Shown here piece after piece: positions 1 through 64,000 of a stretch of 64,000 bases of DNA. The stretch comes from an uncultured bacterium. Lineage in GTDB: Bacteria > Chloroflexota > UBA5177 > JANWHV01. The notes below the pieces were generated by a model. The model was not told the DNA's origin. It saw nothing but the letters and a program-made list of their open reading frames with translations, and searched no databases. The position numbers and the translations under genes are program-made. The stretch covers positions 704,001 to 768,000 of the forward strand of contig CAVSOU010000010.1 in assembly GCA_963729625.1 (NCBI GenBank), read 5' to 3'. Position 1 is the first letter of the stretch; each line of letters opens with the position of its first letter.

Positions 1-7
1 TGTACCG

Positions 8-79
8 GGCGACGTCGCCAAGTGGTTAAGGCGGGGGTCTGCAAAACCCCTATCGTCGGTTCGATTCCGACCGTCGCCT
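8..79 (+). tRNA. tRNA-Cys(GCA)
   Basis: Acceptor stem GGCGACG(8-14)/CGTCGCC(72-78), D-loop AAGTGGTTAAGG, anticodon GCA at 41-43, T-loop GGTTCGATTCC, discriminator U79 typical of Cys; CCA not encoded (CCT follows). Confidence 0.97.
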
Positions 80-242
80 CCTATTCTCGTCGCTGCGTGC
101 GCCGCTTGATGGGGCATCGCATCTGGCCGCAACCACGCAGTTTATGCCCTCCCGTGGTGTTCCACATGTTTCTCCGTGACACGCTTCAAGCGCGCGACGT
201 GCCTGCATCGCGACGCGATTGTTCGATTGTGGCGGGGACGGA

Positions 243-2120
243 ATGACCATCGAGCACGCCATCGATTCAGCCCCCGATGGGTCGCACGGCGCTGTATTGC
301 GCGTGCGCTGCACAAACGATCAGGCTGTCGCTCTATCCCGGCTGCTCGGGAGGCTGTATCCGGGCAGGCGCCACACATTCCTTCCGCTGCTCGGCGCCGG
401 CTTCACACATAGCTGCTCGATACCGGATACGCCAAACAACCTGCGAAGGAAATGGCCCGCTATTGCAGTGCAGCTCCTGCTCGGCTCCACCACCAAGTGC
501 GCGGAACCTGGCGAGGCTCCGGCCCTGGATGGCGTGTCGCAGTCGGATGGGACGTCACACGATGCTCTGGCGCGCCAGCAGTCGCGCGAAGGCGACGCTC
601 GTGGGAGCGTCGTGAGAAGGCCGCGGACCTGGGCGACCGGTGGAACAGGAAGCGGTGGTGACATTCCGCCGCCGGGAGAAAGCGCGTCGAAACAGCTGCG
701 TCGCGCGCGACACCTACCGGCCGGCGAACGACGTATTGTACTTGAGCGCCTGTTCAACCAGGGTGATGCGTCGGCCTTCGAGGCGGGTTTGCTGCTGGCC
801 CAGACCCTCGAGGAGATGGGCGCATGGAACGAGAGCCTGGCGGTCTACGATGCGTTGGAGCGGCAGCCGCCGGGGCGCCAGGGCGTGGTGCGCGCTGGCC
901 GCCTCCGAGCCCTCTCCTCACTCGGCAAACATGACGAGGTGATCGCGCAGGTCGCGATTGACGAGAGTTCGCCGGCCCTGCGCGGGTTGCTTGGTCTGGC
1001 GTTAGCGGCTACGAAGGGCGTCGAAAGCGCGTTGGCGCATCTGGAATACTGCTGGCAATCGTCGGAGGCCAGCACGACGAGCGTGGCGCTGGCTCTGGCG
1101 CGCATCTACTGGCAATGTGGCAGGTACCACGAAGCCGCCGCGCCCTATCGCCTAGTGTTTGACCGCGCACCAGCAGATCTCGCGCAGGCCGATTATGCCG
1201 CCTCTGATTTCGCGGCGATCATCGAGCTCGCGCGATTGGGTGAATACGACGATCTCGCCAGCGGGCGACTGCTGGATTGCCTGATTGCCTACTGCAATCG
1301 CGCCACCGAAGAAGATCGAGCGAGCGATCGGGCGCATCAACTGGTGCTGTCTGGCTTGGAGATTGGCCGCCGCCTGCGCGATTCCGCGCGCCTGCTGCGC
1401 GCGTACCAGCTCGTCGTTGACGATCTTCTGCAGCGGCGCGAAGGCCATCGGCTTGTCGAGCTCATCGAGGCAGCAGCAACCGACTTCCGACGAGGCCTGC
1501 TGACGGCCACCCAGCGTTTCGACATTCTCGACGCCATTACAGACAATCTGGCGGACTATCCGCAACTCCTTCGCCCGTCCCTGATCGAGAACTATGAGGA
1601 CCTTCTGCGGACTGCGCTGGAGCGCGACCAGGGAGAAGCCGGCCCGTTGCCGCAAGAATCCCGAGAGATCTACCGATCCCTGTACGACCTGGATAGGCGC
1701 AATCCGCTCTGCGTGCGTTATCGGCGTATGGCCACACTGCGCCGGGCGGGCAGCGGTGAGCGTGCCGATGCTCAGCGGGATCACGTGGCTCTCACCGGAA
1801 AACGCGTCGCTATCATCGGCGGTCACGACAGCACGAGGCTCAGGGTCCGCGAACGGCTCGAGCGCTGGGGAGTGCGCGTCGACGAAGTTGCGCCCGCGAC
1901 CAGTGGTCGCGTGAGCGAGCGCGAGATACTCGATCGCGTGCGTCTGAGCGATCTGATCCTTCTGATTGTCACGTATATGGGTCACGACATGAGCACAATC
2001 GTGGGCAACCTGGCGGCCCGCGGCGCTCTGTCCGGGCAAGTCCTCTCTGTCGATTGTCGTGGAGCGACAGGAGTGACGCGAGCCATTGCCGAGTGGGCGG
2101 ACGCACTTCACGCCCGTTGA
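243..2120 (+). CDS. TPR-like helical repeat protein with C-terminal DUF2325-like (flavodoxin/receiver-like) domain
   Basis: Long ORF (track 219..2120); ATG at 243 preferred. TPR-like segments (LALARIYWQCGRYHEAAAPY); C-terminus GKRVAIIGG...DLILLIVTYMGHDMS...CRGATG resembles DUF2325. Confidence 0.7.
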   Translation: MTIEHAIDSAPDGSHGAVLRVRCTNDQAVALSRLLGRLYPGRRHTFLPLLGAGFTHSCSIPDTPNNLRRKWPAIAVQLLLGSTTKCAEPGEAPALDGVSQSDGTSHDALARQQSREGDARGSVVRRPRTWATGGTGSGGDIPPPGESASKQLRRARHLPAGERRIVLERLFNQGDASAFEAGLLLAQTLEEMGAWNESLAVYDALERQPPGRQGVVRAGRLRALSSLGKHDEVIAQVAIDESSPALRGLLGLALAATKGVESALAHLEYCWQSSEASTTSVALALARIYWQCGRYHEAAAPYRLVFDRAPADLAQADYAASDFAAIIELARLGEYDDLASGRLLDCLIAYCNRATEEDRASDRAHQLVLSGLEIGRRLRDSARLLRAYQLVVDDLLQRREGHRLVELIEAAATDFRRGLLTATQRFDILDAITDNLADYPQLLRPSLIENYEDLLRTALERDQGEAGPLPQESREIYRSLYDLDRRNPLCVRYRRMATLRRAGSGERADAQRDHVALTGKRVAIIGGHDSTRLRVRERLERWGVRVDEVAPATSGRVSEREILDRVRLSDLILLIVTYMGHDMSTIVGNLAARGALSGQVLSVDCRGATGVTRAIAEWADALHAR

Positions 2121-2283
2121 GTGGTCGGCGCCGTGCCATGGTCCGCCACCGCCGGGCCCGCGCCTATGGGCGCACGGCATGAGCGACTCACCGGGGTACC
2201 TGCCCGAAGGGCGGGTCGTCGTGGGTTGTGGTACGCCGCGGCCACGACTCGATGCCCATTTTCCGCAGGTGCGGCCATGCTGC

Positions 2284-2547
2284 TCAGTATGGCTGCATCG
2301 TCATCAAGGCACGACGCAGCACGTGAACCCGTGAACCTGGGAGCGCGATTCCGCCCCGACCCCACAGCCCGAACCTCATCGCGCACGCACCACGGTCGTG
2401 GCGCCTATTCCCGTCGCGGATCCAAATTGGCGCAACCCCGCTTTCACGGGCAGTCTCCATGGTCAATTCCGGCTCAGGAGCTTGCTGGCCGTCGTAGACC
2501 TCACCGTAGAACCGGTGGTAGAAGTCACTATCTGTGCCAACGCGCAT
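2284..2547 (-). CDS. short hypothetical protein, possibly a truncated gene
   Basis: ATG at 2547 with upstream GAAAGG, 4 nt after the stop of the oxidoreductase; N-terminus MRVGTDSDFYHRFYGEVYDG looks coding, remainder unconvincing. Confidence 0.3.
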   Translation of the reverse strand: MRVGTDSDFYHRFYGEVYDGQQAPEPELTMETARESGVAPIWIRDGNRRHDRGACAMRFGLWGRGGIALPGSRVHVLRRALMTMQPY

Positions 2548-2551
2548 AGCT

Positions 2552-3763
2552 CTACCTTTCGCCGGGCTGCACCCAGTCGTTGGTGGCAGGTGCTCCCGCC
2601 TGCTCCAGCTCTTCCAGATTGGCGGTGTGCTCGATCCCGAGATCGACGCGTCGACCAAGTCGGGCCGACGCGTCCATGGCGTCGCAGATCAGCGCCGTGC
2701 GATAGCCGTCGTAGAAGGTCGCGCCATCCGGGTCGACCGCTCGGTCTTCCGCGATACAGCGCAGAAAATGGATGAACATGTTGATGTGCGCGTGCTCCCA
2801 GCCAAGTAGGTGGCCCGATGGCCACCACAGATCCATGTAGGGATGGTCGGGCTCGCAGACGATGACATCGAGCAATCCGTCGACGCTGCAGTGCGACGTT
2901 CTGGTTGCAGTGACACGCAATTCGTTGAGTCGCTCCAGATCCCACTGCAGGGTGCCTTGGTCGCAGTTGATCTCCCACGCAAGCATGTTGCGACGGCCGT
3001 ACGACACGTTTGAGGCGTCGATCGTCCCACAGGCGCCGTTGTCGAAGCCGATCACGGCCGTCACCACTTGGCCGGGCCATGCCGCATCCACGTCCGAGGG
3101 GCGGTCGGGCGTGATGACTGGATTGGTGAGCATGGCGGAGACGCTCGTGATCTCGCCGACGAGGAAGCGCGCCTGGTCGATGGCGTGGCAGCCTATCGTC
3201 CGGAGCGCCCCCACCGGCGAGGGTGGGCGCCCGTCTTGCGAGTAGCGGAATCGCGCCTGAAAGACATCCCCCAGCTCGCCGCGACGCAACATGGCACGCG
3301 CAAGCCTTACGGCGGGTACGAATCGGTAGTTATAGGTGCACAGATGCTTCACGCCTGCTTGTTCCGCTGCCAGCCACATGCGGCGCGCGTCAGCGCTATT
3401 GCGCGCGAGGGGCTTCTCACAGCTCACATGCTTGCCGGCCGTGATCGCCGCGAGCGTTGGCTCGACGTGCACCTCGTCGGCGGCGGCATTGTCGAAGATG
3501 CTAATGCGCTCGTCCTCAACTAGCCCGCGCCAGTCGGGGTAGCAGCCGGCAAAGCCGAAGCGCGTTGCCGCCTCGCTCGCCAGCTCCTGCCTACGGCCGG
3601 CAACAGCTACGAGGTCGGGCCGCAGTGCGCTCCGCCAGTCAATATAGGTCAGGGTGCGCAGCGCGTTGCTATGGGCTTTCCCCATAAAGCCATAGCCGAA
3701 AACGCCCACTCCCGCACGAGCGCGTTGGTCAGACGGCGCTTCCATGTAGCCTCGGGCTGGCAT
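2552..3763 (-). CDS. Gfo/Idh/MocA family oxidoreductase
   Basis: GVFGYGFMGKAH Rossmann motif, GKHVSCEKPLA, YNYRFVPA, WWPSGHLLGWEH; ATG at 3763 after GGAGAGGGAGGA. Confidence 0.92.
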   Translation of the reverse strand: MPARGYMEAPSDQRARAGVGVFGYGFMGKAHSNALRTLTYIDWRSALRPDLVAVAGRRQELASEAATRFGFAGCYPDWRGLVEDERISIFDNAAADEVHVEPTLAAITAGKHVSCEKPLARNSADARRMWLAAEQAGVKHLCTYNYRFVPAVRLARAMLRRGELGDVFQARFRYSQDGRPPSPVGALRTIGCHAIDQARFLVGEITSVSAMLTNPVITPDRPSDVDAAWPGQVVTAVIGFDNGACGTIDASNVSYGRRNMLAWEINCDQGTLQWDLERLNELRVTATRTSHCSVDGLLDVIVCEPDHPYMDLWWPSGHLLGWEHAHINMFIHFLRCIAEDRAVDPDGATFYDGYRTALICDAMDASARLGRRVDLGIEHTANLEELEQAGAPATNDWVQPGER

Positions 3764-3912
3764 TCCTCCCTCTCCGATCTTGTGCTCTTTAGCGCAACGC
3801 GAGGATGCGACGCTGCACACGAGAATACGGACGAGCTCTACGCCGGGGACGGGGCCCTCGCGGCCAATGCTGATCAGCTCCTTTATTCTGCGACGTCCTT
3901 ATGCCGAGTAGC

Positions 3913-4995
3913 TTAGACAACTTCGAGCGCATCGGCCACCATCGCCGCGGGATGGGCGACAGACGTGTCTTTCTGATACCAGAACGCCGTCGAGGCGATA
4001 TCGTCCTGCAGCGGCAGATAGCGCCCACCTGAGCGCCAGCCCAGCGCCTGGATCGTCACCCGAACGTCGGACATGAAGCGTATCGGGTCCATGACGTGCC
4101 AGCGATACATGCCAAATCGCTGTTGGCTGCGGTACAGGCCGTCCGGACGCAGCACTTGGTTGAGGCCTATGTAGGAGGTGGAGAAAACGGTGTAGCCTTG
4201 GCCAGGCACCTCGAAGTCCCAGGCGCCGCCGAAGTAGTCTTCGGTACCGGTGCCACAAATCGTGGGAAACGCGTCATCGCCGTCCAGGTAGAACTTAATC
4301 TCGCCTTCGCCCCACCAGCCCGAGCTGTTGACGCCCCATGCGAGGTAGGTGCCGACGTACTGACCGCTGCTGTGCACGCCGTCCAGGAGCGTGTGGACTT
4401 CCTTGTAGGGAAGAGGATTGCTGCGCCGCCACTGAGCGTGGAAGTAGGCTGAGTGGTCCGGCACCTGTGTTTCCATGTAGGTGATCTGGTAGTAGAGCAC
4501 GATTGCCTCGGCGGCGAGACTTTCCACGGTCACCCGCGCGCCGCGCCGAAACGGCATCTCCCAGAAGCTGTTGAAGCCGCCGTACGGATTCACGGCGATT
4601 GGCAGTGAAGCGACGTGGCTGTATTCGCACCAGCCGTTGCAGAAGAAGTCGCCCACCGGCACTTCCACGGCAGGCTGCCTGTCGTCATCCCAGTACAGGC
4701 GCAGGACGAGGCGGCGCCAGTTCCGCGGGTGGGTGGTTAACCAGATATGCTGGATGGCGCCCATGCCCACTATACTGGCCAGACTGATCGTCTCACCCGG
4801 CGCTATGGTGATACTCGGCGATACCTTCCAGCCTTGACCAAGATCGCGAGCCGCGTGCGCGCCCGTGCCCTCGCGCGCCATTCCGCCCTTGCCACTGGCG
4901 CCGGTTGGGTTCTCGGCGCTAATCGAGCGAGTGCGCGCGTCCGAGAGAGACGCAAGCGTGCCCAGGCCCATTCCAAGACCGCAAAACTCACTCAC
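3913..4995 (-). CDS. DUF2961 / glycoside hydrolase family 172 protein
   Basis: TRSISAENPTG...GWKVSPS, VEVPVGDFF, NSFWEMPF, WWGEGEIKFYLDGD, ICGTGTEDYFGGAW, YRWHVMDPIRF are characteristic DUF2961 motifs. Confidence 0.92.
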   Translation of the reverse strand: MSEFCGLGMGLGTLASLSDARTRSISAENPTGASGKGGMAREGTGAHAARDLGQGWKVSPSITIAPGETISLASIVGMGAIQHIWLTTHPRNWRRLVLRLYWDDDRQPAVEVPVGDFFCNGWCEYSHVASLPIAVNPYGGFNSFWEMPFRRGARVTVESLAAEAIVLYYQITYMETQVPDHSAYFHAQWRRSNPLPYKEVHTLLDGVHSSGQYVGTYLAWGVNSSGWWGEGEIKFYLDGDDAFPTICGTGTEDYFGGAWDFEVPGQGYTVFSTSYIGLNQVLRPDGLYRSQQRFGMYRWHVMDPIRFMSDVRVTIQALGWRSGGRYLPLQDDIASTAFWYQKDTSVAHPAAMVADALEVV

Positions 4996-5469
4996 GTGCC
5001 TGTGCCCTCCTTAGAGCTACGTTCTCGAAACTTTGAGATCTTTAACAACGTATTGCCGCGAGGCAGTGAAACGCAAGGCAAACGGCGCCAGTGCTACGCC
5101 TGCCGGGTGACTGACGTGCTCCGACCGTGTCTACAACGCAGCTACGTTGCATACTTGTGGTTCTGAGCACCGTATCGATGCAGTGCTCGTTCCTCCAGTT
5201 GGTCGCTAACCACTTCTCCGCGTGCCGCGTCTCCCTGCTAGGGGAAAGCGACAGAAAGGCTTGAACTGGGTGCCGAGAGGACTGGCACGCGCAGTTCTGA
5301 GATGGCGGAGTGATCCGGGTGCGAGCGGCGTTTCGAACACCCGGATTGATCCGGTATCAGTCCTGCCATTCGCCTTCGAGCGGAGGCTTCGGACTGTTCT
5401 CAGACCGTGGGGACTTCCCCGCCAGGCCTTGCAATTCGTGGTGGTCGGTGCTAGAATTCGGACGGCTGC

Positions 5470-5484
5470 TATAGGATATAGGAT
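5470..5484 (+). promoter_or_regulatory. candidate GntR operator (tandem TATAGGA)
   Basis: TATAGGATATAGGAT, AT-rich tandem in the divergent GH172/ABC intergenic region; its core ATAGGATATA recurs as the reverse complement upstream of gntR (17605-17614). Confidence 0.45.
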
Positions 5485-5644
5485 GCGCGACTTCCCCGAC
5501 CTGCCGTGCAGGCAGAGCAACGCACGAATGCACGGGGCCCGGCAAAGCCTCGTCACTGCGCGGAAAGGAGATACTGAGCCCAAGACATTGCACATACGTG
5601 GAACCCATGCGTGGCAACCTTCCAGTGAGGAGTTAGTGGATAAG

Positions 5645-7030
5645 ATGAGCGAACTCACGACAATTCCGACGTTTTCGCGTAAGCGATTCCTCAAGGTTGG
5701 GGCGACGACCGCCGGGGCGGCGGTCCTGGCGTCTTGCGGCCAGTTGGGGATCGCGAACGTAGCGGACGCCGCAGACAAATCCGCTCTGACGGCCACGACC
5801 AGCCCGGCTCTGGCTGAGCCGGTGACGCTGAGCTTTGCGTCGGTCGTCTCGTCGCCTGCGCCCAACTATACCGGACGGATGAGCGTGATCAAGAAATACG
5901 AGCAGCTTCATCCGAACGTGACCGTCAAGTACCAGTACATTCCGTACGCCCAGTTCTTTGTTCAGATGCTGACTCGTACACTGGCCGGTGACGCGCCCAC
6001 CGTGGCGCAGAACGGGTACCTGACGCCGCAGTTGGCTGCCAACAACGACATCATTGCGACTGATGACTACCTCCGCGTCGCGGGGTTCAAGGCCAGCGAC
6101 TTCTGGCCGGCGGTGTGGGAGCTGGGCCAGTTTAGAGGCAAGAACTACAGCGTACCGTTCACCCTGGACACCCGCTTCACCTACTACAACCCTAACCTGT
6201 ACAAGAAGATGGGCGTTGGCCCGGCGAAGACCTGGGACGATGAACTCGCTATGGCCAAGGCGGCCCTGCCCCTGGGTATTCACGCCTATACGATGTCGTG
6301 GCAGGCGGATATCAATGCGGTTTGGGAGAGCGTCACCAACCTGCTGAAGACGACCGGCGGCGACTTGCTCAAGGTAAATCCGGACGGTACCGCCACCGCC
6401 ACGCTCAACACCGAGCCCGTGTACGAAACACTCGACTTCTTGCGCCAAATGTTCGTTGCCCAGGCTTTCACGCCGGGCGCGCTGACCCATGACCAGACTA
6501 TAGGTAAGGCCGAATTCACGACCGACAAGACGGCCTCGTGGCTGGTCGGCAACTGGGAGATTGCCGACCTCGAAACCCTCTACGCCCAGAAGAAGATAGA
6601 TTTCAATTTTGGGCTGGCACACAACGCGATCAAGAAGCAGCGGGGTGCCTCCAGTGGAGGCTGGGCATGGGATATCTACAAGACGGCCGTGAACCCAGAC
6701 ATAGCTTGGGATTTCGTCAACTTCTTCCTGAAGCCTGAGAACATCAATCTGGGCTGGGCCGATTCGTTGCCCCCAACTGTGGCCGGCATGAACCAACCGT
6801 ACTATGCACACGATCCGCGTAACAAGTTCGTGCTGGAAGTGCTTAGCTACTCAACCTGGGTGATTCCACCCATTGCAGGGTTCATGGAGCTCATGCCCAC
6901 CATGTGGCGCTACATGTCCCGAGTCCTCAGCGGTCAATCGAGCTCAAAGCAGGCGATGGCCGACGGCAATCGGGCGGTGCAAGCGCTTATCGACCGTGGG
7001 AACAACAAGATCGTCAGGTCGAAGCACTGA
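5645..7030 (+). CDS. sugar ABC transporter substrate-binding lipoprotein (family 1), Tat-like signal
   Basis: ATG at 5645 after GAGGAG; SRKRFLK, hydrophobic stretch, lipobox-like LASC; YEQLHPNVTV, GKNYSVPF, YYNPNLYKK, GGWAW. Confidence 0.92.
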   Translation: MSELTTIPTFSRKRFLKVGATTAGAAVLASCGQLGIANVADAADKSALTATTSPALAEPVTLSFASVVSSPAPNYTGRMSVIKKYEQLHPNVTVKYQYIPYAQFFVQMLTRTLAGDAPTVAQNGYLTPQLAANNDIIATDDYLRVAGFKASDFWPAVWELGQFRGKNYSVPFTLDTRFTYYNPNLYKKMGVGPAKTWDDELAMAKAALPLGIHAYTMSWQADINAVWESVTNLLKTTGGDLLKVNPDGTATATLNTEPVYETLDFLRQMFVAQAFTPGALTHDQTIGKAEFTTDKTASWLVGNWEIADLETLYAQKKIDFNFGLAHNAIKKQRGASSGGWAWDIYKTAVNPDIAWDFVNFFLKPENINLGWADSLPPTVAGMNQPYYAHDPRNKFVLEVLSYSTWVIPPIAGFMELMPTMWRYMSRVLSGQSSSKQAMADGNRAVQALIDRGNNKIVRSKH

Positions 7031-7047
7031 GCAGCAATTGCGCAGCA

Positions 7048-7082
7048 TGCCGGCCCCACAGCGGTGCCTAGTGGGGCCGGCA
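7048..7082 (+). terminator. intercistronic stem-loop after the SBP gene (mRNA stabiliser or attenuator)
   Basis: Perfect 12-bp stem TGCCGGCCCCAC / GTGGGGCCGGCA; no U-tract. Confidence 0.6.
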
Positions 7083-7227
7083 ACGCGGCAGCGGAGCTGA
7101 ATCGTATGGACCACTACCATCCTCCCGGCCGGCTTGCCCGCGGTGCTCCTGGCTAAGGAGAACCAATGCTTCTGAGACGGTGCCGAAATCTGGTAGGCTC
7201 TGCCAAGACGAAAGGCAGCCTGAGGCA

Positions 7228-8202
7228 ATGGCTACGAGCGAAACAAATGACCCGTTAGTTCCTCCGTCGGAGTTCGCGGCCGTCGCGACGCGGCGCCAGC
7301 GAGCCGCCTGGCGTTACCGCCTGTCGCGGGCTCTGGCGCCATACATGATGGTCGGTCCCGCGATTATCGGGATAGCGCTCGTTCTGGGGTTCCCGATCCT
7401 CTTCAATGCCTACGTCTCGTTCACCGACACCTCTGGGTACACAGGGTTGGGTCACCACGATTGGGTCGGTCTCGGCAATTACCAGTACATCTTCTCCGAT
7501 CCGGATTTCCAGTCGGCTCTTCAGTTGACGTTCCTCTGGACGTTCGCAAACCTGGTGGGGCAATTGGGACTCGGCCTGCTGCTGGCACTGATTCTGCATG
7601 ACGGACCCTTACGTCTGGCCAAGGTAGTGCAGCCGCTCTGGCTGTTGCCCTGGTTCCTTCCCTCCGTGTCCATTTTCTTCGTGTGGCAGATGATGTACGA
7701 TCCTACATTCGGTGCGCTGCAGCACATTCTGGGACATGTCGGGATCGCATCCTTGAATGGCGTGCTGTCCGATCCGACCTGGTCCATATGGGGCATCATC
7801 GTGGCGGGCGTCTGGAAAGGATTCCCCTTCTACATGGTGGCATTCTATTCCGGCCTCCAGGCCGTCTCGCAAGATGTCTACGATGCAGCGCGAGTTGATG
7901 GGGCCAGCCGGCTGCGGGTTCTGCGGCACATCGAGCTACCGGAACTCCGCGGTATCCTCGCCACCGTCGGCATACTGGGCTTCATGTGGATCTTCAACTG
8001 GTTCACACCCATCTATATCATGACACAGGGTGGTCCGGGCAGCGCGAGCATGACTGTCGCCATCTACATGTATGAGCAAGCAATGCGCGAGTTCTTCTTC
8101 GGCGTAGCCGCTTCGGCTGGCAGCGTGCTTCTGGCCATTGTGGTCGTTCTCTTCGGAGTGGTTCTTGTGGTGCAGCGCCGCCAAGGGCAGTTTGATACGT
8201 AG
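7228..8202 (+). CDS. carbohydrate ABC transporter permease 1
   Basis: WVGLGNY, multiple TM helices, EAA-like loop YDAARVDGASRLRVLRHIELP, MTQGGPG. Confidence 0.95.
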   Translation: MATSETNDPLVPPSEFAAVATRRQRAAWRYRLSRALAPYMMVGPAIIGIALVLGFPILFNAYVSFTDTSGYTGLGHHDWVGLGNYQYIFSDPDFQSALQLTFLWTFANLVGQLGLGLLLALILHDGPLRLAKVVQPLWLLPWFLPSVSIFFVWQMMYDPTFGALQHILGHVGIASLNGVLSDPTWSIWGIIVAGVWKGFPFYMVAFYSGLQAVSQDVYDAARVDGASRLRVLRHIELPELRGILATVGILGFMWIFNWFTPIYIMTQGGPGSASMTVAIYMYEQAMREFFFGVAASAGSVLLAIVVVLFGVVLVVQRRQGQFDT

Positions 8203-8216
8203 CCAGAGGTAGAGTA

Positions 8217-9056
8217 ATGATCGCAGTGCAACATCGCAGACACCTGCAGCCTGGTGATGTAGTGCTCGTCGCAATTCTCGCGTTAGTCTCACTGGCTGTG
8301 CTGTATCCCCTGCTCTGGATGGTTTCCTACTCCCTCCGCCCAAATACCGATTTGACATCGACCGCAGGCCTCATCCCGGCACATCCTTCGTTCGATAACT
8401 ACGCCCGCATGTGGACTGAGGCTCCTTTTTTCACTTTCATTCGCAACAGTGTAATCGTTGGCATCGGATCGGTCGCGATCACGCTCGCATTCGCCACGCC
8501 GGCCGCCTACGCTCTCAGCCGTTTCCCCTTTCGTGCGCGGGGTCCTCTGACGATAGCACTGCTCTTTACGCAGGTGCTCCCTGCAGTCACCTTGATCGTG
8601 CCCCTCTATCTCTTGATCAAGCAGATCGGTCTGTACGATAGTCTGCTGGGTCTGACCCTCGTCTACGCTGGGCTGAACACACCGTTCATTACGCTCCTGC
8701 TGCGCAGTTTCTTCGCTCAAATACCCCAGGACATGGAAGAAGCAGCCCAGGTTGACGGTGCAGGGTGGGTGGGGGCCTTCTTCCTCATAGCGCTTCCGCT
8801 TTCCCGCCCAGGACTACTTGCCGCGGGCACCATCGCCTTTCTGGGCGTATGGGAAGAATTCGTGCTCGTTCTGACGCTCTGTCCGGATAACCAGACGATC
8901 CCTGTGGGACTGCAATACTTCAACACAGAGTATGGAACAGACTACGGCGGCCTGATGGCTGCGTCGGTTGTGTCCTGTATCCCGGCACTTGCCCTCTTCC
9001 TTCTTCTCGGCCGCTTCATTGTTCGAGGTATTGCCAGTGGTGGACTCAAAGGCTAG
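8217..9056 (+). CDS. carbohydrate ABC transporter permease 2
   Basis: AAYALSRFPF, EAA loop MEEAAQVDGA, TIPVGL, C-terminal GGLKG. Confidence 0.95.
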   Translation: MIAVQHRRHLQPGDVVLVAILALVSLAVLYPLLWMVSYSLRPNTDLTSTAGLIPAHPSFDNYARMWTEAPFFTFIRNSVIVGIGSVAITLAFATPAAYALSRFPFRARGPLTIALLFTQVLPAVTLIVPLYLLIKQIGLYDSLLGLTLVYAGLNTPFITLLLRSFFAQIPQDMEEAAQVDGAGWVGAFFLIALPLSRPGLLAAGTIAFLGVWEEFVLVLTLCPDNQTIPVGLQYFNTEYGTDYGGLMAASVVSCIPALALFLLLGRFIVRGIASGGLKG

Positions 9057-9066
9057 TAGACGCTCG

Positions 9067-10677
9067 GTGCAAAAGGGTGACCAGTTCAAAGCCGGTCTTG
9101 GGGCGCAGGAATCGCTGCAGCGCGGTCTCGCGCTGGTCGAGCGCGTGCTTGGTCCCACGCTTGGCCCCCTGGGAACTCCTGTCCTCGTCGCTCGGATTGG
9201 GCGACCCAATGAGCCGCCCGAAGTGCTCAGCGATGCTGGGATCCTGGCCTTGCGCTTGACCGGGATCCCCGAGCCGTGCGCCAATGTCGGCCTGATGCTC
9301 AACCGGCAAGTGGCCTGGAAGCTGCGCAGCGAGATGGGCGATGGCAGCGCCACCGCCAGCGTGATCTGCGCGGCGACGCACCGTGGACTCTTGACGGCCA
9401 CGACGGCAGGAGCGGACCCAAGGAGACTGCGAAGCGGCGTCGAGCACGCCGTTGAGCTGGTCTCTCGGGCCATTACGGCGTCGGCGCGGCCGCTGAGCTC
9501 TGGCGAGGCCGAGCGATTCGTAGCCGCGTCGAGCGGCGATCCGCGGCTCGTGCCGGTTGTTACTGAAGCTATAGCCCTGTTGGGACCGGATGCCGTGATT
9601 ACGGTCCGAGACTCACCGCGCGATACGCCGGAGCTGCAGATTGTCGAGGGCGCGCTGTGGGAATCGGGGCTCGTATCGAGCCAGTTTGGCGACGGTGGCA
9701 TGGGCGAAGACCTCGTCCTGGACCGTCCGCGCGTTCTCATTTGGGATGAGAAGCTTGAGGATGCCGCGCCGCTGATCGACACACTGGAGTGCCTGCGCTG
9801 GAACGGCGTACGCAGCCTGCTCCTCGTGGCACGAACAGTGGGTCCGGCGGTAATGGCGCTGCTTGCCGCCAACAACAAGCCCGACTTTCGCTTGGCGGCC
9901 GTCAACGCGCCCTATGAAGGCAACAACCTGGAATGGGCCCTCGCGGACCTGGCGGCGCTGACGGGCGCACGGGTGCTGGCACCAGAGCGTGGTGACACGC
10001 TGAAAAGACTTGACATGGGAGCTGTCGGCAGGGCACAGCGTGCGATAGTTGGGCGTGGATTCTTCAATGTCTTTCCTCTGGATGCTGCGTCAGAGGCAGT
10101 CGCGCGCCAGGTGGCATCCGTACGGTACAGGCTTTCCGAGAGCGAGAACGAGAGCGAGCGTGGCGCATTGTGGAGCCGCTTGGGACGGCTCGCAGGGGGT
10201 ATGGGCGTCGTGTGGGTCGGCGGTCACAACGAGGAAGAGCGTCTGCAACGGCGGCGGGCGACGGAGCGGACGGTTGCCGGTTTGCGGGCCGCCGTGGACG
10301 GTGGTGTCGTTCCGGGTGCCGGCGCCACGTATCTGGCAGTCGCACGCTGCCTGTCAGGCAGTACGACACACGACGAGGATCTTGGTGTCGCCGCGGTGGC
10401 AGCAGCGCTGACCGCGCCGGCACGGTGGATCGCGCGCAACGCTGGGTTGGATCCCATTGCGGCTGTGGCAGAGGCAAGAGCGGTCGCGCCCGACCAGGGC
10501 ATCGACGGAGTAACTGGGACCCTTGTCCACCTGCGGTCTGCGGGAATCGTTGACCCGGCACTGACGCTGATACGTGCCGTCTCGGTCGGCGCTACCGCTG
10601 CGGCCATGGCAATAACCGGCGAGGTGCTTGTCGTGCGTCCATACCTACGGATCACGTCAGCGGATATACGCCCATGA
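9067..10677 (+). CDS. divergent chaperonin-60 (GroEL)-like protein
   Basis: Full-length Cpn60 layout: PTLGPLG, GDGSATA, IVEGALWESG, AVNAP, LADLAALTGA, RLGRLAGG, GVVPGAG, IARNAG, GIVDPA. GTG at 9067, 10 nt after the permease stop. Confidence 0.88.
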   Translation: MQKGDQFKAGLGAQESLQRGLALVERVLGPTLGPLGTPVLVARIGRPNEPPEVLSDAGILALRLTGIPEPCANVGLMLNRQVAWKLRSEMGDGSATASVICAATHRGLLTATTAGADPRRLRSGVEHAVELVSRAITASARPLSSGEAERFVAASSGDPRLVPVVTEAIALLGPDAVITVRDSPRDTPELQIVEGALWESGLVSSQFGDGGMGEDLVLDRPRVLIWDEKLEDAAPLIDTLECLRWNGVRSLLLVARTVGPAVMALLAANNKPDFRLAAVNAPYEGNNLEWALADLAALTGARVLAPERGDTLKRLDMGAVGRAQRAIVGRGFFNVFPLDAASEAVARQVASVRYRLSESENESERGALWSRLGRLAGGMGVVWVGGHNEEERLQRRRATERTVAGLRAAVDGGVVPGAGATYLAVARCLSGSTTHDEDLGVAAVAAALTAPARWIARNAGLDPIAAVAEARAVAPDQGIDGVTGTLVHLRSAGIVDPALTLIRAVSVGATAAAMAITGEVLVVRPYLRITSADIRP

Positions 10678-12464
10678 GTACATCGTGGGCGCTCCGCGGC
10701 CAGGTCGACGCGTCGTCGATCACACACATCGCCATCTCACCTAGCTTCTCACAAGACAAGACGCTGCTGGTAGGAACCCTCGCCGGAGTGTCCGTCAGCC
10801 GCGACGCCGGAGCGTCGTGGGAAACCCCGGCCCGAGGCATCGTGGGGCCGTTCATCCGGGACGTTGCCCTCTCGCCCACGTTCGCGGTCGACGGCGTCAT
10901 GTACGCCACCGCCCCTGGCGGCTTCTTCCGCTCACCCGACCGCGGGCGGGAGTGGCAGGCGGCGACACAGGCGTCGCTTTCAGGCTTGCTTGCCATCGCT
11001 CCCGACGGGACCTTGTATCTCGTGCCTGACGGAGATACCTGCGTGTGGCGTGGCGCCGCTGCCGGCCGGTGCGAACCTGTCGGTCACCTCCCTGGTGTTC
11101 CGCTCACTCTGGCTGCAGATGCCGTGGCAGGTATCCTGTGGGCAATCACAGAGAAAGGCGTGACCCGGAGCCACGATGGCGGCAGTTCCTGGCATCAGCT
11201 CAACCTTCCTGCCGCGGCGCACTGCCAGGCGTTGGCCACATGTGGCCCGGAAAGCGTGGCCGTTGGCACGGAGGAGACGGGCGTGTTGCTGTATCGCCGT
11301 GACGGCGCCTGGGAACTACCGGCAACGGTGAGCGGACTAGGCGTGACGGCGCTTGCTGCTAGCCACGACGGAGCTACCGTTGCCGCGGGTACGCAGGAGG
11401 GTGTCTTCATATCCTCCGATGCAGGCCGCACCTGGGCCGCACCGACCGAAACCGTACCGGTCCTCAGCCTTGCCATGACGCCCGACGCGGGGTACGTCTT
11501 TGCTGGCCTGGCGGGTGGTGGTTGTCACCGCTTGGCCAATCTCGGTTCTGAGTGGAAGGCATTGCCGGGAATCGGTGGGGCCCTTATCGCAGACCTTCAT
11601 GCCAAGTCAGAAAAGGCGATCGTGCGCACCGTGGATGGTATCATCGCGCGATCGGGCGACGGCGGCCGTACCTGGAGCATGGCGCCTCTATCGGTGCCGG
11701 CGCAGGCTGTTGCCGTGGCTGCAGATACGGGCGACGGATTTGCGGTAGCAACCGACGATGGAGTCATGTGCGAAGGATTGCATCTCAGACCGCCTGTTCG
11801 AGCGGAAATTCGAGGCCTAGCAATCGTCGACGATCCAGTTGCCTGCCCGCTTATCGCAGTGGCCGATGCAGGCGAGGTCGTGCTTTCAGGCGATCGGGGG
11901 GAAACCTGGACGAGCAATACCCCTGTCCTGGAAACTGGGCAGGAAATCGTAGAGATTGCGTTCGGTCGGCCCGGCACCCAGGCAGGGCCGCTGCTCGCCG
12001 TGGCGACGCTTGCCCCGGATGGCATGGGAGAACTGTGGCTCCGTACCCAAGAGGGTACATGGCGACGGTCAGTGGCCCACCATGCGGGGGCAGCAGGCGT
12101 ACACCTTGCGGCGGTTGGCGGTCCACGTGGCATCTTTTTCGCTGCCGGCGCCACCATCTACCGGCCCGCTCGCGTTGGAGCACTGGTGTTTTCCGGAGAA
12201 TCATTGGGTAGCTTGAACGGCGGTTCGGTACTGCAGCTTGCGGCTATTCGGGAACCGTCCGGCACTGTGACCCTTGCCGCTCTCAGTACCGGGGGCGTCT
12301 ACCTGTCGCGCGACGGCGGGCTCAGTTGGTCGGAGCACCCAACCCCCGGTGGGCCGCCTATCACCGCGATCGCGCTTCGCCCCGCGTTGGAAGCGGTTGA
12401 GGTGCTCGTTACGCACGTGGGGGGCAGTGTATCGGCGGCCTCGGTGGGATTCGCGCTGGCGTAG
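10674..12464 (+). CDS. BNR/Asp-box repeat beta-propeller protein
   Basis: Seven S-x-D-x-G-x-x-W boxes (SRDAGASW, SPDRGREW, SHDGGSSW, SSDAGRTW, SGDGGRTW, SGDRGETW, SRDGGLSW); ATGA overlap with the GroEL-like stop; no signal peptide. Confidence 0.88.
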   Translation: MSTSWALRGQVDASSITHIAISPSFSQDKTLLVGTLAGVSVSRDAGASWETPARGIVGPFIRDVALSPTFAVDGVMYATAPGGFFRSPDRGREWQAATQASLSGLLAIAPDGTLYLVPDGDTCVWRGAAAGRCEPVGHLPGVPLTLAADAVAGILWAITEKGVTRSHDGGSSWHQLNLPAAAHCQALATCGPESVAVGTEETGVLLYRRDGAWELPATVSGLGVTALAASHDGATVAAGTQEGVFISSDAGRTWAAPTETVPVLSLAMTPDAGYVFAGLAGGGCHRLANLGSEWKALPGIGGALIADLHAKSEKAIVRTVDGIIARSGDGGRTWSMAPLSVPAQAVAVAADTGDGFAVATDDGVMCEGLHLRPPVRAEIRGLAIVDDPVACPLIAVADAGEVVLSGDRGETWTSNTPVLETGQEIVEIAFGRPGTQAGPLLAVATLAPDGMGELWLRTQEGTWRRSVAHHAGAAGVHLAAVGGPRGIFFAAGATIYRPARVGALVFSGESLGSLNGGSVLQLAAIREPSGTVTLAALSTGGVYLSRDGGLSWSEHPTPGGPPITAIALRPALEAVEVLVTHVGGSVSAASVGFALA

Positions 12465-12508
12465 TCGTGCTCGCCGGCTGCTGCGGCGAGAAATGGAGAG
12501 GCGTGTCA

Positions 12509-13561
12509 ATGGTAGTGCAAGAGAACCGTACACGGATGAGCCTTGCGCAGGTCTGTGCGCGCCGCACGGGGATGGTCAACGGGCTTTGGCCGCACGATGC
12601 CTACCCCGAGCTGCCCACCCTCCAGCCCGGTGCGACGGTGACCATCGCCGACATCAAAGGGCCGGCCGTCATCACGTGCCTGCATATGGCACAATTCAGG
12701 GATCCCATCGCCTATCGCGGCGTTGTCTTGAGGATCTTCTGGGATCACGAGACACGGCCAGCCGTGGAGTGTCCACTGGCAGATTTCTTCGCGGACGGCT
12801 TGCAAGGCAAGAGCGCGTTCTTTTCCACGCCTTTCATGGAGAAGGCCCCTCACTCATACAACTGCTATCTGCCCATGCCGTTCCGCCATCAGGCACGAAT
12901 CGAGCTTACAAATGAGACGGATCGGGTGCTCAACGGCTACTCGACCGTGGAGTATGAGACGCTGCCCGACTGGCCGGAGGACTACGGCTACCTGCACGCG
13001 ACGTGGGATCGACGCACCGTCTATATCCCTCGCGAGGTCTTGCCGCTGGCCGATCTGCATGGGCGTGGCCACTATGTCGGCGCCAATCTGAGCATTACCA
13101 GCACCGAGCCCGATTTCGCGGGTGCCCAGTTCGTGATGGAGGGCAACGACGAGCACTTCATCGACGGTGAAGAACACCAGTCGCTCGACTACCTTGGTAC
13201 CGAAGACTACTTCAGTTTCTCTTGGGGCTTCCAGCAGCCCTTCACAGGCCTGCACGCCGGGATCACCCACGTGAACCATGAGATACTGCCCTTTGAGCTG
13301 GCGGTATACCGGTTCCGTGACGGCAACGTGATCCGCTTCGAAAAATCATTGCGGATCCAGGTGAACTGGGCTTGGGAGTTCCTCCGTTATGGACCGGAGA
13401 CCTCGGCACGCCAACTGCGCGACAAGCTTGACGCGGCCGGTGGCCGGCCGATCGACGTCGCCTCGACCATCTACTGGTACCGGCTTCCGGGAAGCGGGCA
13501 CGTGGACCACAAGCCCCTCCCGGCACTCGAAGACCGGCTCAGTCTGCTAGGAGGTGTGTAA
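12509..13561 (+). CDS. second, divergent DUF2961 / GH172-like protein
   Basis: IADIKGPAVI, LRIFWD, VECPLADFF, NCYLPMPF, MEGNDEHFIDGE, LGTEDYFSFSWGF; ATG at 12509 after GGAGAGG. Confidence 0.85.
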   Translation: MVVQENRTRMSLAQVCARRTGMVNGLWPHDAYPELPTLQPGATVTIADIKGPAVITCLHMAQFRDPIAYRGVVLRIFWDHETRPAVECPLADFFADGLQGKSAFFSTPFMEKAPHSYNCYLPMPFRHQARIELTNETDRVLNGYSTVEYETLPDWPEDYGYLHATWDRRTVYIPREVLPLADLHGRGHYVGANLSITSTEPDFAGAQFVMEGNDEHFIDGEEHQSLDYLGTEDYFSFSWGFQQPFTGLHAGITHVNHEILPFELAVYRFRDGNVIRFEKSLRIQVNWAWEFLRYGPETSARQLRDKLDAAGGRPIDVASTIYWYRLPGSGHVDHKPLPALEDRLSLLGGV

Positions 13562-13669
13562 TGTGCCAGCTCGACCCTGTTGGGCCAGGTAGCCGAGGGC
13601 TCGGTAGAGTGCCGCGGCGGTGCGCGTGGCAAGCTTTAGCGGCCGTGACAGCCAACAAGTGGATGGAGA

Positions 13670-14044
13670 ATGGTGATGCCTCAGACCCCGCGTGAGGTTG
13701 CAGAGTCGTACTGGCGCGCAGAATGCGACCGCGATATCGAGGCAGTCTTGTCACACTTTCATGAGGACGCGGAGTTCCGGCCTGCGGGGCAGATCTTGCG
13801 TGGTCATGCTGAGATACGCACCTTTTACGAGGATTCGTGCGCACGTTTTCCCAGCCTCGAGAACACGATCGTGCATGGGATCGAAAGTGGGAGCGAGGGA
13901 GCGTTTGAGTGGGACGCTGTCTTGGTAGACCGTGACGGTGGGCGTCTCCGGCTGACAGGCGTGAATGTTGTGCGGGTTGAGGACGGCAAGTTCCGCTGGG
14001 TCCATGCCTACTTCGACGCAGGCAGCTATCGGGCTGTCTCTTAG
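13670..14044 (+). CDS. SnoaL/NTF2-like protein
   Basis: 124 aa; DIEAVLSHFHEDA, GHAEIRTFY, VEDGKF...YFD. Confidence 0.85.
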   Translation: MVMPQTPREVAESYWRAECDRDIEAVLSHFHEDAEFRPAGQILRGHAEIRTFYEDSCARFPSLENTIVHGIESGSEGAFEWDAVLVDRDGGRLRLTGVNVVRVEDGKFRWVHAYFDAGSYRAVS

Positions 14045-14107
14045 CGGGTCGCCAGCGAGCACATCTCTGGGGGCCGATCATGGCACGCGTAGCGAGGGAG
14101 AAACATT

Positions 14108-15193
14108 GTGAAGATCACAAAGGCGCGCGCCTACCTGTGTGACGTGAAGGTCGAACGCCCGCGCACGGACGCAATCCAGGCATTCGTCAAGCAGGAAACT
14201 ATCCTCGTCGAGATCGAGACGGACGAGGGCCTGTCCGGTACGGGCTACGCCTATACCATCGGAACGGGCGGGCGGGCAGTGCGCGAGCTATTGCAGTGCG
14301 ACCTCCTGCATCTTCTCATCGGTGAAGACGCGCGCCAGATTGAAGCGCTGTGGCAGAAGCTTTTCTGGGCCACGCACGGTACAACCGTTGGCGTGACTAC
14401 CAGCCTGGCGCTCGCCGCCGTCGACACTGCTCTGTGGGATATCCGCTGCCTCGCGGCGAACCAACCCCTTTGGATGCTCGCGGGTGGCGTGAGTCCCCGG
14501 ATTCCGCTCTATGATACGGAGGGCGGGTGGCTCCATCTGACCACCGAGGAGCTCGTCGCTGCAGCAGTCCTCTCCCGAGACCAGGGATGGCCCGGAGTGA
14601 AGCTCAAGATTGGCAAGCCAGATCTCGTGGAAGATGCCGAGCGCCTCCAGGCGGTCCGGGCTGCTGTTGGCCCGCGCATGCACATCATGGTTGATGCCAA
14701 CCAGTCCATGACCTTTTCCCAGGCTAAACGCTGGGCGCACATGCTCGAGCAAGCCGACGTGTTCTGGTTTGAGGAGCCGCTACCCGCCGACGACATTACG
14801 GGACACGCCCGTCTTGCCAGCTCCACGAGTCTGCCTATTGCCGTGGGTGAGAGCCTGTATTCGGTGAGCCACTTTCGCGAATACCTCGCCGCGGGAGCGG
14901 CCGGCGTCCTGCAAGTGGACGCGGCCCGCATTGGAGGCATTACGCCCTGGCTGAAGGTCGCGCATCTTGCGGAGGCCTTCAACGTCAAGGTGGCGCCGCA
15001 TTTCCTCATGGAGCTGCATGTGAGCTTGGCTGCAGCAATCCCAAATGCGCTTTACGTCGAGCACATTCCCCAATTACGGGCGCTGACACTGCGGGAGGTC
15101 GCAGTGGAAGGCGGCCAAGCCGTAGCCCCGAACGATCCGGGGCTGGGGATCGCGTGGAACCGCGACGCGATTGAGCGCCTGCGTGTTGACTGA
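14108..15193 (+). CDS. mandelate racemase/muconate lactonizing enzyme family (enolase superfamily), probable acid-sugar dehydratase or isomerase
   Basis: AAVDTALWD, KLKIG (KxK), MVDANQ, WFEEP, VGESL metal ligands, VAPH. Confidence 0.92.
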   Translation: MKITKARAYLCDVKVERPRTDAIQAFVKQETILVEIETDEGLSGTGYAYTIGTGGRAVRELLQCDLLHLLIGEDARQIEALWQKLFWATHGTTVGVTTSLALAAVDTALWDIRCLAANQPLWMLAGGVSPRIPLYDTEGGWLHLTTEELVAAAVLSRDQGWPGVKLKIGKPDLVEDAERLQAVRAAVGPRMHIMVDANQSMTFSQAKRWAHMLEQADVFWFEEPLPADDITGHARLASSTSLPIAVGESLYSVSHFREYLAAGAAGVLQVDAARIGGITPWLKVAHLAEAFNVKVAPHFLMELHVSLAAAIPNALYVEHIPQLRALTLREVAVEGGQAVAPNDPGLGIAWNRDAIERLRVD

Positions 15194-15270
15194 GGCTGCC
15201 GTATGTTGACCTCAGTTTCCGGCGCATCGAGATGCTTGCGACCCGCGGTCAGGTGGTGGAGGGAGGCGGC

Positions 15271-16530
15271 ATGGACTCACGCGGCCGCGTACTGGCGGCG
15301 CTGAACCACCAAGAGACGGACCGGGTGCCCATCGACCTCTCCGGGTACAAATCGTCGGGCATCGCCGCAATCGCGTATCGTAAGCTCAGGAGGTATCTCG
15401 GTCTCGAAGAGCGACCTATCCGCGTGTACGACATCCAGCAGCAGCTCGCTATCGTGCATGAAGATGTCCTCGACCGCTTCGGCGTTGACACCATTGAGCT
15501 AGGGCGTGGGTTTGCACTCAACGACGCCAACTGGGCGGACTGGGTACTGCCGGACGGCACGCCATGTCAGGTACCGACCTGGACGGCGCCCGAACGCGTC
15601 GACCTCGGCTGGGTGATTCGATCCAAGACGGGACGAGTCATCGCGCGGATGCCGGACGGGGCTCTGTACTTCGAATCGGCCTACTTCCCGTTTGCGGAAA
15701 GTGGGCCGGATCACACGGATCTCGAAGCCGCCATGGCGGAATGCATGTGGAGCATCCCCTCGCCGCCGGGACCGCTGGTCGATGGGCTCAATGGCGAGAG
15801 ACTGCTCACTGAAGGCGCTCGACGACTTCGTGAAAGCACCGATCGGGCGATTCTGGGTCTCTTTGGCGGCAATTTGATGGAGTGGGGCCAGTTCCTGTAC
15901 CGGAACGATAACTTCCTGGCGCTGCTTGCCGCGGAGCCGGACCACGCCCATGATGTCTTGGAACGCCTCACGCGGATCCACCTGGCAAATCTGGAGAAAT
16001 ACCTCGGCCTTGTCGGGCCATACATCGACGTTATTGTCTTCGGCGACGACCTTGGGATGCAGTCCGGCCCCCAAATCTCACCCCGGATGTATCGAGAGTT
16101 CTTCAAGCCGCGCCATGCCCGCTTGTGGCAGCGTGCCAAGCAGCTTGCCGACGCCAAGGTGATGCTGCACTGCTGCGGTGGGGTACGGCCTCTCCTGCCT
16201 GACCTGATCGACGCCGGCCTCGACGCCATCAACCCGGTGCAGATCAGCTGTCGGGGCATGGAGGCCAGCGGGCTCAAGCGAGATTTCGGCAACAGTATTA
16301 CGTTCTGGGGTGGGGGCTGCGACACCCAATGGATGCTCTCGCATGCTACGGCCGATCAGGTTCGGGACCACGTCGAGGAGCAGATTGAGATCTTGCGACC
16401 CAGCGGTGGCTTCGTGTTCCAGCAGGTCCACAACATCCTGGCGGATGTGCCGCCGCAGAATATCGTGGCCATGCTCGACACTGCTCGCAGCCTCGTTCGG
16501 TCCGCGGCACCACGGTCCCGACCGGGCTGA
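15271..16530 (+). CDS. uroporphyrinogen decarboxylase (UroD/MtaA-like) family protein
   Basis: LNHQETDRVP, FGDDLG, FFKP, LHCCG, NPVQ, FWGGGCDTQ, GGFVFQQVHNI...VPPQNI. Confidence 0.9.
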   Translation: MDSRGRVLAALNHQETDRVPIDLSGYKSSGIAAIAYRKLRRYLGLEERPIRVYDIQQQLAIVHEDVLDRFGVDTIELGRGFALNDANWADWVLPDGTPCQVPTWTAPERVDLGWVIRSKTGRVIARMPDGALYFESAYFPFAESGPDHTDLEAAMAECMWSIPSPPGPLVDGLNGERLLTEGARRLRESTDRAILGLFGGNLMEWGQFLYRNDNFLALLAAEPDHAHDVLERLTRIHLANLEKYLGLVGPYIDVIVFGDDLGMQSGPQISPRMYREFFKPRHARLWQRAKQLADAKVMLHCCGGVRPLLPDLIDAGLDAINPVQISCRGMEASGLKRDFGNSITFWGGGCDTQWMLSHATADQVRDHVEEQIEILRPSGGFVFQQVHNILADVPPQNIVAMLDTARSLVRSAAPRSRPG

Positions 16531-16693
16531 TATCGCGCGACTGGGCTGGAAGCAAGAGGATTCGACTCAATGCGCACAACAATGAACGCCGGGAAGCAAG
16601 AGAAGGGCGGCCGCTTGAGTCTGGGTCCGGAGCGGGATAGGCGTCGTTTGCTGACCGCGGCGGCGACTGACAGGACGGCACGAGGACGGTGCG

Positions 16694-17560
16694 ATGCCCG
16701 ACTTTCCGATCGTTGATGCACACGTTCACCTGTGGGACCCGTTGCACTTCCCTGTTGGCTGGCTTGCGGGCAATGAGCGGCTTGACCGGCGCTACTCTCT
16801 CCCGGAATATCGCGCCGACACCAACTCACTCCAGATTGCGGCGATCGTCTACGTGCAGGTTGATGTCGATCCGGCATATGCGCTGCTTGAACCCCGCTGG
16901 GTCACCGACCAGGCACAGGCCGATGCTCGCCTTCAAGCGATAGTGGCGTGGGCGCCGCTTGAGCACGGCGAACACCTACGCACATATCTTACGGCAATGG
17001 CCTCAACGGACCCGCGCATCAAGGGTGTGCGTCGCAACATTCAGTCGGAGGTCGACCCAGCATATGCCGTACGCCCGGGATTCGTTCGCGGCGTGCGGCT
17101 GCTGCCCGAATTCGGCCTGTCGTGCGACCTGTGCATTGTGCATTCTCAGCTCGCAAGCGCCACCGAGCTGGTGCGCCGATGCCCCGATACGAACTTTATG
17201 CTCGATCACCTGGGAAAGCCGAACGTCAAGGAGCACGGGCTCGATCCCTGGCGCATGGAACTCGCGGCGCTTGCAGCCCTGCCCAACGTGATGTGCAAGA
17301 TCAGTGGTGTGGTGACTGAGGCGGACCATGAGCGGTGGGCGCCGGCAGACGTCGCACCGTTTATCCAGCACGCCCTCGATGTGTTCGGTGAGGATCGCGT
17401 GGTCTTTGGCAGCGACTGGCCCGTGGTGACGGAAGCGTCATCGTGCCTGAGATGGGTCGAAACACTCGACACCATGACGGCTCACCTGTCAATGAGCGCA
17501 CGGCGCAAGCTCTGGACCGGCAATGCGCGCCGGTTCTATCGGCTTCGCGACGAACCATAG
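16694..17560 (+). CDS. amidohydrolase family protein, L-fucono/sugar-lactonase-like
   Basis: IVDAHVHLWD, KGVRRNIQ, LDHLGKP, PNVMCKISG, FGEDRVVFGSDWPV, NARRFY. Confidence 0.9.
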   Translation: MPDFPIVDAHVHLWDPLHFPVGWLAGNERLDRRYSLPEYRADTNSLQIAAIVYVQVDVDPAYALLEPRWVTDQAQADARLQAIVAWAPLEHGEHLRTYLTAMASTDPRIKGVRRNIQSEVDPAYAVRPGFVRGVRLLPEFGLSCDLCIVHSQLASATELVRRCPDTNFMLDHLGKPNVKEHGLDPWRMELAALAALPNVMCKISGVVTEADHERWAPADVAPFIQHALDVFGEDRVVFGSDWPVVTEASSCLRWVETLDTMTAHLSMSARRKLWTGNARRFYRLRDEP

Positions 17561-17604
17561 CGCCGCGAAACCTCGGCTGGCGCCTGGCTTCCCGGTTGAG
17601 TTGG

Positions 17605-17614
17605 TATATCCTAT
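17605..17614. promoter_or_regulatory. candidate GntR autoregulatory site
   Basis: TATATCCTAT, exact reverse complement of 5471-5480, about 160 nt upstream of gntR. Confidence 0.4.
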
Positions 17615-17775
17615 GTTATGGTAGCTTTGACCAGGTGACAGGGGTCCGCCCGACACCAGCCATCACTGCATCGCAGCTTTCGCAACCCAGGCATGGCACG
17701 ACTTGGGGTCGGATCATAGTGCCGGCACGAACGGTTCGGACGTATCTTGCAACGCCAAAGGCGAGAACAGTGAGC

Positions 17776-18468
17776 ATGTCGACAATAATCGGACACCGCC
17801 ACACGCGGGTGCCAAAGCGACAGATTCTCACCGACAACGTGTATGAGGCCGTAACAGGCCTCATCATGGACCACCGGATCGAGCCGGGCACACGCATCAA
17901 CATCGACCAGCTGGCGCGTGATCTCGATGTATCTGCCACGCCGGTGCGCGAGGCCCTGGCTCGTTTGGAGTCAGACGGCCTGGTCACCAAGGAGCCCTTG
18001 CGCGGTTACTCCACCACCGCGTTGCTCGATTTGCCCTCCTTCCTCCAGCTCTACGAGCTGCGAGCGATCCTGGAGCCAGCATCCGCGCGTAAGGCGGCGG
18101 AGGCGCCGACGGACAATGATCTGCAATTGCTGGAGGAGCAAGTCGAAGCCATCGAGCGAGCTGAGATCGGGCACGCCTACCAGGAGTTTCGCATACTGCC
18201 AACCCAGGACGCCAGCTTCCACGACACTATCGCTCGGATGTCGGGCAACGCGTATCTGCGCGACACGCTGTCACGTTTGCATGCCCACCTGCTGCTTTAT
18301 CGCCTGGTTGAAGATCCCAACCTTGGCGGAGTCACGAGCGTAGAGCACCGCGCGATCCTGGACGCGCTGCGCGGGCGCGATCCCGATGCGGCAGCGCAGG
18401 CAATGGCCGAACACATCACGCGCTCGCAACACCGTATGTCCAGGCCGTTTGAGCCAGTGTCGAGTTGA
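17776..18468 (+). CDS. GntR family (FCD domain) transcriptional regulator
   Basis: PGTRINIDQLARDLDVSATPVREALARLESDGLV; FCD motifs DASFHDTIA, EHRAILDAL. Confidence 0.93.
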   Translation: MSTIIGHRHTRVPKRQILTDNVYEAVTGLIMDHRIEPGTRINIDQLARDLDVSATPVREALARLESDGLVTKEPLRGYSTTALLDLPSFLQLYELRAILEPASARKAAEAPTDNDLQLLEEQVEAIERAEIGHAYQEFRILPTQDASFHDTIARMSGNAYLRDTLSRLHAHLLLYRLVEDPNLGGVTSVEHRAILDALRGRDPDAAAQAMAEHITRSQHRMSRPFEPVSS

Positions 18469-18489
18469 GGGCCGAGGGAGGCGAGGACC

Positions 18490-19569
18490 TTGGAGTGGAG
18501 GGTCACATCACAGATCCCAATGCCTGAACGCCGTGACTATCCGATCGCAATAGTCGGCGCAGGCGGCATTGTCTATGACGCCCACATGCCCGCGTACCTG
18601 AAGGCGGGGTACAAGGTCGTCGGCATCTTTGACATCGACATGGAGCGCGCGCGTCGAGTGGCCGCGCAGTTCGACATTCCCACCGTCTATCCAAGCCTGG
18701 ACGATCTGCTCTCCGGCCCGTGCCGAATCGTCGACAGCGCGGTACCGCCTGGTGCGAACCTGGATGTCGTCGCGCGCGTGGCTGCGGCCGGCAAGGCCGT
18801 ACTCATTCAGAAACCGCTCGCGGAGGACCTCCGTACCGCTCGCGAGATCGTGGCCAAGGTCGACGAGGCTGGGGTCGTCGCTGCCGTAAACCAACAGGCT
18901 CGCTGGATGCCTGCCGCCATGGCCGCGAAGGATCTTATTCGTCGCGGCCTCCTTGGCGACGTGTACCAAGTGTCTTTCCTGAACAATGTCTTGACACCGT
19001 GGGATCTCTGGCCGTGGATGATGGCCCGTCCGCAGTTTGAGATCATGTACCACGCTATCCACTACCTTGACATGATCCGATCTCTGGTCGGCGTGGAGCC
19101 CAACCTCGTCTTCGCGGACGGTTCTACTTTGCCCGACTACCCAGCCGAGGGAGAGACGCGAACAGTCATCCATCTGATCTTCGATGGCCAGCTCCGCGCC
19201 ACGATTACGGATAACCATCACAATATCGGCGGGCTGCAAGACCAGTACGCGACCGTTCGCGTGGAAGGCACAGAGGGTACGGCCGTCGCCGAGATCGGGC
19301 TCAGCAAGAACTATCCCGTGGGCACGCCCGACAGTTTCCGTTACTCCAGCAGGAAACTGGAGCCAGGAACGTGGATCGCTCCACGACTTGAAGGCACGTG
19401 GTTTCCTGACGCGTTCGTTGGCACCATGGCCAGCGTTATGCGCGGCCTTGAAGGGGCGCCAGGCGCTCCCGAAACCTCGGTTCAGGACAATTTAGGCACC
19501 CTCAGGCTCGTCTTCGCCGCCTATGAGTCGATGAGCCAGCGGCAGCTCATCGATCCGGGGTCACTCTAG
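18490..19569 (+). CDS. Gfo/Idh/MocA family oxidoreductase
   Basis: IVGAGGIV, HMPAY, LIQKPLA, VNQQARW, HAIHYLD, WFPDAF; start uncertain (TTG 18490 or ATG 18520). Confidence 0.9.
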   Translation: MEWRVTSQIPMPERRDYPIAIVGAGGIVYDAHMPAYLKAGYKVVGIFDIDMERARRVAAQFDIPTVYPSLDDLLSGPCRIVDSAVPPGANLDVVARVAAAGKAVLIQKPLAEDLRTAREIVAKVDEAGVVAAVNQQARWMPAAMAAKDLIRRGLLGDVYQVSFLNNVLTPWDLWPWMMARPQFEIMYHAIHYLDMIRSLVGVEPNLVFADGSTLPDYPAEGETRTVIHLIFDGQLRATITDNHHNIGGLQDQYATVRVEGTEGTAVAEIGLSKNYPVGTPDSFRYSSRKLEPGTWIAPRLEGTWFPDAFVGTMASVMRGLEGAPGAPETSVQDNLGTLRLVFAAYESMSQRQLIDPGSL

Positions 19570-19796
19570 CGGGTCATGCTGCAATTGCATGCGATGGTTC
19601 AACGCAGTCGCCAGAGTCAGCCAGACGACGCTGGCGACGGCGTTCGCGGGCGCGCAGCCGTCGCTCGTAGCGCTTGCCGCTCCAGACGAACAGCGTGGGT
19701 GCACGTTCCAGCCCGCGACCGCGTCCACCGCCTACGGTGCCCGGCAAGCTGCCTTCGACCTGCGTAGGTTGCTGGCCAAATGACTTATGGACTGTC

Positions 19797-21011
19797 TCAC
19801 TTTCCGATACTGCAGTCCTCCGATGGGGTGAAACCTGAGTCGCCCACTAGCTTGAGCGTCAGCCGCTGCACCGTGAAGTTGTAATCGTCCCAGGAACCCG
19901 CAGATACCATAAACAGAGTCCGACCGTCGTCCATCATCCACTTGGTCGGGAAGTTGGGCTGATAATCACCGTACGTGCCCCAATTGTCGTCCTGATGAAA
20001 CAGCGACCATGGCCCCCACGGTTCTGGCGCTTCATACAACGTCAGTTGGCTGCGATCGGTCGATTCCGGCCATGTTCCCTGATGGTAGGGTCGCGGCCGC
20101 AGTTCGGCGTCGACAAAACTGTAGTTGCCTAGCAAGTAGCGGTCAATGTGCTTGTCATAGCAGACGTGGTCTTCTCCAGTCATCTTGTCGTGGCGGAATA
20201 CTGGCTGCGCCCCCGCCTCGTCCCTAGTCCACAGTGGCCGGCCGATAGAATCTTGGCTCGTGTAGAACTCCCACGCGGCTCTGACGAGGATCTGCTCTTT
20301 CGGCACACGTCCCAGCAGCATATAGTCGCCGTTCGTCCAATAGCTGTACCCCCCGTCGGCAGCCGGGAAGTAGGCATAGACGAACTCGTCGCGTGCCTCG
20401 GCATAGCCCCTGCCGTACTGCAGAAAATGACAGGAGGCCAGGCGGCCGGTGAAAAAGGATTGCGGCGTTGCTTCCCGGTTCCAAGTTTTCCCGTAGTTGG
20501 TCGTCGTGATGATCCAGCCCTGGATATTGGTCTGGCGGTTGAAGGTCGGGTCGGTGCCATAGTTCTGAGTCTCGACGGCAAAGTAGAGCGTTCCGTCGAT
20601 ATCCAGGAGGCCGGCGGGCTTCAGGCCCATGTGCCGATCAACACGCGGATCGGTGCAATACACACCGGGGTCGAGAGGCAAATTGTCAATTTCATCTGTG
20701 ACCCAGCGATTCTGGTAATTCAGGGCGTCTGCCTGCATGGCTCCGCTAGGGTTCCAATGGTCCTTGGGCTGGCTGACTCGCCAGAAGTTCATCGGGCTGC
20801 TGCGGTTGTCGCCAGCAGCCGCGTAGATGTTGTCGTCGGCTCCCCAGGTCAGCGGCCACATATCGCCTTCGCCGGTGTGATAACGATGGCGGTCGAAGAC
20901 AACGTCGGTGATGTATGTCGATCGCGGGTAAGGTGGTACGGCCTTCCCATAGTCGATATAGTCCGCCCTTGCCCCGCTCCCGCTCACGAACATGACGTAT
21001 TCCATGCGCAT
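19797..21011 (-). CDS. DUF4185-like beta-propeller protein, putative glycoside hydrolase
   Basis: GDMWPLTWGADD, LKPAGLLDIDGTLYF, FLQYGRGY, DEFVYAY, YEAPEPWGPW, FPTKW resemble proteins annotated as DUF4185 (from memory); no signal peptide. Confidence 0.6.
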   Translation of the reverse strand: MRMEYVMFVSGSGARADYIDYGKAVPPYPRSTYITDVVFDRHRYHTGEGDMWPLTWGADDNIYAAAGDNRSSPMNFWRVSQPKDHWNPSGAMQADALNYQNRWVTDEIDNLPLDPGVYCTDPRVDRHMGLKPAGLLDIDGTLYFAVETQNYGTDPTFNRQTNIQGWIITTTNYGKTWNREATPQSFFTGRLASCHFLQYGRGYAEARDEFVYAYFPAADGGYSYWTNGDYMLLGRVPKEQILVRAAWEFYTSQDSIGRPLWTRDEAGAQPVFRHDKMTGEDHVCYDKHIDRYLLGNYSFVDAELRPRPYHQGTWPESTDRSQLTLYEAPEPWGPWSLFHQDDNWGTYGDYQPNFPTKWMMDDGRTLFMVSAGSWDDYNFTVQRLTLKLVGDSGFTPSEDCSIGK

Positions 21012-21421
21012 TGCTCCATCCCACTACGAGGGAAAGTACGAAAAGCCGCAACCGATCGCGTCGTCACGACGCTCAACCGGTCGAACCGGCGCCTCAAGTG
21101 TACTCGGTGGACGCCAAGGTCAGAATGAGCCCGCGAACCTGAGTCGGATGCCCCACCGCGAGCGCCAGATCGATTACCAGCCTCATGTAGGCCAGCGGCC
21201 CAGCCTGTTGAAAAGCGTTCACCGTCCAGCCTGCTTGATCCTTATGCCGACGGGCTCCATTCTGGGGCGTACCGGTGTTGGGGGGCGACAGGCATCTTCA
21301 CGCTCGAGCAGCACGCCATCACCCTTGTCGACTGGGATGGGGCGCACGTGCCCTCCTGCCACTTGCCTTGGTCCGGCATCACCGTCGCTGCCGCCGCCTA
21401 ACCCCAAATGTCCAATCTTCC

Positions 21422-22285
21422 CTATTTGCCGAACAGCGCAGCGAGGGAAGCGCCCGAAGATAGAATAGTGCCGGAAGCCAGGTTCGGCACGAGCTCGCGA
21501 CCGTTCCAGCGTCGCATGCGATAGAGCGTGGCGAAGTTGAACGTGGGGACTGCCATGCCGAAGCCTCCGATCAGCTCGCCGCCCCGCCGCACGTTGTCGG
21601 ACATCCAGGCCGGCAGCAGCACATGATACGGGTTGCGGCCTACCTCGCCCACGTGAAAACTGAGGGCCGCCACAAGGTCTGCCAGGTCCGCGGAGCTTGC
21701 TTGCACCATGAGATTCGGATCGGCCATGGCGCCCCAGAACTCCGACTCTACCACCGGGCCTTGCATGCCGTCGCCAACGAGAGAGAGGGCGTCCATGACC
21801 GCGAAATGCGTGCCGATGTGCGTCGGATTGCTGTCACCAGCGTGAGGCATGAAGATGGCGCGCGGTTGGCGATCTCGAATGATCGTGGCAATGACCTCGA
21901 CACACTCGGCCCATGCCGAAGGATTCGACGCTCGAGTCTTGAGATTCACTCCGGTGAGGCCGCCCTCCTTGGTGGTAATCAGCTCGAACCCAAGGAAGCC
22001 CGTGGCGTCGCGAAGCTCTTGCAGACGCGCCGACTGGCGCTCCACTTTGCTGCCCTGTGTGACAGCCACGACGGCGATGTTGTACGCAAGCTCTCGCCGG
22101 ATTCTCAAAGGTAGGGCTCCGATGATGCACTCGTCATCTGGGTGGGGAGCGAACACCAGCACAGTGGGGGCGTCGCCGGAGACACGCGGCTGCGCCAGCG
22201 GCAACAGCCCGCCAAGTGGAATCGCCCGTGCCTCGTCCAGGAGACGCGATATCTGTTCTACGTAGGCGCAATATGCATGGGTCAC
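21422..22285 (-). CDS. PIG-L/LmbE family deacetylase
   Basis: FAPHPDDECI, DSNPTH; GTG at 22285 overlapping the ROK stop (GTGA). Confidence 0.88.
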   Translation of the reverse strand: MTHAYCAYVEQISRLLDEARAIPLGGLLPLAQPRVSGDAPTVLVFAPHPDDECIIGALPLRIRRELAYNIAVVAVTQGSKVERQSARLQELRDATGFLGFELITTKEGGLTGVNLKTRASNPSAWAECVEVIATIIRDRQPRAIFMPHAGDSNPTHIGTHFAVMDALSLVGDGMQGPVVESEFWGAMADPNLMVQASSADLADLVAALSFHVGEVGRNPYHVLLPAWMSDNVRRGGELIGGFGMAVPTFNFATLYRMRRWNGRELVPNLASGTILSSGASLAALFGK

Positions 22286-23715
22286 GGCGCGACTCCTTTC
22301 AACGTTTGCGGCAGACTGGCAGCAGCTACGGCCTGGCCGACTCGGCGGCTCTTTTCGTCGGGGAGGAACATTGAGATGCGCTGGGCCAGCTCTGGAAACC
22401 CCGCCGCGAAGATCGCGCGGGCCGTCGAAAGGATTAGCTCGCCTCCAGCGCCTGAAGTGACGCGGCCGAGGATCATGGCGTGCTCCAGCCCGTAAAACAC
22501 GTCGTACCATGGGATAGTGTAACCGAGGTACACGCCGATCGATGCAAAGATGTCCTGAGCGTTCTTGTCGCCTCTCGACATGCCCTCCTGCACGACTTTC
22601 AGCCGGTCGGGGAGCTGCATGTCGCCTGGAAACGTCATGCCAGCGGACGCGGCCAGCCTGTCGACGGCTTGCTGGGAGAAATAGGCAGCCCCAACTCCCG
22701 GATTGCCGGACCAATCGTCCGCCCCGCCCTCGGGGTTCGCATCCACCGGGGCGAAGGCAAGCTCGTTCAGCCAGCCGGTAATATGGCCCGAGCGATCGAG
22801 ATAACCCACGGCCTCGCTGGATCCAAGTGCTATGCCCAGGATGCCGGTCTGGTCGAGCGATAGGCCGCCGGCCAGCGCCGTCACGTCGCCGTCGTTAATC
22901 ACTTCAAGTGGCACGCCCCATTCCTGCCGCAGACGAAGAAAGATTGGGCGAGCCTTCGCCTCGAATACGTCGCGCGGAACGGCGCGGAACAGCGACGCCA
23001 CCATGACCTGATTATCGATCATGATGCCGGCCGATGATCCGCCAATCGCATCCACGCGCGGCATGTGTGAGGCAGCAATTCTTAGTCCATCATTTATCCG
23101 CTCGTAGTGATAGTCGGGATCCGGTTCCACCTTTGGATTCCACGGAATTTCGGTGCTGAAGATCACTTCGCCGTCCTTTACGGCGGCAACTTTGTAGTCA
23201 CTGGCGCCGAGATCGAACCCGATGCGAAATCCGTCAAGATGGCCGCCAAGCGCTAGAGGCTTCTTGCACGGTTGGGGCACACTGGCGGCGTCAGTGGTCA
23301 ACACCTGGAAATCCCGACCGAACGCCTGGCCCATGATCTCCGTCTCGAATCGTCCGCGTCCGTCGGTGGTATACTGGGCGGCCACAGCCTTGCACAGCGC
23401 ATCGGGCCCGCCGAGCGTGGCTCGCCGGCCTCCGGCGACCCACAGGAGGCCGTTGAGGATGTACGTGACGTAGCGCACGTTGTCCGCGTCTCGGCCGGAT
23501 CCAGGAGGAAACACCGCGACGTCAAGTCTCGAGATACTCTCAGGGCTCTGTTCAAGCGCGATGCTCACACGTTCCGACGCGCCGCATTCGGCCAACGCAG
23601 CACGATAGTTGCGTACTCCGAGAGATAGTGGCCGGTAGCCGGGATCGAGCCTCAGTGGCGTGCTGAGCCTGACATCAAAGAGGCTGCCGGAGAACGCGGA
23701 ATCCTGTGGTATCAC
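22282..23715 (-). CDS. ROK family protein (sugar kinase-like) with N-terminal extension
   Basis: IGFDLGASDYK, NDGDVTALAG, GIALGSSEAVGY, WLNELAFAPVD, VGQAVAAASL. Confidence 0.88.
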   Translation of the reverse strand: MIPQDSAFSGSLFDVRLSTPLRLDPGYRPLSLGVRNYRAALAECGASERVSIALEQSPESISRLDVAVFPPGSGRDADNVRYVTYILNGLLWVAGGRRATLGGPDALCKAVAAQYTTDGRGRFETEIMGQAFGRDFQVLTTDAASVPQPCKKPLALGGHLDGFRIGFDLGASDYKVAAVKDGEVIFSTEIPWNPKVEPDPDYHYERINDGLRIAASHMPRVDAIGGSSAGIMIDNQVMVASLFRAVPRDVFEAKARPIFLRLRQEWGVPLEVINDGDVTALAGGLSLDQTGILGIALGSSEAVGYLDRSGHITGWLNELAFAPVDANPEGGADDWSGNPGVGAAYFSQQAVDRLAASAGMTFPGDMQLPDRLKVVQEGMSRGDKNAQDIFASIGVYLGYTIPWYDVFYGLEHAMILGRVTSGAGGELILSTARAIFAAGFPELAQRISMFLPDEKSRRVGQAVAAASLPQTLKGVAP

Positions 23716-23940
23716 TTATGCCTCCATCCGGTCAAAACGCTCCGCTTCGCGATGCAGCGCCCGAATGGGCGGTAGTGCAGACAAAATGGTCTTGACGATG
23801 TTATGAAGAAACGCGGTCACTTGTAAAGTGTGTGTACGGTCGAGACCCATGAGAACCGAGATGGACAGCGCGGAGTTCGCGTACTCCGCGCGTGCGTCAG
23901 CTGCCAGCGGCAAGCCAGCCAGTGTGTTCGCAAATCATGT

Positions 23941-23970
23941 TTGACGACGGGTTGCGGGCCTCGCTACACT
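23941..23970 (+). promoter_or_regulatory. sigma70-type promoter of tRNA-Leu
   Basis: TTGACG-N18-TACACT, 20 nt upstream of the tRNA 5' end. Confidence 0.65.
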
Positions 23971-23990
23971 GTGCGCACGGACATCCAGCG

Positions 23991-24072
23991 GCCGGCGTGG
24001 CGGAATGGCAGACGCAAGCGACTTAAAATCGCTCGGGCAACCGTGTGGGTTCGACTCCCACCGCCGGCACCA
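23991..24072 (+). tRNA. tRNA-Leu(UAA)
   Basis: Acceptor GCCGGCG/CGCCGGC plus A-CCA, anticodon stem AGCGA/TCGCT with TAA at 24024-24026, variable arm CGGGCAACCG, T-loop GGTTCGACTCC; no intron. Confidence 0.97.
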
Positions 24073-24329
24073 GAGAAGATGACACATTTACGCGCCGGAT
24101 CGCTGGCTTCCAGGAGGATTCCGTCTCACGAATATCTCACGGAAGCAGGCGCGACCGGCATTCGGTGTGGCTGCCACTGCACTAGAGTCCATGAGCGAGC
24201 TATGGTCGCTCAGGTGACTTGAATTCAGGGACGATGTGCGAGGCTGAACTACAGACACGCTGACTTCAATCAGCATCCACAGCCTGTCTAGGCAACCACT
24301 TTGCTGCTCGTCGTCGACGCGATACCGAC

Positions 24330-25769
24330 CTATGTCAAGGCGAGCGCGTTGCAGACGAGCTTCCCGAGCGTCTTGAGACCGTTCTCGATGCGCGGCTGCC
24401 AGGTATGGCCGCAACTCAGCCGGAGACAGTTGGCGTAGCGATTGCCGGCGGAAAACACGTCACCAGGGGCAAAGCAGATGCCGTGGTCGAGCGCAAGGTC
24501 GGACAGCTCGCGGCTTTTGAGCGAGCCAGGCAACTCCAGCCAGAGCACGAACCCGCCCGCTGGTCGCGAGACGCAGGTACCGGGTGGAAAGGTCTGCTCG
24601 ATGGTCCGTTGCATGTGATCGATATTGCTCGCGAAGGTACGCCTGATGCGGCGGAGATGGCTGTCATAGCCACCCGACGCAAGGAACTCAGCGAGAGCGA
24701 GCTGGGGCAAGGCCGGACCACAGAGCGTCAAAGCCACCTTCTGCTCCAGCACGCGCTGCATGTGGCGACCCGCGGCGATCCAGCCAATCCGGTAGCCGGG
24801 CGCCACGGTCTTGGAAAACGAGCTGCAGTAGAGGACATTGCTCCGAGGAGCCAGGGCCATGAACGGCTTTGGTCGCTCGGAGCCGAAGTAGATCTCGCCG
24901 TAGATGTCGTCTTCGATCAGCGGTATGTCGTGCGTGGCGAGCAGGTCAAGCACTGCAGTCTTCTTCGCATCAAGCATGGTATAGCCCAGCGGATTGCTGA
25001 AGCAGGACGACAGGAGGCAGGCCTGTACCGCGTTGCGCGCGAGCGCCTGCTGCAACGCGTCCAGCTCGATGCCACTCGTCGCATCCGTTGGCAGCTCGAG
25101 TGCCTGCAAGTCCAGCGCTTCGAGGATATGCAGGAGCCCGAAGTAGGTGGGTGACTCGATGGCCACGGTATCGCCCGGCCGCGTCACGGCTTTCAAGGCC
25201 ACCGTCAGGGCCTCGGTGCAGCCGCACGTGATGACAATGTCCTCGGGGGCGAGCGCCTGTCCCCAGCGCAACGTACGGCGGGCAAGCTCCTGACGCAACA
25301 TCGGATCGCCTTGGGCGGCGGTGTAGACGTTGTAGTCCAGTCCGTTCACGCGCGCGGCCCGTGCCAGGAAGCGGTCGAGGCGACTCGCTGCGAGCAACTC
25401 GGTGCTGGGGATAGCGCAGCCCAGCGGCACGAGTCGGGGATCGGCAGCGTAGTTCAGCAGCTGCAACACCGCGCTGGACACCGATACGCCGGTGGCGTGC
25501 CCTGGTGGCCGGGATACCGTGGGCGCGTGCAGCGAGACCCGAGGCTGTGCGGCGACGTAGTAGCCAGACTGCGGTCGCGCCTCGAGAATGCCCTGATCCT
25601 CCAAGACACGATACGCCTGCATTGCCGTGGAAAGGCTCATCGCCCGCTGCCGGCTGATCTGGCGGAGCGAGGGTGCCCGTGATCCCGGTGGTAGGATGCC
25701 CTGGTGTACCAGACCAGTGATAAAGTGCACAACCTCTTCGTACCGGTAGAGGGTGTCGGCCTGCACCAC
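24330..25769 (-). CDS. MocR/GabR family regulator (wHTH + PLP aminotransferase-like domain)
   Basis: PSLRQIS...STAMQAY...ARPQSGYYV; ESPTYFG, EDDIYGE, SFSKTVAPGYRIGW; GTG at 25769 after GAAGGA. Confidence 0.93.
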   Translation of the reverse strand: MVQADTLYRYEEVVHFITGLVHQGILPPGSRAPSLRQISRQRAMSLSTAMQAYRVLEDQGILEARPQSGYYVAAQPRVSLHAPTVSRPPGHATGVSVSSAVLQLLNYAADPRLVPLGCAIPSTELLAASRLDRFLARAARVNGLDYNVYTAAQGDPMLRQELARRTLRWGQALAPEDIVITCGCTEALTVALKAVTRPGDTVAIESPTYFGLLHILEALDLQALELPTDATSGIELDALQQALARNAVQACLLSSCFSNPLGYTMLDAKKTAVLDLLATHDIPLIEDDIYGEIYFGSERPKPFMALAPRSNVLYCSSFSKTVAPGYRIGWIAAGRHMQRVLEQKVALTLCGPALPQLALAEFLASGGYDSHLRRIRRTFASNIDHMQRTIEQTFPPGTCVSRPAGGFVLWLELPGSLKSRELSDLALDHGICFAPGDVFSAGNRYANCLRLSCGHTWQPRIENGLKTLGKLVCNALALT

Positions 25770-25837
25770 GCGTGTTCCTTCTTTCGGCGCGCCGGCGGCA
25801 GCGCATCGTCGCCTGGCACAGGTCAGAAACTGTTCTG

Positions 25838-25861
25838 GATACAATACATGGTTTCTGTATC
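25838..25861. promoter_or_regulatory. candidate MocR operator
   Basis: Inverted GATACA-N12-TGTATC within an AT-rich patch of the divergent MocR/aminotransferase spacer. Confidence 0.5.
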
Positions 25862-26030
25862 TGTTATTGTAGCGTGCGCGGCGATAGCATCGTGGAAGTG
25901 ATGCAGCCGTCGGCCGGGTGCGGTGGCGAGTATCGCGCACGCGTTGAACTACGTGCACCGCACCCGGCCGACGGCGCCGAACGACGCTGTGAGTGATGAC
26001 AACATCGGGCGACTTACACGCACGTGAAAG

Positions 26031-27236
26031 GTGAGACGAATGACAGTGCTTGAAGACAGGGTCGTCGCGGCAGCGCAGCATGGCCCCGTGTTGACTCACC
26101 CGGAGTGGCGAGGCCGTTTTCCCTACAACGCGATCATTTCCCTGCTCGACGTGAATCGACCATTCAATCTTGCGGAGAGCACATCGCAGGACCTGACGGT
26201 CGGAGACGTGCTGGACCTGGCCGGGCTCGAGTCTCTGCGCGGATTGAAGCTCGGCTACGGTCGGTCTGCCGGTGCGGTCGAGCTGCGCGAGGAGATCGCC
26301 AAGGCCTGCAACGTGCCTGCCGAGCAGATCATCACGACCCAGGGTACGGCCTTGGGACTCTTCCTTCTGGCCTTCGAGGTTTGCCGACCTGGTGATGAGG
26401 CAATCCTCGTGATACCGTGCTTTCCGCCGAGCCGCGACAGCCTTCTTGGCGCAGGTGTCAACGTCCGCGAGATCAGGTTGACATTCGAGAACGACTACCA
26501 GTTGGATGTGGACGAACTCGCGACCAGCCTTTCGCCGAAGACCAAGCTCGTCAGTCTCGCTTCGCCCCAGAACCCCAGCGGGGTCCGGACGTCGCGCGCC
26601 ATCGTCGACAAGGTTCTCGAGTTGCTGGAGAGTCGCGCGCCGCAAGCCATCCTCTTCATCGACGAGACCTATCGCGAGGCCACTTACGGCAATGAAGCTG
26701 CGCCAGATAGTTTTGCCGGACTGCATCCGCGCATCGTCACCGGTGCTTCTGTGTCGAAGGCGCTTGGCGCGCCTGGCCTGCGCACGGGCTGGCTCACTAG
26801 CGCAGATGCGGACCTCAGGTCGCGCCTAGTCGTCGCCAAGATGAATACCGTGATCTCCGGTTCGGTGCTCGACGAGGCGCTGGCCACCGCACTGTTGCGC
26901 AATCGCGATAGCGTGCTCGCGCCACGCCGCCTGCTGCTCGCCGAAGGTCTCGTGAAACTAGCCGCCTGGTGCGAGGCTGAACGCACACGCATTGAATGGA
27001 TCCGCCCGCAGGGTGGTGCCCTCTGCTGCCTGCGCCTTCGCGCTGACACGTTCGACAACGCAGCCGTCTTGCGGTTCTGGGACTTGTTGCCCCAACACGA
27101 ACTGCAACTAGCTTCTGGGGCGTGGTTCGGAGAGAGCGACCGCGTCTTTCGGCTGGGCTTCGGGTACCTGCCGCCCGAGCGCCTGGGCCCCGCGCTGGCC
27201 GCCCTTTCGACGGTGCTGGACGCCGCTGCTCCGTGA
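26031..27236 (+). CDS. class I/II PLP-dependent aminotransferase
   Basis: NLAEST, SPQNPSG, IDETYRE, SVSKALGAPGLRTGW, FRLGFG. Confidence 0.92.
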   Translation: MRRMTVLEDRVVAAAQHGPVLTHPEWRGRFPYNAIISLLDVNRPFNLAESTSQDLTVGDVLDLAGLESLRGLKLGYGRSAGAVELREEIAKACNVPAEQIITTQGTALGLFLLAFEVCRPGDEAILVIPCFPPSRDSLLGAGVNVREIRLTFENDYQLDVDELATSLSPKTKLVSLASPQNPSGVRTSRAIVDKVLELLESRAPQAILFIDETYREATYGNEAAPDSFAGLHPRIVTGASVSKALGAPGLRTGWLTSADADLRSRLVVAKMNTVISGSVLDEALATALLRNRDSVLAPRRLLLAEGLVKLAAWCEAERTRIEWIRPQGGALCCLRLRADTFDNAAVLRFWDLLPQHELQLASGAWFGESDRVFRLGFGYLPPERLGPALAALSTVLDAAAP

Positions 27237-27305
27237 TGGCCAGCCGACGTACAACCACGCACATGATGGTCCGATCCTTCACCCTGAAACCGGTCGAGTG
27301 CACAC

Positions 27306-27562
27306 ATGAACGTACGAATTGCCTACATCGAAGAGCCGCCTTACTACTGGACCGCCGAAGAACCCCTGTCGGAGGCTTCTCATTCGATAGGGGCAATCAC
27401 GGCCTCCTGCGTGCCGTGAATGAGCAACTGCACGGGTATCTCGGTTCGGCAGACCACCGCGCCCGGGTGGCGAAGTACGGCATCACGCAGACAGAAATCG
27501 ACAGCGTGCTACCCGCCAACGGTGCGGCGTATGGCGGGCGTGCCCGACGGAGAGCAAGATGA
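27306..27562 (+). pseudogene. internally deleted amino-acid ABC substrate-binding protein (family 3, EhuB-like)
   Basis: N-terminus MNVRIAYIEEPPYYWTAE joins out of frame near 27360 to a C-terminus PVGGFSFDRGNHGLLRAVNEQL...HRARVAKYGIT; ATGA overlap with the phzF-like gene. Confidence 0.65.
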
Positions 27563-28440
27563 AGAATTCCTATGACTACAAAGTAGTGGACGTTTTCACG
27601 AGTCGACCGCTGGCAGGCAACCCGGTGGCGGTCGTATTCGACGCGGGCCGCCTGGAAACCGACGATATGCAGGCCATCGCGCGCTGGACCAACCTCTCTG
27701 AGACCACTTTCGTCCTGCCGCAAACGACGACCGCGGCGGACTACCGCCTCAGAATCTTCACGCCGCGCAGCGAACTACCCTTTGCCGGGCATCCGACGCT
27801 GGGCAGTGCGCATGCCATCCTGGAAGCGGGACGGGCCGTGCTGCGCGAAGGCGGCCGGTTGGTCCAACAATGCGGCATCGGCCTCGTTGACGTAACGATC
27901 GAGGACGGCGCCGACGGCCGCCTGCTAGCATTTGCCTTGCCGTCCGCTCGTATCGCGCCGCTGCCAGCTGCCGACGTTGCGGAACTGGCGCTCATCTTGG
28001 GATGCAAGCTGAACCCTGAGGCCGCCCCGGCCCTCGTGAACGTGGGGCCTATCTGGGTGGTTCTACCGATGACTGACGCGGCCGCCGTGCTCGATCTGAA
28101 GCCTGACTTCACGAAGCTGGCGGCGTTCGAGCGCCGTCTTGGCGTTACGGGTCTCACGGTCTATGGCCGCTACCAACAAGGGGAGTTGGCCATTGAAGTC
28201 CGCAGCTTCGCACCGTCGTGCGGGGTCGAGGAGGACCCCGTTTGCGGAAGCGGCAATGCCAGCGTGGCGGCCTTCCAGTGGGAGCGGGGCCTGCTGCCGG
28301 CGGGTGGCGTGGCCTACGTGGCCGCGCAAGGACGCCGCGTTGGGCGGGACGGGCGCGTGAAGGTGCGGATCGGTGCCGACGGCCGCGTTCACGTAGGCGG
28401 TTCGTGCATCACCTGCGTAGATGGTCTGCTTACTCTTTAG
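27559..28440 (+). CDS. PhzF family isomerase/epimerase
   Basis: VDVFT...GNPVAVV, NLSETTFV, RIFTP.ELPFAGHPTLG, EDPVCGSGN. Confidence 0.93.
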   Translation: MKNSYDYKVVDVFTSRPLAGNPVAVVFDAGRLETDDMQAIARWTNLSETTFVLPQTTTAADYRLRIFTPRSELPFAGHPTLGSAHAILEAGRAVLREGGRLVQQCGIGLVDVTIEDGADGRLLAFALPSARIAPLPAADVAELALILGCKLNPEAAPALVNVGPIWVVLPMTDAAAVLDLKPDFTKLAAFERRLGVTGLTVYGRYQQGELAIEVRSFAPSCGVEEDPVCGSGNASVAAFQWERGLLPAGGVAYVAAQGRRVGRDGRVKVRIGADGRVHVGGSCITCVDGLLTL

Positions 28441-28463
28441 GACCGAGTCCCCTGCCGTTCTAG

Positions 28464-28620
28464 ATGAACACGACCGAATTTCCAACCCAGCTCCCGACAG
28501 ACTCCGCGTGCGGCCGCATCTCGGTGACCAATCCCTTTGATGGCGTCGAGGTCGGCGCTGTCTCCCTCATGCCGCCCCAGAACGCGCAGGCGATTCTGCG
28601 AGTCGCGAGTGACGGTGCGC
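28464..28620 (+). pseudogene. N-terminal remnant of an aldehyde dehydrogenase
   Basis: ISVTNPFDGVEVGAV resembles the ALDH N-terminus; similarity is lost after about 50 codons. Confidence 0.5.
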
Positions 28621-28905
28621 ACTCACCTGTTGCCACGGATTTGGAGAGCCCCGAGCCTTCGCGAGCATACACGTGCAGTACGATCCGTGAGGTGCTTGGC
28701 CAGGTGGGAGGTGTTGGGAGGAAATAGTGGAGCCAAGAGCCCTTCTTCATCGGCCCCCACAAGAGGCCGCAGTTGTTGGCATCTGGTGTGAAAGACTCGC
28801 ACAGGGGTCCTCCACGCAAAGGAGTGTCGGTTCGTAGCCGGAGCTGACTGCAAAGAAGCCAGCTCGGCACTTGATCTCGGTCAGGTCGCCGAGATCAAGT
28901 ACCGT

Positions 28906-29230
28906 TCATTTGCTCCTGGCAGTGTCGCTCGGGCCACCACGGTTCATTGCTCCTCCGAGGTGCCAAAGTGCGACCAGGGCAGCCGGCGCGGGAGTCGTCG
29001 CGGCCACCTCATCGCCGCCGAAGGTGAGAGCCTCCACCGGCCCGGCGACCGTGCAGCCTACGAATCGAAGCAGTGACAGGCTATGGACAGCACTCGCTTC
29101 GTCGTCACTCAGGCCGAACAAGGCGCCGAGGCGCACGGCCAGCAGGCAGGTGCGGAGCCCGTACTGCGACGGCTGGCCCATTCCCAGATCGGTGCCTACA
29201 ATGAGCGCTGCGATGACCTCGGGCGGACGC
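28906..29230 (-). pseudogene. remnant of an HD-GYP/LuxR-type regulator
   Basis: EVIAAL..GTDLGMGQP..YGLRTCLLAVRLG...LLRFVGCT is the typical N-terminus of this family; truncated, no clear start. Confidence 0.6.
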
Positions 29231-29939
29231 CGGCGCTGCGTGGCTCTTCCTGCTGCGTCCGCGTGCAGCGGGGAGCCATGACGAGCCGAAGAAGCCGTGC
29301 GGAATAGCCGTCGCACAATGTCGCGTCCTGCTCAAGCCGCGCTGCCAGCCGAGGCAGATCTTCGGGAAGATCGACATCGAAATCGCCGGCGAGTAGCCGC
29401 AGAGAAAGTCCGCGCTGCGCAATCGCGCCGCACGTATCTGCCAGCACCGTCGGCGTGCTCATCGGCACCATCGTGAAGATATCGTGCGGGGCGGACATTC
29501 CGACCAGATGGTAGCCGCCGTCGTCCGACGGCGCCAGCACAACGTCGCTCGTGGCAAGCGCCGCGAACGCGCTCTCTACCACATCGGGCGACAGGTGCGG
29601 CACATCCGAGCTGATCACCAGGACACGCGCGAAGCCTGCATTGATCGCCCAACTGAAAATGTTGAGCAGACGGTGCCCCAGGTCAGGCCCTGCCTGCATG
29701 AGCACCGATCCGGGCGTGAGTGCCGATGGTGGAGCACCGCCCTCGGGCGTGTAGGCCCAGACCAGATCGCACGCGTCACCGGCAAACCGCACGCCGAGAT
29801 CCTGGAGAAACGCCCGGTAGAGCGCGCGTGCACCTTCCTCCCCCAGCGCCGGGATCAGCCGCGTCTTGACCTTACCCACCTCCGGATTCCGGCAGACGAT
29901 GGCCAGAAGGCGCCGTCCTTCATCCTCGCGCACCGTCAC
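29196..29939 (-). CDS. DUF2064 / TIGR04282-type glycosyltransferase-like protein
   Basis: PEVGKVKTRL, DLGHRL, ISSDVPHL, LAPSDDGGYHLVG, DVDLPEDL. Confidence 0.88.
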   Translation of the reverse strand: MTVREDEGRRLLAIVCRNPEVGKVKTRLIPALGEEGARALYRAFLQDLGVRFAGDACDLVWAYTPEGGAPPSALTPGSVLMQAGPDLGHRLLNIFSWAINAGFARVLVISSDVPHLSPDVVESAFAALATSDVVLAPSDDGGYHLVGMSAPHDIFTMVPMSTPTVLADTCGAIAQRGLSLRLLAGDFDVDLPEDLPRLAARLEQDATLCDGYSARLLRLVMAPRCTRTQQEEPRSAGVRPRSSQRSL

Positions 29940-30043
29940 AGCCCCAGCCTGCCGGCGGCGGTGAGCACGGCGATCACGGTCATACTGTCCACGATCTGGT
30001 AGATCTCGCGCGTGCTCAGCGCCACCCGGGGCTGCTCGTGCAT
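29936..30043 (-). pseudogene. 35-aa ORF, possible N-terminal remnant of a methyltransferase dimerisation domain
   Basis: MHEQPRVALSTREIYQIVDSMTVIAVLTAAGRLGL; its stop overlaps the next start (GTGA); not in the ORF track. Confidence 0.35.
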
Positions 30044-30061
30044 CGTCGTTGGGCGTTCGAC

Positions 30062-30421
30062 TCAGAAGGAAAGAGTCTGAGCGCCGGTGACCATTTCTTC
30101 TACGGCCTTGGCGGCACCGACGACTTGCGCCCCCTCGATCAGCTGTTCAGCCGTGATATTGCGCGGCTTGATACAGGCGCCGCAGACCCACAGCTTGCCG
30201 CCGTTCGCGATGAACTTCTCAATCAATTCCTTGATCGGCGGATAGCCATCTGCCTGTAAGCCGTCGACATAGCCCTTCGTCGCCACCCAGGGGCCATCAA
30301 TGCTGAGCAGCACGATTGCTTCCTGGTCAGAGCTAAGCGCCGCGTTCGCAATCACGAAGCTGAGCGTGGCTCGTTCCAGGTTATCCTTGCCGTTGGTGTT
30401 GTTGATCAGCACCTTGCCCAT
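30062..30421 (-). CDS. DsrE family sulfur-relay protein
   Basis: 119 aa; ERATLSFVIANAA, LSIDG, GGKLWVCGAC...RNI, GAQVVGA. Confidence 0.9.
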   Translation of the reverse strand: MGKVLINNTNGKDNLERATLSFVIANAALSSDQEAIVLLSIDGPWVATKGYVDGLQADGYPPIKELIEKFIANGGKLWVCGACIKPRNITAEQLIEGAQVVGAAKAVEEMVTGAQTLSF

Positions 30422-30669
30422 GTGCGCACTCCCTCGCTAGCGGCTAGCCCTTACGACGCACCAAATAGCGCTCGTCCTCGTGTTGAATCAATGTATGTCC
30501 CGTCAAGCGACACCACGCCGGCAGATCGACGGCCACGCTCGGCTCGGTGGCGCGGATCTCCACGGTCTGGCCCGGCAGCATCTTGCGAATAAGCGTAGCG
30601 ATATCATCCAGGGGCCCGTCGCCGCAACCCTTGTTGCCGGCATCGTAAAATGCGTCTGCGCCGAAGCGT

Positions 30670-30684
30670 GGTTGAATCGCTCTG
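30670..30684. repeat. target-site duplication, left copy
   Basis: GGTTGAATCGCTCTG, identical to 32254-32268. Confidence 0.93.
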
Positions 30685-30722
30685 TGTTGGGGGCAGCGAC
30701 ATGTTGCACAGGCATGACCCTC

Positions 30723-31790
30723 CTACAGGAGCCAGAAGCGGGCGGCGAACTCGTTGGGGGAGAGTCCCGGCAGTGCCAAGCCTTGGTGCGGGCGGTCATT
30801 GTAGGCGACGCGGAATTGCTCGAGGAGCGTCTCCAAGGCCGCAGTGTTGCTCCAGGCGTGCTCGGCCAGCCAGATTTTGAGCGTGCGTACGAATCGTTCC
30901 GCGATCCCGTTCGACGCGGGCCGATGCCGGGCTATGAGCACGTGCACGAAGTCCTCGTCCTGGGCGAACTGCGCGAACTGCTGGGCGGTGAAGTGGCAGC
31001 CGCGGTCGGAGATGAGGAACTGGAGCTGCGCGGGGAGGAGGTCGCGCAAGGCGGCGACGACCACCTCGGCGGTGACCTTGGGACCGGCGACGAAGAGCGG
31101 GAGACCCGCGCACTGCCGGGTACAGTTATCGGTCACGACGAGGATGGCGATCCAGGGTGGCCTGGCCAGCTGCGCTGGCGGAGGCTGCAGGCGCTCCAGC
31201 GCAGCCTGCCAGGCGGCATCCTCCTCGCGCCGCCGGGCCAGGACAGCCTGGCGCTGATCGTGCAGCAGAAGCCAGCGGTCCTGTGCGGCCAGATAGCGGG
31301 CATACTGGCGCGGCGACCACTGTTCCGGCCGCAGCTGTGCCTGCCGCTCGCGGCAGACGGCCTCCCAGAGCGCATCCTCTTGCCGGCGCTGCTGGAGGAT
31401 CTGCAGCCGTTGCGCCGCCAGCATCCGCTGCTGCTGCCGCGCTGGCTGCTCCACCGCTGGCTGGCGCGGGTGCCGGGTGGTGCGTGCCGCCTTGCGCGGT
31501 GGCGTGCGCGGCGCGGATCGCCACACGAACTCCCGCATCGCCTGCGCATAGGCCAGCTCGGCGTCCTCGAACACCTGGCCAGGCCAGGCCCGTTCCGCCG
31601 CCGCACCCTCCCGTGGTCCATAGATGACGAGCCGGCCCGATGACCCGCTCACTGCCGGCAGGCGTACCGCCGCCTCGTGCACGGCGGGCACGAAGCACAG
31701 GTCCACGTTCAGGGTTTGGCCGGGCTCGTCGGCCGTGCGGTTCTCGCCGCTTGGCCCCCCCTTTTCACCGGTGGTGCCGGTGCGGGCCAC
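30723..31790 (-). CDS. transposase catalytic ORF (rve/DDE) with a large insertion
   Basis: LNVD ... LISDRGCHF ... SNGIAERFVRTLK (D-35-E) ... YNDRPHQGL. Confidence 0.88.
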   Translation of the reverse strand: MARTGTTGEKGGPSGENRTADEPGQTLNVDLCFVPAVHEAAVRLPAVSGSSGRLVIYGPREGAAAERAWPGQVFEDAELAYAQAMREFVWRSAPRTPPRKAARTTRHPRQPAVEQPARQQQRMLAAQRLQILQQRRQEDALWEAVCRERQAQLRPEQWSPRQYARYLAAQDRWLLLHDQRQAVLARRREEDAAWQAALERLQPPPAQLARPPWIAILVVTDNCTRQCAGLPLFVAGPKVTAEVVVAALRDLLPAQLQFLISDRGCHFTAQQFAQFAQDEDFVHVLIARHRPASNGIAERFVRTLKIWLAEHAWSNTAALETLLEQFRVAYNDRPHQGLALPGLSPNEFAARFWLL

Positions 31791-32194
31791 AATCCAGCGT
31801 CACGCAGGATGCGCTTGACCGTATTCGGACTGACCAGCGGTACCCACCCCTGCGCCTTCGCCAGCTCATCCGCCAGCCGTTGCTTGCCCCAGCTGGGCTG
31901 CTCCTCTCGGAGGGCGATCACCTGGGCCTCCACCGCCGCGGCGGTCCGGTGCGGCTGGTGCGGCACGCGGCTGCCGAACCGTGCGAGGCCGGTGTAGCCG
32001 TCCGCGAGGAAGCGCGGCTTCCAATAATAGAAGGTGCGTCGGCCGACGTGGGCCACCCGACAGGCCTGCGCGACATCGCCCGTGGCTTGCCAGGTTTCGA
32101 ACAAGAGTCGCCGTTGCGACGGCGTGGTGAGGGGGAAATAGGTGCGTGCCATGCGCTTCGCCTTGTGCCTAGCCAGGAATCGTGCCTGTTCCAC
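31709..32194 (-). CDS. transposase N-terminal HTH ORF
   Basis: VAQACRVAHVGRRTFYYWKPRF, WGKQRLADEL, VSPNTVKRIL; overlaps the catalytic ORF, which lies in the -1 frame, at GAAAAGGGGGGG. Confidence 0.85.
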   Translation of the reverse strand: MEQARFLARHKAKRMARTYFPLTTPSQRRLLFETWQATGDVAQACRVAHVGRRTFYYWKPRFLADGYTGLARFGSRVPHQPHRTAAAVEAQVIALREEQPSWGKQRLADELAKAQGWVPLVSPNTVKRILRDAGLWPAPAPPVKRGGQAARTARPTSPAKP

Positions 32195-32253
32195 CTGGTC
32201 CGCTCAGCATGGCACATCCGACGCTATGGTGCAACCTGCTCCTGCCCCCAACA

Positions 32254-32268
32254 GGTTGAATCGCTCTG
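32254..32268. repeat. target-site duplication, right copy
   Basis: GGTTGAATCGCTCTG directly after the terminal ACA. Confidence 0.93.
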
Positions 32269-32489
32269 TTGGCGCCTGGCTCATACACTTGCATACTAAT
32301 GACTGCTCTCCCAGTTCGCAGTAGGCTGATGCGCTACCGCCCATACATTGATATACGGAACCCTCAGCCGGTTGGATTGCCAAATACGCTACCATGTTGG
32401 TTGAATTGTTTCCGCATGTCGGGTGACGATCGCCACCATGGTACCATGTGCCGAGTCGCAGGACGTAGAGTTCGTGAAGAGGAGATGGC

Positions 32490-33392
32490 GTGCAATCATC
32501 GATCGATCGTTGCCCCGTCTGTGGCCGTATCCACGACGGACCTGAAGGCCGGCGTATCTTCTCCCGCCTGTGGGTGTACACCAACTACGATTGCAATCTC
32601 TGCTGCTCCTACTGCCTGGTCTCGTCCACCCCATCCGCGGATCGCCGGCGCTTGTCGCGTGGCGACTTCGAACGGCTGATCGACGAGGCATCGGACATCG
32701 GCTTTGACGAGGTGTTTCTCACCGGCGGCGAGCCGGCCCTGTTGCCGGATATCACGGATATGCTTGGCTACGCGCTTCTCCGGATGCCCGTGACGCTGAT
32801 GACCAACGGCATGCTCTGGAAAGGTGCGCGCCTGGCGCGACTCGAGTCGCTGTTGCGGATGCCGGAGAGCACCGATTTGACCTTGCAGACCAGTCTGGAC
32901 AGCGGCAGTCCGGAGATCCATGATCGCAATCGCGGCGCGGGAACCTGGGCCAAGACGGTCGCAGGTATTCGGCGGTTGCAGGAGCGCGGCTTCCGTGTGC
33001 GCGTTGCCGCGACAACGTTGGCGCAGAACCAGCACGACCTTGAGGAATGGTCCTCATTCCTTGAGACGCAGGGTGTCACATCCGAGTATCGGCTCGTGCG
33101 CGATCTGGTGGCGCGGGGCGAGTCGAGCGAGGGAGCCGTGCTCACGGGCGAGGACATCGTGCCGGAAATGACGGTCGACGTGAGCGGCGTCTATTGGCAC
33201 CCAATCATGGGCGAGGATCTGCGCCTAACGGAGACCGTCTTCCCGCTTCGGAGTGCCGCCGAGCAGCTTGCTCGACTCTGGCATACGATCAGCGGCAAGG
33301 ACAGAGCTTCGGTGTTCCGCTGTGGCCCTGATCGAGCGGCAGCCGAGGAAGCAGACGGCGACATCTCGCTGCTGAAGATCGCATCTCATTGA
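32490..33392 (+). CDS. radical SAM protein, MoeX/Rv1681-like
   Basis: CNLCCSYC (CxxxCxxC), LTGGEP, TNG, SLDS, HDRNRGAGTW, PEMTVDVSGVYWHP; extra N-terminal CPVC. Resemblance to MoeX is from memory. Confidence 0.88.
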   Translation: MQSSIDRCPVCGRIHDGPEGRRIFSRLWVYTNYDCNLCCSYCLVSSTPSADRRRLSRGDFERLIDEASDIGFDEVFLTGGEPALLPDITDMLGYALLRMPVTLMTNGMLWKGARLARLESLLRMPESTDLTLQTSLDSGSPEIHDRNRGAGTWAKTVAGIRRLQERGFRVRVAATTLAQNQHDLEEWSSFLETQGVTSEYRLVRDLVARGESSEGAVLTGEDIVPEMTVDVSGVYWHPIMGEDLRLTETVFPLRSAAEQLARLWHTISGKDRASVFRCGPDRAAAEEADGDISLLKIASH

Positions 33393-33776
33393 CGTTGCCG
33401 CGATGTCACCTGCACCAGCATCGCTCACCACCCTTGGGAATGCACGGGTGCTCGCGCGTGCAGCGGCGAGCGCGCACACTGCAATCCTGGGCGTCGCGGC
33501 GTCAAGGTGCCGGCAGACGCCAAGGTATTCAGCGGAAGGAGTGAGCGATTGCAGCTTGTTCCTGGTCGCTGCCCATAGGGACGTTGCCGTCCGTCCACCC
33601 GGCGTTATGCGTCGACGCACCAACACGCGTATTTTGTCCGCAGTCCCGGTCGGCGGATTGGCGTCAGCGAGGCCACGATAGCAGCGAGTTCGGCACGGTC
33701 GCGCGGCGGCCCGCGGAACAGCCAGGCCCGTAGCAGAAGTGCGCCCACACGATACGCGGCCGCGGTCCCAAGAGAG

Positions 33777-34940
33777 TCACCCAGTGATCGTCAAGCTTAC
33801 GTGCTGGTAGGGCTGGTTCTCGAGGCAATTCTCCATGGCGCCAAAGAAGGAGAAGTCATAGGTGCCAGGCTTAACGCCCGCCGGGACCAGCCAGGTGCCC
33901 CGGTAGACATCGCTGCCCGCATGCGCAAGTAGCACGGAAAAGCCGAGCGGGCCGTTCACTGCGAACTCCTCTGCCGACAATGGCCCGCCCTTTCCGGGAC
34001 TGATGTGCGCCGAGAAGGTGATCGTATCCCCGGACTTGGCAGTCGTTGCTGAGATGGCGGCGCCGGTGACCGTGGGCAGGAGATCCTTGGGGAAGGTTTC
34101 TCGCGGCATCTTGAAGGAGTATTCGGTTACTTGCCCGGCCCTGATCGGAATTGGATGCCCATGATAGTACACGTAGCCCTGGGCGAAGCCGTAGGCGTCG
34201 GTCAGCGACACGGGCTTGAGGTGGTCGATGCGGTAGTGTCCGGACGAATCCGTCTCGCCGACACGCTTGAGCGTGGTCCATCCAAGCACCATGAAGGCGT
34301 GGGCGATGGGCTTGCCGCTGGTCGCGTCGGTCACGGTCCCCTGGACGGCGCCCATTGTGCCGTCGCCGGCGATAGGCATGGTCATCACGGACGTTCCCGT
34401 CGAGCTGCTACCCACCGTCAGCTGGGAGGCGGTGGACACAGTATCCACCTTGAACACGTCCCACATGCCGCCGACGGCATGCCCCGGCACGCCACACACA
34501 ATTGCGTAGGTGCCCACTTTTCCGGCCACGAACGAGAAGACCTCGGGCACCTTGAGATTGGCGACGCCGGCACTTGGATTCGGGCTTGCTGAGCCGGGGA
34601 AGGCGGGTGGGAACGGCCCGACCTGAGTTCGCAGGGCGTATGAGGTGATCACCACGCTGTGCCGCACGGCGGATCGGTTAGTATACGACACAACCACCTT
34701 CGCGCCTACCGGCACCGTGATGGTCAGATGTCCCATGTTGTAGCCGTCGAAATTGAAGCCGGAGCCGACCTGATTATAGGCGGCGGCGATCGTCAGGCTC
34801 GCCGTCTTGCTTCCGGGATCCCAACGCACCCAGACGGGTTCGGCGGCGCGTGCCTGTCGCGCCGGAATCGCGAGACCCGGCAATAGAGCGAGGCCCAGCA
34901 ACACACACGTCCCCGCCTGGACGAGCGACCGTCGTTTCAT
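33777..34940 (-). CDS. exported sulfocyanin-like blue-copper protein with C-terminal carboxypeptidase-regulatory/Ig-like domains
   Basis: Signal MKRRSLV...ARA; FNFDGY..GHLTITVPVG, RHS, CGVPGHAVGGM type-1 Cu ligands; GTVTDATSGKPI..TDSSGHY. Confidence 0.85.
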   Translation of the reverse strand: MKRRSLVQAGTCVLLGLALLPGLAIPARQARAAEPVWVRWDPGSKTASLTIAAAYNQVGSGFNFDGYNMGHLTITVPVGAKVVVSYTNRSAVRHSVVITSYALRTQVGPFPPAFPGSASPNPSAGVANLKVPEVFSFVAGKVGTYAIVCGVPGHAVGGMWDVFKVDTVSTASQLTVGSSSTGTSVMTMPIAGDGTMGAVQGTVTDATSGKPIAHAFMVLGWTTLKRVGETDSSGHYRIDHLKPVSLTDAYGFAQGYVYYHGHPIPIRAGQVTEYSFKMPRETFPKDLLPTVTGAAISATTAKSGDTITFSAHISPGKGGPLSAEEFAVNGPLGFSVLLAHAGSDVYRGTWLVPAGVKPGTYDFSFFGAMENCLENQPYQHVSLTITG

Positions 34941-35097
34941 GTGGTGTCCCCTTTCGTGTTTGCGATTCTTGCCACTGCACCCGACAGGGCGCGGGCTCCT
35001 TCCAGTGTAGTGAGACTGAGGCGAATATCGCGCGATTGCTGCGGCGCGGCGCGCTCCCCTACACCTTTCCCCTACGGCTGGCTGCGCAGTCCCGGAT

Positions 35098-35808
35098 TCA
35101 TCGCCCGTCTGCGGAACGGCGGCCGAAGGCATAGCGGACGGTGACGCCCAGGATATAGTAGGTCGCCAGCACGCTGCCCCTGACGGTTCCTGAAATCTTG
35201 GATTGACCGATACGTCGGCGATAGCTGACCGGTACCTCGCTCACACGAGCGCCGCGCCGAGCTGCCTTCACCATCATCTCCGTTGGCCACCCATAGGTCA
35301 TCTCCCGCATCGCCAGGTCGAACAGCAATTCGGCGCGGATGGCGCGGAACGGCCCCAAATCGGTGATCCGCATCCCGTAGAGCAGCCGCATCAGATGGGA
35401 AACCAACCAGTTGCCGAATAGTTGATGGGTCGCCAGAGCACCGGGCTCGCGCCGCCCTCGCAGCCGCGATCCGATCACCAGGTCGGCGGCTCCAGACAGA
35501 ATCGGCTCCAGTACGCGAGTCGCCTCCTCGGGGAAGTCGCTGTAGTCGCCATCCAGAAACAAGAGGATATCGGCTCCGTGCGCCGCGGCGACACCGGCGG
35601 CGCAGGCACGGCCGTAGCCTGGACGCAACTCCGTCACCACCTGCGCCCCTGCTGCCCGCGCCACGGCCGCAGTATTATCCGTGCTCCCATTATCGACCAC
35701 GATCACCTGTGCCACGACGTCGCGTGGCAGCGCGGCGATCACCTTCCCGATCGCCTGCTCCTCGTTCCGGGCCGGAATCACGGCCACTACACGGAGTCGT
35801 GCGTGCAT
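35098..35808 (-). CDS. GT2 glycosyltransferase (polyprenol-phosphate glycosyltransferase-like)
   Basis: VIPARNEE, VVDNGSTD, GYGRAC, FLDGD, VIGSR, TDLGPFRAI, SKISG. Confidence 0.93.
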   Translation of the reverse strand: MHARLRVVAVIPARNEEQAIGKVIAALPRDVVAQVIVVDNGSTDNTAAVARAAGAQVVTELRPGYGRACAAGVAAAHGADILLFLDGDYSDFPEEATRVLEPILSGAADLVIGSRLRGRREPGALATHQLFGNWLVSHLMRLLYGMRITDLGPFRAIRAELLFDLAMREMTYGWPTEMMVKAARRGARVSEVPVSYRRRIGQSKISGTVRGSVLATYYILGVTVRYAFGRRSADGR

Positions 35809-35832
35809 CGCGATACGCCTTTCGTGCCTCGT

Positions 35833-37491
35833 TTATCTTCGCGCATGGCCAACATTACCGGCCGGTGCCGGGTGGGAGGCGGGACATGCCGTAGCACCGC
35901 GCGCAGTCCAGACGAGAGCCGCGGTGAATCGCTCTGGTGCCTGGCCTGCGCAGGCCACAAGCCGTCGCACCCAACTAGGCCACTGCGCTGCGGGCCAGCG
36001 TGGCGGCTGCACGACGACGAAGCGGAGCGGTGCCGGATGACCGCTGAGATGTCCCCCCGCGGCTAGCAGCAGCGCCGAATAAGCGTCGACCGTGTCGTCC
36101 GGGGCGGTGAAGAGCAGGTTGAAGCGTTGACCGCCGGCCTGCAGCACGATGAAGGCACTCACCTGCCGCATTTGCGCAAGAGTGATCAAGTTCGAGCGAT
36201 CGGGCCGTAGCGTGATCTGGAAGCGGTCGGGCAGGAAGCTTGCCTGCCACGTGTGGGCGACGTTGCTCCCGGCCAGAATCAGCGCCAGCACCACCGCTGC
36301 TCCGCGTACCGCTTGCGGCACGATCGTGCGTGGCCCTCCCACCATGTGGAGAGCCGGCAGACGGCCGGCAAGCAGGCCCAGCGCGAGTGCCGGCACCGGG
36401 AACAGCGGCATGGCGTAGTGCGGGCGAAGCTGGGAGCCGAAGAACAGGTACCCTGCCAGGTAGACGCCGCTGTACAGCAGCAGTAGCCGTGCCAACGGGG
36501 CGCCGCCGACTCGCGCGCCGGCGATCGTACTGTGCGCTCGCATGCCACCTGACGGCAGGGTCGCCTTGGCACTGACGCCGAGAAGGAGCACCATGCCGAG
36601 CACGGCCGCTGGACCCGGCTGACGCACGCCCACCAGGCGCTGCAGCAGCAGGAGCACGCGGGCAAGGGTCGGTCCGACCGCGCGCGTGCCACCGTTGCCG
36701 TGGTGGCTATAGGCGAGCCAGGCCCGCGTCTCCACCAGTCCATGCGTGACATCGTGAATGATGGATGGCGCGAAAAGCGCTAGAAGAGCCAGCAGCCCGA
36801 GCAGCGCGTAGCGCCGGCAGCCCAACTGGGGCCTGAACACGTAGAAGTAGAGTGTCAGGAAGGGAAGGAGCAGTACGGCGGTAGGCTGCAGCTGCAGAGC
36901 GATGCCAAGCCAGACTCCCAGTAGCGCCAGGTGATACTGGCGTCCCTCGCTCAGTGCCAGCAAGCTCCAGAACATCAACAACACAAGGCAGGGCAGCATG
37001 TTGGGCCAGAGGAAGCGCGAGTAGTAGACGACCTCCTGCGCGGTGGCCAGCACCAGCGCCCCAACCAGCCCAGCCACGCGCCCCCCGCCGTGGCGCGCCA
37101 GTAGTCCACAGCACAGTCCTACCGCAATGACTTGGCAGACTCCGTTCAGCGCCACCGCGGCCGTGGGATTGAATCCGGACAACCAAAGCGGCAGGGCGAT
37201 CAGGTAGTCGAAGAGCGGGCCCAGGTGTGCACTGCCGACCGCCAGCGCCAGACCGTAGGCGGGGGGCTGATGCTGCAAGACGAGGGCCCGGACAGCCAGG
37301 ACAAGGCTGCCCTCGTCACCGTGAAAACTCTGCAGGCTGTCCAGCCGGTAGAACTGCAGAAATGCCGAGAGGCACAGGATCGACCCTAGCGCCAGCGCGC
37401 CGGAGTGCCGAGCGCGACGCTTCACGACGCCGACGACTTCATTGATACCTGAGGAATCTGCAGCATTCACGCCGGAGACGTCCGAATCCAC
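35833..37491 (-). CDS. ArnT/PMT-like (GT-C) integral membrane glycosyltransferase
   Basis: FHGDE after TM1, HLGPLFDYL, YSRFLWPN, many TM helices. Confidence 0.8.
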   Translation of the reverse strand: MDSDVSGVNAADSSGINEVVGVVKRRARHSGALALGSILCLSAFLQFYRLDSLQSFHGDEGSLVLAVRALVLQHQPPAYGLALAVGSAHLGPLFDYLIALPLWLSGFNPTAAVALNGVCQVIAVGLCCGLLARHGGGRVAGLVGALVLATAQEVVYYSRFLWPNMLPCLVLLMFWSLLALSEGRQYHLALLGVWLGIALQLQPTAVLLLPFLTLYFYVFRPQLGCRRYALLGLLALLALFAPSIIHDVTHGLVETRAWLAYSHHGNGGTRAVGPTLARVLLLLQRLVGVRQPGPAAVLGMVLLLGVSAKATLPSGGMRAHSTIAGARVGGAPLARLLLLYSGVYLAGYLFFGSQLRPHYAMPLFPVPALALGLLAGRLPALHMVGGPRTIVPQAVRGAAVVLALILAGSNVAHTWQASFLPDRFQITLRPDRSNLITLAQMRQVSAFIVLQAGGQRFNLLFTAPDDTVDAYSALLLAAGGHLSGHPAPLRFVVVQPPRWPAAQWPSWVRRLVACAGQAPERFTAALVWTARGATACPASHPAPAGNVGHARR

Positions 37492-37839
37492 AGCGGACTA
37501 TGCTCACCGCCGATGTGGCGAACTACCACTCCAGATCGAATCGCTCGGGCACGAGCGGGACCGGACAGCGTCGCTGCGAGGACGAGCAACAGTACAAACC
37601 TGGATGCCACAACTACCCGGCAGCGCTTGTTGGTCACAGCGGCCCCAGTGCGGCGGCCCGGATCGCGAGAGAGAAGGCCGTGGCGTTGTGCCAGTGAGGA
37701 CATGTGGGTACCGCGACGACAAGCCGGGCGATCATACCAGAGTGCCTCCCGCTACAGTATCCTCAATACGCCATCGGAATGGAATTCCCTTCGTCGCACT
37801 CCAGAAACGCGCTACACGCCTACCGAAGGAGGCACGTAT

Positions 37840-38220
37840 TTGGACCGCCCGACTGCGGCACGCGCTGGCCGGCGTGAGGGCGCTGAGACCGCGCGCCGGC
37901 TACTCGTCGTAGCGCTGGTGGCAGCGGTTGTGCTGGCAGGAGGGATCCTCGTGCAGCGTCAGCGGCTGCGGCAGAGCCAGCGCGACTGGCAAGCAGCGGT
38001 CGCGCGTGGCCGTTTCGACTACGCCACGGGCTCGTGCATTTCCTGCCATGCACTCGCTCCGATCTCCTCCGCGGGCGCCGCGATCGACCTCAGCCATGAA
38101 GGGAGTAGGCGTACGTTGACCTGGCTACAACACGAGATTCGCTTTCCAACCTCCATCCGACCGCCTACTCCGGCCGGGCAGGCCAATGATCTGGCGGCGT
38201 TTCTAAGCAGCCTGAAGTAG
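37840..38220 (+). CDS. membrane-anchored monoheme c-type cytochrome
   Basis: TTG after GAAGGAGG; one TM helix; CISCH; DLSHEGSRR..WL; DLAAFLSSLK. Confidence 0.75.
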   Translation: MDRPTAARAGRREGAETARRLLVVALVAAVVLAGGILVQRQRLRQSQRDWQAAVARGRFDYATGSCISCHALAPISSAGAAIDLSHEGSRRTLTWLQHEIRFPTSIRPPTPAGQANDLAAFLSSLK

Positions 38221-38459
38221 CGGGAGCGAGGATGGCGTCGTGTTGGTGCGCTACTATGCCATCCCCGAGTTCTCTGTGGTGGATCGCGGCCCAGATTGAC
38301 CCGCTCGTCGAACTTGGCGGGTCGCAGACGTCAGCGTGGCCGGGCAACCTGCCCCGCTGAGCTCGGAGGACTATGCTTGAGAGGGTAAGTCCTGATGCGC
38401 ACATCAGCGACTGTCGCAAAGCACCAGCCCGCTGCACCGGCCAGCTATATCCGCACTGG

Positions 38460-38489
38460 TTGATACCGTACCGGGGTATGGGATATACT
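38460..38489 (+). promoter_or_regulatory. promoter with CsoR/CstR-type operator 1
   Basis: TTGATA-N18-TATACT enclosing ATACCGTACCGGGGTATGGGAT (38463-38484). Confidence 0.75.
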
Positions 38490-38561
38490 GTGTGCAGTGA
38501 AATACTTGCATGGTAGGACGCGGCGCGGTGCGCCTCGACCACGCTTGAAAGGAGCAGAACT

Positions 38562-38765
38562 GTGCGACAGCGTTGGGCATGGGCTAACAACCGGGTGGCA
38601 CCGCGCATACGCGTCGCGCTGGGGTTTGCCCTCGTCGCAGTCGGCTTCGCGGTAGGAGGAAGCACAATCGGTGTCGGATTGACGCTGCTCGGCGTCTTGG
38701 TGTTCCGGACGGGTACTTGTGGCCGCTGTGTGTTTGGCTCCTGCCCGCCGAGACGCGCCCGCTAG
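38562..38765 (+). CDS. YgaP/DUF2892-like small membrane protein
   Basis: GTG after GAAAGGAG; RIRVALG, two TM helices, TGTCGRC. Confidence 0.7.
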   Translation: MRQRWAWANNRVAPRIRVALGFALVAVGFAVGGSTIGVGLTLLGVLVFRTGTCGRCVFGSCPPRRAR

Positions 38766-38848
38766 CAGGTTGTGTTGCACAGTCAGGAGACGGAGGCGCT
38801 GACAGCGGCAGCCGCTGGAGACTTGATGAGGAGAAGAGGAGCAAGCAG

Positions 38849-39202
38849 ATGACTCAGTTCAGGCAATTGACGGGATCGACGGGGCCAACCGGGGCGGCGG
38901 AGGTGGAAGTGACCGCTGCGTACACCCTGCAACAGCAGGGCGCACAGCTGATTGACGTGCGCGAAGCGGATGAGTTTCGTTCGGGCCACGCGGTAGGAGC
39001 ACGGAACATACCTCTGGGCGAGCTACGCAGCCGTCTGCAGGAGCTGCAAGCCGGCGCGACGGTGCTGCTTATCTGCGAGAGCGGCAGCCGCAGCTGGTCG
39101 GCGCAGCTTCAGCTGCAGCACCTTGGCGTGCCCGACGTGCGGAACGTGATCGGCGGCACCAGCGCTTGGCGGTGGGCGCGGTTGCCCACGCGGGCCGGAT
39201 AG
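38849..39202 (+). CDS. single-domain rhodanese
   Basis: LIDVREADEFRSGHAVGARNIPL, active loop CESGSRS, GGTSAW. Confidence 0.92.
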   Translation: MTQFRQLTGSTGPTGAAEVEVTAAYTLQQQGAQLIDVREADEFRSGHAVGARNIPLGELRSRLQELQAGATVLLICESGSRSWSAQLQLQHLGVPDVRNVIGGTSAWRWARLPTRAG

Positions 39203-39269
39203 CCTGCGGAGCCGCGCGTCACTTGGCAACGCGCGACAGAGCACGATAGAAGGGAAGACAGGTGAGGCT

Positions 39270-39680
39270 ATGGCGACCGAAATTGCAAGCGCGCTTGGCA
39301 TCGGCAAGCGCTTGAACCTGACCTTTGACACGGCCATGGAGCGGACCCGGGCGGCGCTCACGGCGCAGGGTTTCGGCGTGCTGACGGAAATCGATATTCG
39401 AAAGACGCTGAAGGAGAAGCTGGACGTGGACTTCCGGCGGTACACCATTCTGGGCGCGTGTAATCCGCCGTTTGCCCACCGCGCCCTCTCCGCGGACCTC
39501 GAAGTTGGGCTGCTGCTCCCCTGCAATGTCGTGTTGTATGAAGATGGTGCCGGCACTGTCGTGCGGGCCATGGACCCGCAAGCCGTGCTGGGACTGATGA
39601 CCAATCCGGCGATCACCAGCCTGGCCCGCGAGGTGCGCGACCGCCTGGTGCGCGCCTTCGCCACCCTTGACGACGACTGA
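39270..39680 (+). CDS. DUF302 domain protein
   Basis: GFGVLTEID..TLKEKL, YTILGACNP, GLLLPCNVV. Confidence 0.93.
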   Translation: MATEIASALGIGKRLNLTFDTAMERTRAALTAQGFGVLTEIDIRKTLKEKLDVDFRRYTILGACNPPFAHRALSADLEVGLLLPCNVVLYEDGAGTVVRAMDPQAVLGLMTNPAITSLAREVRDRLVRAFATLDDD

Positions 39681-39755
39681 CCACCAGCGCGTGCAGGTGC
39701 CTGCGACGCGGAACGATTGCCTACTGACAGCCGAACGCGCTGTCGAAAGGAGGAG

Positions 39756-40208
39756 TTGGCCCTGACACGCGCCAAGGCTGTGTTGCTGCTCTCGATTGCA
39801 CTTCTCGCGTGCGGTCTCCTGGTGCCGGCCTCTGCCGCCGGCGCGAGCCAGACGATCACCGGCGCCAAGGTCAGCGTGCCGGGAGGCAGCTATCGCGCCG
39901 TTACGCCGCGCGAGCTGGCGACGATGCTGGCCCACAAGAACTTCCTGCTGGTGAACGTGCACTACCCCTATGCCGGCGAACTGCCACATACCGATCGCTT
40001 CCTGCCTTACGACACGATCGGCCAGCACCTTTTGTCCCTGCCCGCGAACAAGCATGCCATGGTCGTACTGTACTGCCGCAGCGGGCGCATGAGCGATATC
40101 GCGGCGCGCACACTCGTCCGGCTCGGTTTCAACAACGTCTGGCATCTGGCGGGCGGCATGGATGCCTGGCAGCAGCAGGGCTACAAGCTACTCTTTCTCT
40201 TCCGCTGA
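39756..40208 (+). CDS. rhodanese-like protein with predicted signal peptide
   Basis: Hydrophobic N-terminus ending ASA/AGA; LVNVH.PY, YCRSGRMS, LAGGMDAW; start codon uncertain. Confidence 0.85.
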   Translation: MALTRAKAVLLLSIALLACGLLVPASAAGASQTITGAKVSVPGGSYRAVTPRELATMLAHKNFLLVNVHYPYAGELPHTDRFLPYDTIGQHLLSLPANKHAMVVLYCRSGRMSDIAARTLVRLGFNNVWHLAGGMDAWQQQGYKLLFLFR

Positions 40209-40260
40209 CCGGTCGTAACGACGGTCCGCTCCGCACGCCTGCACGCGAAAGGATCTTACC

Positions 40261-40680
40261 GTGAAGCTCCTATCCGGACTATCACTTGTCGCCCTGCTGA
40301 GGGCGCTCTCGGCACAAATCGTTTCCCATCCAACCGCGGTCCCGTGCATACCACGCGCCCGCTTTCTCACCGTTGCCGATTTGGCGGATCTCGACGAATG
40401 CTTTGCGCGCTCTCAGCAGCGGCCGGTCGTCCTGTTCCTCCACGATCCTGGCTGCCCGATCAGTGACGCAGCCTATCGGCAGGTGTCCGGACTCGATGCC
40501 GAGGTCAGGCTGGTCGACGTGCGCACCGGGAGGTCGATCACGCGCGCTGTGGAAGACCGCACCGGCGTGCGCCACGAATCGCCGCAGGTCCTCGTGCTCA
40601 AGAGTGGTCAGGCACTATGGTCGGCATCCCACTACGCCATCACCTCCCGCGCTGTCGAGGCGGCAATACTCGGGACCTGA
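40261..40680 (+). CDS. YtxJ/BrxC (DUF2847) monothiol bacilliredoxin-like protein
   Basis: HDPGCPIS..AY, GVRHESPQVL, WSASHYAIT. Confidence 0.82.
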   Translation: MKLLSGLSLVALLRALSAQIVSHPTAVPCIPRARFLTVADLADLDECFARSQQRPVVLFLHDPGCPISDAAYRQVSGLDAEVRLVDVRTGRSITRAVEDRTGVRHESPQVLVLKSGQALWSASHYAITSRAVEAAILGT

Positions 40681-40888
40681 CAGGCGGGCCGGCACGGCCA
40701 GGTCCTGGGAACGTTGTTATATATGCCGCACTGCGCCGGTTCGAAGAGGTACGCGTACGCGCTGGCTCCTACGCCTCTAGCCCCCCACCATTTGCATCTT
40801 GCATGTATCGGCGTCAAAGCTTTGGATCGTAGTAGCTCGCAGCCAGCGCGTCGAGGTCGATCGGCGAGACGACACGCCCCTCGGACTG

Positions 40889-40936
40889 TTGACATGTAAC
40901 AAATACCATGTATATATAATACATGGTATTTGTTAC
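40889..40936. promoter_or_regulatory. promoter overlapped by a perfect 18-bp inverted repeat (probable repressor operator)
   Basis: TTGACA at 40889; GTAACAAATACCATGTAT-ATATA-ATACATGGTATTTGTTAC (40896-40936) covering TATAAT (40915-40920). Confidence 0.7.
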
Positions 40937-41028
40937 CGCGGCGCTGTGCTTGCGCGTGCTGCCGGCGGCGTCTCGACAAGGTCGGTCCATGCCTGCGCTC
41001 ATCGAAGGGCTGCGGCAACCGTCACTGC

Positions 41029-41346
41029 ATGAATCCGGACGCCCACCGCGTAGAGCCACGGAAGATGGAAAGGACCGCCACACGGGATGAAACGCTTGAT
41101 GCGAGGGAAGCGATCTATGAGCTGCTCTCCACAGACGGCCACACTTATGTGCTGCAGAGCTATGCCCTGATCGTCGATCCCGGCTTGACCCAGGCTGCAC
41201 TGCCCACGCTATCTGGCCGCCTCACGCTGCCGAAGGGATGGCGGTACCGGATGGTCGTTCCGGCGCAGGACCTCGTGCTGAAAGTCACAGGCAAAGCTAC
41301 TGTCCTGCAGGACAGCCTGGACGATACCTATCAGCTGGTGAAGTAG
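41029..41346 (+). pseudogene. hypothetical protein, probably a C-terminal remnant
   Basis: IYELLSTDGHTYVLQSY...LPKGWRYR...VLQDSLDDTYQ looks protein-like; no convincing start or RBS. Confidence 0.45.
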
Positions 41347-41478
41347 CGTGGGGTTGGTCGCCTCCCTCCCCAGGCCACACCGTGGACACGGCGGTATGTG
41401 GCGCAGGACACCGAACATAGGAAGCAAACGGGCTCGTTCAGCAGTACGTGGCCGGTAAGAGTAAGAGGAGGACTGCTG

Positions 41479-42237
41479 TTGCCTCGACCACCTCTGAGCG
41501 AAGCGCAGCTCCAAGCCATGCGCACGCGCATTCTCGACGCCGCGCTCGACATCCTGCTCAAGGAAGGCCCACACGGTCTGACGTCGCGGGCGATCGCGCG
41601 TGCTCTGGGTATTGCTCATATGACCTTGTTCACCTACTTCGAGAACCAGGCAGCCCTCCTCGCGGCGCTGGCAGAGCGGGAAATGGCTCCCATTCGGACA
41701 GACCAGCAGCGTCTCGAACGCCAGGCGGAGGATGGTGATATCGTGCGGGTGATGCGCGACGCACTCGCGCTGTATCCGCGCTTCGCCGCCGAGCACTCCA
41801 GGCTCTTCCAGCTGGCCATGGCGGGCCCCCAGCTCGAAGGCGGCAGCGCTGACCGGGCTCGTGCCCGCTCCCAAACGCACGTCACGCACCTGGCGCGGCT
41901 GGTGCAGGTGGGCATCGCCCGCGGCACGTTTCACCCCCACGATCCCGTGCTGGCTGCTAGCGCGGTCATGGGCATGGTCGCGATGCCGCTGTTGCTGTTT
42001 GCCACCGGCCGTATCGCCTCCGAGGATCAGCGTGATGCGCTGGTGGCCGAGATGCTGGAGGCGGCGCTGCTGTATCTCACCGTCCCACCAGCGGCAGCGG
42101 AAGCGCACGGCGAGCACTGGAATCGACAAGCCGGTTCAAGAACAACCGGTGAACGTCCGCTGAGTCCGGAGGTCAAACCACTGCATGAGCCTGCACGTCG
42201 GGCCGTGGGTCAGAGAAGGACCGGGCCCGACCAGTAG
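41479..42237 (+). CDS. TetR/AcrR family regulator
   Basis: RILDAALDILLKEGPHGLTSRAIARALGIAHMTLFTYFEN; TTG after AGAGGAGGA. Confidence 0.92.
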   Translation: MPRPPLSEAQLQAMRTRILDAALDILLKEGPHGLTSRAIARALGIAHMTLFTYFENQAALLAALAEREMAPIRTDQQRLERQAEDGDIVRVMRDALALYPRFAAEHSRLFQLAMAGPQLEGGSADRARARSQTHVTHLARLVQVGIARGTFHPHDPVLAASAVMGMVAMPLLLFATGRIASEDQRDALVAEMLEAALLYLTVPPAAAEAHGEHWNRQAGSRTTGERPLSPEVKPLHEPARRAVGQRRTGPDQ

Positions 42238-42269
42238 TTGGGCCACCATTCACCAGAAAGAGAGACATC

Positions 42270-44553
42270 ATGGCCTGGGTCGGTCGGTTCGTCGTTCGCT
42301 TCCGCTATCCGGTGATCGCCGTCTGGATACTGGCAACCGTGTTCTGCATTCGTGCTTTTCCCTCACTCGGCAGCGTTGTCAACAGCGACAACAGCTCGTT
42401 CCTGCAGAGCAGTGCTCCCAGCAAACAGGCTGCACAGTTGACCACCGCGTTCCAGCCCGGCAACACCTACACGTCCGTTATCGTGGCCGCGCGGGATGGC
42501 GGGCCCCTGACGCCGGCAGACCAGGCGGCGATCACGCGAGCCGAAACCGCCGCCGGTGCCGTAAAGCACGTGCGCTTCGTCCACGATCAGGGGGTCTCCG
42601 CCGACGGTCATGCGCGCAAGGCCCTGGTCGGCATCGACGTCTCTCCCTCCGACAGCCGAGCAGGCGGCGTGGTCGATCGGTTGCGTTCCGAACTCAGCAC
42701 TTCTGGCGCGCCTGCCGGCTTGCAGCTGCACCTCACCGGCGCCGTCGCATCGAACGTGGACAACAGCCGCGCCGCAGCCGACGCGAACAAGCTGACGTCG
42801 ATACTCACCAACGTCGTCATTCTGATCATGCTGGTGGTCGTCTTCCGAGCGGTGCTGGCACCTCTCGTCACGCTGTTCCCCGCGGTGCTCGTATTGTTGC
42901 TTGCGGGTCCCGTGATCGCCCAGGCCTCGTCGCTAGGCTTCCAGGTATCGAGCTTCACGCAGGTCATCTTGACGGTGCTGGTCTTGGGAGCGGGCACCGA
43001 CTACGGCCTCTTCCTGATCCTGCGAGTGCGCGAAGAGCTGGGACGCGGGCACTCTCCAAGGGATGCAGTGATCGAGGCTGTGGACAAAGTGGGCGAGTCA
43101 ATCTCCTTTTCAGGCGGGACGGTGATAGGCGCCCTCTTGTGCCTGCTGCTGGCCAGCTTTGGGGTCTACCGTGGTCTCGGCCCGGGCCTGGCGATCGGCA
43201 TCGCCTTGATGCTGCTGGCCGCGTTGACCCTGCTGCCCGCCATGCTCAGTGTCCTTGGCCATGCTATCTTCTGGCCGCTCCGCGTCGAGCCGGGAGAGGC
43301 GAAAGTCGGCGCCTGGGGGCGGATCGCGGTTGCCATCGTGCAGCGCCCCATCACCACGCTCGTCGCAGGAGTGGTGTTCTTTGGCCTGCTCGCAGCCCTG
43401 GCGACCGGCTACGTGGCCGGTGGCTTCGCCAGCAGCTCGAGCGGCCCGAGCGGCAGCGACTCCTTGCAGGGTTCAACCGCAATCGCCGCGCATTATCCGC
43501 CTGCGGTGGTCAATCCCACCACGGTGATACTGGTGTTTCCCGCCTCGGTTTGGAACGATCTCGACCTGGTGCAGAGCGCTGAGCGCGCGCTGAGCCAACA
43601 ACCCGTCTTTCGGTCCGTCAGCGGCCTGCTGGACCCCAACGGCACGTCGATCCAGTCCACGCAGCTATCTGAGCTACACGCGCAGCTTGGCGACCCGTCG
43701 AAGCTGCCGCCGTCGGAACCGGCAGCCGTTGCCGCCCAGGTGCCGCTCGCAGACTACAACGCCTACAGGTCGACGGCACAGTTTGTCAGCTCCGACGGTC
43801 GCACCGTGCAGTTCTACACCACCCTCACTGCCGGCGACCCCGCCAGCTACAACGGCGCTGCAGGCGATCCCCTCCATTCGCCGGTCAGCCTCCTCAGTCG
43901 CCCGCGCCTCGGGAGCGAGTGCCAGCGGTGTGGTAGGGCAAGCCGCTTCAGGCTACGACGTCAGCAGTGCATCCAACTCGGACCTGCTGCACATCGTGCC
44001 GGTCGTGCTCCTGCTGATAGCCGTGTTGCTCGGCCTTGTCCTGCGCAGCCTTGTGGCGCCCCTCTACCTGGTGCTGAGCGTCGTCTTCTCCTATTTCGCT
44101 GCGTTGGGCGTGGCGGTGCTGGTGTTTATGCACGGCAAGGGCGACGCTGGGTTGAACTTTGTCCTGCCGTTTCTGATGTTCGTGTTCCTGATGGCGCTCG
44201 GCTCCGACTACAACATTCTGGTGATGAGCCGCATCCGGGAAGAGTCGTTCAAACGATTGCTGCACGACGCGATTGCCCAGGCATTGAATGCAACTGGAAG
44301 CACAGTGACCTCAGCGGGCATGATTCTGGCCGCCACATTCGCGGTCGTGGCGGTGACCGGATCAACAGATCAGGTTCGCCAGCTGGGAGTCGGTATCTCC
44401 ACGGGCGTCTTGCTGGATACCTTCCTGGTACGCACACTGCTCGTGCCGTCGATCGTCGTGCTGCTCGGGCGCTGGAACTGGTGGCCGTCATCCCTGGCGC
44501 ACGGCACATCGCCGGCAGCAGAGCCCGGGCGCCTGAACGCGGCAACAGCGTGA
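42270..44553 (+). pseudogene. MMPL (RND) family transporter with one frameshift near 43848
   Basis: First half (GAGTDYGLFLI.RVREE, TLLPA) is in the frame of 42270; second half (MALGSDYNILVMSRIREE, LDTFLVRTLLVP, WNWWP) is in the frame of 43687. Deleting one base in GCCAGCTACAACG restores ASTTALQAIP. Confidence 0.85.
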
Positions 44554-44747
44554 CGAGACGGTCGGCATCGCATCGGGGCGTGCGACTACCGTGCAGGATG
44601 ACCGGGAGCAGACGGCTGACGGGAGCGCAGGTGCACCGTGCCGATCAGGTGTGCCTGTGCAGATACTCGTCGGGCGACTCCAGGTGCTGGGCTCGGGGTC
44701 CGGGTAACCGCACGATACACAGGTGATCAATTTGGGAAGACACGACA

Positions 44748-44781
44748 GCGCGCCGAAGCGCGAAACTGTGCTTCGGCGCGC
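44748..44781. terminator. GC-rich hairpin between convergent genes
   Basis: 12-bp stem GCGCGCCGAAGC / GCTTCGGCGCGC between the MMPL and trxA 3' ends. Confidence 0.6.
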
Positions 44782-44806
44782 CGGATGGCCAGTGGCTGGT
44801 TGGGCG

Positions 44807-45151
44807 TCAGTGGGCTGAGACGGCTCCCAGGACCTTGTCCAGCGCTCCCGCCAGCTCGGCCTTTGGGCGAACCCCGACGAACCGCTTCACCTCACGCCCC
44901 TGCTGGAACAACGCCAACGTGGGGATGCCCTGGATGCCGTAGCGCTGCGCCACAGCCGGGCTCTCGTCGACGTTGACCTTCACCGTCCGCACGCGGCCGT
45001 CGTAGGCTTGGGCCAGCTGCTCCACGATGGGGGCCACCATGTGGCAGGGGCCGCACCAGGGCGCCCAGAAGTCGACCAGCACCGGGACCGCGGCCTGCAG
45101 CACCGCGCGATCGAAGCCGCGCTCGTCGGTTGAGATAATGTTTGCGTTCAT
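44807..45151 (-). CDS. trxA: thioredoxin
   Basis: VLVDFWAPWCGPC, KVNVDE, GIQGIPTL; RBS AAGGAG. Confidence 0.96.
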   Translation of the reverse strand: MNANIISTDERGFDRAVLQAAVPVLVDFWAPWCGPCHMVAPIVEQLAQAYDGRVRTVKVNVDESPAVAQRYGIQGIPTLALFQQGREVKRFVGVRPKAELAGALDKVLGAVSAH

Positions 45152-45192
45152 GCTCTTCTCCTTGCTGATAGCTTCTTGCATCTGATACCAGG

Positions 45193-45217
45193 ATTATACC
45201 ATACCCCCCTATGGTAT
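45193..45217 (-). promoter_or_regulatory. CsoR/CstR-type operator 2 with extended -10 (trxA promoter)
   Basis: ATTATACCATACCCCCCTATGGTAT, identical over 25 bp to 58151-58175; reads TGGTATAAT on the minus strand. Confidence 0.85.
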
Positions 45218-45286
45218 ATAAAGGCATGACCCAGGACTCGCCCATGTCACGTACAGCAGTGCCATACAGCGTGCAAGACGTCAGGT

Positions 45287-45883
45287 TTGGCGAACCGCCT
45301 GCCGCGTCAGCCAACCATCAGCAACATCGCCCAAGATGCCGACGACGCGCCGCTGGTCACCCCGCTGACGCCGCCGGGTCCGGCCGACGTCGTGGTGGTG
45401 ACGGCGAAGGCACCTACTGCCCCATCAGGCGACCATCCCGTGCTCTGGCCGGCGCCGGCCGAGGACCTGCGCTACTGGTCCCTGTGCACCCTTGTGGGCA
45501 CGGTGGAGCTGCCTACGGTGGTGAACCGCTTGCCGAACGGCACCACTGACTACGGGTGCCGCGACAACGACGCGACCGCGGTCGATGCCGCCGGCTACTA
45601 CTTCTACGTCGTCGGTCGCGAGTCGCAACGCGCCGCCATTGCGCAGCTGCCCCACGTCACGTTTCTGCCGTTCTCGGCTATCGCGCCGACGGCAATCCAT
45701 TTCCTGTATCTGCGTAACAAACTGGCCAATCCCGACTTCGCCAATGCGGCACAGCGGGTGACGCAGTACAGCAATCCCGCCGCGGCGGCAGCGGCGATGG
45801 GTCCCTACTACCCGCGCGCCGCGGTGTGCGCGCTGAGCACACTCACGAGCAAAGGCGTGCAGGCCTGCCTTGCCCATCCCTGA
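45287..45883 (+). pseudogene. hypothetical protein, probably 5'-truncated
   Basis: Coding-like composition (DLRYWSLCT, MGPYYPR); no RBS or plausible N-terminus. Confidence 0.5.
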
Positions 45884-46040
45884 GCAGGTCGGGACAGGTG
45901 GTGCTGTCGGCCGGCTGCTTACAGGTGAAGGGGGGGTAGAGACACCACGAAGGACAAGGGGAGTCAGACGAAGCTTTCTGCGACCTTCACAGACTCTTCG
46001 ATCCGGTTCGTGTGTTGCTCGCTCTCCACCCTACTGGTCC

Positions 46041-46853
46041 TCAGGCGCTCCCGAGCAGCAAGCGGAGCCCGACCAGCCCGAGGGCCAGGGCCAGGAGCCT
46101 GATAATACGCGGCCCCTTGAGGCGGTTGGACAGGGCAGCACCGGCCTGGGCACCCGGAATCACGCCGATGGCCAGGGCGACCGTCTGGCCCACCACCCCG
46201 TGGAAGTCACCTCGCGCGGCGTGCACGAGGGAACCGGCGCCCGAGGTCATGGCCAGGATGAAGTGCGAGGTCGCGGTCGCCACGTGCGGGGGAATGCCGA
46301 GCAGCTGCACCATCGCCGGCACATGGATAATGCCGCCGCCGATACCTAGCAGGCTGGAGAGGAAGCCGACCGCGCCGCTCAGGCCCAGACCGAGCCATCG
46401 GTTGTAGGTATAGGTGTAGGTCGTGCCCGTCGCGTCGACCAGCGTGCGCTGGGTCAGCCCACTTGTACTCCCTGCCGGCCTGGCCTCAGTTTGGGGACGG
46501 AGCACGAGCCAGAGCGCGATCAGGATCAACAGCGCGCCGAGCAGCTTGTCGAATGGCCCGCGACTGAAGAGTCCGGTGGCAAACACGCCGATCACGGCGC
46601 CGGGAATGGTCGCCAGGGCGAAAAGGCGGCCAGTCTGGTAGTCGATGCGCCGCATGCGCGCGTAAGCCAGGCTGCCTGAGACGGCGTTGGCACAGACCAC
46701 GGCCAGCGAGATGGTGGTGATGGTCAGCGGTGACTCGTGCGGGTAGAGCAAGAGCAACGCGGGAACCAGCACAAACCCGCCGCCCGCCCCGATCAAGGTG
46801 CCGTAGGCGCCCACGCCGATGCCTAGCAGGATCAGCAGCAGCACCTGCATCAT
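46041..46853 (-). CDS. sulfite exporter TauE/SafE family protein
   Basis: GTLIGAGGGFVLVP, repeated as SSLLGIGGGIIHVP; ATATS, GAQAGA. Confidence 0.92.
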   Translation of the reverse strand: MMQVLLLILLGIGVGAYGTLIGAGGGFVLVPALLLLYPHESPLTITTISLAVVCANAVSGSLAYARMRRIDYQTGRLFALATIPGAVIGVFATGLFSRGPFDKLLGALLILIALWLVLRPQTEARPAGSTSGLTQRTLVDATGTTYTYTYNRWLGLGLSGAVGFLSSLLGIGGGIIHVPAMVQLLGIPPHVATATSHFILAMTSGAGSLVHAARGDFHGVVGQTVALAIGVIPGAQAGAALSNRLKGPRIIRLLALALGLVGLRLLLGSA

Positions 46854-47341
46854 GTACGATGCCAGTCGAGCATCACACGACGCCGGCCAGGTGCTGCAAG
46901 AGAAGGCTCTGCGTGGCCGGCGCTGGCGCCGAAGCTGTAGCCTGCGGCCACCACCGACGGCGTATCGTTGATGGCCGTGCCCGCCCACGGCCCAAAGCCG
47001 TGCGCCGAGAAGCCGGACAGCCGGCCGATGGGCGGGAAGATCAGCACGCCCGCCACGTTGAGCAGGAAGATGGTGTTACGGAGCACGATGCCGAGCAGAA
47101 TGGCGATCGCCGCTGCGCCGACGACTGGCGCCAGGTAGCCGAGCGCGGTCGCGGCACCGGCAAGGCCGGCGCACAGCGCTACCCTAGGCAGAGAACGGGC
47201 GAGCAGTGCACGGGTCTTTCGCGCTGGGCGTTGGTCTCGGCCAGCAGGCGGGGTGGTCTTCGCCGACACGCTAGTGCTGGGCGAGCTGAAGCTGGCCGAA
47301 GAGTGGGAGGGGGAAGACCTCGCCGGGCGGTGTTTCAACAT
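46850..47341 (-). pseudogene. collapsed YeiH-like (putative sulfate exporter) gene
   Basis: AIAILLGIVLRN joined directly to TIFLLNVAGVLIFPPIG...WAGTAINDTPSVVAAG; middle and C-terminus missing. Confidence 0.7.
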
Positions 47342-47414
47342 ACCCTGACAATACAGCCTGCGCTAAGCTTCGTCCAAGTATATTTCGTTCTCATGTTAGT
47401 AAGTCAGAGTTCTG

Positions 47415-47870
47415 ATGAGCGTTACGCTGGTGCGGCTGGAAACGTTCTCACGGGTGGCACGGCTGCAGAACTACACGAGGGTGGCAGAGGAGCTGCATCT
47501 TACACAGCCGGGCGTGGGCCAGCAGGTGCGCGCGCTGGAGAAGCACTTCGGTGTGCGCCTTGTGGGCATCGTCCGGCGCCGTCCGGTGCTCACAGATGCC
47601 GGCTGGTTCCTGGCCGCGTGCGCAGGGGACCTGCTGGGAACAATGGCGCGCACCTTGCGACTCGTGACCGTGCGCGGTCGAACCCTGTCACCGGCCGCGC
47701 GGGCCTTCCGCGCCCTGTTGCTTGACGCCGCCGGCAACTTACGACTCGCGTCAGCAGCCACCACCCAATCGGTTCGCTGGCTGGTGCGCGATGGTCAGAC
47801 GCTGACCACGCTACCACTGCCGTACGATATACAGCGACAGGCACTCTTCCCGCTGGGTCTGGGGCAGTAG
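47415..47870 (+). pseudogene. collapsed LysR regulator fused to a PstS C-terminal remnant
   Basis: LysR HTH (AEELHLTQPGVGQQVRALEKHFGVRL) runs into the LysR C-terminal helix (LSPAARAF); tail RWLVRDGQ..TLPLPYDIQRQA matches the end of PstS at 62741. Confidence 0.75.
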
Positions 47871-47982
47871 ACCGCCGGCAGTTGCTCATACCGCGGAGCG
47901 TATCGCGAGCGAGTCAGGTTCCGGCGTAGGCCCGCGCTGTCATGTAGGCACCTGACGTAGCAGCCGCCCGCCGCGATACGGG

Positions 47983-48219
47983 TTATCCACAGGTGTTGCA
48001 GGAACAGGAGCCACCGCTGCATGCACTGTAGTCACTGGCGGAATCGCCGGCTGCGTAGCTGTCCCCAGCTGAGCCAACGCTCGCGAACGAGGAGACAAGC
48101 TTGCGCACCTTTGGACTGCGACAGTGCCGGCACACAACAGCATCAGACAACTTGCGCTGCTGAACGAACAGTTCGAACCGCTGCGAACAATCGCTGCAAG
48201 TATACTCGTAGACTGGCAT
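47983..48219 (-). CDS. FmdB family zinc-ribbon protein
   Basis: MPVYEYTCSDC..FE...CRHCRS..RKLVSSF, Cys/Ser/Gly-rich tail; RBS AGGAGG. Confidence 0.9.
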   Translation of the reverse strand: MPVYEYTCSDCSQRFELFVQQRKLSDAVVCRHCRSPKVRKLVSSFASVGSAGDSYAAGDSASDYSACSGGSCSCNTCG

Positions 48220-48427
48220 GTTGACCTCCTGGCGCCGGCTCTACTTGGTCAGCGCTGCGAACTCCACCGCCATATCAGGGTTCCCAGTGGGCGGATAGCA
48301 CTGGGTCTCGCACATTCAGGACGTCCGGCGCCCGTGATACAGGCAAGGTGGGCCAGTCGTCGATCGTTCAGCCGATTCCTCGCAGTTCCATGGCGCGAAC
48401 CGCTCCGTCAGTTGTGTCGCTGCATTC

Positions 48428-48456
48428 AGCATACCATACCTACCTACGGTATACAA
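48428..48456 (-). promoter_or_regulatory. promoter with CsoR/CstR-type operator 3
   Basis: ATACCATACCTACCTACGGTAT (48431-48452); minus strand TTGTAT-N17-TATGCT. Confidence 0.7.
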
Positions 48457-48577
48457 ATCCCCCGTGCGCTTCGGCCAGCGAACAGCTCGGCTGCTCAAGA
48501 AGCATCAGGCTGCCGGAAGGGCGCGTCTCGCGCGCCGGCCGATGTCCAGCCGTTGAGGCACGCCACCTTTGCCGAAT

Positions 48578-48599
48578 ATACCATACCATGGTATGGTAT
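48578..48599. promoter_or_regulatory. CsoR/CstR-type operator 4
   Basis: Perfect 22-bp palindrome ATACCATACCATGGTATGGTAT upstream of the PIG-L gene. Confidence 0.8.
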
Positions 48600-48719
48600 T
48601 AGGTAGTGCGGTGCGGGTTGGGCACGACGTCGCTGATCGCTTCGGTCGGTGCCCCTGCGAAAGTAGGCGAGCAGGTGGGTTCCCTGTCGCGCAAACAGCA
48701 CCGCCGGGGGAGAGCGACC

Positions 48720-49439
48720 GTGAAGACGCTGTTACCGCCGGCACGAAGTGTGCTCGCCGTGTGTGCTCATCCTGACGATGAGTCCTTTGGTCTGGGCGCG
48801 ATCCTGGCCCGTTTTCAACAGGACGGCACGCGGACGGCCGTGCTGTGCTTCACCCAGGGCGAAGCGTCGACCCTGGGTGCCGGCGATAGCGATCTGGCGG
48901 TCGTCCGCAAGGGAGAGCTAGAGGCCGCCGCCCAGTTGCTGGGCATCGAGCGCACGCAGCTCCTTGCCTACCCGGACGGCGCCCTGGCTGACTCGCCCCT
49001 CGACGAGCTGTCCGCGCACGTCGCGCACATGGCGACGACCGTCGCGGCGGACCTGCTGCTGGTGTTCGACGAGGGAGGGATCACCGGGCACCCCGACCAC
49101 AGGCGCGCCACCGAGGCCGCTCTGGTCATCGGCCTGTCTGCCGAGCTGCCGGTGCTTGCCTGGGCTCTGCCTCGTGCCGCGTCCACTGCACTCAACACGG
49201 AATTCGGCACCACGTTTTTCGGCCGTGCTCCGCGCGACCTGGACATCGCCCTCACGGTCGATCGATCGGTGCAGCTGCAGGCCATCGCCCGACACGTCAG
49301 CCAGACAGGGGACAATCCTGTACTGTGGCGGCGGCTCGAATTGCTGGGCTCGGCCGAATATCTGCGGTATCTGCACCGTGCCGCCGACGGGGGAGGCGCG
49401 CCGGCGGAACGCAGAAGAGATAGTGCCCCGGGAGGATGA
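48720..49439 (+). CDS. PIG-L family deacetylase (BshB/Mca-like)
   Basis: CAHPDDESFG, TQGEAS, YPDG, GITGHPDH, HVSQ. Confidence 0.9.
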   Translation: MKTLLPPARSVLAVCAHPDDESFGLGAILARFQQDGTRTAVLCFTQGEASTLGAGDSDLAVVRKGELEAAAQLLGIERTQLLAYPDGALADSPLDELSAHVAHMATTVAADLLLVFDEGGITGHPDHRRATEAALVIGLSAELPVLAWALPRAASTALNTEFGTTFFGRAPRDLDIALTVDRSVQLQAIARHVSQTGDNPVLWRRLELLGSAEYLRYLHRAADGGGAPAERRRDSAPGG

Positions 49440-49820
49440 AACCTCCTGATACGCGGTCGTTGGAAGCCTCAGTTCGTGGCAGGATTCTCTTGCGCCGAGG
49501 TGCCATCAACACCGACAACGCTCGTGAGAACTGCCTGCGGCCGTTGCACGCCGGTCCTGCTGCCCGCGCGGCTCTCGCTCGTCGGCTTCTCGGGCACTCG
49601 CATCCTCTCGGTCAATTTGACCGTCCATCGCTACTTCGTCCCGTTGGCATTGCTGGGAACGATGCTCCTGGCCTTCTCCATCGCTTCCTCAGCCGCCGCG
49701 CTGTCCGCCACCTGCGCTGTGCCGCGGCATGCACAAAACTGAACCGTCGCGCAGTCTGCCGATACCAGGTCACGCCTCCAGCGGCCTCAACTCCCCTGTA
49801 GGTGACATTACATCCAGTAC

Positions 49821-49850
49821 TTGCTACCATACGGGGGTATGGTATATACT
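49821..49850 (+). promoter_or_regulatory. promoter with CsoR/CstR-type operator 5
   Basis: TTGCTA-N18-TATACT enclosing CTACCATACGGGGGTATGGTAT (49824-49845). Confidence 0.8.
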
Positions 49851-49931
49851 GTAAGCGGTGAAACAAAGGCACTCGAAATCCTCGCCGCGCTTGGCGGCGA
49901 CACTGGCCCGGTTTCACGCAAGGGAGATGGC

Positions 49932-50138
49932 ATGATGAATCAGTTGGTAGCGTTCATGAATGGTCAGGCCGGTCGAGGACTGCGCGGCGTGCTCGGCCTG
50001 GCGCTCATAGTGGTCGGGCTTGCGGGTGTGCACGGAACCGGCGGCGCCGTATTGGCCGTCATTGGCGTGGTACCGCTGGCCATGGGTGCCTGGGGACGCT
50101 GCTTGTTCGAGCCGTTCGCCGCGCATCGTCCCGCCTGA
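49932..50138 (+). CDS. YgaP/DUF2892-like small membrane protein
   Basis: FMNGQAGRGLRGVLGLALI, GVVPLAMGAWGRCLF; RBS AAGGGAG. Confidence 0.85.
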   Translation: MMNQLVAFMNGQAGRGLRGVLGLALIVVGLAGVHGTGGAVLAVIGVVPLAMGAWGRCLFEPFAAHRPA

Positions 50139-50279
50139 TCGGTTGGCGATCGACTCCTCCGTGCAACCGGAGCCTGCGACACGCATCCCGTCCGAGAGAC
50201 CGAACCGCCCGAGTGCTTGCAGAGCCACTCGATCCACCAACAAGACGCACATCAGCAGACGGTGAGAAAGGAATCACAC

Positions 50280-50627
50280 ATGTTCAAGCAGCTTCTGTCA
50301 TCCCTGGTTGGTACCCAGGATTCCACCATGAATGTCGACGTCGCACAGGCTCATGCCCTGCAGCAGGAGGGCGCGCAGCTCATCGACGTGCGGGAAACGA
50401 GTGAATTCCGCTCCGGCCACGCCAAGGGTGCCCGCAGTATTCCGCTCAGCCAGCTGCAGCAGCGCTTCGGCGAGATCAAGTCCGACAGGCCGGCGCTCGT
50501 GATCTGCCAGAGCGGCAGTCGCAGCCGGTCCGCGCAATCGATTCTGTTGCAGAAGCAGCTCACGGACGTACGCAACGTGCTCGGCGGCACGAGCGCCTGG
50601 CGGCGCGCCGGGCTACCAATGCAGTAG
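50280..50627 (+). CDS. single-domain rhodanese
   Basis: LIDVRETSEFRSGHAKGARSIPL, CQSGSRS, GGTSAW; close paralogue of 38849..39202. Confidence 0.93.
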   Translation: MFKQLLSSLVGTQDSTMNVDVAQAHALQQEGAQLIDVRETSEFRSGHAKGARSIPLSQLQQRFGEIKSDRPALVICQSGSRSRSAQSILLQKQLTDVRNVLGGTSAWRRAGLPMQ

Positions 50628-50716
50628 AGCGCGACAACATGCGTTCACCACGTCGTGCTACGATGCAATCCGGTGAGGACCGCCATGACTCTGTTCTCGT
50701 GTGAGGGGCTGCCATC

Positions 50717-51694
50717 GTGACCGCGCAGGATGTGTGGGCTGGTGCCCTTGCCGAGTGGTCCATCCCTAAGGTCATTCTGGCCGCGGCGCCTGCATCTCCC
50801 TGGGATCTCTTGGTGGACCAGTTTGCCGAGAAGGCCGCGCGCGCCGTGCGCAATCCAACGCCATCCCACGATCGCGCGCGCGAAGCGCTGCCGGCCGGTG
50901 GCTCCGTCCTCGACGTGGGGTGCGGCGCCGGCGCCGCCTCCCTGCCCCTGCAGGATCGCGCGGGTCGGGTGATGGGGATCGATCCCTCGCCGGAGATGCT
51001 GTACGCTTTTCGCTCCTTGGCGGGTGCGCGGGGGGTGTCGGTGGCCACTGTCGCCGGCACCTGGCCGGAATCGTCCACGCACGTGGATCAGGCCGACGTC
51101 GTGGTCTGCCACCACGTCGCCTATAACGTGCCCGATCTCGGGTCGTTCGCTCTCGCACTGGGCGAGCATGCCCGGCATCGTGTGGTCCTGGAGCTGACGG
51201 TCGAGCATCCGCTGCACCATCTCAACGAACTCTGGCTGCGCTTCCACGACCTCAAACGACCCGACCGGCCCACAGTCGACGACGCGCTCGCCCTCCTGCG
51301 CGAAACCGGAATCAAGCCGCACTGGGAGTCCTGGCAGGGGCCGCCGGGCCCGTGGTTCTGGCGACGGCAGGACCTCGTCACCTGGGTCCGGACGCGCGTC
51401 TGCCTGAAAAAAGACCAGGACGCGGAGCTTGATGCCGCGCTGGACGCTGAAATCACACGCGACGACGATGGACGTTGGTGCCTGCCCGGCAGGGCAGTTG
51501 CGACCGTTTGGTGGGATCGCCCACATTGGTCCGCGCAGTTGAGCGGTCAATCTCTTCATGACGGTGTGCTCTTGGCGCTCGGCGGATATGCACCGATCAT
51601 GGCGGTCACACGATACCTTGCTGAGCTGCCTTATCCTGCCCGCACACTGTCGCATGTAAAGAAAGGTCCCCCATGTCTGATTCTCTTCGCCTAG
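50717..51694 (+). CDS. class I SAM-dependent methyltransferase
   Basis: VLDVGCGAG, GIDPSPEML, ADVVVCHHVAYNV; the last 55 aa or so look like unrelated read-through. Confidence 0.85.
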   Translation: MTAQDVWAGALAEWSIPKVILAAAPASPWDLLVDQFAEKAARAVRNPTPSHDRAREALPAGGSVLDVGCGAGAASLPLQDRAGRVMGIDPSPEMLYAFRSLAGARGVSVATVAGTWPESSTHVDQADVVVCHHVAYNVPDLGSFALALGEHARHRVVLELTVEHPLHHLNELWLRFHDLKRPDRPTVDDALALLRETGIKPHWESWQGPPGPWFWRRQDLVTWVRTRVCLKKDQDAELDAALDAEITRDDDGRWCLPGRAVATVWWDRPHWSAQLSGQSLHDGVLLALGGYAPIMAVTRYLAELPYPARTLSHVKKGPPCLILFA

Positions 51695-53373
51695 TGATCG
51701 TCGGCGGCGTCGCCGGCGGCGCCAGCGCCGCGGCCCGCGCGCGCAGGCTCTCCGAGGACGCCAGCATCGTGCTCTTCGAGCGCAGCCCCCATGTCTCCTT
51801 CGCCAACTGCGGGCTGCCTTACCATATCGGTGGCGTGATCGAGGAGCGAGAACGCTTGCTGATCCAGACGCCCGAGAGTCTGTACCAGCGCTTCAACATC
51901 GACGTCCGGGTGAACACCGAGGTGGTGTCCATCGATACCGCGGCGCAGGTGGTGGTGGCCAGGAACCTGAAGACGGGGGAGGAAACCCGGGAGCCCTATG
52001 ACGCGCTCGTGCTGAGCCCGGGCGCGTCCCCGATCGTGCCACCTATCCCAGGCGTTGACGACAGGCGCATCTTCACCCTGCGGAATATCGAGGACATGGA
52101 TGGCATCCTTGGCGCTCTCGCCACCCCAGGCATGGCTCGGGCTCTCGTGGTGGGGGCTGGCTACATCGGGCTGGAATTGGCGGAACAGCTCCGGCACCGG
52201 GGTCTGGCTGTGGCCGTGGTCGAACGGTTGCCTCACGTGTTGGGCGTGGCGGACGCGGAGATGACCTTCCCCCTGCAGGAGGAGTTGGTCCGGCAGGGGG
52301 TGGATTTGCGCCTGAACCAGGCCGTGACCGCCTTCCAGAGGGAGGGTGACGGATTGATAGCGATCCTGAACAACGGCGATCGTATTGCCTGCGATATGGC
52401 CGTGATGAGCGTGGGTGTGCGTCCGGAAACGCGACTGGCGCGAGAAGCGGGACTCGCGCTCGGCAGGACCGGCGGCATTCTGGTGGACGACCAGATGCGT
52501 ACCAGCATGCAGAATATATACGCCGTGGGTGACGCGGTGGAGATAAGAGACTTCGTGAGCGGCGATCAGGCGCTGATCCCGCTGGCCGGGCCCGCTAATC
52601 GTCAGGGCCGCATAGCGGCGGAGGTGATCTTTGGCCGCGCCAGCCGGTACAAAGCGACCCAGGGCACGGCTATCTGCAAGGTCTTCGACCTCACGTTCGC
52701 CATGACCGGGCTGTCTGAAGCCTCATTGCAACGCAAGGGCTTACCCTACCGCCGCATCTACGTGCATCCCGCCGACCACGCGACCTACTACCCCGGCGCG
52801 CACGCCATCTCGCTCAAGCTCCTCTTCGACCCGGAGAGCGGACGGATCCTCGGGGCACAGGCGGTGGGCGAGGCGGGTGTCGACAAGAGAATTGACGTCC
52901 TCGCGGTGGCGCAGCGCGCCGGCATGACCGTCTTCGATCTGGAGGATCTCGAGCTCTGCTATGCTCCGCCCTTCGGCAGCGCCAAGGATGTGGTGAACAT
53001 GGCAGGCTTCGTGGCGTCCAACGTGCTTCGCGGCGATGTGGCGCTCTGGGAGCCGGAGGAACTGGCCTCACTGACCGATCACCAGACGCTGTTGGACGTG
53101 CGCAGTGTCCGGGAGTATGCGCTTGGCACGATCCCCGGTGCCACCTGCTTGCCGGTGGACGACCTGAGGGATCACCTGGACGACCTGCCGAAGGACAAGG
53201 AATTGCTCGTCCTCTGCCAGGTGGGTCTGCGCGGCTATGTGGCAGCCCGTCTGCTGACCCAACATGGGTTCACCGTGCGCAATCTCTCTGGCGGCTATCG
53301 CCGGTACACCATGTGGAAAGGCACTCAGGCCGTGCAGCCCATACGTGAAGCTGCGCTCGCGAGCGCGGTTTGA
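51673..53373 (+). CDS. CoA-disulfide/persulfide reductase with C-terminal rhodanese domain (CDR-RHD)
   Basis: GGVAGGASAA, SFANCGLPY, GAGYIGLE, IYAVGD, YYPGA, CYAPPF, rhodanese loop LCQVGLRG. Confidence 0.95.
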   Translation: MSDSLRLVIVGGVAGGASAAARARRLSEDASIVLFERSPHVSFANCGLPYHIGGVIEERERLLIQTPESLYQRFNIDVRVNTEVVSIDTAAQVVVARNLKTGEETREPYDALVLSPGASPIVPPIPGVDDRRIFTLRNIEDMDGILGALATPGMARALVVGAGYIGLELAEQLRHRGLAVAVVERLPHVLGVADAEMTFPLQEELVRQGVDLRLNQAVTAFQREGDGLIAILNNGDRIACDMAVMSVGVRPETRLAREAGLALGRTGGILVDDQMRTSMQNIYAVGDAVEIRDFVSGDQALIPLAGPANRQGRIAAEVIFGRASRYKATQGTAICKVFDLTFAMTGLSEASLQRKGLPYRRIYVHPADHATYYPGAHAISLKLLFDPESGRILGAQAVGEAGVDKRIDVLAVAQRAGMTVFDLEDLELCYAPPFGSAKDVVNMAGFVASNVLRGDVALWEPEELASLTDHQTLLDVRSVREYALGTIPGATCLPVDDLRDHLDDLPKDKELLVLCQVGLRGYVAARLLTQHGFTVRNLSGGYRRYTMWKGTQAVQPIREAALASAV

Positions 53374-53794
53374 GGCTAGGCGATCTATAGCAATTCACCT
53401 ATCCCAGCGCCGTCTCACGCCACCAGAGAGAATGTGCCCCATGCACACTTCCACTCCCAACCAGATCAGTGAGTGGGCAACCTTGACGGCAAGCAATGGC
53501 GAGGCTCTGACATTATCGCATTCCGCTAGGCCGACGATGGCTTGGTTTGCGATTGCAGTCGCATCGCGGCACTCGCGTGGCTGCGGCAGTCCAAGGAGCT
53601 TCGGACAACGCATACCGCCAAGGAAGCCGCGCAAGGCCGCTGGAGGGAGGTCATCAGAGCTACGAATGTCAGACGCCACGTTCACGCGCCCATCTCTGTT
53701 TGCCGCAACATTGCTCGGCCTTTCGCATCAGTATTTGTTGCCGGCAAGGATGCGATTCTGCTGGCGTGACGCAAGTCACAGCCACCGAGTGTGC

Positions 53795-54751
53795 CTAGAG
53801 TGACAGCGTCGTGCCCACGCTGTTGGCGACGAATGCGTCGGGCATCGTCCGAGCAATCTGGTGCGTGGCGATCCAGCCTGTGCAGTGCCCGGGCATCACA
53901 AATCTCGGGCCAATAGCCTGCAGCGCCGCGATCGTCGGCGGAATACGCGACTCGAACATGGCGCCGCTGAGATGGAAGCCGCCAACCACCGCGTATATCG
54001 CCGGAACACCAGTCAACAGCTGAGCGTTCCGGATCACGTTGATGATGCCGGAATGTCCGCAGCCTGTCACGATGACCAGGCCCTTGTCGCGCACGTTGGC
54101 AATAGCACACTGATCATCCATGATCAAGGGGTCGGGCTCCCAGACACCCTGACGCCTGGCTTGATGGATCGGAAAGCCCGTCTCGAACCGGGTGGTGCGG
54201 GCTACCTCGCCCGAGACGAGTAGCATGTCGTCCACCAGCATCGAGGGGCCAGCCTCCTCGATCAGCGCGATGTGCTCTCGCTCCAGGTCCGATTTTCGGG
54301 GCGGAGGCAGGCGCTGCAACTCCTCGCCCGTGGGCAGGATCACGCGTCGTTCGAGATACGCGTCGGGGTGCAGGATCAGGGGAACGTTGCGCGAGCCGAG
54401 GCGATCAATCAGGCCGGGGAGACCCATGGCGTGGTCGGCATGGCCGTGACTGAGGACTATCGCCTGAATATCGCGCGCGTTGATCCCCAGCACATCCAGG
54501 TTGCGCAGGATGCCCGTCCGGCTCACTCCGGTGTCGAACAGGACGACACCCGTGCGACCATCACGTTCCACCTCGATCAGGGCTGAGAAGCCGTGTTCGG
54601 CGAGCGGCGTCTCATGTTCAAAGAAATCGAGACGCAGCGGAAAACGCCGGACCACCTCGTTTCCGGCCATCAAGACGTCAAACGTGTTGTCCATGACCAG
54701 CGTGACGCGGACGGCGTCGACCGGAGACAGGGAAATCGTTTGCTGAGGCAT
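53795..54751 (-). CDS. MBL-fold metallo-hydrolase (COG1237-like)
   Basis: AEHGFSALI, LFDTG, LSHGHADH, TGCGHSGIINV, GGFHL, PGHCTG. Confidence 0.92.
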   Translation of the reverse strand: MPQQTISLSPVDAVRVTLVMDNTFDVLMAGNEVVRRFPLRLDFFEHETPLAEHGFSALIEVERDGRTGVVLFDTGVSRTGILRNLDVLGINARDIQAIVLSHGHADHAMGLPGLIDRLGSRNVPLILHPDAYLERRVILPTGEELQRLPPPRKSDLEREHIALIEEAGPSMLVDDMLLVSGEVARTTRFETGFPIHQARRQGVWEPDPLIMDDQCAIANVRDKGLVIVTGCGHSGIINVIRNAQLLTGVPAIYAVVGGFHLSGAMFESRIPPTIAALQAIGPRFVMPGHCTGWIATHQIARTMPDAFVANSVGTTLSL

Positions 54752-54957
54752 TGCATTGCTCCTCCGGACTTCACATGATCCTTTGTCCACAGCATAGCGA
54801 ATCAACCGCAAGCCTCATATCCGGCACCGTAGAAGCGCCTCTGCATGGCTAGGACATGCCGGGGCGCTGCAACCAAGACCGCCTGTCGGAGCTTGTCGCC
54901 TGTTCCCACAAGGTGCCGCACGTTGACGTCGCGCGGGCGTAGCCTGTACAGTTGTAA

Positions 54958-54971
54958 TTGGCATATGCCAA
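54958..54971. promoter_or_regulatory. palindromic site upstream of the DUF134 gene
   Basis: Perfect TTGGCATATGCCAA, 18 nt upstream of the ATG. Confidence 0.6.
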
Positions 54972-54989
54972 GAACCTGGGGGGTTGGTT

Positions 54990-55316
54990 ATGGCTCGCCC
55001 GATCATGTGTCGCAGGATCAACTGCTCGCCTGCCGCCCGCTATTTCAAGCCGCGAGGCATTCCCATGACGGAGCTTGAAGAGGTGTTATTGACACTGGAC
55101 GAGCTCGAAGCAGTGCGACTGGCCGATCGCCATGGCCTCTATCAAGAAGCGGCCGCCGCGCAGATGGGCGTGTCGCGCCAGACGTTCGGCAACATCCTGA
55201 CCAGCGCCCATCGCAAGGTGGCGGAGGCGTTGCTCGACGGTAAGGCGCTTCGCATCGCGGATGCACCGCACTGGCCCCCCTCGATCGCTCGTCAACCCAA
55301 TCTGGAGGAGTCATGA
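54990..55316 (+). CDS. DUF134 predicted DNA-binding protein
   Basis: MARP..CRRI, YFKPRGIP, DELEAVRLAD..GLYQE.AA.QMGVSRQTF. Confidence 0.93.
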   Translation: MARPIMCRRINCSPAARYFKPRGIPMTELEEVLLTLDELEAVRLADRHGLYQEAAAAQMGVSRQTFGNILTSAHRKVAEALLDGKALRIADAPHWPPSIARQPNLEES

Positions 55317-55690
55317 AAGTCTGTTTCCCTGTGCTGCATCCCCAAGGTCTGGACTCGGTCATCAGTCGCCACTTCGGTACGGCACCCCACTTCATGGTGT
55401 ACGACACCGATAGACAGGAACCGTCCGTCGTGTCGGCTGAAGGCGACGGCTCCTGCCAGTGCGGATCGCCGCTGCTAACAAACCTCGACGTCGACGCCGT
55501 GGTCTGCGGAGGCATCGGTGCCGGTGCCATAAAGCGGCTGTCCGCACGCGGTATCAAGGTCTATGCAACCGAAGCCGCGACGGTGGCTCTGTCGTTGGGT
55601 CTGCTCACACAGGGTCTGCTCACAGAGGTGATCGACGGCACCTGCCACGCCGATCACGGCCAAAGCACTCACGGCTGCCATGCGCAGTGA
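55313..55690 (+). CDS. NifB/NifX-family domain protein
   Basis: HFGTAPHF, VVCGGIGAGA, GIKVY, His/Cys tail; ATGA overlap with the DUF134 gene. Confidence 0.88.
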   Translation: MKVCFPVLHPQGLDSVISRHFGTAPHFMVYDTDRQEPSVVSAEGDGSCQCGSPLLTNLDVDAVVCGGIGAGAIKRLSARGIKVYATEAATVALSLGLLTQGLLTEVIDGTCHADHGQSTHGCHAQ

Positions 55691-56002
55691 GAGCACGCAA
55701 CGCGCTGGTTGTTGCGTGGTACGGGCCCACGCCGCTGGTCAAGAACCCAGCCGCCTGGTTTTGGTGCTGGGGAGAGGCCGGACGCGTCGCGGGGTACGAA
55801 CAAGGGCCAGCGGCTGGATGTGCAGGGACCGACTGAGCTCGCTTCCGAGGATCGATTGCGTTGCACGCCTCGGTCGTACGGTGGAACAGTGGTTTCTAAC
55901 TGCACTGAGCGTACAAACTAGTTCAGCCCATCGGGCTTGCTGCGCGTCGCCGATGGGCCTCGTGGAGAGGCAGGCGGCGCGCTGAAAGATGATGAAGGAC
56001 AG

Positions 56003-56995
56003 ATGGCCAAGATCGATGAGCGCGGCACAACTACCCCAACACGACAAGATCGAACTCAGGCTGAATCCCCATCAACCCGAGATAGTCGCGGGAAAGCACG
56101 ACAAGCGCACCAAGATGGCCAGGCGGCCCAAACTGGTCGCGGCAAACAGCGTCGTGAGGCGATGAGACGCGCCACGCAGCCGTGGTGGCGGCGCCGTGTG
56201 GCGATCGGTGGCGGGGGGATCGTGGTTCTCGCGATCGTGGTCACCGTCTTCGTCGCCTTCTCCCATCAAGGTGGCTCAACTGGTGACACGCAGATAGGCA
56301 CCCTCGCGCCGACCGACCTCGTGCAGAAAGTGGCGACGACCAATCCAGTTATCATCGCGGCGGTTGGCGGCGGCAAGCTGCCGACGGGTGACACGCTGCC
56401 TCCGCCAATCCACGCAATCGCAGGCCCTGCGCTCACGGCAAACGGCAAGCCTGAGTTGCTTTTCATCGGCGGTGAATACTGCTCGCACTGCGCTGGCCTG
56501 CGCTGGAGCGTGATCAACGCTCTGGGCCGGTTCGGTACTTTCTCCAATCTGCAGTACATGCGCACGTCGGATGACTATGGCGACCTGGCGACGCTCGACT
56601 TCTACTACAGCGCCTACAGCAGCCCGTACGTGAGTTTCGTGCCGGTGGAGAACAGAGACCGCGCCGCGAATGAGCTTCAGCCCCTCACCACCGACCAAGC
56701 GCAGCTGCTCGACACGGTTGGCGGCAGCACATACCCACTGCTGGACATCGCCGGCCAGTATACGAACGACGCGAAAGGTGCCTATGGAGGCGGCTATGAC
56801 TTCAGTGTCCTGGATGGGAAGGACTGGTCGCAGATTGTAGGCGCCTTGAGCACTGCCGGCGATCCGATCACGGAAGGAATAGTCGGCACCGGGAACTACA
56901 TCACCGCTGCCCTCTGCCGAGCGACCCACGACCAGCCGAGCAGCGCGTGCAATGCTCCCACGATCCAACGGCTGAAGAAGCAGCTGGCACCGTAG
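56003..56995 (+). CDS. DUF929 family membrane-anchored thioredoxin-like protein
   Basis: TM anchor, NGKPELLFIGGEYCSHCAGLRW...ALGRFGTFSNL, NYITAALC...QPSSAC. Confidence 0.82.
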   Translation: MAKIDERGTTTPTRQDRTQAESPSTRDSRGKARQAHQDGQAAQTGRGKQRREAMRRATQPWWRRRVAIGGGGIVVLAIVVTVFVAFSHQGGSTGDTQIGTLAPTDLVQKVATTNPVIIAAVGGGKLPTGDTLPPPIHAIAGPALTANGKPELLFIGGEYCSHCAGLRWSVINALGRFGTFSNLQYMRTSDDYGDLATLDFYYSAYSSPYVSFVPVENRDRAANELQPLTTDQAQLLDTVGGSTYPLLDIAGQYTNDAKGAYGGGYDFSVLDGKDWSQIVGALSTAGDPITEGIVGTGNYITAALCRATHDQPSSACNAPTIQRLKKQLAP

Positions 56996-57236
56996 CCGTG
57001 CGATGGCGGCGACCCGGCTATGCATGCCACGCCGATCTCAACTGCACGCACGCGTACGGCGCCACGGGAGCCCTGATGAGACGGCACGCGACTGGATAGC
57101 GCTCGCACTGCAGCCGGGGATAGAGGACAAGCGTGCGAGACCCGTTGTACGCTGCTACGACGCTCAAGACAACTGGCGCAAGACGTGTGTTCGGGCTGGA
57201 CAGATCGACATACCACCAATCGGGTAGCCCAAGGGC

Positions 57237-57593
57237 TCACGGAGAAGCTGTCATGCCCGCCAACACAGTGGATAAGGCGTCGACGCCGCCCTGATAGTAG
57301 GCGACCCATTGCACCGGCGGGTGCTCTTGCTGCTGGGACGCGGCAAGGTGGCCGCCCCAATCAGCCACCAGGGCCTCCACGCCGACACGAAGGTCGCGTG
57401 CATCCCGGGCTCGCGCGAGGCGCTTTGCCGCCAGGAGGGCGTACAGCTGCCCTTCGTCATACTTGAGGCCGCCGGTCATTCGTCCGCTCTTCTGCAGCTG
57501 GCAGAGCGCGACGCCCCCGGTCTTGCCCGCAAACGATCGCTCGACTGCTGCAACTCGTTCCTCGATGAACAACTGGACGGCGTGTGTCTCCAT
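57237..57593 (-). CDS. hypothetical protein
   Basis: ATG after GAGGGA; motifs ALCQLQK, KYDEG, WVAYYQGG; same strand as, and downstream of, the CstR-like gene. Confidence 0.65.
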   Translation of the reverse strand: METHAVQLFIEERVAAVERSFAGKTGGVALCQLQKSGRMTGGLKYDEGQLYALLAAKRLARARDARDLRVGVEALVADWGGHLAASQQQEHPPVQWVAYYQGGVDALSTVLAGMTASP

Positions 57594-57848
57594 GAGGCCG
57601 TCCCTCGCCATTCTCCGCCGGAGCAGTGTGTGAGCGTAACTGCGCGGTGCCCGACACTTACGCGCTCTTGGACCGTGCCGTAGCCGCAGGTACGTCGGCA
57701 TGTCGTCCTCTCACGTGGTGGGGTGCGCAGGCGGAACGGTGTCACCCGCAGCCTATGGGGCCCGAGGTCCGCCTTCGTCTTGTTCTACATCGTCGGGGTA
57801 GCGCTCAGCAGGCTGCGAGCCAGCGCGGAAGCCCGATAGCCCTGGACG

Positions 57849-58115
57849 CTAGATGTGGGTCAGCAAAGCGATGCTGCCGGCAATCGCGCGCCGCTCCTTC
57901 TCGGGCACGGAGACGAGGCACTCGTCCACGCTGTCAGCTACCACCGCGGCGGCGACCTTCTCCAGTGCCGCGCGCGCTGCCAGTATCTGGGTGAGAATCT
58001 GGTCGCACTGGCGTCCCTCGCGTACCATCTTGCCGATGCCGTGCACTTGCCCCTCAACACGAGCGAGGCGATCCAGGACGCTGTCGTTGGCCTCCCTCCT
58101 TGATCGTTCTTCCAT
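57849..58115 (-). CDS. CsoR/RcnR family repressor, CstR-like (Cys-x-Cys without His)
   Basis: RLARVEGQVHGI.KMV, C37 in RQCDQILTQI, ADSVDEC where copper CsoRs have DHLxxC. Confidence 0.9.
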   Translation of the reverse strand: MEERSRREANDSVLDRLARVEGQVHGIGKMVREGRQCDQILTQILAARAALEKVAAAVVADSVDECLVSVPEKERRAIAGSIALLTHI

Positions 58116-58150
58116 GACCTTGCCTTCCTTTCAGCCGTGCTTACGCCGCT

Positions 58151-58179
58151 ATTATACCATACCCCCCTATGGTATTCAA
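58151..58179 (-). promoter_or_regulatory. autoregulated promoter with operator 6
   Basis: Minus strand TTGAAT-N17-TATAAT with ATACCATACCCCCCTATGGTAT (58154-58175) filling the spacer. Confidence 0.88.
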
Positions 58180-58299
58180 GTGGCTTAGCCTCTGGGCGCA
58201 TCCCGTTGGTCGGCCTGGGCTTCGCAGCCGCTACTCCCGCCGGCCGCGACAGGTAGCGCGAGATCGGCGCGAGGCGCAAGGCACCGCCGACGAGTTGCC

Positions 58300-58516
58300 G
58301 GCCCGCAACCCCGTTCATCGCTGCCGCCGCGCCCCGATCGCCGCCGGCCGCCTGGGCGCCGCGCTCCATCGTCTGCAGGCGGGCCTCGGTCTGCGCCAGA
58401 TGCAATCCATATCGTTCCCCCAGGGCAAGTGCCAGTCGTATATCTTTGGCCATGTTCTCAAGCGTGAACCGAGGCGCGAAGTCCCCAGCAGCCATGAGAC
58501 CGGCTTTGCCAACCAT
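58300..58516 (-). pseudogene. C-terminal remnant of a beta-hydroxyacid dehydrogenase
   Basis: GDFAPRFTLENMAKDIRLAL; no N-terminal Rossmann fold. Confidence 0.65.
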
Positions 58517-58540
58517 CAGCCGCTCGGGCAGACGCGAGTC

Positions 58541-58758
58541 GGTGCACCTGCTTCACCGATCCAAAGGGGGTGCTTCGGGCCATGCTGTACTACCCGCTGA
58601 GCACCGAACGCAACGTCGACGAGCTGCTCCGGGTGGTCGATGCGTTGCAGACGACCGACGCACACGGCGTGTCGATGCCGGCTAATTGTCGCCCAGGCGA
58701 CAGCGTCGTCGTACCGGCTCCTGTCACGATGGAGCCACTCGACACCGAAGAAGCCTAG
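58541..58758 (+). pseudogene. C-terminal remnant of a Prx6-type peroxiredoxin
   Basis: LRAMLYYPLSTERNVDELLRVVDALQTTD.HGVSMPANCRPGD; peroxidatic Cys region absent. Confidence 0.75.
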
Positions 58759-58804
58759 AAGCAGGACTCCGACTACAAGCGGTGGAACTTGAGCTCAGGA
58801 AGAT

Positions 58805-58966
58805 TTAGTGCTTTCTCACCATGCGCAGCATCTTGAAGTTGATGACCACGAATCGGAAGAATTGCCAGACCGGATTTGTGCGCATCGCCCGAGTAAGAGG
58901 CAGCGGAACCGGCGGATAGTAAGTCTGCTCGTAGGGTTGGCGCTCGCCGTGAGGTAAATCGGACAT
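58805..58966 (-). CDS. 53-aa small protein downstream of sqr
   Basis: GGGAGGA RBS; MSDLPHGERQPYEQTYYPPVPLPLTRAMRTNPVWQFFRFVVINFKMLRMVRKH; below the ORF-track cutoff. Confidence 0.75.
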   Translation of the reverse strand: MSDLPHGERQPYEQTYYPPVPLPLTRAMRTNPVWQFFRFVVINFKMLRMVRKH

Positions 58967-59039
58967 TAGCGATTCCTCCCGTTAGCTGGGGTCGAGGCGT
59001 ACTCCTTACATCGATGAAGTGCTTCTAGAGAAACGTGCG

Positions 59040-60497
59040 TCATTCTGGAACAATGCGCCAGAGCGGATTGGCCTTTGCTTTGTAGATGAAGGCATAATGG
59101 AGCAACCGCTTGATCCAGTGACCTGCCAGGCCTATCTCTCCAGACGTGTACCGGAGATTGCGCCCTGTTTGGGGAAAGCGCTGATAGTCTGGCACGATCG
59201 GATACATCGTCATCGAGACCGCTGTTCCGTTGATGAAGTTGGAGCCGGTAGACGCGATACAGGCTGCGCCCATCTTTGCCAGCGACGCCTGGCGTGTCGG
59301 CACAGCGCTCTTCCCCTTGATCATGTCCACGATGTTCAGCGCTACCTGTCTGGCCATGACACCGGACGGCATGCCGGTCCGCGGCGGAGCAGAGAAGATC
59401 GGCGTTCCTGCCGGGCTCTTCATCGGTTTGGAAATAGCGTGCGGCGGCGCGAACGCAATCCCGACCGCGAATACGTTGCCATACTTCGGGCTCTGATACG
59501 TCTTCGGCCAATCCTCCGGCGACCACTCCTCGTACGGTTTGGGCTCGTACGCCCCATCCACGAGCATGAAGCCGCTCTTGGCAAACAGCGTGCTGGTGAT
59601 GTCCGTGCCATCCCTGGCAATTGCCGTGAGCCCCACGCCGGCAAACGGCGGCAGGAGCATGGAGAAGTCTGTCTGCAGGGTCCGTTCCTCACCATCGAGG
59701 TTCTCGTAGGAGATCGAGTTCTTCTCGACTTCTTTCACATGCGCACGGGTGATCCAGCGAATGCCGCGCTCCGTGTAGAGTGACTCCGTGAAGATGCGTG
59801 AGTGGGTGACATAGCCGCCTCGCTTGATATGCATCCCACCGATGCCGAAGTCCCCAAGCTCGTGCTCATTGGAAATCCAGACGATGTCCGCCCTATCTCG
59901 AACTTTTCTGCGCACCAGCTCGTGCTCGACATTGAACAGGTACTCGAATGCGGCTCCCTGGCAGGTACACGTCCCGTGACCGGTGCCAATGACGAGCGTC
60001 TTCTTCTCACCGCGCTTCATGCGCTCGACAAGCTCATCCAGAGCCCTGGAGGTCTGTGCCGCGTGGTCGTAGGTGCACACGGAGTAACTATTGTGTTTGG
60101 GGCCCAGGCCCACCGTCGCCTCGAAGTTGAGCTTCGGGCCGGTAGCATTGATCAGGTAGTCGTAGCCGACCGTATCCTGCTGCCCCTTCTTCTCTGGTGA
60201 GGTGAATTCTACGGTCACAAACGGCTGCGCGTGGGTGGCATCCCCTTCAGGATGGATACTGACGGCCTTCGCCTGGTGATAGGTAATGCCCGTCTTCTTG
60301 TACACCGGTGCCAGCGGAAAGGTAACCTGCTCGGGCTTCATCAACCCGACGCCCACCCAAATATTCGAGGGGATCCAGTTCCAGAGGCTGTTTGGCGTGA
60401 CGACGATTACCTCATGGCCGCGCTTCAGATGCATCTTGGCATAGAGTGCAGCCGTCTGACCGGCGATCCCTCCACCGAGAATCACGACACGCGCCAT
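59040..60497 (-). CDS. sqr: sulfide:quinone oxidoreductase
   Basis: GGGIAG, WIPSNIWVGVG, YSVCT, GTCTCQGAAFEY, MLLPPFAG, PPRTG, ACIAS, amphipathic C-terminus. Confidence 0.87.
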   Translation of the reverse strand: MARVVILGGGIAGQTAALYAKMHLKRGHEVIVVTPNSLWNWIPSNIWVGVGLMKPEQVTFPLAPVYKKTGITYHQAKAVSIHPEGDATHAQPFVTVEFTSPEKKGQQDTVGYDYLINATGPKLNFEATVGLGPKHNSYSVCTYDHAAQTSRALDELVERMKRGEKKTLVIGTGHGTCTCQGAAFEYLFNVEHELVRRKVRDRADIVWISNEHELGDFGIGGMHIKRGGYVTHSRIFTESLYTERGIRWITRAHVKEVEKNSISYENLDGEERTLQTDFSMLLPPFAGVGLTAIARDGTDITSTLFAKSGFMLVDGAYEPKPYEEWSPEDWPKTYQSPKYGNVFAVGIAFAPPHAISKPMKSPAGTPIFSAPPRTGMPSGVMARQVALNIVDMIKGKSAVPTRQASLAKMGAACIASTGSNFINGTAVSMTMYPIVPDYQRFPQTGRNLRYTSGEIGLAGHWIKRLLHYAFIYKAKANPLWRIVPE

Positions 60498-60736
60498 ATA
60501 CTCCTCCTCACGCTTGGCCTAAGAGCTCATGGCTAAAGTATCAGCGCATCGGACGATAGCGGCTCACCGGTGCGCGCGTACCTGCCTCACGCATGCCTCA
60601 CTCTACCACGCCACCGAGTGCTTGGCATCTTCACAACTCAGACTCCATCGAGTCGTCCGTTCTTCTCCGAGACCTGCAGTCGACGTGAAGCTTTGCAAGT
60701 AACCAGGCAAATGGCTACATAAACCACGAATCGGTG

Positions 60737-60913
60737 TCACACCCCCAGGTTCTTTAGGAATCTCAAATAGAAGGCTGCAAACACCACGACAATGCCGATG
60801 TTCACTATCAGACGTTCCCAGAATCGATTCTTGAAGAACAGTAAATCTACACTAACGACGACGGCAATCAACACGACAAGGTAAGGCACGACAGACATCT
60901 TCCTTATCGGCAT
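60737..60913 (-). CDS. 58-aa two-TM small membrane protein
   Basis: GAAAGGAG RBS; MPIRKMSVVPYLVVLIAVVVSVDLLFFKNRFWERLIVNIGIVVVFAAFYLRFLKNLGV; not in the ORF track. Confidence 0.75.
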   Translation of the reverse strand: MPIRKMSVVPYLVVLIAVVVSVDLLFFKNRFWERLIVNIGIVVVFAAFYLRFLKNLGV

Positions 60914-61420
60914 GGATTGCTCCTTTCACCCCTGCATGAGGGCCGGCGACGATGCGAGCGCGGGTGACCGACAGCGCTCCAGCGTGCATGACCCAGGGCG
61001 CCGGTATCATCATAGCGCAATCAGCGCCAGCCGCTCGTGCTGAAGCATCCAGGTAGATCAGCAGAGCCTATCGCGTGATAAGTGCGCATGCCGTTGATCG
61101 CAATGATCCACCTCGGTTTTAAGGACACCTGCTTGTTTATTGTCAAATGGCCCAGTGCGACACGACGTCGCACCATTCGACTGGAGCGTGACAGAAACGG
61201 CGCTCCCAAGTCAGTATCCGGGACTTGTCCCCACCTTCTCCGTCACCCTCTCGCAGCCGCCACGACTGGCCCACTCCGGCAGACGTGCTGTTGCTCGCTG
61301 CCGACACCACCGTTCGCCGATTCGGAAATGCGACCCCTTGTCCTGACTGTAGACGAGCGACCCAGCGCCGCCGATGATTATGGCCACGGTGCGCACGCTC
61401 GTTCTTATCAAATACGCGTG

Positions 61421-61867
61421 CTACTCCGGTGCCAACACTGTGGATAGTGGGACCCGATCGATCAAATCTGCTTCGATTCGTGCCTTGATCGCGTCGCGCA
61501 CAGTGCGATAGGCCGCAAGCTGCTCGTCCTCGCTGCCGGACGCTTTCGAGGGGTCCGGAAAGCTCCAGTGCAGCCGTTCGCGGGCTCCGGAAAAATACGG
61601 GCACGCCTCCGCCGCGTCGTCGCAGACGGTGATCACGCGATCGAATTGCTCGTGCAGATAGCGCTGCAGTGTCTTGCTCTCCTGTCCCGAGATGTCGATG
61701 CCGATCTCACCCATGGCGCGGAGAGCCAGGGCCCGCACGTGCGTGGCTTCGGTGCCGGCCGAGAAGGCCTCGAAGCGATCGCCGGCAAGCGACCGCAGCA
61801 GCCCTTCGGCCATCTGGCTGCGCGCCGAATTGTGTGTGCAGAGAAAGAGCACGCGTTTCTTGCTCAT
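61421..61867 (-). CDS. arsC: thioredoxin-type arsenate reductase (LMWP family)
   Basis: LFLCTHNSARSQMAE, ITVCDDAAEACP, HWSFPDP. Confidence 0.92.
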   Translation of the reverse strand: MSKKRVLFLCTHNSARSQMAEGLLRSLAGDRFEAFSAGTEATHVRALALRAMGEIGIDISGQESKTLQRYLHEQFDRVITVCDDAAEACPYFSGARERLHWSFPDPSKASGSEDEQLAAYRTVRDAIKARIEADLIDRVPLSTVLAPE

Positions 61868-61949
61868 GAGGTCCTCCCACTTCCTGCCGAGCAGGCAAGC
61901 TCAGCTGATGAATCAGATTAGGGCCGGCGCCGGCATGCACAGCATCTCG

Positions 61950-62741
61950 CTACGAGCTTCGCCGCAGCTGTACGGCATCCCCGACGACACGCAGGAAGTG
62001 CTCGATTCGCAACTCAAGCTCCGTCACGACGCTGGAGAATGCCAGCTGTCGGTCGGCATCGTCCTCGATCATTGACGGATCCGGGATACTCCAGTGCAGG
62101 CGCATGGGGTCACCGAGAAAGGATGGGCACACCTCTCGTATGCGATCGCAGACCGTCACCACGTAGTCGAAGGCCTGCTCGGTGAACTCGGAGAGCGGCT
62201 TGGCCCGGTAGCCGGTCGTATCCACGCCGCGCGCCTGCAGCAGAGCGAGAACCTCGGGAAGAACGGCGGTCGGGTGACTCCCGGCACTGTACGGGGCGAT
62301 CCGACCACCGCCGCACACATGGGCGAGTCCTTCCGCCAGTTGTGACCTCGCGCTGTTGTGGGTGCAGAGAAAGAGCACGCGAAGCGGCCGGTCCAGTGAC
62401 GGCTGTGACTGCTCGTCGGGCAGCGACTCACGCGCTACCTCCAAGGCATCGCCCAAGGTGGTATAGAACCGTCGCAAGCGCGGCAAGTCGAGATGATAGT
62501 AGATGTCGCGCGCGTCGGCACTGCTGCGGTGGTCCGCCACCAAACCCATGTCGCGCAGGTACTTGAGGTGGTACGACACTGCGTTCTGTGACATCTCAAG
62601 CCACTTGACCATGTCACCGCCGCGCAAATCGGTCAACGTGAGCCTGCGGAGAATGGCAAGACGCGTCTCGTCGCCCAGTGTTCGGCAGAACTGCACCATC
62701 TCAGACGTGGATGCGACGCCGGCGAGCGTGTTGGTACTCAT
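61950..62741 (-). CDS. ArsR HTH - ArsC (LMWP) fusion protein
   Basis: LGDETRLAIL, SQNAVSYHLKYLRDMGLV; then LFLCTHNSARSQLAE, TVCDRIREVCP, HWSIPDP. Confidence 0.9.
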   Translation of the reverse strand: MSTNTLAGVASTSEMVQFCRTLGDETRLAILRRLTLTDLRGGDMVKWLEMSQNAVSYHLKYLRDMGLVADHRSSADARDIYYHLDLPRLRRFYTTLGDALEVARESLPDEQSQPSLDRPLRVLFLCTHNSARSQLAEGLAHVCGGGRIAPYSAGSHPTAVLPEVLALLQARGVDTTGYRAKPLSEFTEQAFDYVVTVCDRIREVCPSFLGDPMRLHWSIPDPSMIEDDADRQLAFSSVVTELELRIEHFLRVVGDAVQLRRSS

Positions 62742-63790
62742 TACTGCACCATGCCAAGGATCATCGTTGCCTGCTCCTGAATGTCATACGGTAGAGGTAT
62801 CGTATTCTGCTGCTGGCCATTCATCACCAGCCAGCGGAACAGTTGGATCAGCGCCTGGTCATGCGCTTTGGGGTGTTCCGGCAGTAGCACCCAGGAGTAG
62901 CCGGCGATGGGATAGCTTCCCACTCCGAGCGCGTTCACGATCGAGAAGTCCGTGGCGCTGATGTACGGGCGCTGTGCCGCCGCCGTGCGCACAGTGGCGA
63001 CTGTCGGCAGCACGAAGTAGCCGAAGCGATTCTTGATCTTGGCGTACGAGATGTGATTGCTCAAGGCGTAGTCCAACTCAATGTAGCCGAGGGCGCCGGG
63101 ATGTTGTTGGATGGCCGCGGCGACGCCAGCGTTGCCGTTCCCGCCCAGGCCGCTGGGCCAGGGGACCGACTTGGCCGTGCCGATGGCGGTCTGCCAGGAG
63201 GAACTCACCGTGCTGAGGTAGTCCGTCGTGATGTAGGTGGTGCCGCTGCTATCGGAGCGGTGCACAGGGATGATCGGGAGCTTGGGTAGTGACAGCGATG
63301 GATTCAGTTTCGCGATCGCGGCATCATTCCAGACGGTGATCTTGCCCATGAAGATCGCCGCCAGAGTCGATCCGTCCAGTTGCACGGGTACCGTGATGCC
63401 CGGCAAATTGTAGGCGATGGCGACGCCGCCAAGGGCGATGGGAGCCTGGACCACCGGGCCGACGACGGCCTGGGCCGCCTGCAGCTCGGTGTCGTTCATC
63501 GGCACGTCGCTGGCACCGAAGTCGACCTGCCCCTTGCTGAACTGCTCGATGCCTGCCCCCGACCCGACCGCGCGGTACGTAATAGCCGCCGGATTGTGGG
63601 CCGAGTAGTCGGCAAAGGCCTTTGCGAAGAACGGCGCGTCAAAGGTTGAACCGGCGCCAAGCAAATGCACGACGGCATGGGCTCCGCCTCTACTGGCCGC
63701 GCGCACCGGCGCCGGCACCACCGCCGTAGCCATGCTCGCGAGACACAACGTTGTGAGGATCAGTTGTTGCCGATGAGTTGTGGTCTGCAT
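62741..63790 (-). CDS. pstS: phosphate ABC transporter substrate-binding protein
   Basis: Signal peptide, GAGSTF, GSGAGI, DFGASD, HRSDSSGTT, YPIAGYSW; TAATG overlap with the arsR-arsC fusion. Confidence 0.94.
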   Translation of the reverse strand: MQTTTHRQQLILTTLCLASMATAVVPAPVRAASRGGAHAVVHLLGAGSTFDAPFFAKAFADYSAHNPAAITYRAVGSGAGIEQFSKGQVDFGASDVPMNDTELQAAQAVVGPVVQAPIALGGVAIAYNLPGITVPVQLDGSTLAAIFMGKITVWNDAAIAKLNPSLSLPKLPIIPVHRSDSSGTTYITTDYLSTVSSSWQTAIGTAKSVPWPSGLGGNGNAGVAAAIQQHPGALGYIELDYALSNHISYAKIKNRFGYFVLPTVATVRTAAAQRPYISATDFSIVNALGVGSYPIAGYSWVLLPEHPKAHDQALIQLFRWLVMNGQQQNTIPLPYDIQEQATMILGMVQ

Positions 63791-64000
63791 TCGAATTACC
63801 CCTTTCGGAGGCCTGCCGCGTTGCTGTGGCGCATTTTCACCTCTGCCACGTGTCGGTCACCCGTGTCAATGCCGGTTAGTGCATCAACAGGAATTGCATC
63901 AATATCGTCAGTACTAGTATGCCTATCAGGCGCTATGGGCCAAGATGGCGGCGGTCGATCAGATTTCTATCCCCGTGCGGGCCCCGGTCCTCCCGCGCCG

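Follow-up and report, generated by a model that had tools for sequence, protein, structure and literature searches.

Specialised GroEL paralogues and chaperonins that handle beta-propellers

GroEL is among the best-studied proteins, and most of what is known of its specialised paralogues comes from Actinobacteria, Chlamydiae, rhizobia, myxobacteria and monooxygenase operons. Mycobacterial GroEL1 and the other actinobacterial paralogues with non-GGM tails keep the catalytic residues, and CCT/TRiC folds WD40 proteins. The chaperones most relevant to the protein described here, P0001, are embedded in catabolic pathways. They include MmoG of soluble methane monooxygenase operons and the chaperonin-like protein required by mycobacterial binuclear-iron monooxygenases (PMC7994243), as well as the product of a groEL-like gene beside gbu clusters, which works with a GroES-like partner (PMC10653785). 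As described there, a GroEL paralogue lies in or beside a catabolic cluster and is needed for one specific enzyme. P0001 is also encoded within a catabolic operon, as MmoG/MimG-type chaperones are, and they are the closest analogue of how it probably works. The clients differ, being a di-iron monooxygenase and the gbu enzymes in the described systems.

Two other groups share single features with P0001. Chlamydial GroEL2 and GroEL3, whose functional divergence is described in PMC1892554 and PMC5904260, are extra GroEL paralogues without a groES of their own. They belong to another phylum and have no known propeller partner, and P0001 is not a member of either group, with 83.4 bits against NF038369 and 63.1 bits against NF038370 (cut-offs 600). 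Mycobacterial GroEL1 (Cpn60.1), named in a title of the reference list of PMC5904260 (“GroEL1: a dedicated chaperone...”), resembles P0001 as a dispensable paralogue with a dedicated role and a C-terminal tail of another type; the tail classes of actinobacterial GroELs are treated in PMC11978752. The tails of GroEL1 and the actinobacterial paralogues are His-rich or pattern-free, unlike that of P0001, with neither a C-terminal-Pro motif nor a propeller partner.

Dedication of chaperonins, or of degenerate relatives of them, to clients that contain beta-propellers is exemplified by CCT/TRiC with WD40 proteins and by BBS6/10/12, which are chaperonin-like proteins (PMC5534436 and PMC9325507). All are eukaryotic group II chaperonins, and their analogy to P0001 involves no specific sequence relationship.

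The operon

The window, by which we mean the whole 64-kb stretch of DNA analysed, contains the following genes around P0001.

3913..4995, minus strand: DUF2961/GH172 protein, second copy, divergent from the operon (Pfam 5.7e-93)
5222..7030, plus strand: ABC (CUT1-type) solute-binding protein (Pfam SBP_bac_1 5.9e-28)
7180..8202, plus strand: ABC permease 1 (Pfam BPD_transp_1 6.5e-21)
8217..9056, plus strand: ABC permease 2 (Pfam BPD_transp_1 3.6e-17)
9067..10677, plus strand: P0001, divergent GroEL-like protein, 536 aa (GTG start, stop-free translation)
10674..12464, plus strand: P0002, signal-less BNR/Asp-box tandem beta-propeller, 596 aa (Pfam Sortilin-Vps10, BNR, PSII_BNR)
12467..13561, plus strand: DUF2961/GH172 glycoside hydrolase (Pfam PF11175 2.8e-53), with 43% identical orthologues in loci L046 and L047
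13670..14044, plus strand: SnoaL-like small protein, kept in syntenic loci at 62-67% identity
14108..15193, plus strand: enolase-superfamily sugar-acid dehydratase-like enzyme (Pfam MR_MLE_C/N)
15232..16530, plus strand: URO-D-like protein (Pfam URO-D 7.9e-21)
16694..17560, plus strand: Amidohydrolase_2 family enzyme (Pfam 1.7e-47)
17443..18468, plus strand: GntR/FCD regulator (Pfam)
18490..19569, plus strand: GFO/IDH/MocA oxidoreductase (Pfam)

The true start of the solute-binding protein is likely near 5645 (MSELTTIPTFSRKRFLKV; Tat-like signal by eye), and that of the regulator is probably later than listed because its GntR domain begins at ORF residue 130. The enolase-family enzyme scores 302 bits against its nearest NCBIfam model, L-talarate/galactarate dehydratase, short of that model's cut-off of 500. 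Permease 2 ends at 9056, leaving a gap of 10 nt before P0001, and the ATG of P0002 at 10674 overlaps the P0001 stop codon (TGA, 10675-10677) as ATGA. An alternative GTG start of P0001 at 9037 has a better-placed GAGG and yields a 546-aa form (P0003 in the protein database).

Gene order is preserved at considerable distance. L046 and L047 (41-45% identity) retain the solute-binding protein, two permeases and GroEL-like gene in series, together with the GH172, SnoaL-like and enolase-family genes; L047 also retains the propeller. In both loci the orthologues of the solute-binding protein (43% identity) occupy the same position, and those of permease 2 (51-53%) lie directly upstream of the GroEL-like gene.

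Sequence and predicted structure of P0001

P0001 matches Pfam Cpn60_TCP1 (E 3.8e-32), and its residues 8-523 align end to end with the NCBIfam GroEL models (model 6-521). Every curated NCBIfam GroEL cut-off is nevertheless missed: the score is 259.1 bits against the equivalog TIGR02348 (cut-off 582.1) and 309.7 bits against the subfamily model PRK12849 (cut-off 352). Identity to canonical GroEL is 27-29% in each of the three domains. The AF2 model (pLDDT 92.1, pTM 0.89) matches GroEL chains of GroES-bound complexes in Foldseek at TM 0.80-0.87, and the predicted fold is the three-domain Cpn60 fold (equatorial, intermediate, apical).

With E. coli K-12 GroEL from NC_000913.3 as the reference in a MAFFT alignment, GDGTTT reads GDGSAT (residues 91-96, nt 9337-9354), VEDAL reads TERTV (nt 10261-10275) with Asp398 replaced by Arg401, GYLSPYF reads GLVSSQF (residues 201-207, nt 9667-9687) and GGG414-416 reads GAG. 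Thr90 is changed to Ala, and Asp87 and Thr91 are retained. The C-terminus ends in ...ITSADIRP (ADIRP at nt 10660-10674) without a GGM tail. HMMER alignments to solved GroELs give the same motif changes. The sequence-only reading, which had described by eye a full-length Cpn60 homologue in this operon, 10 nt behind the permease, overlapping the next gene, lacking a nearby groES and carrying GDGSAT, TERTV (Asp398 lost) and GLVSSQF without a GGM tail, is therefore accurate on each of these points.

Like canonical group I GroEL/GroES (E. coli; TIGR02348), P0001 shows full-length homology, the three-domain fold, TLGP, G-D87-G, T91, G414/G416 and D495. Unlike it, P0001 combines sub-cut-off scores with the Asp398 to Arg, Thr90 to Ala and GGG to GAG changes, a degenerate GYLSPYF, a missing GGM tail, no adjacent groES and a place in a separate clade. 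At the positions that we take to be the apical hydrophobic GroES- and substrate-binding residues (Y199, Y203, F204, L234, L237, L259, V263 and V264), it has L, Q, F, I, L, M, A and A, which are partly hydrophobic, with both Tyr gone. The apical binding motif is degenerate in its subclade (GLVSSQF, TAVIAPL), a poor fit with classical hydrophobic client capture. The derived motifs of P0001 are also present in a 68%-identical relative and in a 10-sequence subclade alignment (mean column identity 60%).

A family of GroEL paralogues in Chloroflexota

In quick IQ-TREE LG+G4 runs rooted on E. coli, the divergent GroEL-like proteins, P0001 among them, form one clade with the canonical GroELs outside (SH-aLRT 100). 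The clade holds 53 of 64 rows in one tree and 74 of 86 in the other, on a stem of 0.44-0.49. The same genome has four canonical-type groELs, all outside the clade, and three Cpn10 (groES) genes, each adjoining a canonical groEL, so that three of the four have a groES; no Cpn10 gene was found anywhere in the 64-kb window. P0001 is thus not the housekeeping chaperonin, as had been proposed.

The clade has a signature of its own (E. coli GroEL numbering): Q72M in 74 of 74 sequences, F195W in 68 of 74, T90A in 68 of 75 and a C-terminal Pro in 69 of 75, the last against 0 of 12 canonical sequences. Asp398 is retained in only 9 of 75 members, with R (36), Q (13) and A (9) as replacements. The core of the nucleotide pocket is kept (TLGP, G-D87-G, T91, G414, G416, D495), with D87 in 72 of 75 and D495 in 74 of 75. 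P0001 carries the full signature: M72, W195, A90, R at 398 and terminal P. The family was sized on 142 sequences that could be aligned out of the best 150 cluster representatives (50% identity) from 1.84 billion proteins. M72 is present in 134 of these 142, A90 in 125 and Asp398 in 8, so that at least about 130 clusters carry the signature among the best 150 representatives. We found the family in Chloroflexota alone; few of the relatives carry names, and those that do belong to Chloroflexota lineages. P0001 is the most derived member of this large family.

Among congeners of the second copy in this genome that lack Asp398, NG86 dN/dS is 0.11-0.13; the pair L077/L078 gives 0.036 and L071/L079 gives 0.053, and sister members together span 0.04-0.19. 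As judged from these sisters, the family is under purifying selection and not decaying; P0001 is probably a functional member of it. A dN/dS near 1, which would have told against the sequence-only reading, is not seen in these sisters. The picture of a single odd gene has to be widened: P0001 is indeed divergent, but it is one member of a large family, of which a second lies inside another ABC operon of the same genome, without an adjacent propeller. The literature searches found no published description of the family, in keeping with the expectation of an undescribed system.

The propeller and the recurrent gene pair

GH74 enzymes are secreted proteins; P0002 has no signal peptide. It shares BNR/Asp-box propeller repeats with GH74 xyloglucanases, Ycf48/HCF136 and the sortilin Vps10 domain. 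Its AF2 model, a tandem propeller (pLDDT 81.5, low confidence at 339-368), is closest to GH74 xyloglucanases in Foldseek (TMq 0.57-0.67) at an identity of only 15-17%, and the profile match to GH74 has an E of 2e-23. Against NF045728 it scores 132 bits, below the cut-off of 175 that the orthologues of about 660 aa pass (201 and 194). P0002 is 27-29% identical over its full length to these longer propellers, which lie beside GroEL-like genes elsewhere, and is a divergent, shorter member of their group.

Of 18 loci centred on the chaperonin gene, 8 have a propeller as the next gene downstream, on the same strand, and in one more a single gene intervenes. The remaining nine, among them the second copy of this genome and L046, which belongs to the subclade of P0001, have none. 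When 20 loci are centred on the propeller, the gene immediately upstream is GroEL-like in 5 (two of the 20 being undeterminable). Match coordinates give 18 adjacent pairs and one with a single intervening gene, in 18 genomes of 12 families, and the chaperonin gene is upstream in every one. The paired propellers are orthologues of one another, 38-53% identical over about 660 aa, and lack an N-terminal signal peptide. Members adjacent to a propeller already appear on the deepest clade branches and continue to occur on later ones. Of the 29 genomes in which P0001 has a match at E<=1e-68, 27 also contain the propeller, compared with 81 among all 401; these genomes are kin and hence non-independent. 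In families f19, f12, f36 and f50 the propeller is encoded away from any GroEL-like gene. The neighbourhood is conserved, with both the propeller pairing and the ABC genes recurring in the survey.

Proposed role and alternatives

We consider P0001 to be a client-dedicated, ATPase-impaired chaperonin or holdase for the downstream propeller, within a Chloroflexota family of GroEL paralogues, with a probability of roughly 0.55. The proposed scheme would start from a protein that kept the nucleotide-pocket core and the Cpn60 fold, lost Asp398, Thr90 and the GGM tail and gained a conserved Pro-ending tail. The next gene downstream, for a cytoplasmic tandem BNR propeller of GH74-like type, would encode its ancestral and recurrent genomic partner. 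Residue changes suggest an impaired ATPase, such that the protein may bind nucleotide and hydrolyse it slowly or not at all. Acting without a GroES of its own, it would serve as the chaperonin, holdase or assembly factor of the co-translated propeller. The homology, the fold, the residue changes, the place in the clade, the purifying selection in sisters, the recurrent gene pair and the operon context are observations; nucleotide binding without hydrolysis, the interaction with the propeller, the chaperone activity and the oligomeric state are inferred. Against this reading stand the loci in which one partner is encoded away from the other, the degenerate apical motif of the subclade and, more weakly, the lack of chaperonin-propeller fusions among the proteins scanned. 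In the P0001 lineage the pair would have been recruited into a CUT1 ABC/GH172 oligosaccharide-utilisation operon and would therefore be made together with the pathway that it serves. Among the clients that the sequence-only reading had listed, the Asp-box propeller alone has comparative data behind it, as the recurrent downstream partner in at least 12 families, and the GH172 protein and the solute-binding protein found no support.

A bolder form of the same reading is put forward tentatively. It would see here a bacterial chaperonin lineage devoted to beta-propellers, in which a nucleotide-binding, non-cycling GroEL ring is the obligate partner of a cytoplasmic GH74-like tandem propeller, as cage, scaffold or nucleotide-gated holder. 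The Pro-ending tail would be a docking or gating element, and the two proteins together would form an unrecognised glycan-utilisation module of Chloroflexota. If true, this would give the CCT-WD40 and BBS6/10/12 relationships a parallel among prokaryotic group I chaperonins.

It is doubtful, but conceivable, that the two proteins instead form a stable hetero-complex, in which a chaperonin ring or oligomer was co-opted to give a propeller enzyme or lectin a structural, scaffolding or nucleotide-sensing subunit, and the client is not released. The recurrent gene pair speaks for this just as it does for a dedicated chaperonin, as do the overlapping genes (ATGA in the window; 4 nt in L176 and L178 by coordinates), the loss of Asp398 with the pocket core retained and the new tail, a possible docking motif. 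Against it, half of the family's genes have no neighbouring propeller, and no chaperonin-propeller fusion was found among nine long representatives or in a search for longer proteins, which is weak evidence. Deep clade members also keep all catalytic residues, and one of them, L074, has groES upstream, which points to an origin as a folding machine.

An extra, fast-evolving general chaperonin, whose placement in the operon raises folding capacity upon enzyme induction, is rather unlikely. The genome's four canonical-type groELs and three groES could supply partners, including for mixed rings, and some family members adjoin non-propeller metabolic genes (SDR, DHDPS, racemase-like, SMP-30) in varied operons. 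Against it stand the low identity to canonical GroEL in all three domains, the loss of Asp398, and changes at R197 (lost) and K4 (altered), presumably ring-contact residues; a generalist would not be expected to pair so specifically, and in a fixed orientation, with one orthologous propeller across at least 12 families. The mixed rings with canonical GroEL suggested earlier gained nothing in their support.

Still less probable is an accessory of the ABC importer, for instance one that regulates the permease/ATPase complex from the cytoplasm or helps to assemble it. No ABC_tran gene was found in the 64-kb window, and P0001 occupies a position where the gene for the ATP-binding subunit often sits; CUT1 systems, however, commonly share an ATPase encoded elsewhere. 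In 11 of 23 annotated loci, which come from several subclades, an ABC permease or solute-binding protein gene is no more than four genes away, and in the window, L046, L047 and L072 such a gene immediately precedes the GroEL-like one, but 12 of the 23 have none nearby. The deepest propeller-paired members (L070, L073, L075 and L076) are outside transporter operons, and we know of no mechanism linking Cpn60 folds to ABC permeases.

The least likely reading is that a duplicated groEL is decaying here into something like a pseudogene, to which the lowest GroEL model score among all family members examined (259 bits) and the loss of several canonical motifs might point. It is disfavoured by the intact 536-aa ORF with its confident fold, the sharing of the derived motifs with relatives, the low dN/dS of the sister groups and the gene order kept down to 41-45% identity.

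Implications for chaperonin biology and annotation

This large family has given up the catalytic aspartate and replaced the Gly-Met tail by a conserved motif of its own, and its genes are linked to those of one propeller protein and, in many cases, of sugar importers. Should the pairing reflect dedicated folding or holding, it would offer a simple bacterial system for the handling of beta-propellers by a chaperonin and would let one ask what a chaperonin does after ATP turnover is lost. The genes of the family are currently annotated as “chaperonin GroEL” or “hypothetical”, labels that inflate groEL copy counts in Chloroflexota and hide the link to the propeller.

The GroEL-like gene and its residue changes

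The divergent GroEL-like protein P0001 is translated from a stop-free reading frame of 536 residues. The window is C10:704001-768000 in a genome assembly of 5.4 Mb in 21 contigs. Its gene is followed by that of a tandem propeller, P0002.

9067-10677 (+): P0001, divergent GroEL-like protein
10674-12464 (+): P0002, BNR/Asp-box propeller (Pfam)

An ABC permease gene (8217-9056) ends 10 nt before the gene of P0001, whose stop codon TGA (10675-10677) overlaps the ATG (10674) of the P0002 gene, and a DUF2961/GH172 gene begins 2 nt past the latter. An alternative start, GTG at 9037 with GAGG 9 nt upstream, yields the 546-aa form found in databases. In a promoter and terminator scan of 4900-20000, the number of sites was not above that of shuffled sequence, and no terminator-like site was found on the + strand from the permease to the GH172 gene. 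In a look-up of sequencing runs, no RNA run was listed, and four DNA runs contain 0.05-0.10 of the sampled words.

P0001 is matched by Pfam Cpn60_TCP1 (E 3.8e-32) and aligns end to end with the NCBIfam GroEL models, scoring below all their curated cut-offs (259.1 against 582.1 bits for TIGR02348 and 309.7 against 352 for PRK12849). The motif changes read by eye in the sequence-only reading were confirmed by MAFFT alignment with E. coli K-12 GroEL (from NC_000913.3), whose residue numbers are used here unless stated. GDGTTT is replaced by GDGSAT, GYLSPYF by GLVSSQF and VEDAL by TERTV, the GGM tail is absent, and Asp398 is not retained on proper alignment, its place being taken by Arg401 of P0001. 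In addition, GGG414-416 becomes GAG, and HMMER alignments to solved GroELs concur with the motif readings. The reported lack of a groES nearby also holds, since each of the three Cpn10 genes of the genome, which has six Cpn60 genes, adjoins a canonical groEL elsewhere. The fourth canonical-type GroEL of the genome lies outside the window on the same contig, C10 (C10:512681-514198 (+), locus L004); it has GDGTTT and VEDAL, is without adjacent groES and GGM tail, and ends in ...KADEDQK.

A separate clade in Chloroflexota

When 5.8 billion proteins were searched by word index, 59 matches to P0001 were returned, the nearest being 68, 55, 52 and 47% identical. The 68% relative (P0004) is known as a protein only, and the few named relatives belong to Thermomicrobiales, Anaerolineae and Ca. 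Brachytrichaceae. Neither four other genomes of the order nor 400 genomes sampled from the phylum yielded a close orthologue; their best matches (35-36% identity) are other clade members.

Two quick IQ-TREE trees (LG+G4, E. coli root) were built. The first comprises 64 rows, namely E. coli, the six paralogues of the genome and 57 matches, with P0015 left out (<450 aa); all 53 divergent rows form one clade (SH-aLRT 100, stem 0.49), with 11 canonical GroELs outside. Addition of 22 proteins from whole-genome loci gave the second tree, in which the clade holds 74 of 86 rows (SH-aLRT 100, stem 0.44). The separation of P0001 from ordinary GroEL, proposed earlier, is thus upheld by both trees; given their quick construction and their rooting, the deep branching order within the clade is not to be read from them.

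The clade has a recognizable signature. Q72M is found in 74/74 members, F195W in 68/74 and T90A in 68/75; position 51 is Asp in 44/75, Lys not being among the residues listed, and R197 is lost. Asp398 is retained in only 9 of 75 members, with Arg in 36, Gln in 13 and Ala in 9. A C-terminal Pro is present in 69/75 clade members versus 0/12 canonical sequences. The core of the nucleotide pocket is kept (T30-L31-G32-P33, G86-D87-G88, T91, G414, G416, D495). When a 46-member profile was run against 1.84 billion cluster representatives and the best 150 were taken, the 142 that were aligned had M72 in 134 cases, A90 in 125, Asp398 in 8 and a terminal Pro in 101; the family exceeds these representatives, since only the best 150 were taken.

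Seven further clade members scanned (of 23 read from loci) all fall under the GroEL equivalog cut-off. Deep members reach 530-550 bits on that model, and P0001 (259) is the lowest among those scanned. On whole genomes, the A1 profile gives about 540-670 bits to the clade versus 525-535 to canonical GroELs, with no clean separation. A contig scan (one genome per species) with A2, a 10-sequence alignment of the subclade of P0001, picked out 22 loci, of which L046 and L047 alone hold subclade members; 17 are full-length at 26-31% identity and were taken for ordinary GroELs from identity, motifs aside, and L065, L066 and L067 are weak or partial matches. In a metagenome scan with A2, all 80 returned loci were ordinary GroELs (about 27-32% identity); one pattern also fits canonical GroELs.

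A basal clade member (L074:9124-11408 (-)) has GDGTTT, Asp398 and GYLSPYF intact, lies with groES directly upstream and ends in ...MNVNP. From this locus, the clade seems to begin with a working groESL-type gene and to have lost its ATPase residues stepwise, and the C-terminal-Pro tail is suggested to predate that loss.

Specialised GroEL paralogues are already known; this family is set apart by the residues it has lost, by its tail and by its partner and operon setting. No description of a Chloroflexota GroEL-like family or of a bacterial GroEL-propeller pairing was found in the literature open without subscription, and a term search in the accessible text of PMC5904260, which reviews atypical type I chaperonins, and of PMC11978752, a C-terminal tail study, returned no mention of Chloroflexi.

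Gene neighbourhood and propeller pairing

The two loci with subclade members, L046 (45% identity to P0001) and L047 (41%), are both from Sphaerobacteraceae MAGs. The order SBP-permease-permease-GroEL-like on one strand is kept in both, as are, on the far side, GH172, a SnoaL-like small protein (62-67% identical) and an enolase-superfamily gene; the propeller directly follows the chaperonin in L047 and not in L046.

ABC and BNR neighbours recur among the homologues. ABC permease or SBP genes lie at most four genes away in 11 of 23 annotated loci, in several subclades. With 14 further loci from the 400-genome phylum sample (at most four genes per side annotated with Pfam), the chaperonin-centred set numbers 18, not all independent, L077 and L078 being near-duplicates and L009, L068, L069 and L081 congeners. 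A BNR/Sortilin-type propeller gene is directly downstream on the same strand in eight of them (the window, L047, L068, L070, L073, L076, L077 and L078; that of L047 by BLASTP only), is one gene off in L075 and is absent from nine. Other downstream genes in clade loci encode DHDPS, a racemase-like protein and SDR. In family f50 (L071:10900-11754 and L079:3362-4276), a six-bladed propeller of the SMP-30/gluconolactonase type directly follows the GroEL-like gene, with no BNR propeller; the GroEL-like proteins of these loci keep Asp398 and have GDGSAT.

The propeller itself is present in 81 of 401 genomes of the same phylum sample. A propeller-centred set of 20 loci from 16 further genera (at most two per genus, two from genome G027) has a GroEL-like gene directly upstream in five loci and none in 13 (families f12, f19, f30, f36, f50), and two loci stop at a contig edge. 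Match coordinates gave at least 18 directly adjacent pairs, plus one split by one gene, in 18 genomes and 12 families (f1, f9, f14, f31, f42, f47, f61, f68, f70, f73, f81, f82), a lower bound, since the A1 profile contributed the 150 listed of its 649 matches; the chaperonin comes first, on the same strand, in every pair listed. In the loci read, the two genes overlap by 4 nt at one extreme and lie about 130 nt apart at the other; in G016 (match coordinates only) the distance is about 330 nt. These tallies include genomes flagged as unpublished (G226 in the propeller search; G226, G042, G174, G343 and G271 with the A1 profile), on none of which the locus-level claims rest.

Of the 29 genomes matched by P0001 at E<=1e-68, 27 also carry the propeller, a figure that is not independent because the genomes are kin. 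In the 86-row tree, propeller-adjacent members are scattered from the deepest clade branches onward, which suggests an old pairing, broken repeatedly; the root and the deep branching of the tree are too uncertain for proof.

Chaperonin-propeller fusions were not found by Pfam on nine long representatives or in a search for longer homologues, which is weak evidence. The former gave Cpn60-Cpn60 tandems and one caspase-Cpn60 fusion and nothing else, and the latter one Cpn60-CHAT protein. The fusions among family relatives (Cpn60-Cpn60, Peptidase_C14-Cpn60, Cpn60-CHAT) are P0063, P0064 (~1080 aa), P0114 (1172 aa) and P0207 (966 aa).

The second divergent copy

Another divergent GroEL-like gene is present in the same genome, outside the window, in another ABC sugar operon. 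There, a putative SBP, two ABC permeases and a 253-aa unknown protein precede the GroEL-like gene, and an SDR gene comes after it.

C10:1111137-1112807 (L009:7137-8807) (-): second divergent GroEL-like gene, 556 aa, with AQRTV and GDGGAT, ending in VVKP
L009:9048-9809 (-), L068:5325-6218 (+), L081:1168-2004 (+): 253-297-aa protein, no Pfam match
C10:1126981-1127943 (-): half-size propeller orthologue, 349-aa ORF, outside the window

The 253-297-aa protein (58-65% identity, N-terminal signal/TM segment) occupies the interval between permease and GroEL-like genes in three congeneric genomes. URO-D-like and enolase-superfamily genes are found near the second copy and likewise in the window. The half-size propeller, encoded some 15 kb away from the second copy, corresponds to the N-terminal one of the two propellers in the ~660-aa BNR protein; in the congener G003, the equivalent gene directly adjoins the GroEL-like gene (L068).

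The propeller partner

Between families, the propellers share 38-53% identity over about 660 aa and are orthologous. Over its full length, P0002 has 27-29% identity to these ~660-aa forms, and the L068 propeller is a 330-aa half-size form. No signal peptide was seen by eye, the sequences starting straight in the first blade. The P0002 model, with pLDDT 81.5 and low confidence at 339-368, shows a tandem propeller and comes closest in structure to GH74 xyloglucanases (TMq 0.57-0.67 at 15-17% identity); the family profile matches GH74 (2e-23), Ycf48 and sortilin. Against NF045728, the "F510_1955 family glycosylhydrolase" model (cut-off 175), ~660-aa orthologues pass at 201 and 194 bits and P0002 fails at 132.

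Selection and fold

NG86 dN/dS ratios were computed for clade members other than P0001 and its close relatives. Values of 0.11-0.13 were obtained for three congeners of the second divergent copy, also without Asp398 (dS 1.3-1.7, partly saturated), 0.036 for the L077/L078 GroEL-like pair (dS 0.52), 0.053 for the L071/L079 GroEL-like pair and 0.052 for the L077/L078 propellers. The A2 alignment has a mean column identity of 60%, with the derived motifs EGALWES, RIGRP..PPE and ...IRP in common, and the apical domain is the most variable within the subclade. The AlphaFold2 model of P0001 (family alignment) has pLDDT 92.1 and pTM 0.89; by Foldseek it matches GroEL chains with TM 0.80-0.87 for subunits of GroES-bound complexes and 0.62 for apo rings. 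Identity with canonical GroEL (27-29%) is evenly low in the equatorial, intermediate and apical domains.

Proposed function

P0001 is an intact protein of GroEL fold, from a clade whose other members are under purifying selection; in it the nucleotide-pocket core is conserved and Asp398 and Thr90 are absent. It has no GroES of its own and bears a family-specific tail. Its gene is translationally coupled to that of an orthologous cytoplasmic propeller inside a sugar-uptake and GH172 operon. In GroEL, Asp87 and Thr89-91 hold Mg-phosphate, and the E. coli D398A mutant binds ATP and GroES and hydrolyses very slowly. On this basis, P0001 would be expected to bind nucleotide with little turnover. 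Because the gene order is fixed and the two genes are coupled, the propeller is its probable specific client or partner.

The favoured reading, with a probability of roughly 55%, is that P0001 serves the propeller as its dedicated chaperonin or holdase, by analogy with the MmoG-type pathway chaperones, as these appear in the accessible parts of PMC7994243 and PMC10653785. A stable scaffold complex of P0001 with the propeller is an unlikely reading of the same pairing. Its use as a generalist or mixed-ring chaperonin is still more doubtful. A role as accessory of the ABC transporter is highly improbable. That P0001 is a decaying gene is the least credible reading and is not supported, given the low dN/dS of other clade members, the derived motifs common to the subclade and the confident GroEL fold.

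Operon chemistry and other features of the window

By Pfam and NCBIfam, the operon contains two GH172 genes, GFO/IDH/MocA dehydrogenases, an amidohydrolase_2, an enolase-superfamily dehydratase and a GntR/FCD regulator. This content suggests that a furanoside-containing oligosaccharide is imported and that its sugars then enter an oxidative, non-phosphorylative pathway. The GH172 activities described in the accessible text of PMC8605356 and PMC10115798 are alpha-D-fructofuranosidase/DFA I synthase and exo-D-arabinofuranosidase.

2552-3820 (-): GFO/IDH/MocA oxidoreductase, with the second GH172 gene, divergent from the operon
3913-4995 (-): second DUF2961/GH172 gene, divergent from the operon
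30062-30421: DsrE
30723-32194 (-): insertion-sequence-like pair, an HTH_32 ORF followed by an integrase core (rve_3) ORF

Genes for sulfur transfer and redox functions are clustered at 38700-53400, with four rhodanese-domain proteins, DUF302, BrxC-like, thioredoxin, a TauE/SafE exporter and a fusion of pyridine-nucleotide disulphide oxidoreductase with rhodanese.

Follow-up and report, generated by a model that had tools for sequence, protein, structure and literature searches.

A probable IS481-related insertion sequence with a split transposase frame and a long helical insertion in its DDE core

What kind of mobile element divides its transposase between two reading frames, interrupts its catalytic core with a long helical stretch, and leaves a target-site duplication of 15 bp? 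Such an element lies on the minus strand of the window analyzed here (a stretch of 64,000 nucleotides), and an initial annotation had taken it for a distinct insertion sequence (IS) subgroup in which the insertion may set the wide staggered cut or the target choice. We consider it quite probable that a single IS copy, intact and recently inserted, occupies the region and belongs to an IS481-related, mainly Chloroflexota clade, with a fusion transposase that slippage would produce and an additional module between strands β1 and β2 of the core.

An inserted element and its relatives

The IS is 1,569 bp long and is bounded by 25-nt imperfect inverted repeats, 84% complementary in a repeat search, which confirm the TGT...ACA ends first noticed by inspection: the transposase-proximal repeat (IRL, 32229–32253, minus strand) begins with TGT in the orientation of the IS, and the transposase-distal repeat (IRR, 30685–30709, minus strand) reads ...ACA. 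An exact 16-nt direct repeat (30670–30685 and 32254–32269) flanks the element; because its last T doubles as the initial T of TGT, only 15 of the 16 bp are target duplication, with one copy at the right end in IS orientation (30670–30684) and an exactly matching second copy at 32254–32268. The corresponding empty site exists in a genome of the same genus (G001), where locus L086 carries an uninterrupted, 88-aa tusA-like orthologue with the same neighbors. Both flanks of the IS in the window join on this gene, and the 15-nt stretch occurs there once, which proves that the direct repeat is a genuine 15-bp target duplication. Insertion took place at codon ∼14 of the tusA-like gene and duplicated 15 bp of target. 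The 5′ part of the interrupted gene (32254–32294, minus strand, the first ∼14 codons) was identified by alignment to the intact orthologue, to which the 3′ part (30444–30684, minus strand) is 92% identical. The host genome, a 21-contig draft that is 87% complete, holds one full copy of the element; the ends of its other IS481-like genes were examined as well and gave no convincing inverted-repeat or duplication pairs.

Two overlapping open reading frames (ORFs) fill the element. ORF1 (31709–32194, minus strand), the DNA-binding part, of the helix-turn-helix (HTH) type, measures 161 aa from the first GTG and matches Pfam HTH_32 (E = 7e-14), and comparison with the equivalent Met of relatives indicates that the ATG at 32152 is likely the real start. 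It also matches positions 1–112 of the NCBIfam IS481 model and scores 21.7 bits with LZ_Tnp_IS481, against a cutoff of 22.2. ORF2 (30723–31790, minus strand; 355 aa as called from a GTG) is the DDE catalytic part, with matches to Pfam rve_3 (above cutoff) and rve, IS481 as its best NCBIfam family, and 58 Foldseek matches in the PDB at E ≤ 0.001 that are headed by integrase cores. It shows the arrangement of the rve DDE superfamily, an RNase H fold with one D on β1, a second D after β4, and an E on the next helix. These residues are D30 (31701–31703), D262 (31005–31007), and E298 (30897–30899), all on the minus strand, and K305 follows seven residues past the E. The three acidic residues named in the initial annotation are borne out: D262 and E298, together with K305, are invariant in the alignment rows of 72 homologues, all four residues are invariant in another homologue alignment (A1), and structural superposition places D30 on D128 of the PFV integrase and D64 of the HIV integrase. 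If IS3-type elements are taken as a guide, a small HTH DNA-binding protein would be made from ORF1 by itself, and the active transposase would be an ORF1-ORF2 fusion of ∼490 aa, whose retroviral-integrase-type DDE core (D30, D262, E298, and K305) would act on the TGT...ACA ends.

From 140 relatives in species-representative genomes, we kept 80 loci, 59 of them labeled as Chloroflexota lineages and 7 as archaeal. Traits shared by related loci are a size of ∼1.5 kb (1,459–1,651 bp), TGT ends, duplications of 15 to 16 bp, the insertion, and, where the ORFs meet, a run of purines. Fifty-five of the 67 loci examined have a TG...CA inverted-repeat pair, nearly all with TGTA.. ends, and within these 55, the duplication is 15 bp in 21 loci and 16 bp in 4 (two of these with one mismatch). 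Judged by eye only, the duplications across related loci look A/T-rich at both edges. Since dozens of related loci show the same size, TGT ends, duplication length, split ORFs, and insertion, the proposal of a distinct, coherent subgroup holds. As far as these comparisons go, the clade is a sizeable, coherent, and apparently undescribed IS481-like group, mostly of Chloroflexota with spill-over into archaea, whose members gene callers break up into two products, an HTH protein and a fragment of the "InsO family"; homologues sourced from NCBI are named only "transposase InsO family protein." The literature on IS481 frameshifting, transposase slippage, and Chloroflexota IS481 yielded no description of the clade, which may still be registered in ISfinder or TnPedia, and a tblastn search of ORF2 against 72,556 plasmids yielded no family member, just four records, all of which match no more than the C-terminal core, at 32 to 34% identity.

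A helical module between strands β1 and β2

In the AlphaFold model of ORF2, β1 comprises residues 25–35 (with D30) and β2 comprises residues 213–221, the two being separated by a pair of short helices plus one long hairpin of helices. Model residues 20–334 align with residues 118–257 of the PFV integrase (Z of 13.5, rmsd of 2.7, 135 aligned residues; VIA-align), and because this structural alignment places D30 on PFV D128, the insertion can be delimited to 177 aa, that is, residues 36–212, encoded at 31155–31685 on the minus strand as judged from model, alignment, and profile. The insertion in the DDE core, first estimated at about 170 aa, is therefore real, and its length in relatives ranges from 164 to 190 aa. 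It is made up of a conserved N-terminal motif block and a duplicated, long antiparallel helical hairpin (helices at residues 116–152 and 160–201 in the ORF2 model). The hairpin is about 55–65 Å long, a length similar to that of 15–16 bp of B-DNA. The internal repeat noticed within the helical stretch was recovered by alignment: the two helices share 46% identity along 24 aligned residues (E = 2e-5 in a single comparison), and the DNA contains a 30-nt repeat at 73%. An integrase core with a helical-hairpin insertion is also predicted for L020, a homologue naturally in frame (476 aa; pLDDT of 84.6), whose model runs from two HTH domains through a linker, disordered and located at the slip site, to β1, the insertion, and the rest of the core, the insertion helices spanning 46 and 42 residues with a pLDDT of ∼96.

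Out of 1.84 billion cluster representatives, a profile built from the insertion matched 268 (E ≤ 0.001). In the best 150 of these 268, the matched segment lies at residues ∼35–215 of ∼350-aa proteins or ∼160–340 of ∼480-aa proteins, or the match is a fragment. Among the matches listed, the profile thus appears to find only this protein architecture. A query of the ESM Atlas with the insertion gave no usable match.

Probable recoding at a purine run

The −1 offset between the HTH and catalytic ORFs that had been reported for this locus is real. ORF2 lies in the −1 frame relative to ORF1 across A4G7 (31756–31766, minus strand), a slippage-prone purine run in the overlap of the two ORFs, and in silico addition of one nucleotide at the run produces a 493-aa open frame. 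Fusion would arise only when one purine is added at A4G7, in the linker that joins the DNA-binding domain to the catalytic one.

In our survey of 63 loci, all with the two ORFs across the junction, tblastn frames put 26 in the −1 type, 26 in the +1 type, and 11 in frame. In a stricter test, in which a frame of at least 440 aa must result from a 1-nt change, 19 loci need one more nucleotide, 18 need one fewer, 9 are already in frame, and 17 are broken. Of those 9, L053 and L063 represent alternative frames that GC-rich DNA leaves open, a situation illustrated by L106, so that 7 of the 63 are truly in frame. A run of at least 6 purines occupies the homologous place in 55 of the 63 loci; the frameshifted loci have A6 to A9 or A/G runs, and five of the seven in-frame loci are without such a run. 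Some loci presumably come from long-read assemblies, where homopolymer lengths are error-prone; without the loci labeled MFD, 15, 14, and 8 are left in the classes of the 440-aa test, and the pattern holds. The closest relatives (72 to 78% amino acid identity, from independent metagenomes) carry A4G7, A5G6, or A6G5, so that the A/G boundary shifts but the run remains uninterrupted at 11 purines. The comparison of sequences supports a frameshift that is programmed and not an error.

Our preferred mechanism, to which we give a chance slightly above even, is transcriptional slippage, in which the RNA polymerase would realign on the run. For the family as a whole, it is favored over classical −1 ribosomal frameshifting because −1 and +1 types are about equally common. 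On the other side, A4G7 is not a homopolymer, and slippage by bacterial RNA polymerase is less well documented on G runs than on A/T runs. Precedents come from IS1447, whose A9 run slips both ways and for which 7 A suffice (PMC6211511), from a Roseiflexus IS with stem-loop-dependent slippage on a heteropolymeric T5C5 motif, and from Sendai virus, where a G is inserted at A6G3 (both in PMC5009743).

A candidate nascent-RNA hairpin with a 6-bp stem and a 5-nt loop can be drawn directly 5′ of the run (31767–31783, minus strand) but is not supported beyond chance, and significant covariation was not found for it. RNA folding around the run is not exceptional relative to shuffles (z of −0.17 for 45 nt upstream, −0.38 for 70 nt downstream, and −0.47 for 112 nt around it), and RNAalifold found no common stem adjoining the run in 14 junction regions. 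We also rejected as unproven a hand-drawn stem between the conserved GCCGG codons and the bases before the run, with 68.6% of cells paired compared to 64.9% in shuffles and 44 of 500 shuffles reaching its value. Across the family there is no more than a trend: 26 of 50 distinct loci have a predicted stem whose end lies within 1 nt of the run, against 30% for shuffled sequences and for other positions, and so do 9 of 11 loci with A/G runs and 2 of 9 with A9.

The main rival to slippage, which we regard as possible but doubtful, is −1 programmed ribosomal frameshifting as in IS3/IS911, with G_GGG_GGC (or a P-site slip) used here, A_AAA_AAA used in relatives, and the mRNA left unaltered. It would agree with the −1 frame of ORF2 and with the in-phase G_GGG_GGC inside the run in the window, a heptamer of the X_XXY_YYZ form; moreover, 11 of the 26 −1-type relatives have their A run at phase 2, which puts A_AAA_AAA in phase, and −1 frameshifting is the textbook mechanism of the related IS3 family (PMC5009743). 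Yet in half of the frameshifted relatives, the shift required at this place, on an A run, is +1, so that an IS3-like −1 shift does not suffice by itself, and +1 ribosomal frameshifting is stated to be known from no IS (PMC5009743). The run, furthermore, starts in all three codon phases (12, 3, and 11 of the −1-type loci), the shift of the A/G boundary leaves close relatives with A6G5 at phase 0 without a canonical heptamer, no downstream stimulatory structure rises above chance, and an Rfam scan of 30500–32450 (0 matches at E ≤ 1) found no Rfam frameshift element. With one homologous slippage site fixed as −1, +1, and in-frame versions, the clade offers a natural experiment on transcriptional versus ribosomal recoding.

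Recoding could also take place in the DNA itself, as in phase variation, if genomic copies were "off" (11 purines here, A7/A9 in relatives) and rare replication slippage to 12 purines or A8 activated them. We hold this to be improbable. There are in-frame variants one base away from frameshifted relatives (L020, with A6G6, compared to A6G5/A5G6, and L066, with A8, compared to A7/A9), so that the in-frame length is bracketed by the −1 and +1 states; run-bearing in-frame copies are rare, however (L020, L066, and L069 out of 63 loci), and runs of 7 to 9 are short for efficient replication slippage. One MAG holds near-identical copies (98.6 to 99.1%) with unrelated flanks and different 15-bp duplications, all of the +1 type; in these relatives, frameshifted copies therefore transpose, which fits slippage at the level of expression better than a DNA switch.

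Finally, a homopolymer miscount in the assembly, already considered by the initial annotation, or decay of a single ancestral ORF into a pseudogene is very improbable, for although G7 is a homopolymer and the element is single copy in a draft genome, the same −1 arrangement recurs with A4G7, A5G6, or A6G5 in four independent metagenome contigs, the closest database proteins start in the ORF2 frame with one fused protein among the best 120 homologues listed, and ORFs, inverted repeats, and duplication are all intact, with one added base giving a clean 493-aa frame.

Relation to known transposases

Taken singly, the 15-bp duplication, the TGT ends, and the split transposase are already known in related families. 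Duplications of ∼15 bp occur in "not a few" IS481 members, ISMac4 and ISA0963-1 being named, and measure 15–17 bp in the IS1202 group and 15–16 bp in IS481EU (Kojima and Bao 2023, PMC10045372); the ISTde1 subgroup makes 15- to 17-bp duplications with only a 5- to 10-aa indel (Siguier et al., bioRxiv 10.1101/2022.12.17.520857). The duplication length is thus not the unusual trait that it had seemed to be. The origin of 15-bp duplications in this lineage is unsolved, with Kojima and Bao writing of "no clue" (PMC10045372), and the strict 15- to 16-bp duplications and many intact copies of the present clade make it good material for this question.

IS481 is the best-scoring family, below the curated cutoff: its NCBIfam model NF033577 gives 77.3 and 73.4 bits for the two ORFs and 160.4 for the fused homologue P0097, compared to a cutoff of 224. 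This cutoff is strict, because scores also stayed below it in 14 of 14 control genomes, 9 of which gave a match. The likeness to IS481 extends to the TGT...ACA ends, the HTH N terminus with weak similarity to the IS481 leucine zipper, the integrase-type DDE triad with K seven residues after E, and the 15-bp duplication, which is inside the family's range of 2–15 bp (ISfinder via PMC10045372). Unlike the single ORF of IS481, the transposase is split here at the slippage run, and only 7 of 63 related loci are in frame. The element is also longer, at 1,569 bp compared to 950–1,300 bp for the family, an excess of about the size of the insertion. The 177-aa insertion between β1 and β2 is a further difference from the family as described.

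With the IS1202/ISTde1 elements, it shares TGT ends, 15- to 17-bp duplications, a size of ∼1.3–2 kb, an HTH-plus-DDE transposase of 400–500 aa, and occurrence in Chloroflexi, and subgroup-specific indels have been proposed there to influence duplication length (bioRxiv 10.1101/2022.12.17.520857). However, these elements have Q seven residues after the E (same source), and because the invariant K305 stands in its place here, the element is not IS1202-type. They also have a single frame of 400–500 aa, a size that the inferred 493-aa fusion of the split gene fits, and their 5- to 10-aa indel lies between the second D and E, in contrast to the 177 aa between the first D and β2. NCBIfam ISNCY_2 matches the HTH part of ORF1 only (E = 1.3e-4), not ORF2; IS1202 is compared here by description.

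Like IS3 elements and IS1447, the present IS has overlapping HTH and DDE ORFs, recoding in the inter-domain linker, and TG...CA ends (PMC6211511 for IS1447). We rejected membership in IS3, whose NCBIfam model NF033516 gives 70.9 and 44 bits against a cutoff of 160, lower than IS481; IS3 duplications are 3–5 bp rather than 15 bp, and the A4G7 motif, in contrast to the A6G-type motif at which IS3 elements make their −1 ribosomal shift, and the +1-type relatives also speak against it. Moreover, the direction of the shift is fixed within one IS3 subgroup, whereas both directions occur in the present clade, and we know of no IS3 member described with an insertion between β1 and β2.

In its heteropolymeric run, the proposed recoding resembles that of the Roseiflexus IS630-type element (T5C5), also a Chloroflexota IS, and of the paramyxovirus P gene (A6G3), where polymerase realignment shifts the transcript by one base (PMC5009743). 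Besides the different IS family or, for the virus, polymerase, the Roseiflexus element deletes a base, whereas the present one needs a base added. Slippage in Roseiflexus depends on an adjacent nascent-RNA hairpin (PMC5009743); here, slippage is inferred, and the adjacent candidate hairpin stays within chance.

What the insertion does is a separate matter. That it sets the stagger or target choice, as first supposed, is unsupported: an insertion of ∼170 aa is not needed for a wide stagger, because ISTde1 makes 15–17 bp with its 5- to 10-aa indel, and ∼15-bp duplications occur in groups for which no such insertion is described; what speaks for the idea is a position equivalent to that of the Tc1/mariner clamp loop, an argument of topology. 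The insertion may provide subunit contacts in the synaptic complex, contacts with target DNA, or both. A more speculative reading, which we find unlikely, makes the hairpin a rigid strut or ruler bridging subunits and keeping the two active sites at a distance of about one and a half turns of the helix, in what would additionally be the first IS group with one slippage site used in both directions across its members. If true, the ruler would explain structurally how enzymes of the IS481/IS1202/IS481EU type come to leave duplications of ∼15 bp and not of ∼5 bp.

A structural parallel is offered by Tc1/mariner transposases (Mos1 and Sleeping Beauty), whose clamp loop is inserted at this very position in the topology, between β1 and β2 of the RNase H fold; the loop contacts the partner subunit and target DNA and helps to assemble the paired-end complex (PMC4820933). 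The clamp loop is a β-hairpin of ∼30 aa, in contrast to the duplicated helical hairpin of 164–190 aa found here, and the two have no sequence relation. The present clade would place a second, very different, functional-looking module between β1 and β2 of a DDE core, at a site that in Tc1/mariner governs synapsis and target capture.

Element boundaries and the interrupted gene

The element lies on the minus strand at window positions 30685–32253 and is bounded by an imperfect 25-nt inverted repeat (84% complementary) that starts with TGT and ends with ACA. An exact direct repeat of 16 nt flanks it (30670–30685 and 32254–32269), and because the final T of this repeat doubles as the opening base of TGT, the duplication measures 15 bp; both the ends and the duplication had been described in the initial annotation and are borne out here. 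This 15-bp repeat is a genuine target duplication. A tusA-like gene is split between the flanks, with the five duplicated codons present in both parts, and G001, a genome of the same genus, carries an intact orthologue (88 aa, 92% identical over the matched part) between the same DsrE-like and radical-SAM genes. When aligned to G001, both flanks join at a single 15-nt copy, with no length difference. The insertion thus happened recently enough that both gene halves are still open. The 5.4-Mb assembly, which is 87% complete, holds one full copy of the element and three short related fragments.

In the interrupted gene, which encodes a putative sulfur carrier, a GCGDGP motif replaces the usual Cys-Pro motif. 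The gene adjoins the DsrE-like gene and lies opposite the radical-SAM gene (region 30062–30684 and 32254–33392; 1465–2113 in L086, the locus in G001), and since the same trio has tusA intact in the same-genus genome, the window strain may have lost the tusA-like function through insertion of the element.

Two ORFs are present, both on the minus strand. ORF1 (31709–32194, 161 aa) matches Pfam HTH_32 (E 7e-14) and, near threshold, the IS481 leucine zipper, and ORF2 (30723–31790, 355 aa) matches rve_3 above threshold and rve slightly under it. They overlap by 82 nt around an A4G7 run at 31756–31766, with ORF2 in the −1 frame of ORF1, as the first reading of the sequence had it; one base added at the run in silico yields an open frame of 493 aa.

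The catalytic core and its 177-residue insertion

In the AlphaFold2 model of ORF2 (72 homologues, mean pLDDT 71.8), the strand bearing D30 (residues 25–35) is followed by a poorly ordered loop, short helices at 70–75 and 81–92, two long helices at 116–152 and 160–201 (pLDDT about 90), strands at 213–221, 226–229 and 232–235, and then the remainder of an RNase H fold, in which D262 ends strand 256–262 and E298 opens helix 296–309. Foldseek returned 58 PDB matches at E ≤ 0.001, with foamy-virus, lentiviral and avian integrase cores and TnsB on top. VIA-align superimposed model residues 20–334 on residues 118–257 of PFV integrase (Z 13.5, rmsd 2.7, 135 residues) and paired chain residue 57 of HIV-1 integrase with model residue 23; by these offsets D30 matches PFV D128 and HIV D64. 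As 315 model residues thus face 140 integrase residues, the surplus is a 177-aa segment (36–212) between β1 and β2. The model thereby places and sizes the large insertion after D30 that the initial annotation had proposed, and its internal repeat is also recovered, the two long helices aligning at 46% identity over 24 aa (E 2e-5 for a single comparison). A natural in-frame homologue of 476 aa, L020, modelled with 78 rows (pLDDT 84.6), shows the order of two HTH domains, a disordered linker holding the slip site, β1, insertion and core, with insertion helices that are 46 and 42 residues long (pLDDT about 96).

In alignments of 25 and 72 rows, the catalytic residues and K305, seven residues past the glutamate, are conserved. 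The insertion opens with a conserved motif block (LPAVSGSSGRLV followed by WPG.VFED..Y..AM..FV), and both long helices carry a conserved R.QED..W motif. Both border patterns matched in 30 intact loci, which give insertion lengths of 164–190 aa; the first-border pattern missed in 14 further loci. A profile of the insertion matched 268 representatives (E ≤ 0.001) among 1.84 billion, including 202 at 1e-10 and 68 at 1e-30; among the 150 matches listed, the segment sat where the architecture predicts or the protein was fragmentary, and none placed the module in another protein context.

Frame states and probable recoding at the ORF junction

By tblastn frames, the 63 loci that cover the junction comprise 26 that need one added nucleotide (−1 type), 26 that need one removed (+1 type) and 11 in frame. 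A stricter test, which asked whether adding or removing one base at the run opens a frame of 440 aa or more, gave 19, 18 and 9 loci, respectively (the nine being open without any change), with 17 broken or partial. Two of the nine, L053 and L063, conflict with their tblastn frames, reflecting alternative frames that are open in GC-rich DNA; the 478-aa ORF of locus L106, which lacks the HTH part, shows the same effect, and seven loci are truly in frame. In such GC-rich hosts (L106, 292–1728; protein P0002) the ORF2 frame extends without a stop well upstream of the slip site, and gene callers report proteins of 390–480 aa in which the HTH gene, read out of frame, makes up the N-terminal third; these entries can pass wrongly for fused transposases.

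A run of at least six purines (A6 to A9, or A4–7 followed by G5–7) occupies the homologous place in 55 of the 63 loci, including nearly all the frameshifted ones, and is absent from five of the seven in-frame loci (L034, L059, L062, L070 and, by frames, L064). It starts in all three codon phases (12, 3 and 11 loci for the −1 type; 7, 3 and 16 for the +1 type). A7 is the common −1 form and A9 the common +1 form, with A8 in the in-frame relative L066; all A/G runs with at least five G are of the −1 type, and their in-frame counterpart (L020, A6G6) has one more G.

A conserved run, used in both directions and free of phase constraint, fits realignment of the polymerase and is unpredicted by tandem-tRNA −1 frameshifting, and we consider it somewhat probable that transcriptional slippage makes the fusion in the window element. 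Nascent RNA slipping back one position on A4G7 would gain one G at the cost of a single G:T wobble where A meets G, and this would be the change the element needs. Comparable cases are described: the A9 run of IS1447 (IS3 family), where slippage alters about 16% of transcripts in each direction and a run of seven A is enough (PMC6211511), a heteropolymeric T5C5 in a Roseiflexus IS, where an adjacent nascent-RNA hairpin aids slippage, and G addition at A6G3 in Sendai virus (both PMC5009743). Ribosomal −1 frameshifting is a rather doubtful source of the fusion: a G_GGG_GGC heptamer is in phase in the window and A_AAA_AAA in many −1 relatives, yet slippage both ways and in all phases is not what tandem-tRNA −1 frameshifting leads one to expect, and PMC5009743 states that +1 ribosomal frameshifting is known in no IS. 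That the run acts as a switch at the DNA level seems improbable. Least credible is that the split is error or decay, since the four nearest relatives, which come from independent metagenomes and are 55–78% identical, each have 11 unbroken purines (A4G7, A5G6, A6G5 and A4G7) and are frameshifted alike where the contig permits testing, which makes a sequencing error in the window very unlikely. The three classes (added base, removed base, open) still number 15, 14 and 8 once MFD-labelled loci are left out, which we take to be long-read assemblies prone to homopolymer errors.

A hairpin beside the run was considered as a slippage aid and dropped. A 6-bp hairpin directly adjoins the run in the window, and a predicted stem ends within 1 nt of it in 26 of 50 loci against 30% in controls (9 of 11 for A/G runs, 2 of 9 for A9), but folding energies around the window run are unexceptional and a conserved stem gains no support from RNAalifold or from a pair count.

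Family extent, mobility and relation to known elements

A protein search found 2,719 homologues at E ≤ 0.001 among 8,000 scored. The best 120 of these mostly cover 80–100% of the query, insertion included, and only one of them (P0097, 486 aa) also has the HTH domain. Scanning species-representative genomes yielded 140 relatives, from which 80 loci, all in MAGs, were kept: by record title, 59 from Chloroflexota lineages, 7 archaeal (ANME-1/Methanophagales, Methanoperedens, Thermoplasmata and others) and 14 from other or unnamed bacteria, with mis-binning of short contigs possible. No member was found among 72,556 plasmids. The archaeal-binned loci (L067–L070, L074, L075 and L083) suggest that the element has passed between archaea and Chloroflexota, or else that contigs were mis-binned; in L070 the terminal repeat starts as it does in bacterial copies, and the duplication is 15 bp long.

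An inverted-repeat pair of the form TG...CA, with 14 or more of 20 positions matching, was present at the expected distance in 55 of 67 loci examined, and element lengths are about 1.46–1.65 kb. Among the 55, duplications are 15 bp in 21 and 16 bp in 4 (two with one mismatch); five have 4–7-bp matches, possibly by chance, and 25 have none; some elements span an entire contig. Duplication length is a family trait. Some members have moved recently: L043, L046 and L050 in one MAG and L049 in another are 98.6–99.1% identical, and their flanks are unrelated and their 15-bp duplications differ. Together with L045 from the first MAG, these near-identical +1-type copies indicate that a burst took place recently; L045, being 2 nt shorter, belongs to the other frame class. 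On visual inspection, many 15-bp duplications have A/T-rich edges (the outer 4–5 positions on either side) around a more G/C-rich centre, which hints at a bendable or symmetric target. A relic of a related element at about 1500–1800 of L002 (G000:C6) retains some 300 nt of the transposase-proximal end (78% identical), its first ~65 ORF1 codons continuing in frame into a 348-aa SAM-methyltransferase-like ORF (649–1695, minus strand).

The best NCBIfam match is IS481 (73 bits for ORF1, 77 for ORF2, 160 for a fused homologue), with IS3 second; all scores are below the 224-bit cut-off, which nothing in the control genomes passes either. The TGT ends, the lysine at E+7 and a duplication length inside the IS481 range agree with that family; the split gene, the element length and the insertion depart from its description. 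IS1202 differs in two of its stated signatures, Q at E+7 and a single frame, and its ISTde1 subgroup resembles the element in duplication length; for IS3, neither duplication length nor model score fits. We therefore file the element as an IS481-related clade rather than as a tested member of IS481 proper.

In topology only, the insertion occupies the site of the Tc1/mariner clamp loop, which PMC4820933 places between β1 and β2 of the RNase H fold, extending in Mos1 across the dimer to the linker and transposon ends and modelled in Sleeping Beauty with its base in the major groove of the target. The conserved block and the 55–65-Å hairpin could, by analogy, join subunits in the synaptic complex or contact target DNA. 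The suggestion that the insertion sets the 15-bp stagger runs into a direct counterargument, as duplications of ~15–17 bp are reported for IS481 members, the ISTde1 subgroup and eukaryotic IS481EU (PMC10045372; bioRxiv 10.1101/2022.12.17.520857), none of which is described as having a comparable insertion, the sole indel of ISTde1 being 5–10 aa (bioRxiv 10.1101/2022.12.17.520857). PMC10045372 gives three duplication-length classes in the lineage, about one helical turn apart, and states their origin as unknown.

The most specific source name for any homologue is 'transposase InsO family protein', and a literature search, with ISfinder and TnPedia outside it and earlier registration there possible, found no paper on the clade. 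Each single trait has precedent, namely TGT ends, a 15-bp duplication, split ORFs, slippage runs and the β1–β2 insertion site; their combination looks new, as do the insertion's size and helical form and the occurrence of −1, +1 and in-frame states side by side at one site.

Follow-up and report, generated by a model that had tools for sequence, protein, structure and literature searches.

The window analysed here is a 64-kb stretch of DNA from a Chloroflexota MAG (G000, 87% complete and with 5% contamination). It contains six predicted operators, the gene of a CsoR-family repressor (cstR1) and the target and context genes listed below. The identities that an earlier reading of the sequence alone had given to the genes downstream of the operators were confirmed by profile searches.

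38463..38484, plus strand: operator 1, ATACCGTACCGGGGTATGGGAT, which fills the spacer of TTGATA-18-TATACT (38460-38489)
38562..38765, plus strand: small membrane ORF of 67 aa, the first after operator 1; weak YgaP-like_TM match (E 0.007, below cut-off)
38717..39202, plus strand: rhodanese; likely start ATG 38849 after a GAGGAG-rich ribosome binding site
39270..39680, plus strand: DUF302 protein (PF03625, 87 bits)
39717..40208, plus strand: second rhodanese (profile matches)
40261..40680, plus strand: YtxJ/BrxC-like monothiol redoxin (PF11009, 73.6 bits; TIGR04019, 77.5 bits, cut-off 77.25)
44807..45181, minus strand: thioredoxin (trx); likely start ATG 45151 after AAGGAG
45196..45217, no strand assigned: operator 2, in the spacer of TTTATA-18-TATAAT, the predicted promoter of trx on the minus strand; it also faces the plus-strand 198-aa gene
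45287..45883, plus strand: conserved hypothetical protein of 198 aa, without Pfam or NCBIfam family
46041..46988, minus strand: TauE/SafE sulfite exporter, a context gene with no operator upstream
47983..48219, minus strand: FmdB-family zinc-ribbon protein of 78 aa (TIGR02605, 52 bits); operator 3 lies some 200 nt upstream
48431..48452, minus strand: operator 3, in the spacer of TTGTAT-17-TATGCT by eye, below the promoter-tool threshold
48578..48599, plus strand: operator 4 (ATACCATACCATGGTATGGTAT), a perfect palindrome 5' of the PIG-L gene; weak promoter match TTGCCG-17-TATGGT, by eye
48606..49439, plus strand: PIG-L/LmbE-family deacetylase; likely start GTG 48720
49824..49845, plus strand: operator 5, filling the spacer of TTGCTA-18-TATACT (49821-49850)
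49932..50138, plus strand: YgaP-like transmembrane protein, DUF2892 type (PF11127, E 2.7e-7)
50217..50627, plus strand: third rhodanese (profile matches)
50717..51694, plus strand: class I SAM-dependent methyltransferase (profile matches)
51673..53373, plus strand: CoA-disulfide reductase-rhodanese fusion (CDR-RHD), Npsr / CoA-persulfide reductase type (3nta, E 5e-190; 8a56, "Coenzyme A-persulfide reductase", E 1e-160)
57849..58115, minus strand: cstR1, encoding an 88-aa repressor of the CsoR family; Cys37, Cys66, and Ser62 at the Y position
58154..58175, minus strand: operator 6, filling the spacer of the cstR1 promoter, TTGAAT-17-TATAAT (predicted autoregulation)
59040..60497, minus strand: sulfide:quinone reductase (SQR; 3hyv, E 1.8e-40), a context gene with no operator upstream

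The 198-aa protein has 60 homologues, some of them with a longer N-terminus, and the only structures with a similar fold (6ans, 3u07, 2p3y) are uncharacterised. The PIG-L gene product does not reach the cut-off of any of the three models BshB, MshB and Mca. A bacillithiol system, to which the BrxC-like and PIG-L genes might have pointed, was rejected since BshC was not matched in the genome, whose 87% completeness leaves its absence not proven, and no BshA match exceeded the cut-off (best model match 93.8 bits versus 273.7). A peroxiredoxin remnant adjoins cstR1.

Operator sites and their promoters

Allowing up to 2 mismatches, the 22-bp pattern matches the window only at 38463, 45196, 48431, 48578, 49824 and 58154 (2, 0, 1, 0, 1 and 0 mismatches, respectively). 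All six copies reported by the sequence-only reading were thus recovered, and the pattern had 0 matches in 100 dinucleotide-preserving shuffles (mean 0.00). On the scoring matrix the six sites reach 31.2-37.4 bits, values that are circular because the matrix was derived from these same sites, and the next-best window position scores 8.5. The same 22-mer occurs at 45196 and 58154, and the match continues for 3 bp on the left side and 0 bp on the right, giving the 25 bp already noted for two of the copies. In the comparison with the cstR1 operator, the half-site ATACCATA is common to four window sites. As had also been stated, no operator lies upstream of sqr (best matrix score -6.3); the upstream regions of the metallo-beta-lactamase-fold gene (-10.3) and TauE (-12.1) likewise lack one.

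A promoter scan of positions 38301-58300 yielded 9 promoter-like sites versus a shuffle mean of 3.1. There are three 10-of-12 matches (58179-58151, minus strand; 38460-38489, plus strand; 45222-45193, minus strand), and every one of their spacers contains an operator, as does that of the 9-of-12 match TTGCTA-18-TATACT (49821-49850, plus strand). At 48431 and 48578 the same layout is recognised by eye only, under the promoter-tool threshold; the claim that most copies occupy a -35/-10 spacer is therefore borne out by the scan for four copies and by eye for these two. In eight of the ten sites of the genome, oriented to the gene, TTG (TTT at trx1) precedes the operator by 2-3 bases and the operator's last two bases contribute to a TA(T/C)nnT hexamer, the exceptions being the PIG-L site and the copy at C10:937774. 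The pseudo-palindromic sites thus overlap the promoters of their predicted target genes, and each is probably part of a promoter-operator unit of about 30 bp, TTGnnA-CC(A/G)TA(C/G)-N4-GTATGG-TATAnT. Because the operator takes up the -35/-10 spacer and both hexamers are formed in part by its bases, a repressor sitting on it is expected to keep RNA polymerase out. The site at 58154 lies upstream of the repressor gene itself, as previously described, and ends 39 bp before the ATG (58115) of this PF02583 gene.

Three x-C-x-C paralogs and the extent of the regulon

The cstR1 product is a member of the CsoR/RcnR family (PF02583, DUF156; 74.9 bits, cut-off 22.8). Its Cys37 and Cys66 fall opposite the two corresponding Cys of 6ahx, InrS, G. 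thermodenitrificans CsoR and S. pneumoniae CstR, the similarity to the latter being E 3.5e-9 only, and both Cys are invariant in the eight genus-level sequences aligned (8/8). At the Y position, the alignments place His in metal sensors (Cu, Ni) and Asn in S. pneumoniae CstR, whereas cstR1 has Ser62. The protein therefore displays the x-C-x-C arrangement (W-X-Y-Z) of CstR-type persulfide sensors, with both Cys and no His at Y, in agreement with its initial description as CstR-like, a CsoR-family regulator that lacks the Cu-binding His.

Five PF02583 genes are present in G000. Three of them, cstR1, cstR2 (Ser at the Y position) and cstR3 (Gly), are x-C-x-C paralogs; all three are on one contig and each is behind its own operator (58154 for cstR1, C10:931429 for osmC-cstR2 and C10:1059241 for cstR3). 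A C-H-C CsoR is encoded at C11:267153-267542, followed by an HMA/P-type (CopA-like) ATPase and preceded by a different, G/C-rich site, ACCCCACCTGGGGTGGG. Four further sites lie outside the window, which makes about ten operators in total. The copy at C10:937774 sits in a segment, roughly 100-140 bp long, that duplicates the osmC-cstR2 promoter region; this pair apart, the flanks of the sites are unrelated beyond the promoter hexamers. One part of the regulon, the two thioredoxins, OsmC and the YtxJ-like redoxin, suits a response to thiol or peroxide stress in general no less than one to sulfur stress.

The view of the sequence-only reading, a six-operator regulon of one sensor, does not stand in a genome with three such paralogs, their own operators and about ten operators in all. 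Because each paralog possesses an operator of the same family, the six window sites cannot all be assigned to cstR1. A clearly less probable alternative is that cstR1 alone controls the six sites while the other paralogs run separate regulons; in its favour, cstR1 is inside the island, its operator equals that of trx over 25 bp and its ATACCATA half-site is shared with four window sites. However, the cstR2 and cstR3 operators have the same architecture, site 38463 is identical to the osmC-cstR2 operator at 21/22 positions and site 49824 to the cstR3 operator at 19/22. The paralogs are also old, since cstR1, cstR2 and cstR3 share 62%, 82% and 76% identity with their closest orthologs in G001 or G003 and 48-62% with each other in G000; therefore, both cross-talk and partition are possible.

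In G001, a genome of the same genus, the motif is present upstream of a rhodanese, a thioredoxin, OsmC-rhodanese-DUF302, osmC-cstR2 and the cstR1 ortholog; the thioredoxin site is syntenic (patatin-trx-HDOD), and at the orthologous positions the motif is kept with varying central bases. In G003, of the same genus as well, it precedes YgaP-like/OsmC and cstR3-rhodanese. With up to 2 mismatches, the extended pattern has 9 matches in G000 (control 0), 5 in G001 (control 2) and 3 in G003 (control 0). The counts in G002 and G004, two genomes of the genus with no CstR-like match, are background (0 and 2, control 2 in both), and those in the other 36 genomes (0-4) are about control level. The earlier reading is supported by sites kept in relatives at the rhodanese, DUF302, YgaP-like, thioredoxin and cstR genes, but motif conservation was not seen in the related genomes for the PIG-L, FmdB-like, methyltransferase and CDR-RHD targets. 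A scan of genome contigs for CstR-like loci returned, among the best 80, largely Actinomycetota as distant relatives (Solirubrobacterales, Acidimicrobiia, Micromonospora, Corynebacterium) and none from Thermus. The motif (up to 1 mismatch) occurs at only 3 of these 80 loci, one of them apparently G003 itself, so that operator conservation is shallow.

Comparison with known CsoR-family sensors

The closest operator is that of TTHA1953 from Thermus thermophilus HB8, described as a CstR-like repressor of the CsoR family acting on sox genes, with the REPSA-derived consensus TACNNTACNNNNGTANNGTA (PMC10318464). According to the same source, the reduced protein binds DNA as a likely octamer and loses DNA affinity on disulfide formation, yet it is not released by NaHS in vitro. 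Searched as a 20-bp palindrome, TACNNTAC-N4-GTANNGTA, with a fixed 4-bp centre, this operator type has 2 matches with 0 mismatches and 7 with 1 mismatch in G000 (reversed control, 0 and 4). Each of the nine coincides with a predicted site, and the cstR3 operator has 2 mismatches. The reading of the motif as a CsoR-family operator therefore fits a measured binding consensus (PMC10318464), with two TAC/GTA triplets per half-site and the 4-bp centre in common; the comparison is one of operators. As far as the Thermus system is described there, both regulons are scattered over several promoters and include a thioredoxin, a methyltransferase and a small membrane protein, and both genomes have a second, C-H-C CsoR with a distinct site, that of G000 being of the ACCCCACCTGGGGTGGG type and matching the TtCsoR site. 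In contrast to the sox targets of TTHA1953, rhodaneses, DUF302 and a CoA-persulfide-reductase-type enzyme are found here, most sites are near a regulator gene, the regulator appears autoregulated, there are three paralogs, and the centre of most sites has a run of at least 4 G or C, a feature absent from the Thermus sites.

With the CstRs of Staphylococcus aureus, Enterococcus faecalis and Streptococcus, as they are described (PMC8643695), cstR1 shares the x-C-x-C motif, predicted operators at rhodaneses and a CoA persulfide reductase-type gene (8a56, E 1e-160), both known repression targets, and the proximity of SQR and TauE. Genes of sulfide and sulfite detoxification (three rhodaneses, the CoA-persulfide-reductase-like gene, SQR and TauE, the last two without operator) are thus present in the neighbourhood or regulon. 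The CstR operators are likewise pseudo-palindromes with ATACC...GGTAT ends that overlap promoters, the S. mitis core being ATATACCCTTATGGGGTATAT (PMC8643695), but the sites here are longer and their TAC/GTA half-sites are doubled. Those CstRs are reported to control one or two divergent operons, unlike the about ten promoters and three paralogs of this member of the Chloroflexota, and sqr, tauE and the metallo-beta-lactamase-fold gene are here outside operator control, unlike in the S. aureus cst operon. The actinomycete cluster-3 candidates for persulfide sensing (S. coelicolor CsoR/CstR, Rv1766; PMC8643695) have the x-C-x-C motif in common with cstR1; among the best 80 loci, only one from actinomycetes (L075) has the doubled TAC/GTA motif.

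Possible signal and mode of action

The regulon is real and its regulation is of a known kind, complicated by three sister repressors and by sites elsewhere in the genome. The sites are probably operators of CstR-like, thiol-based CsoR-family repressors which form a multi-promoter, three-paralog sulfur-stress regulon; the sites, their promoter context, the regulator residues, the conservation in the genus and the gene content are observed, and binding, repression, the inducer and the paralog acting at each site are what we infer. Judged by CsoR, CstR and TTHA1953, each site may be occupied by two tetramers. In CstR-type persulfide sensors, persulfides or polysulfides join the protomers by di-, tri- or tetrasulfide links and so release the DNA, and cells show no response to Cu. 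Here, in the presence of reactive sulfur species, Cys37 would become cross-linked to Cys66 of the neighbouring protomer, lowering DNA affinity and leading to derepression of several units: the small membrane ORF with rhodanese, DUF302, rhodanese and YtxJ-like redoxin; the thioredoxin, perhaps together with the divergently oriented 198-aa gene; the YgaP-like protein with rhodanese, methyltransferase and CoA-persulfide-reductase-like enzyme; and, one each, the FmdB-like protein, the PIG-L deacetylase and cstR1 itself. The old paralogs cstR1, cstR2 (behind osmC) and cstR3 would serve the about ten operators of the genome as one operator family, and copper would be sensed separately by the C-H-C CsoR adjoining the CopA-type ATPase.

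That persulfide is the inducer, as first proposed, is unsupported in that form, since it was drawn from gene content only and TTHA1953 is not released by NaHS (PMC10318464). With the same operators and repressors, the signal might instead be thiol oxidation in general, under peroxide, hypochlorite, disulfide or electrophile stress, in line with the presence of two thioredoxins, OsmC and the YtxJ-like monothiol redoxin in the regulon, with the peroxiredoxin remnant next to cstR1 and with the loss of TTHA1953 binding when oxidised but not with NaHS. We consider this rather unlikely, because three rhodaneses and the CoA-persulfide-reductase-type enzyme are directly behind operators, SQR and TauE are within the same island, rhodanese and DUF302 appear again among the conserved targets of G001 and G003, and x-C-x-C clusters were assigned as persulfide sensors through such gene neighbourhoods (Fakhoury et al. 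2021, PMC8643695). A role of the x-C-x-C proteins as Cu, Ni or Co sensors, with the motif as a metal-responsive operator, agrees with their CsoR/RcnR membership and with RicR as best NCBIfam match (49.7 bits, cut-off 175), but it is very improbable given the lack of His at Y, the lack of a metal-efflux gene behind any operator and the separate C-H-C CsoR with its own G/C-rich operator and CopA-like ATPase. Most improbable of all is that the repeat is a promoter-associated repeat, a small mobile element remnant or chance, for although the C10:937774 copy is in a duplicated region and hence at least one copy derives from DNA duplication rather than selection for binding, 0 matches are expected by chance, the other flanks are unrelated, the orthologous positions of G001 keep the motif with varying centres and the motif is the same as a consensus measured for protein binding (PMC10318464).

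Returning to the three-paralog sulfur-stress regulon, a broader and tentative proposal is that three anciently diverged repressors with one operator family constitute a sulfur-stress circuit that has several inputs and governs about ten promoters, in which the paralogs could act jointly by cross-binding, graded thiol reactivity or even mixed tetramers. This circuit would bridge the TTHA1953-type operator to classical cst-type targets and might place DUF302, YgaP-like/DUF2892, FmdB-like and PIG-L proteins, the methyltransferase and the 198-aa protein in persulfide metabolism. If this were true, regulators of the TTHA1953 type would be genuine sensors of reactive sulfur and occur in at least two phyla, and all these proteins, including the family-less one of 198 aa, would join persulfide metabolism.

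Predicted operators and the genes behind them

The sequence-only reading had placed six copies of a 22-bp CstR-type operator in the window. When searched at ≤2 mismatches, its pattern returned those six positions and no others in the window, and gave no match in 100 dinucleotide-preserving shuffles. A weight matrix scored the six sites at 31.2-37.4 bits, values that are circular for sites from which the matrix itself was built, while the best other window position reached 8.5. Two of the copies had also been described as identical over 25 bp, which is correct: the sites at 45196 and 58154 agree in all 22 bases and in 3 bp more on the left.

A consensus promoter scan of 38301-58300 gave 9 promoter-like sites versus a shuffle mean of 3.1. 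A predicted operator lies in the spacer of the three best hits (10/12 hexamer matches) and of one 9/12 hit. Sites 48431 and 48578 resemble this promoter-operator layout, but only below the threshold of the promoter tool. Genes were assigned by scanning every ORF of at least 85 aa at 36-60.5 kb, and selected small ORFs, against Pfam and NCBIfam.

Predicted operators of the window, promoters with the operator in their spacer, and genes behind them
38463 (operator 1), TTGATA-18-TATACT: 67-aa membrane ORF (weak YgaP-like match), rhodanese, DUF302, rhodanese, YtxJ/BrxC-like redoxin
45196 (operator 2), TTTATA-18-TATAAT: thioredoxin gene trx1 (-), facing a 198-aa conserved hypothetical protein (+)
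48431 (operator 3): FmdB-family zinc-ribbon protein, leader of ~200 nt
48578 (operator 4): PIG-L deacetylase
49824 (operator 5), TTGCTA-18-TATACT: YgaP-like membrane protein, rhodanese, class I methyltransferase, CoA-disulfide-reductase/rhodanese fusion
58154 (operator 6), TTGAAT-17-TATAAT: cstR1 (57849-58115, -)

The CoA-disulfide-reductase/rhodanese fusion matches Npsr (3nta, E 5e-190) and the E. faecalis CoA-persulfide reductase (8a56, E 1e-160). For 49700-53400, a look for RNA runs returned none, which is evidence neither way. SQR (3hyv, E 1.8e-40) and TauE are operator-free members of the island that carries the six sites. The absence of an operator in front of sqr, already noticed from the DNA, holds, since the best scores upstream of this gene are all negative; the same is true upstream of TauE and of a metallo-beta-lactamase-fold gene, where no operator was found. 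A bacillithiol link of the YtxJ-like and PIG-L genes was considered and dropped, because no BshC, and no BshA above the cut-off, was found in the source genome. No Pfam or NCBIfam family covers the 198-aa gene, which has 60 homologues, none with a name. The AlphaFold model of its product (mean pLDDT 71.8) retrieved only uncharacterised structures with Foldseek (6ans, 3u07 and 2p3y; query TM-score ≤0.44) and therefore gives no functional lead.

Other features of the island and its surroundings
41398-44726 (+): TetR-family regulator and, after it, an MMPL transporter of 818 aa, within the island and operator-free
46853-47341 (-), 47415-47867 (+): YeiH-type PF03601 membrane-protein fragment and HTH-only LysR-type ORF, beside TauE
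54984-56992 (+): DUF134 (predicted DNA-binding), NifX/NifB-like (Nitro_FeMo-Co domain) and DUF929 genes in a cluster, preceded by a promoter-like site (54923-54952), free of operators and without evident connection to the regulon
58316-58498 (-), 58570-58755 (+): gene debris between cstR1 and sqr, comprising the C-terminal NAD_binding_11 part of a 3-hydroxyisobutyrate-dehydrogenase-like protein and the C-terminal ~60 aa of a peroxiredoxin

Two long ORFs that run across the cstR1 promoter, 57938-58516 (-) and 58169-58600 (+), are probably not genes. In G001, a relative of the same genus, YeiH, TauE, an operator and the cstR1 ortholog are adjacent and intact (locus L124); the island of the source genome therefore looks rearranged.

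cstR1, its paralogs and the Thermus operator

The product of cstR1 is a PF02583 protein. In alignments to solved structures, its Cys37 and Cys66 correspond to the conserved Cys pair. Residue 62, a Ser, stands where His is found in InrS, G. thermodenitrificans CsoR and 6ahx, and Asn in S. pneumoniae CstR. Judged by these residues, the predicted protein has the x-C-x-C pattern, which Fakhoury et al. 2021 (PMC8643695) attribute to persulfide sensors.

The source genome, a MAG of 87% completeness and 5% contamination, contains five PF02583 genes. Two are of the C-H-C pattern and three are x-C-x-C, the latter all on contig C10: cstR1 and the two following.

cstR2, C10:930445-930753: x-C-x-C, downstream of osmC; the osmC-cstR2 operon is preceded by TTGATA...TATACT with the predicted operator ATACCGTACCGGGGTATCGGAT (C10:931429)
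cstR3, C10:1058946-1059227: x-C-x-C; directly 5' of it lies TTGAGA-18-TATAGT with the predicted operator AGACCATACGGGGGTATGGGAT (C10:1059241)

Each of the three is more similar to an ortholog from a different species of the genus (62%, 82% and 76% identity) than to its paralogs in the source genome (48-62%), so that the triplication predates these species. Genes for an MvhD/FlpD-like protein and for a HdrA/GltD-like flavoprotein of 898 aa (C10:1059791-1062910; L039:4791-7910) are divergent from cstR3, and the DNA that separates them from it contains a second, weak motif, CGGCCCTACCGGGGTATGGTAG (12.5 bits). One C-H-C CsoR (C11:267153-267542; L002) has an HMA/P-type ATPase downstream of it and ACCCCACCTGGGGTGGG upstream, the sequence type of the TtCsoR site given in PMC10318464. 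Upstream of the same gene TTGACACCCCACCTGGGGTGGGCTATGAT can be read, whose core is the Thermus TtCsoR site quoted there. The second C-H-C paralog (C8:505673-505963) has no adjoining metal gene.

The closest match to the predicted operator is the site of TTHA1953, a CstR-like repressor of Thermus thermophilus HB8. According to Barrows and Van Dyke (PMC10318464), REPSA selected the consensus TACNNTACNNNNGTANNGTA, in which each half-site has two TAC/GTA triplets and the half-sites flank a 4-bp centre whose length matters, and TTHA1953 binds DNA in the reduced form, probably as an octamer. The motif of the source genome, (A)TACC(A/G)TAC-N4-GTATGGTA(T), fits this consensus, which at ≤1 mismatch occurs 9 times in the genome versus 4 in the reversed control; all nine are predicted sites. 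TTHA1953 likewise acts at several dispersed promoters, and its targets include genes for a thioredoxin, for a methyltransferase and for a membrane protein.

Sites elsewhere in the genome and in relatives

Because a reversed-genome control reached 21.3 bits, matrix scores were trusted from ~25 bits. Outside the window, a predicted operator also lies upstream of a second thioredoxin gene (C14:38951). A borderline site of 20.6 bits, C10:937774 (L036:10775-10796), was kept for its near-identity to C10:931429; it sits in a ~100-140 bp duplicate of the osmC-cstR2 promoter region, and its function is therefore doubtful. A PLD-like gene lies on one side of it and a 367-aa ORF without family on the other. 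In G001, osmC-cstR2 and the PLD-like gene stand side by side in divergent orientation and share one site, and thus the source genome seems to carry a ~6 kb insertion (FG-GAP and HTH-AAA-TPR genes). The perfect palindrome CCACCATACCATGGTATGGTGG at C7:458650 (L038:3151-3172; 17.7 bits), which precedes an ABATE/zf-CGNR regulator and has an AhpC-type peroxiredoxin nearby, was not counted, because it shares the inner half-sites with the operator but lacks the outer ATAC/GTAT bases. Matches at C2:15085, C3:7070, C8:208192 and C10:352159 (14-16 bits) fall under the control maximum.

Read in gene orientation, eight of the ten genome sites have TTG (TTT at trx1) 2-3 bases 5' of the operator and a TA(T/C)nnT hexamer made with its last two bases, the exceptions being the PIG-L site and C10:937774. 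Operator and promoter therefore form a single unit of ~30 bp. The six operators had been attributed to a single sensor; the sites stand, but their attribution to one sensor is not supported, since the sites and paralogs outside the window bring the regulon to about ten operators, with three repressors as candidates. Some sites resemble paralog-specific classes (38463/931429/937774, 49824/1059241 and 45196/58154). Such classes are only hypothetical, because the G001 cstR1 ortholog has ATACCGTAGGGGGGTAAGGTAG, 937774 is a DNA duplicate and the sites are too few.

Among 40 relatives, close cstR1 homologues (E 1e-23 or better) occur only in G001 and G003, both of the same genus; no match was obtained in G002 and G004 (83% and 90% complete). 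The TTHA1953 consensus at ≤1 mismatch was found (control in brackets) 7 (3) times in G001, 4 (4) in G003, 1 (3) in G002 and 0 (4) in G004. The extended 22-bp pattern at ≤2 mismatches gave 9 (0) in the source genome, 5 (2) in G001, 3 (0) in G003, 0 (2) in G002 and 2 (2) in G004, and 0-4 in each of the other 36 genomes, about the control level. These counts are support and not statistics, the genomes being kin and few.

Contexts of the motif in G001 and G003, from Pfam scans of the flanks
G001, L122: upstream of rhodanese
G001, L124: upstream of the cstR1 ortholog, after YeiH-TauE
G001, L128: upstream of thioredoxin, in syntenic patatin-trx-HDOD
G001, L130: upstream of OsmC-rhodanese-DUF302
G001, L131: upstream of osmC-cstR2
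G001, L126 and L129: matches that look like chance
G003, L123: upstream of YgaP-like/OsmC
G003, L125 and L127: upstream of cstR3-rhodanese

Among the best 80 distant CstR-like loci, no broad conservation of the motif was found; three carry it at ≤1 mismatch (0/80 in each of 20 shuffles), namely L041 (Ktedonobacteraceae MAG), L075 (Actinomycetota MAG) and L040, the last apparently G003 itself. A perfect 22-bp match, ATACCATAGCGTGGTATGGTAT, is present in a genome of the same phylum (G031:C410:31294-31315; L134).

Proposed mechanism and significance

Most likely, reduced CstR-like tetramers would occupy the promoter spacer and so block RNA polymerase. Sulfane sulfur would then join Cys37 to Cys66' and the tetramers would leave the DNA, so that the cell could make sulfurtransferases, thiol redoxins and a persulfide reductase, together with a number of proteins whose role is unknown. 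The analysis itself establishes the sites with their promoter context, the regulator residues, the gene content and conservation inside the genus, whereas DNA binding, repression, the inducer and the pairing of paralogs with sites are inferred from these. The main rival signal is general thiol oxidation, with which the thioredoxins, OsmC and YtxJ-like redoxin among the targets are consistent, as is the result of PMC10318464 that NaHS did not release TTHA1953 in that study. A metal signal is unlikely, since the Y position of cstR1 is without His, no efflux gene stands behind any predicted operator and the genome has a separate CsoR-CopA pair.

With release by sulfane sulfur as the preferred reading, the system is a CstR-type regulon with a TTHA1953-type operator, a known sort of system. 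New here are the phylum (Chloroflexota), the sharing of one operator family by three paralogs and the extension of the regulon beyond six sites. Within limited literature coverage, no prior description of such a Chloroflexi regulon, of TTHA1953 follow-ups or of CstR paralogs with DUF302 was found.

The regulon offers a clean case, readable from sequence, of a thiol-based CsoR-family repressor in Chloroflexota. It ties the Thermus TTHA1953 operator type to rhodanese and CoA-persulfide-reductase targets, which bears on whether TTHA1953 is a true CstR, a point that PMC10318464 leaves undecided. DUF302, YgaP-like, FmdB-like zinc-ribbon, PIG-L, methyltransferase and DUF1214-like proteins become candidates for roles in sulfur stress. 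Finally, three paralogs sharing one operator family provide a tractable case for the study of specificity among proteins of a family that recognise DNA although they lack a classical DNA-binding motif.
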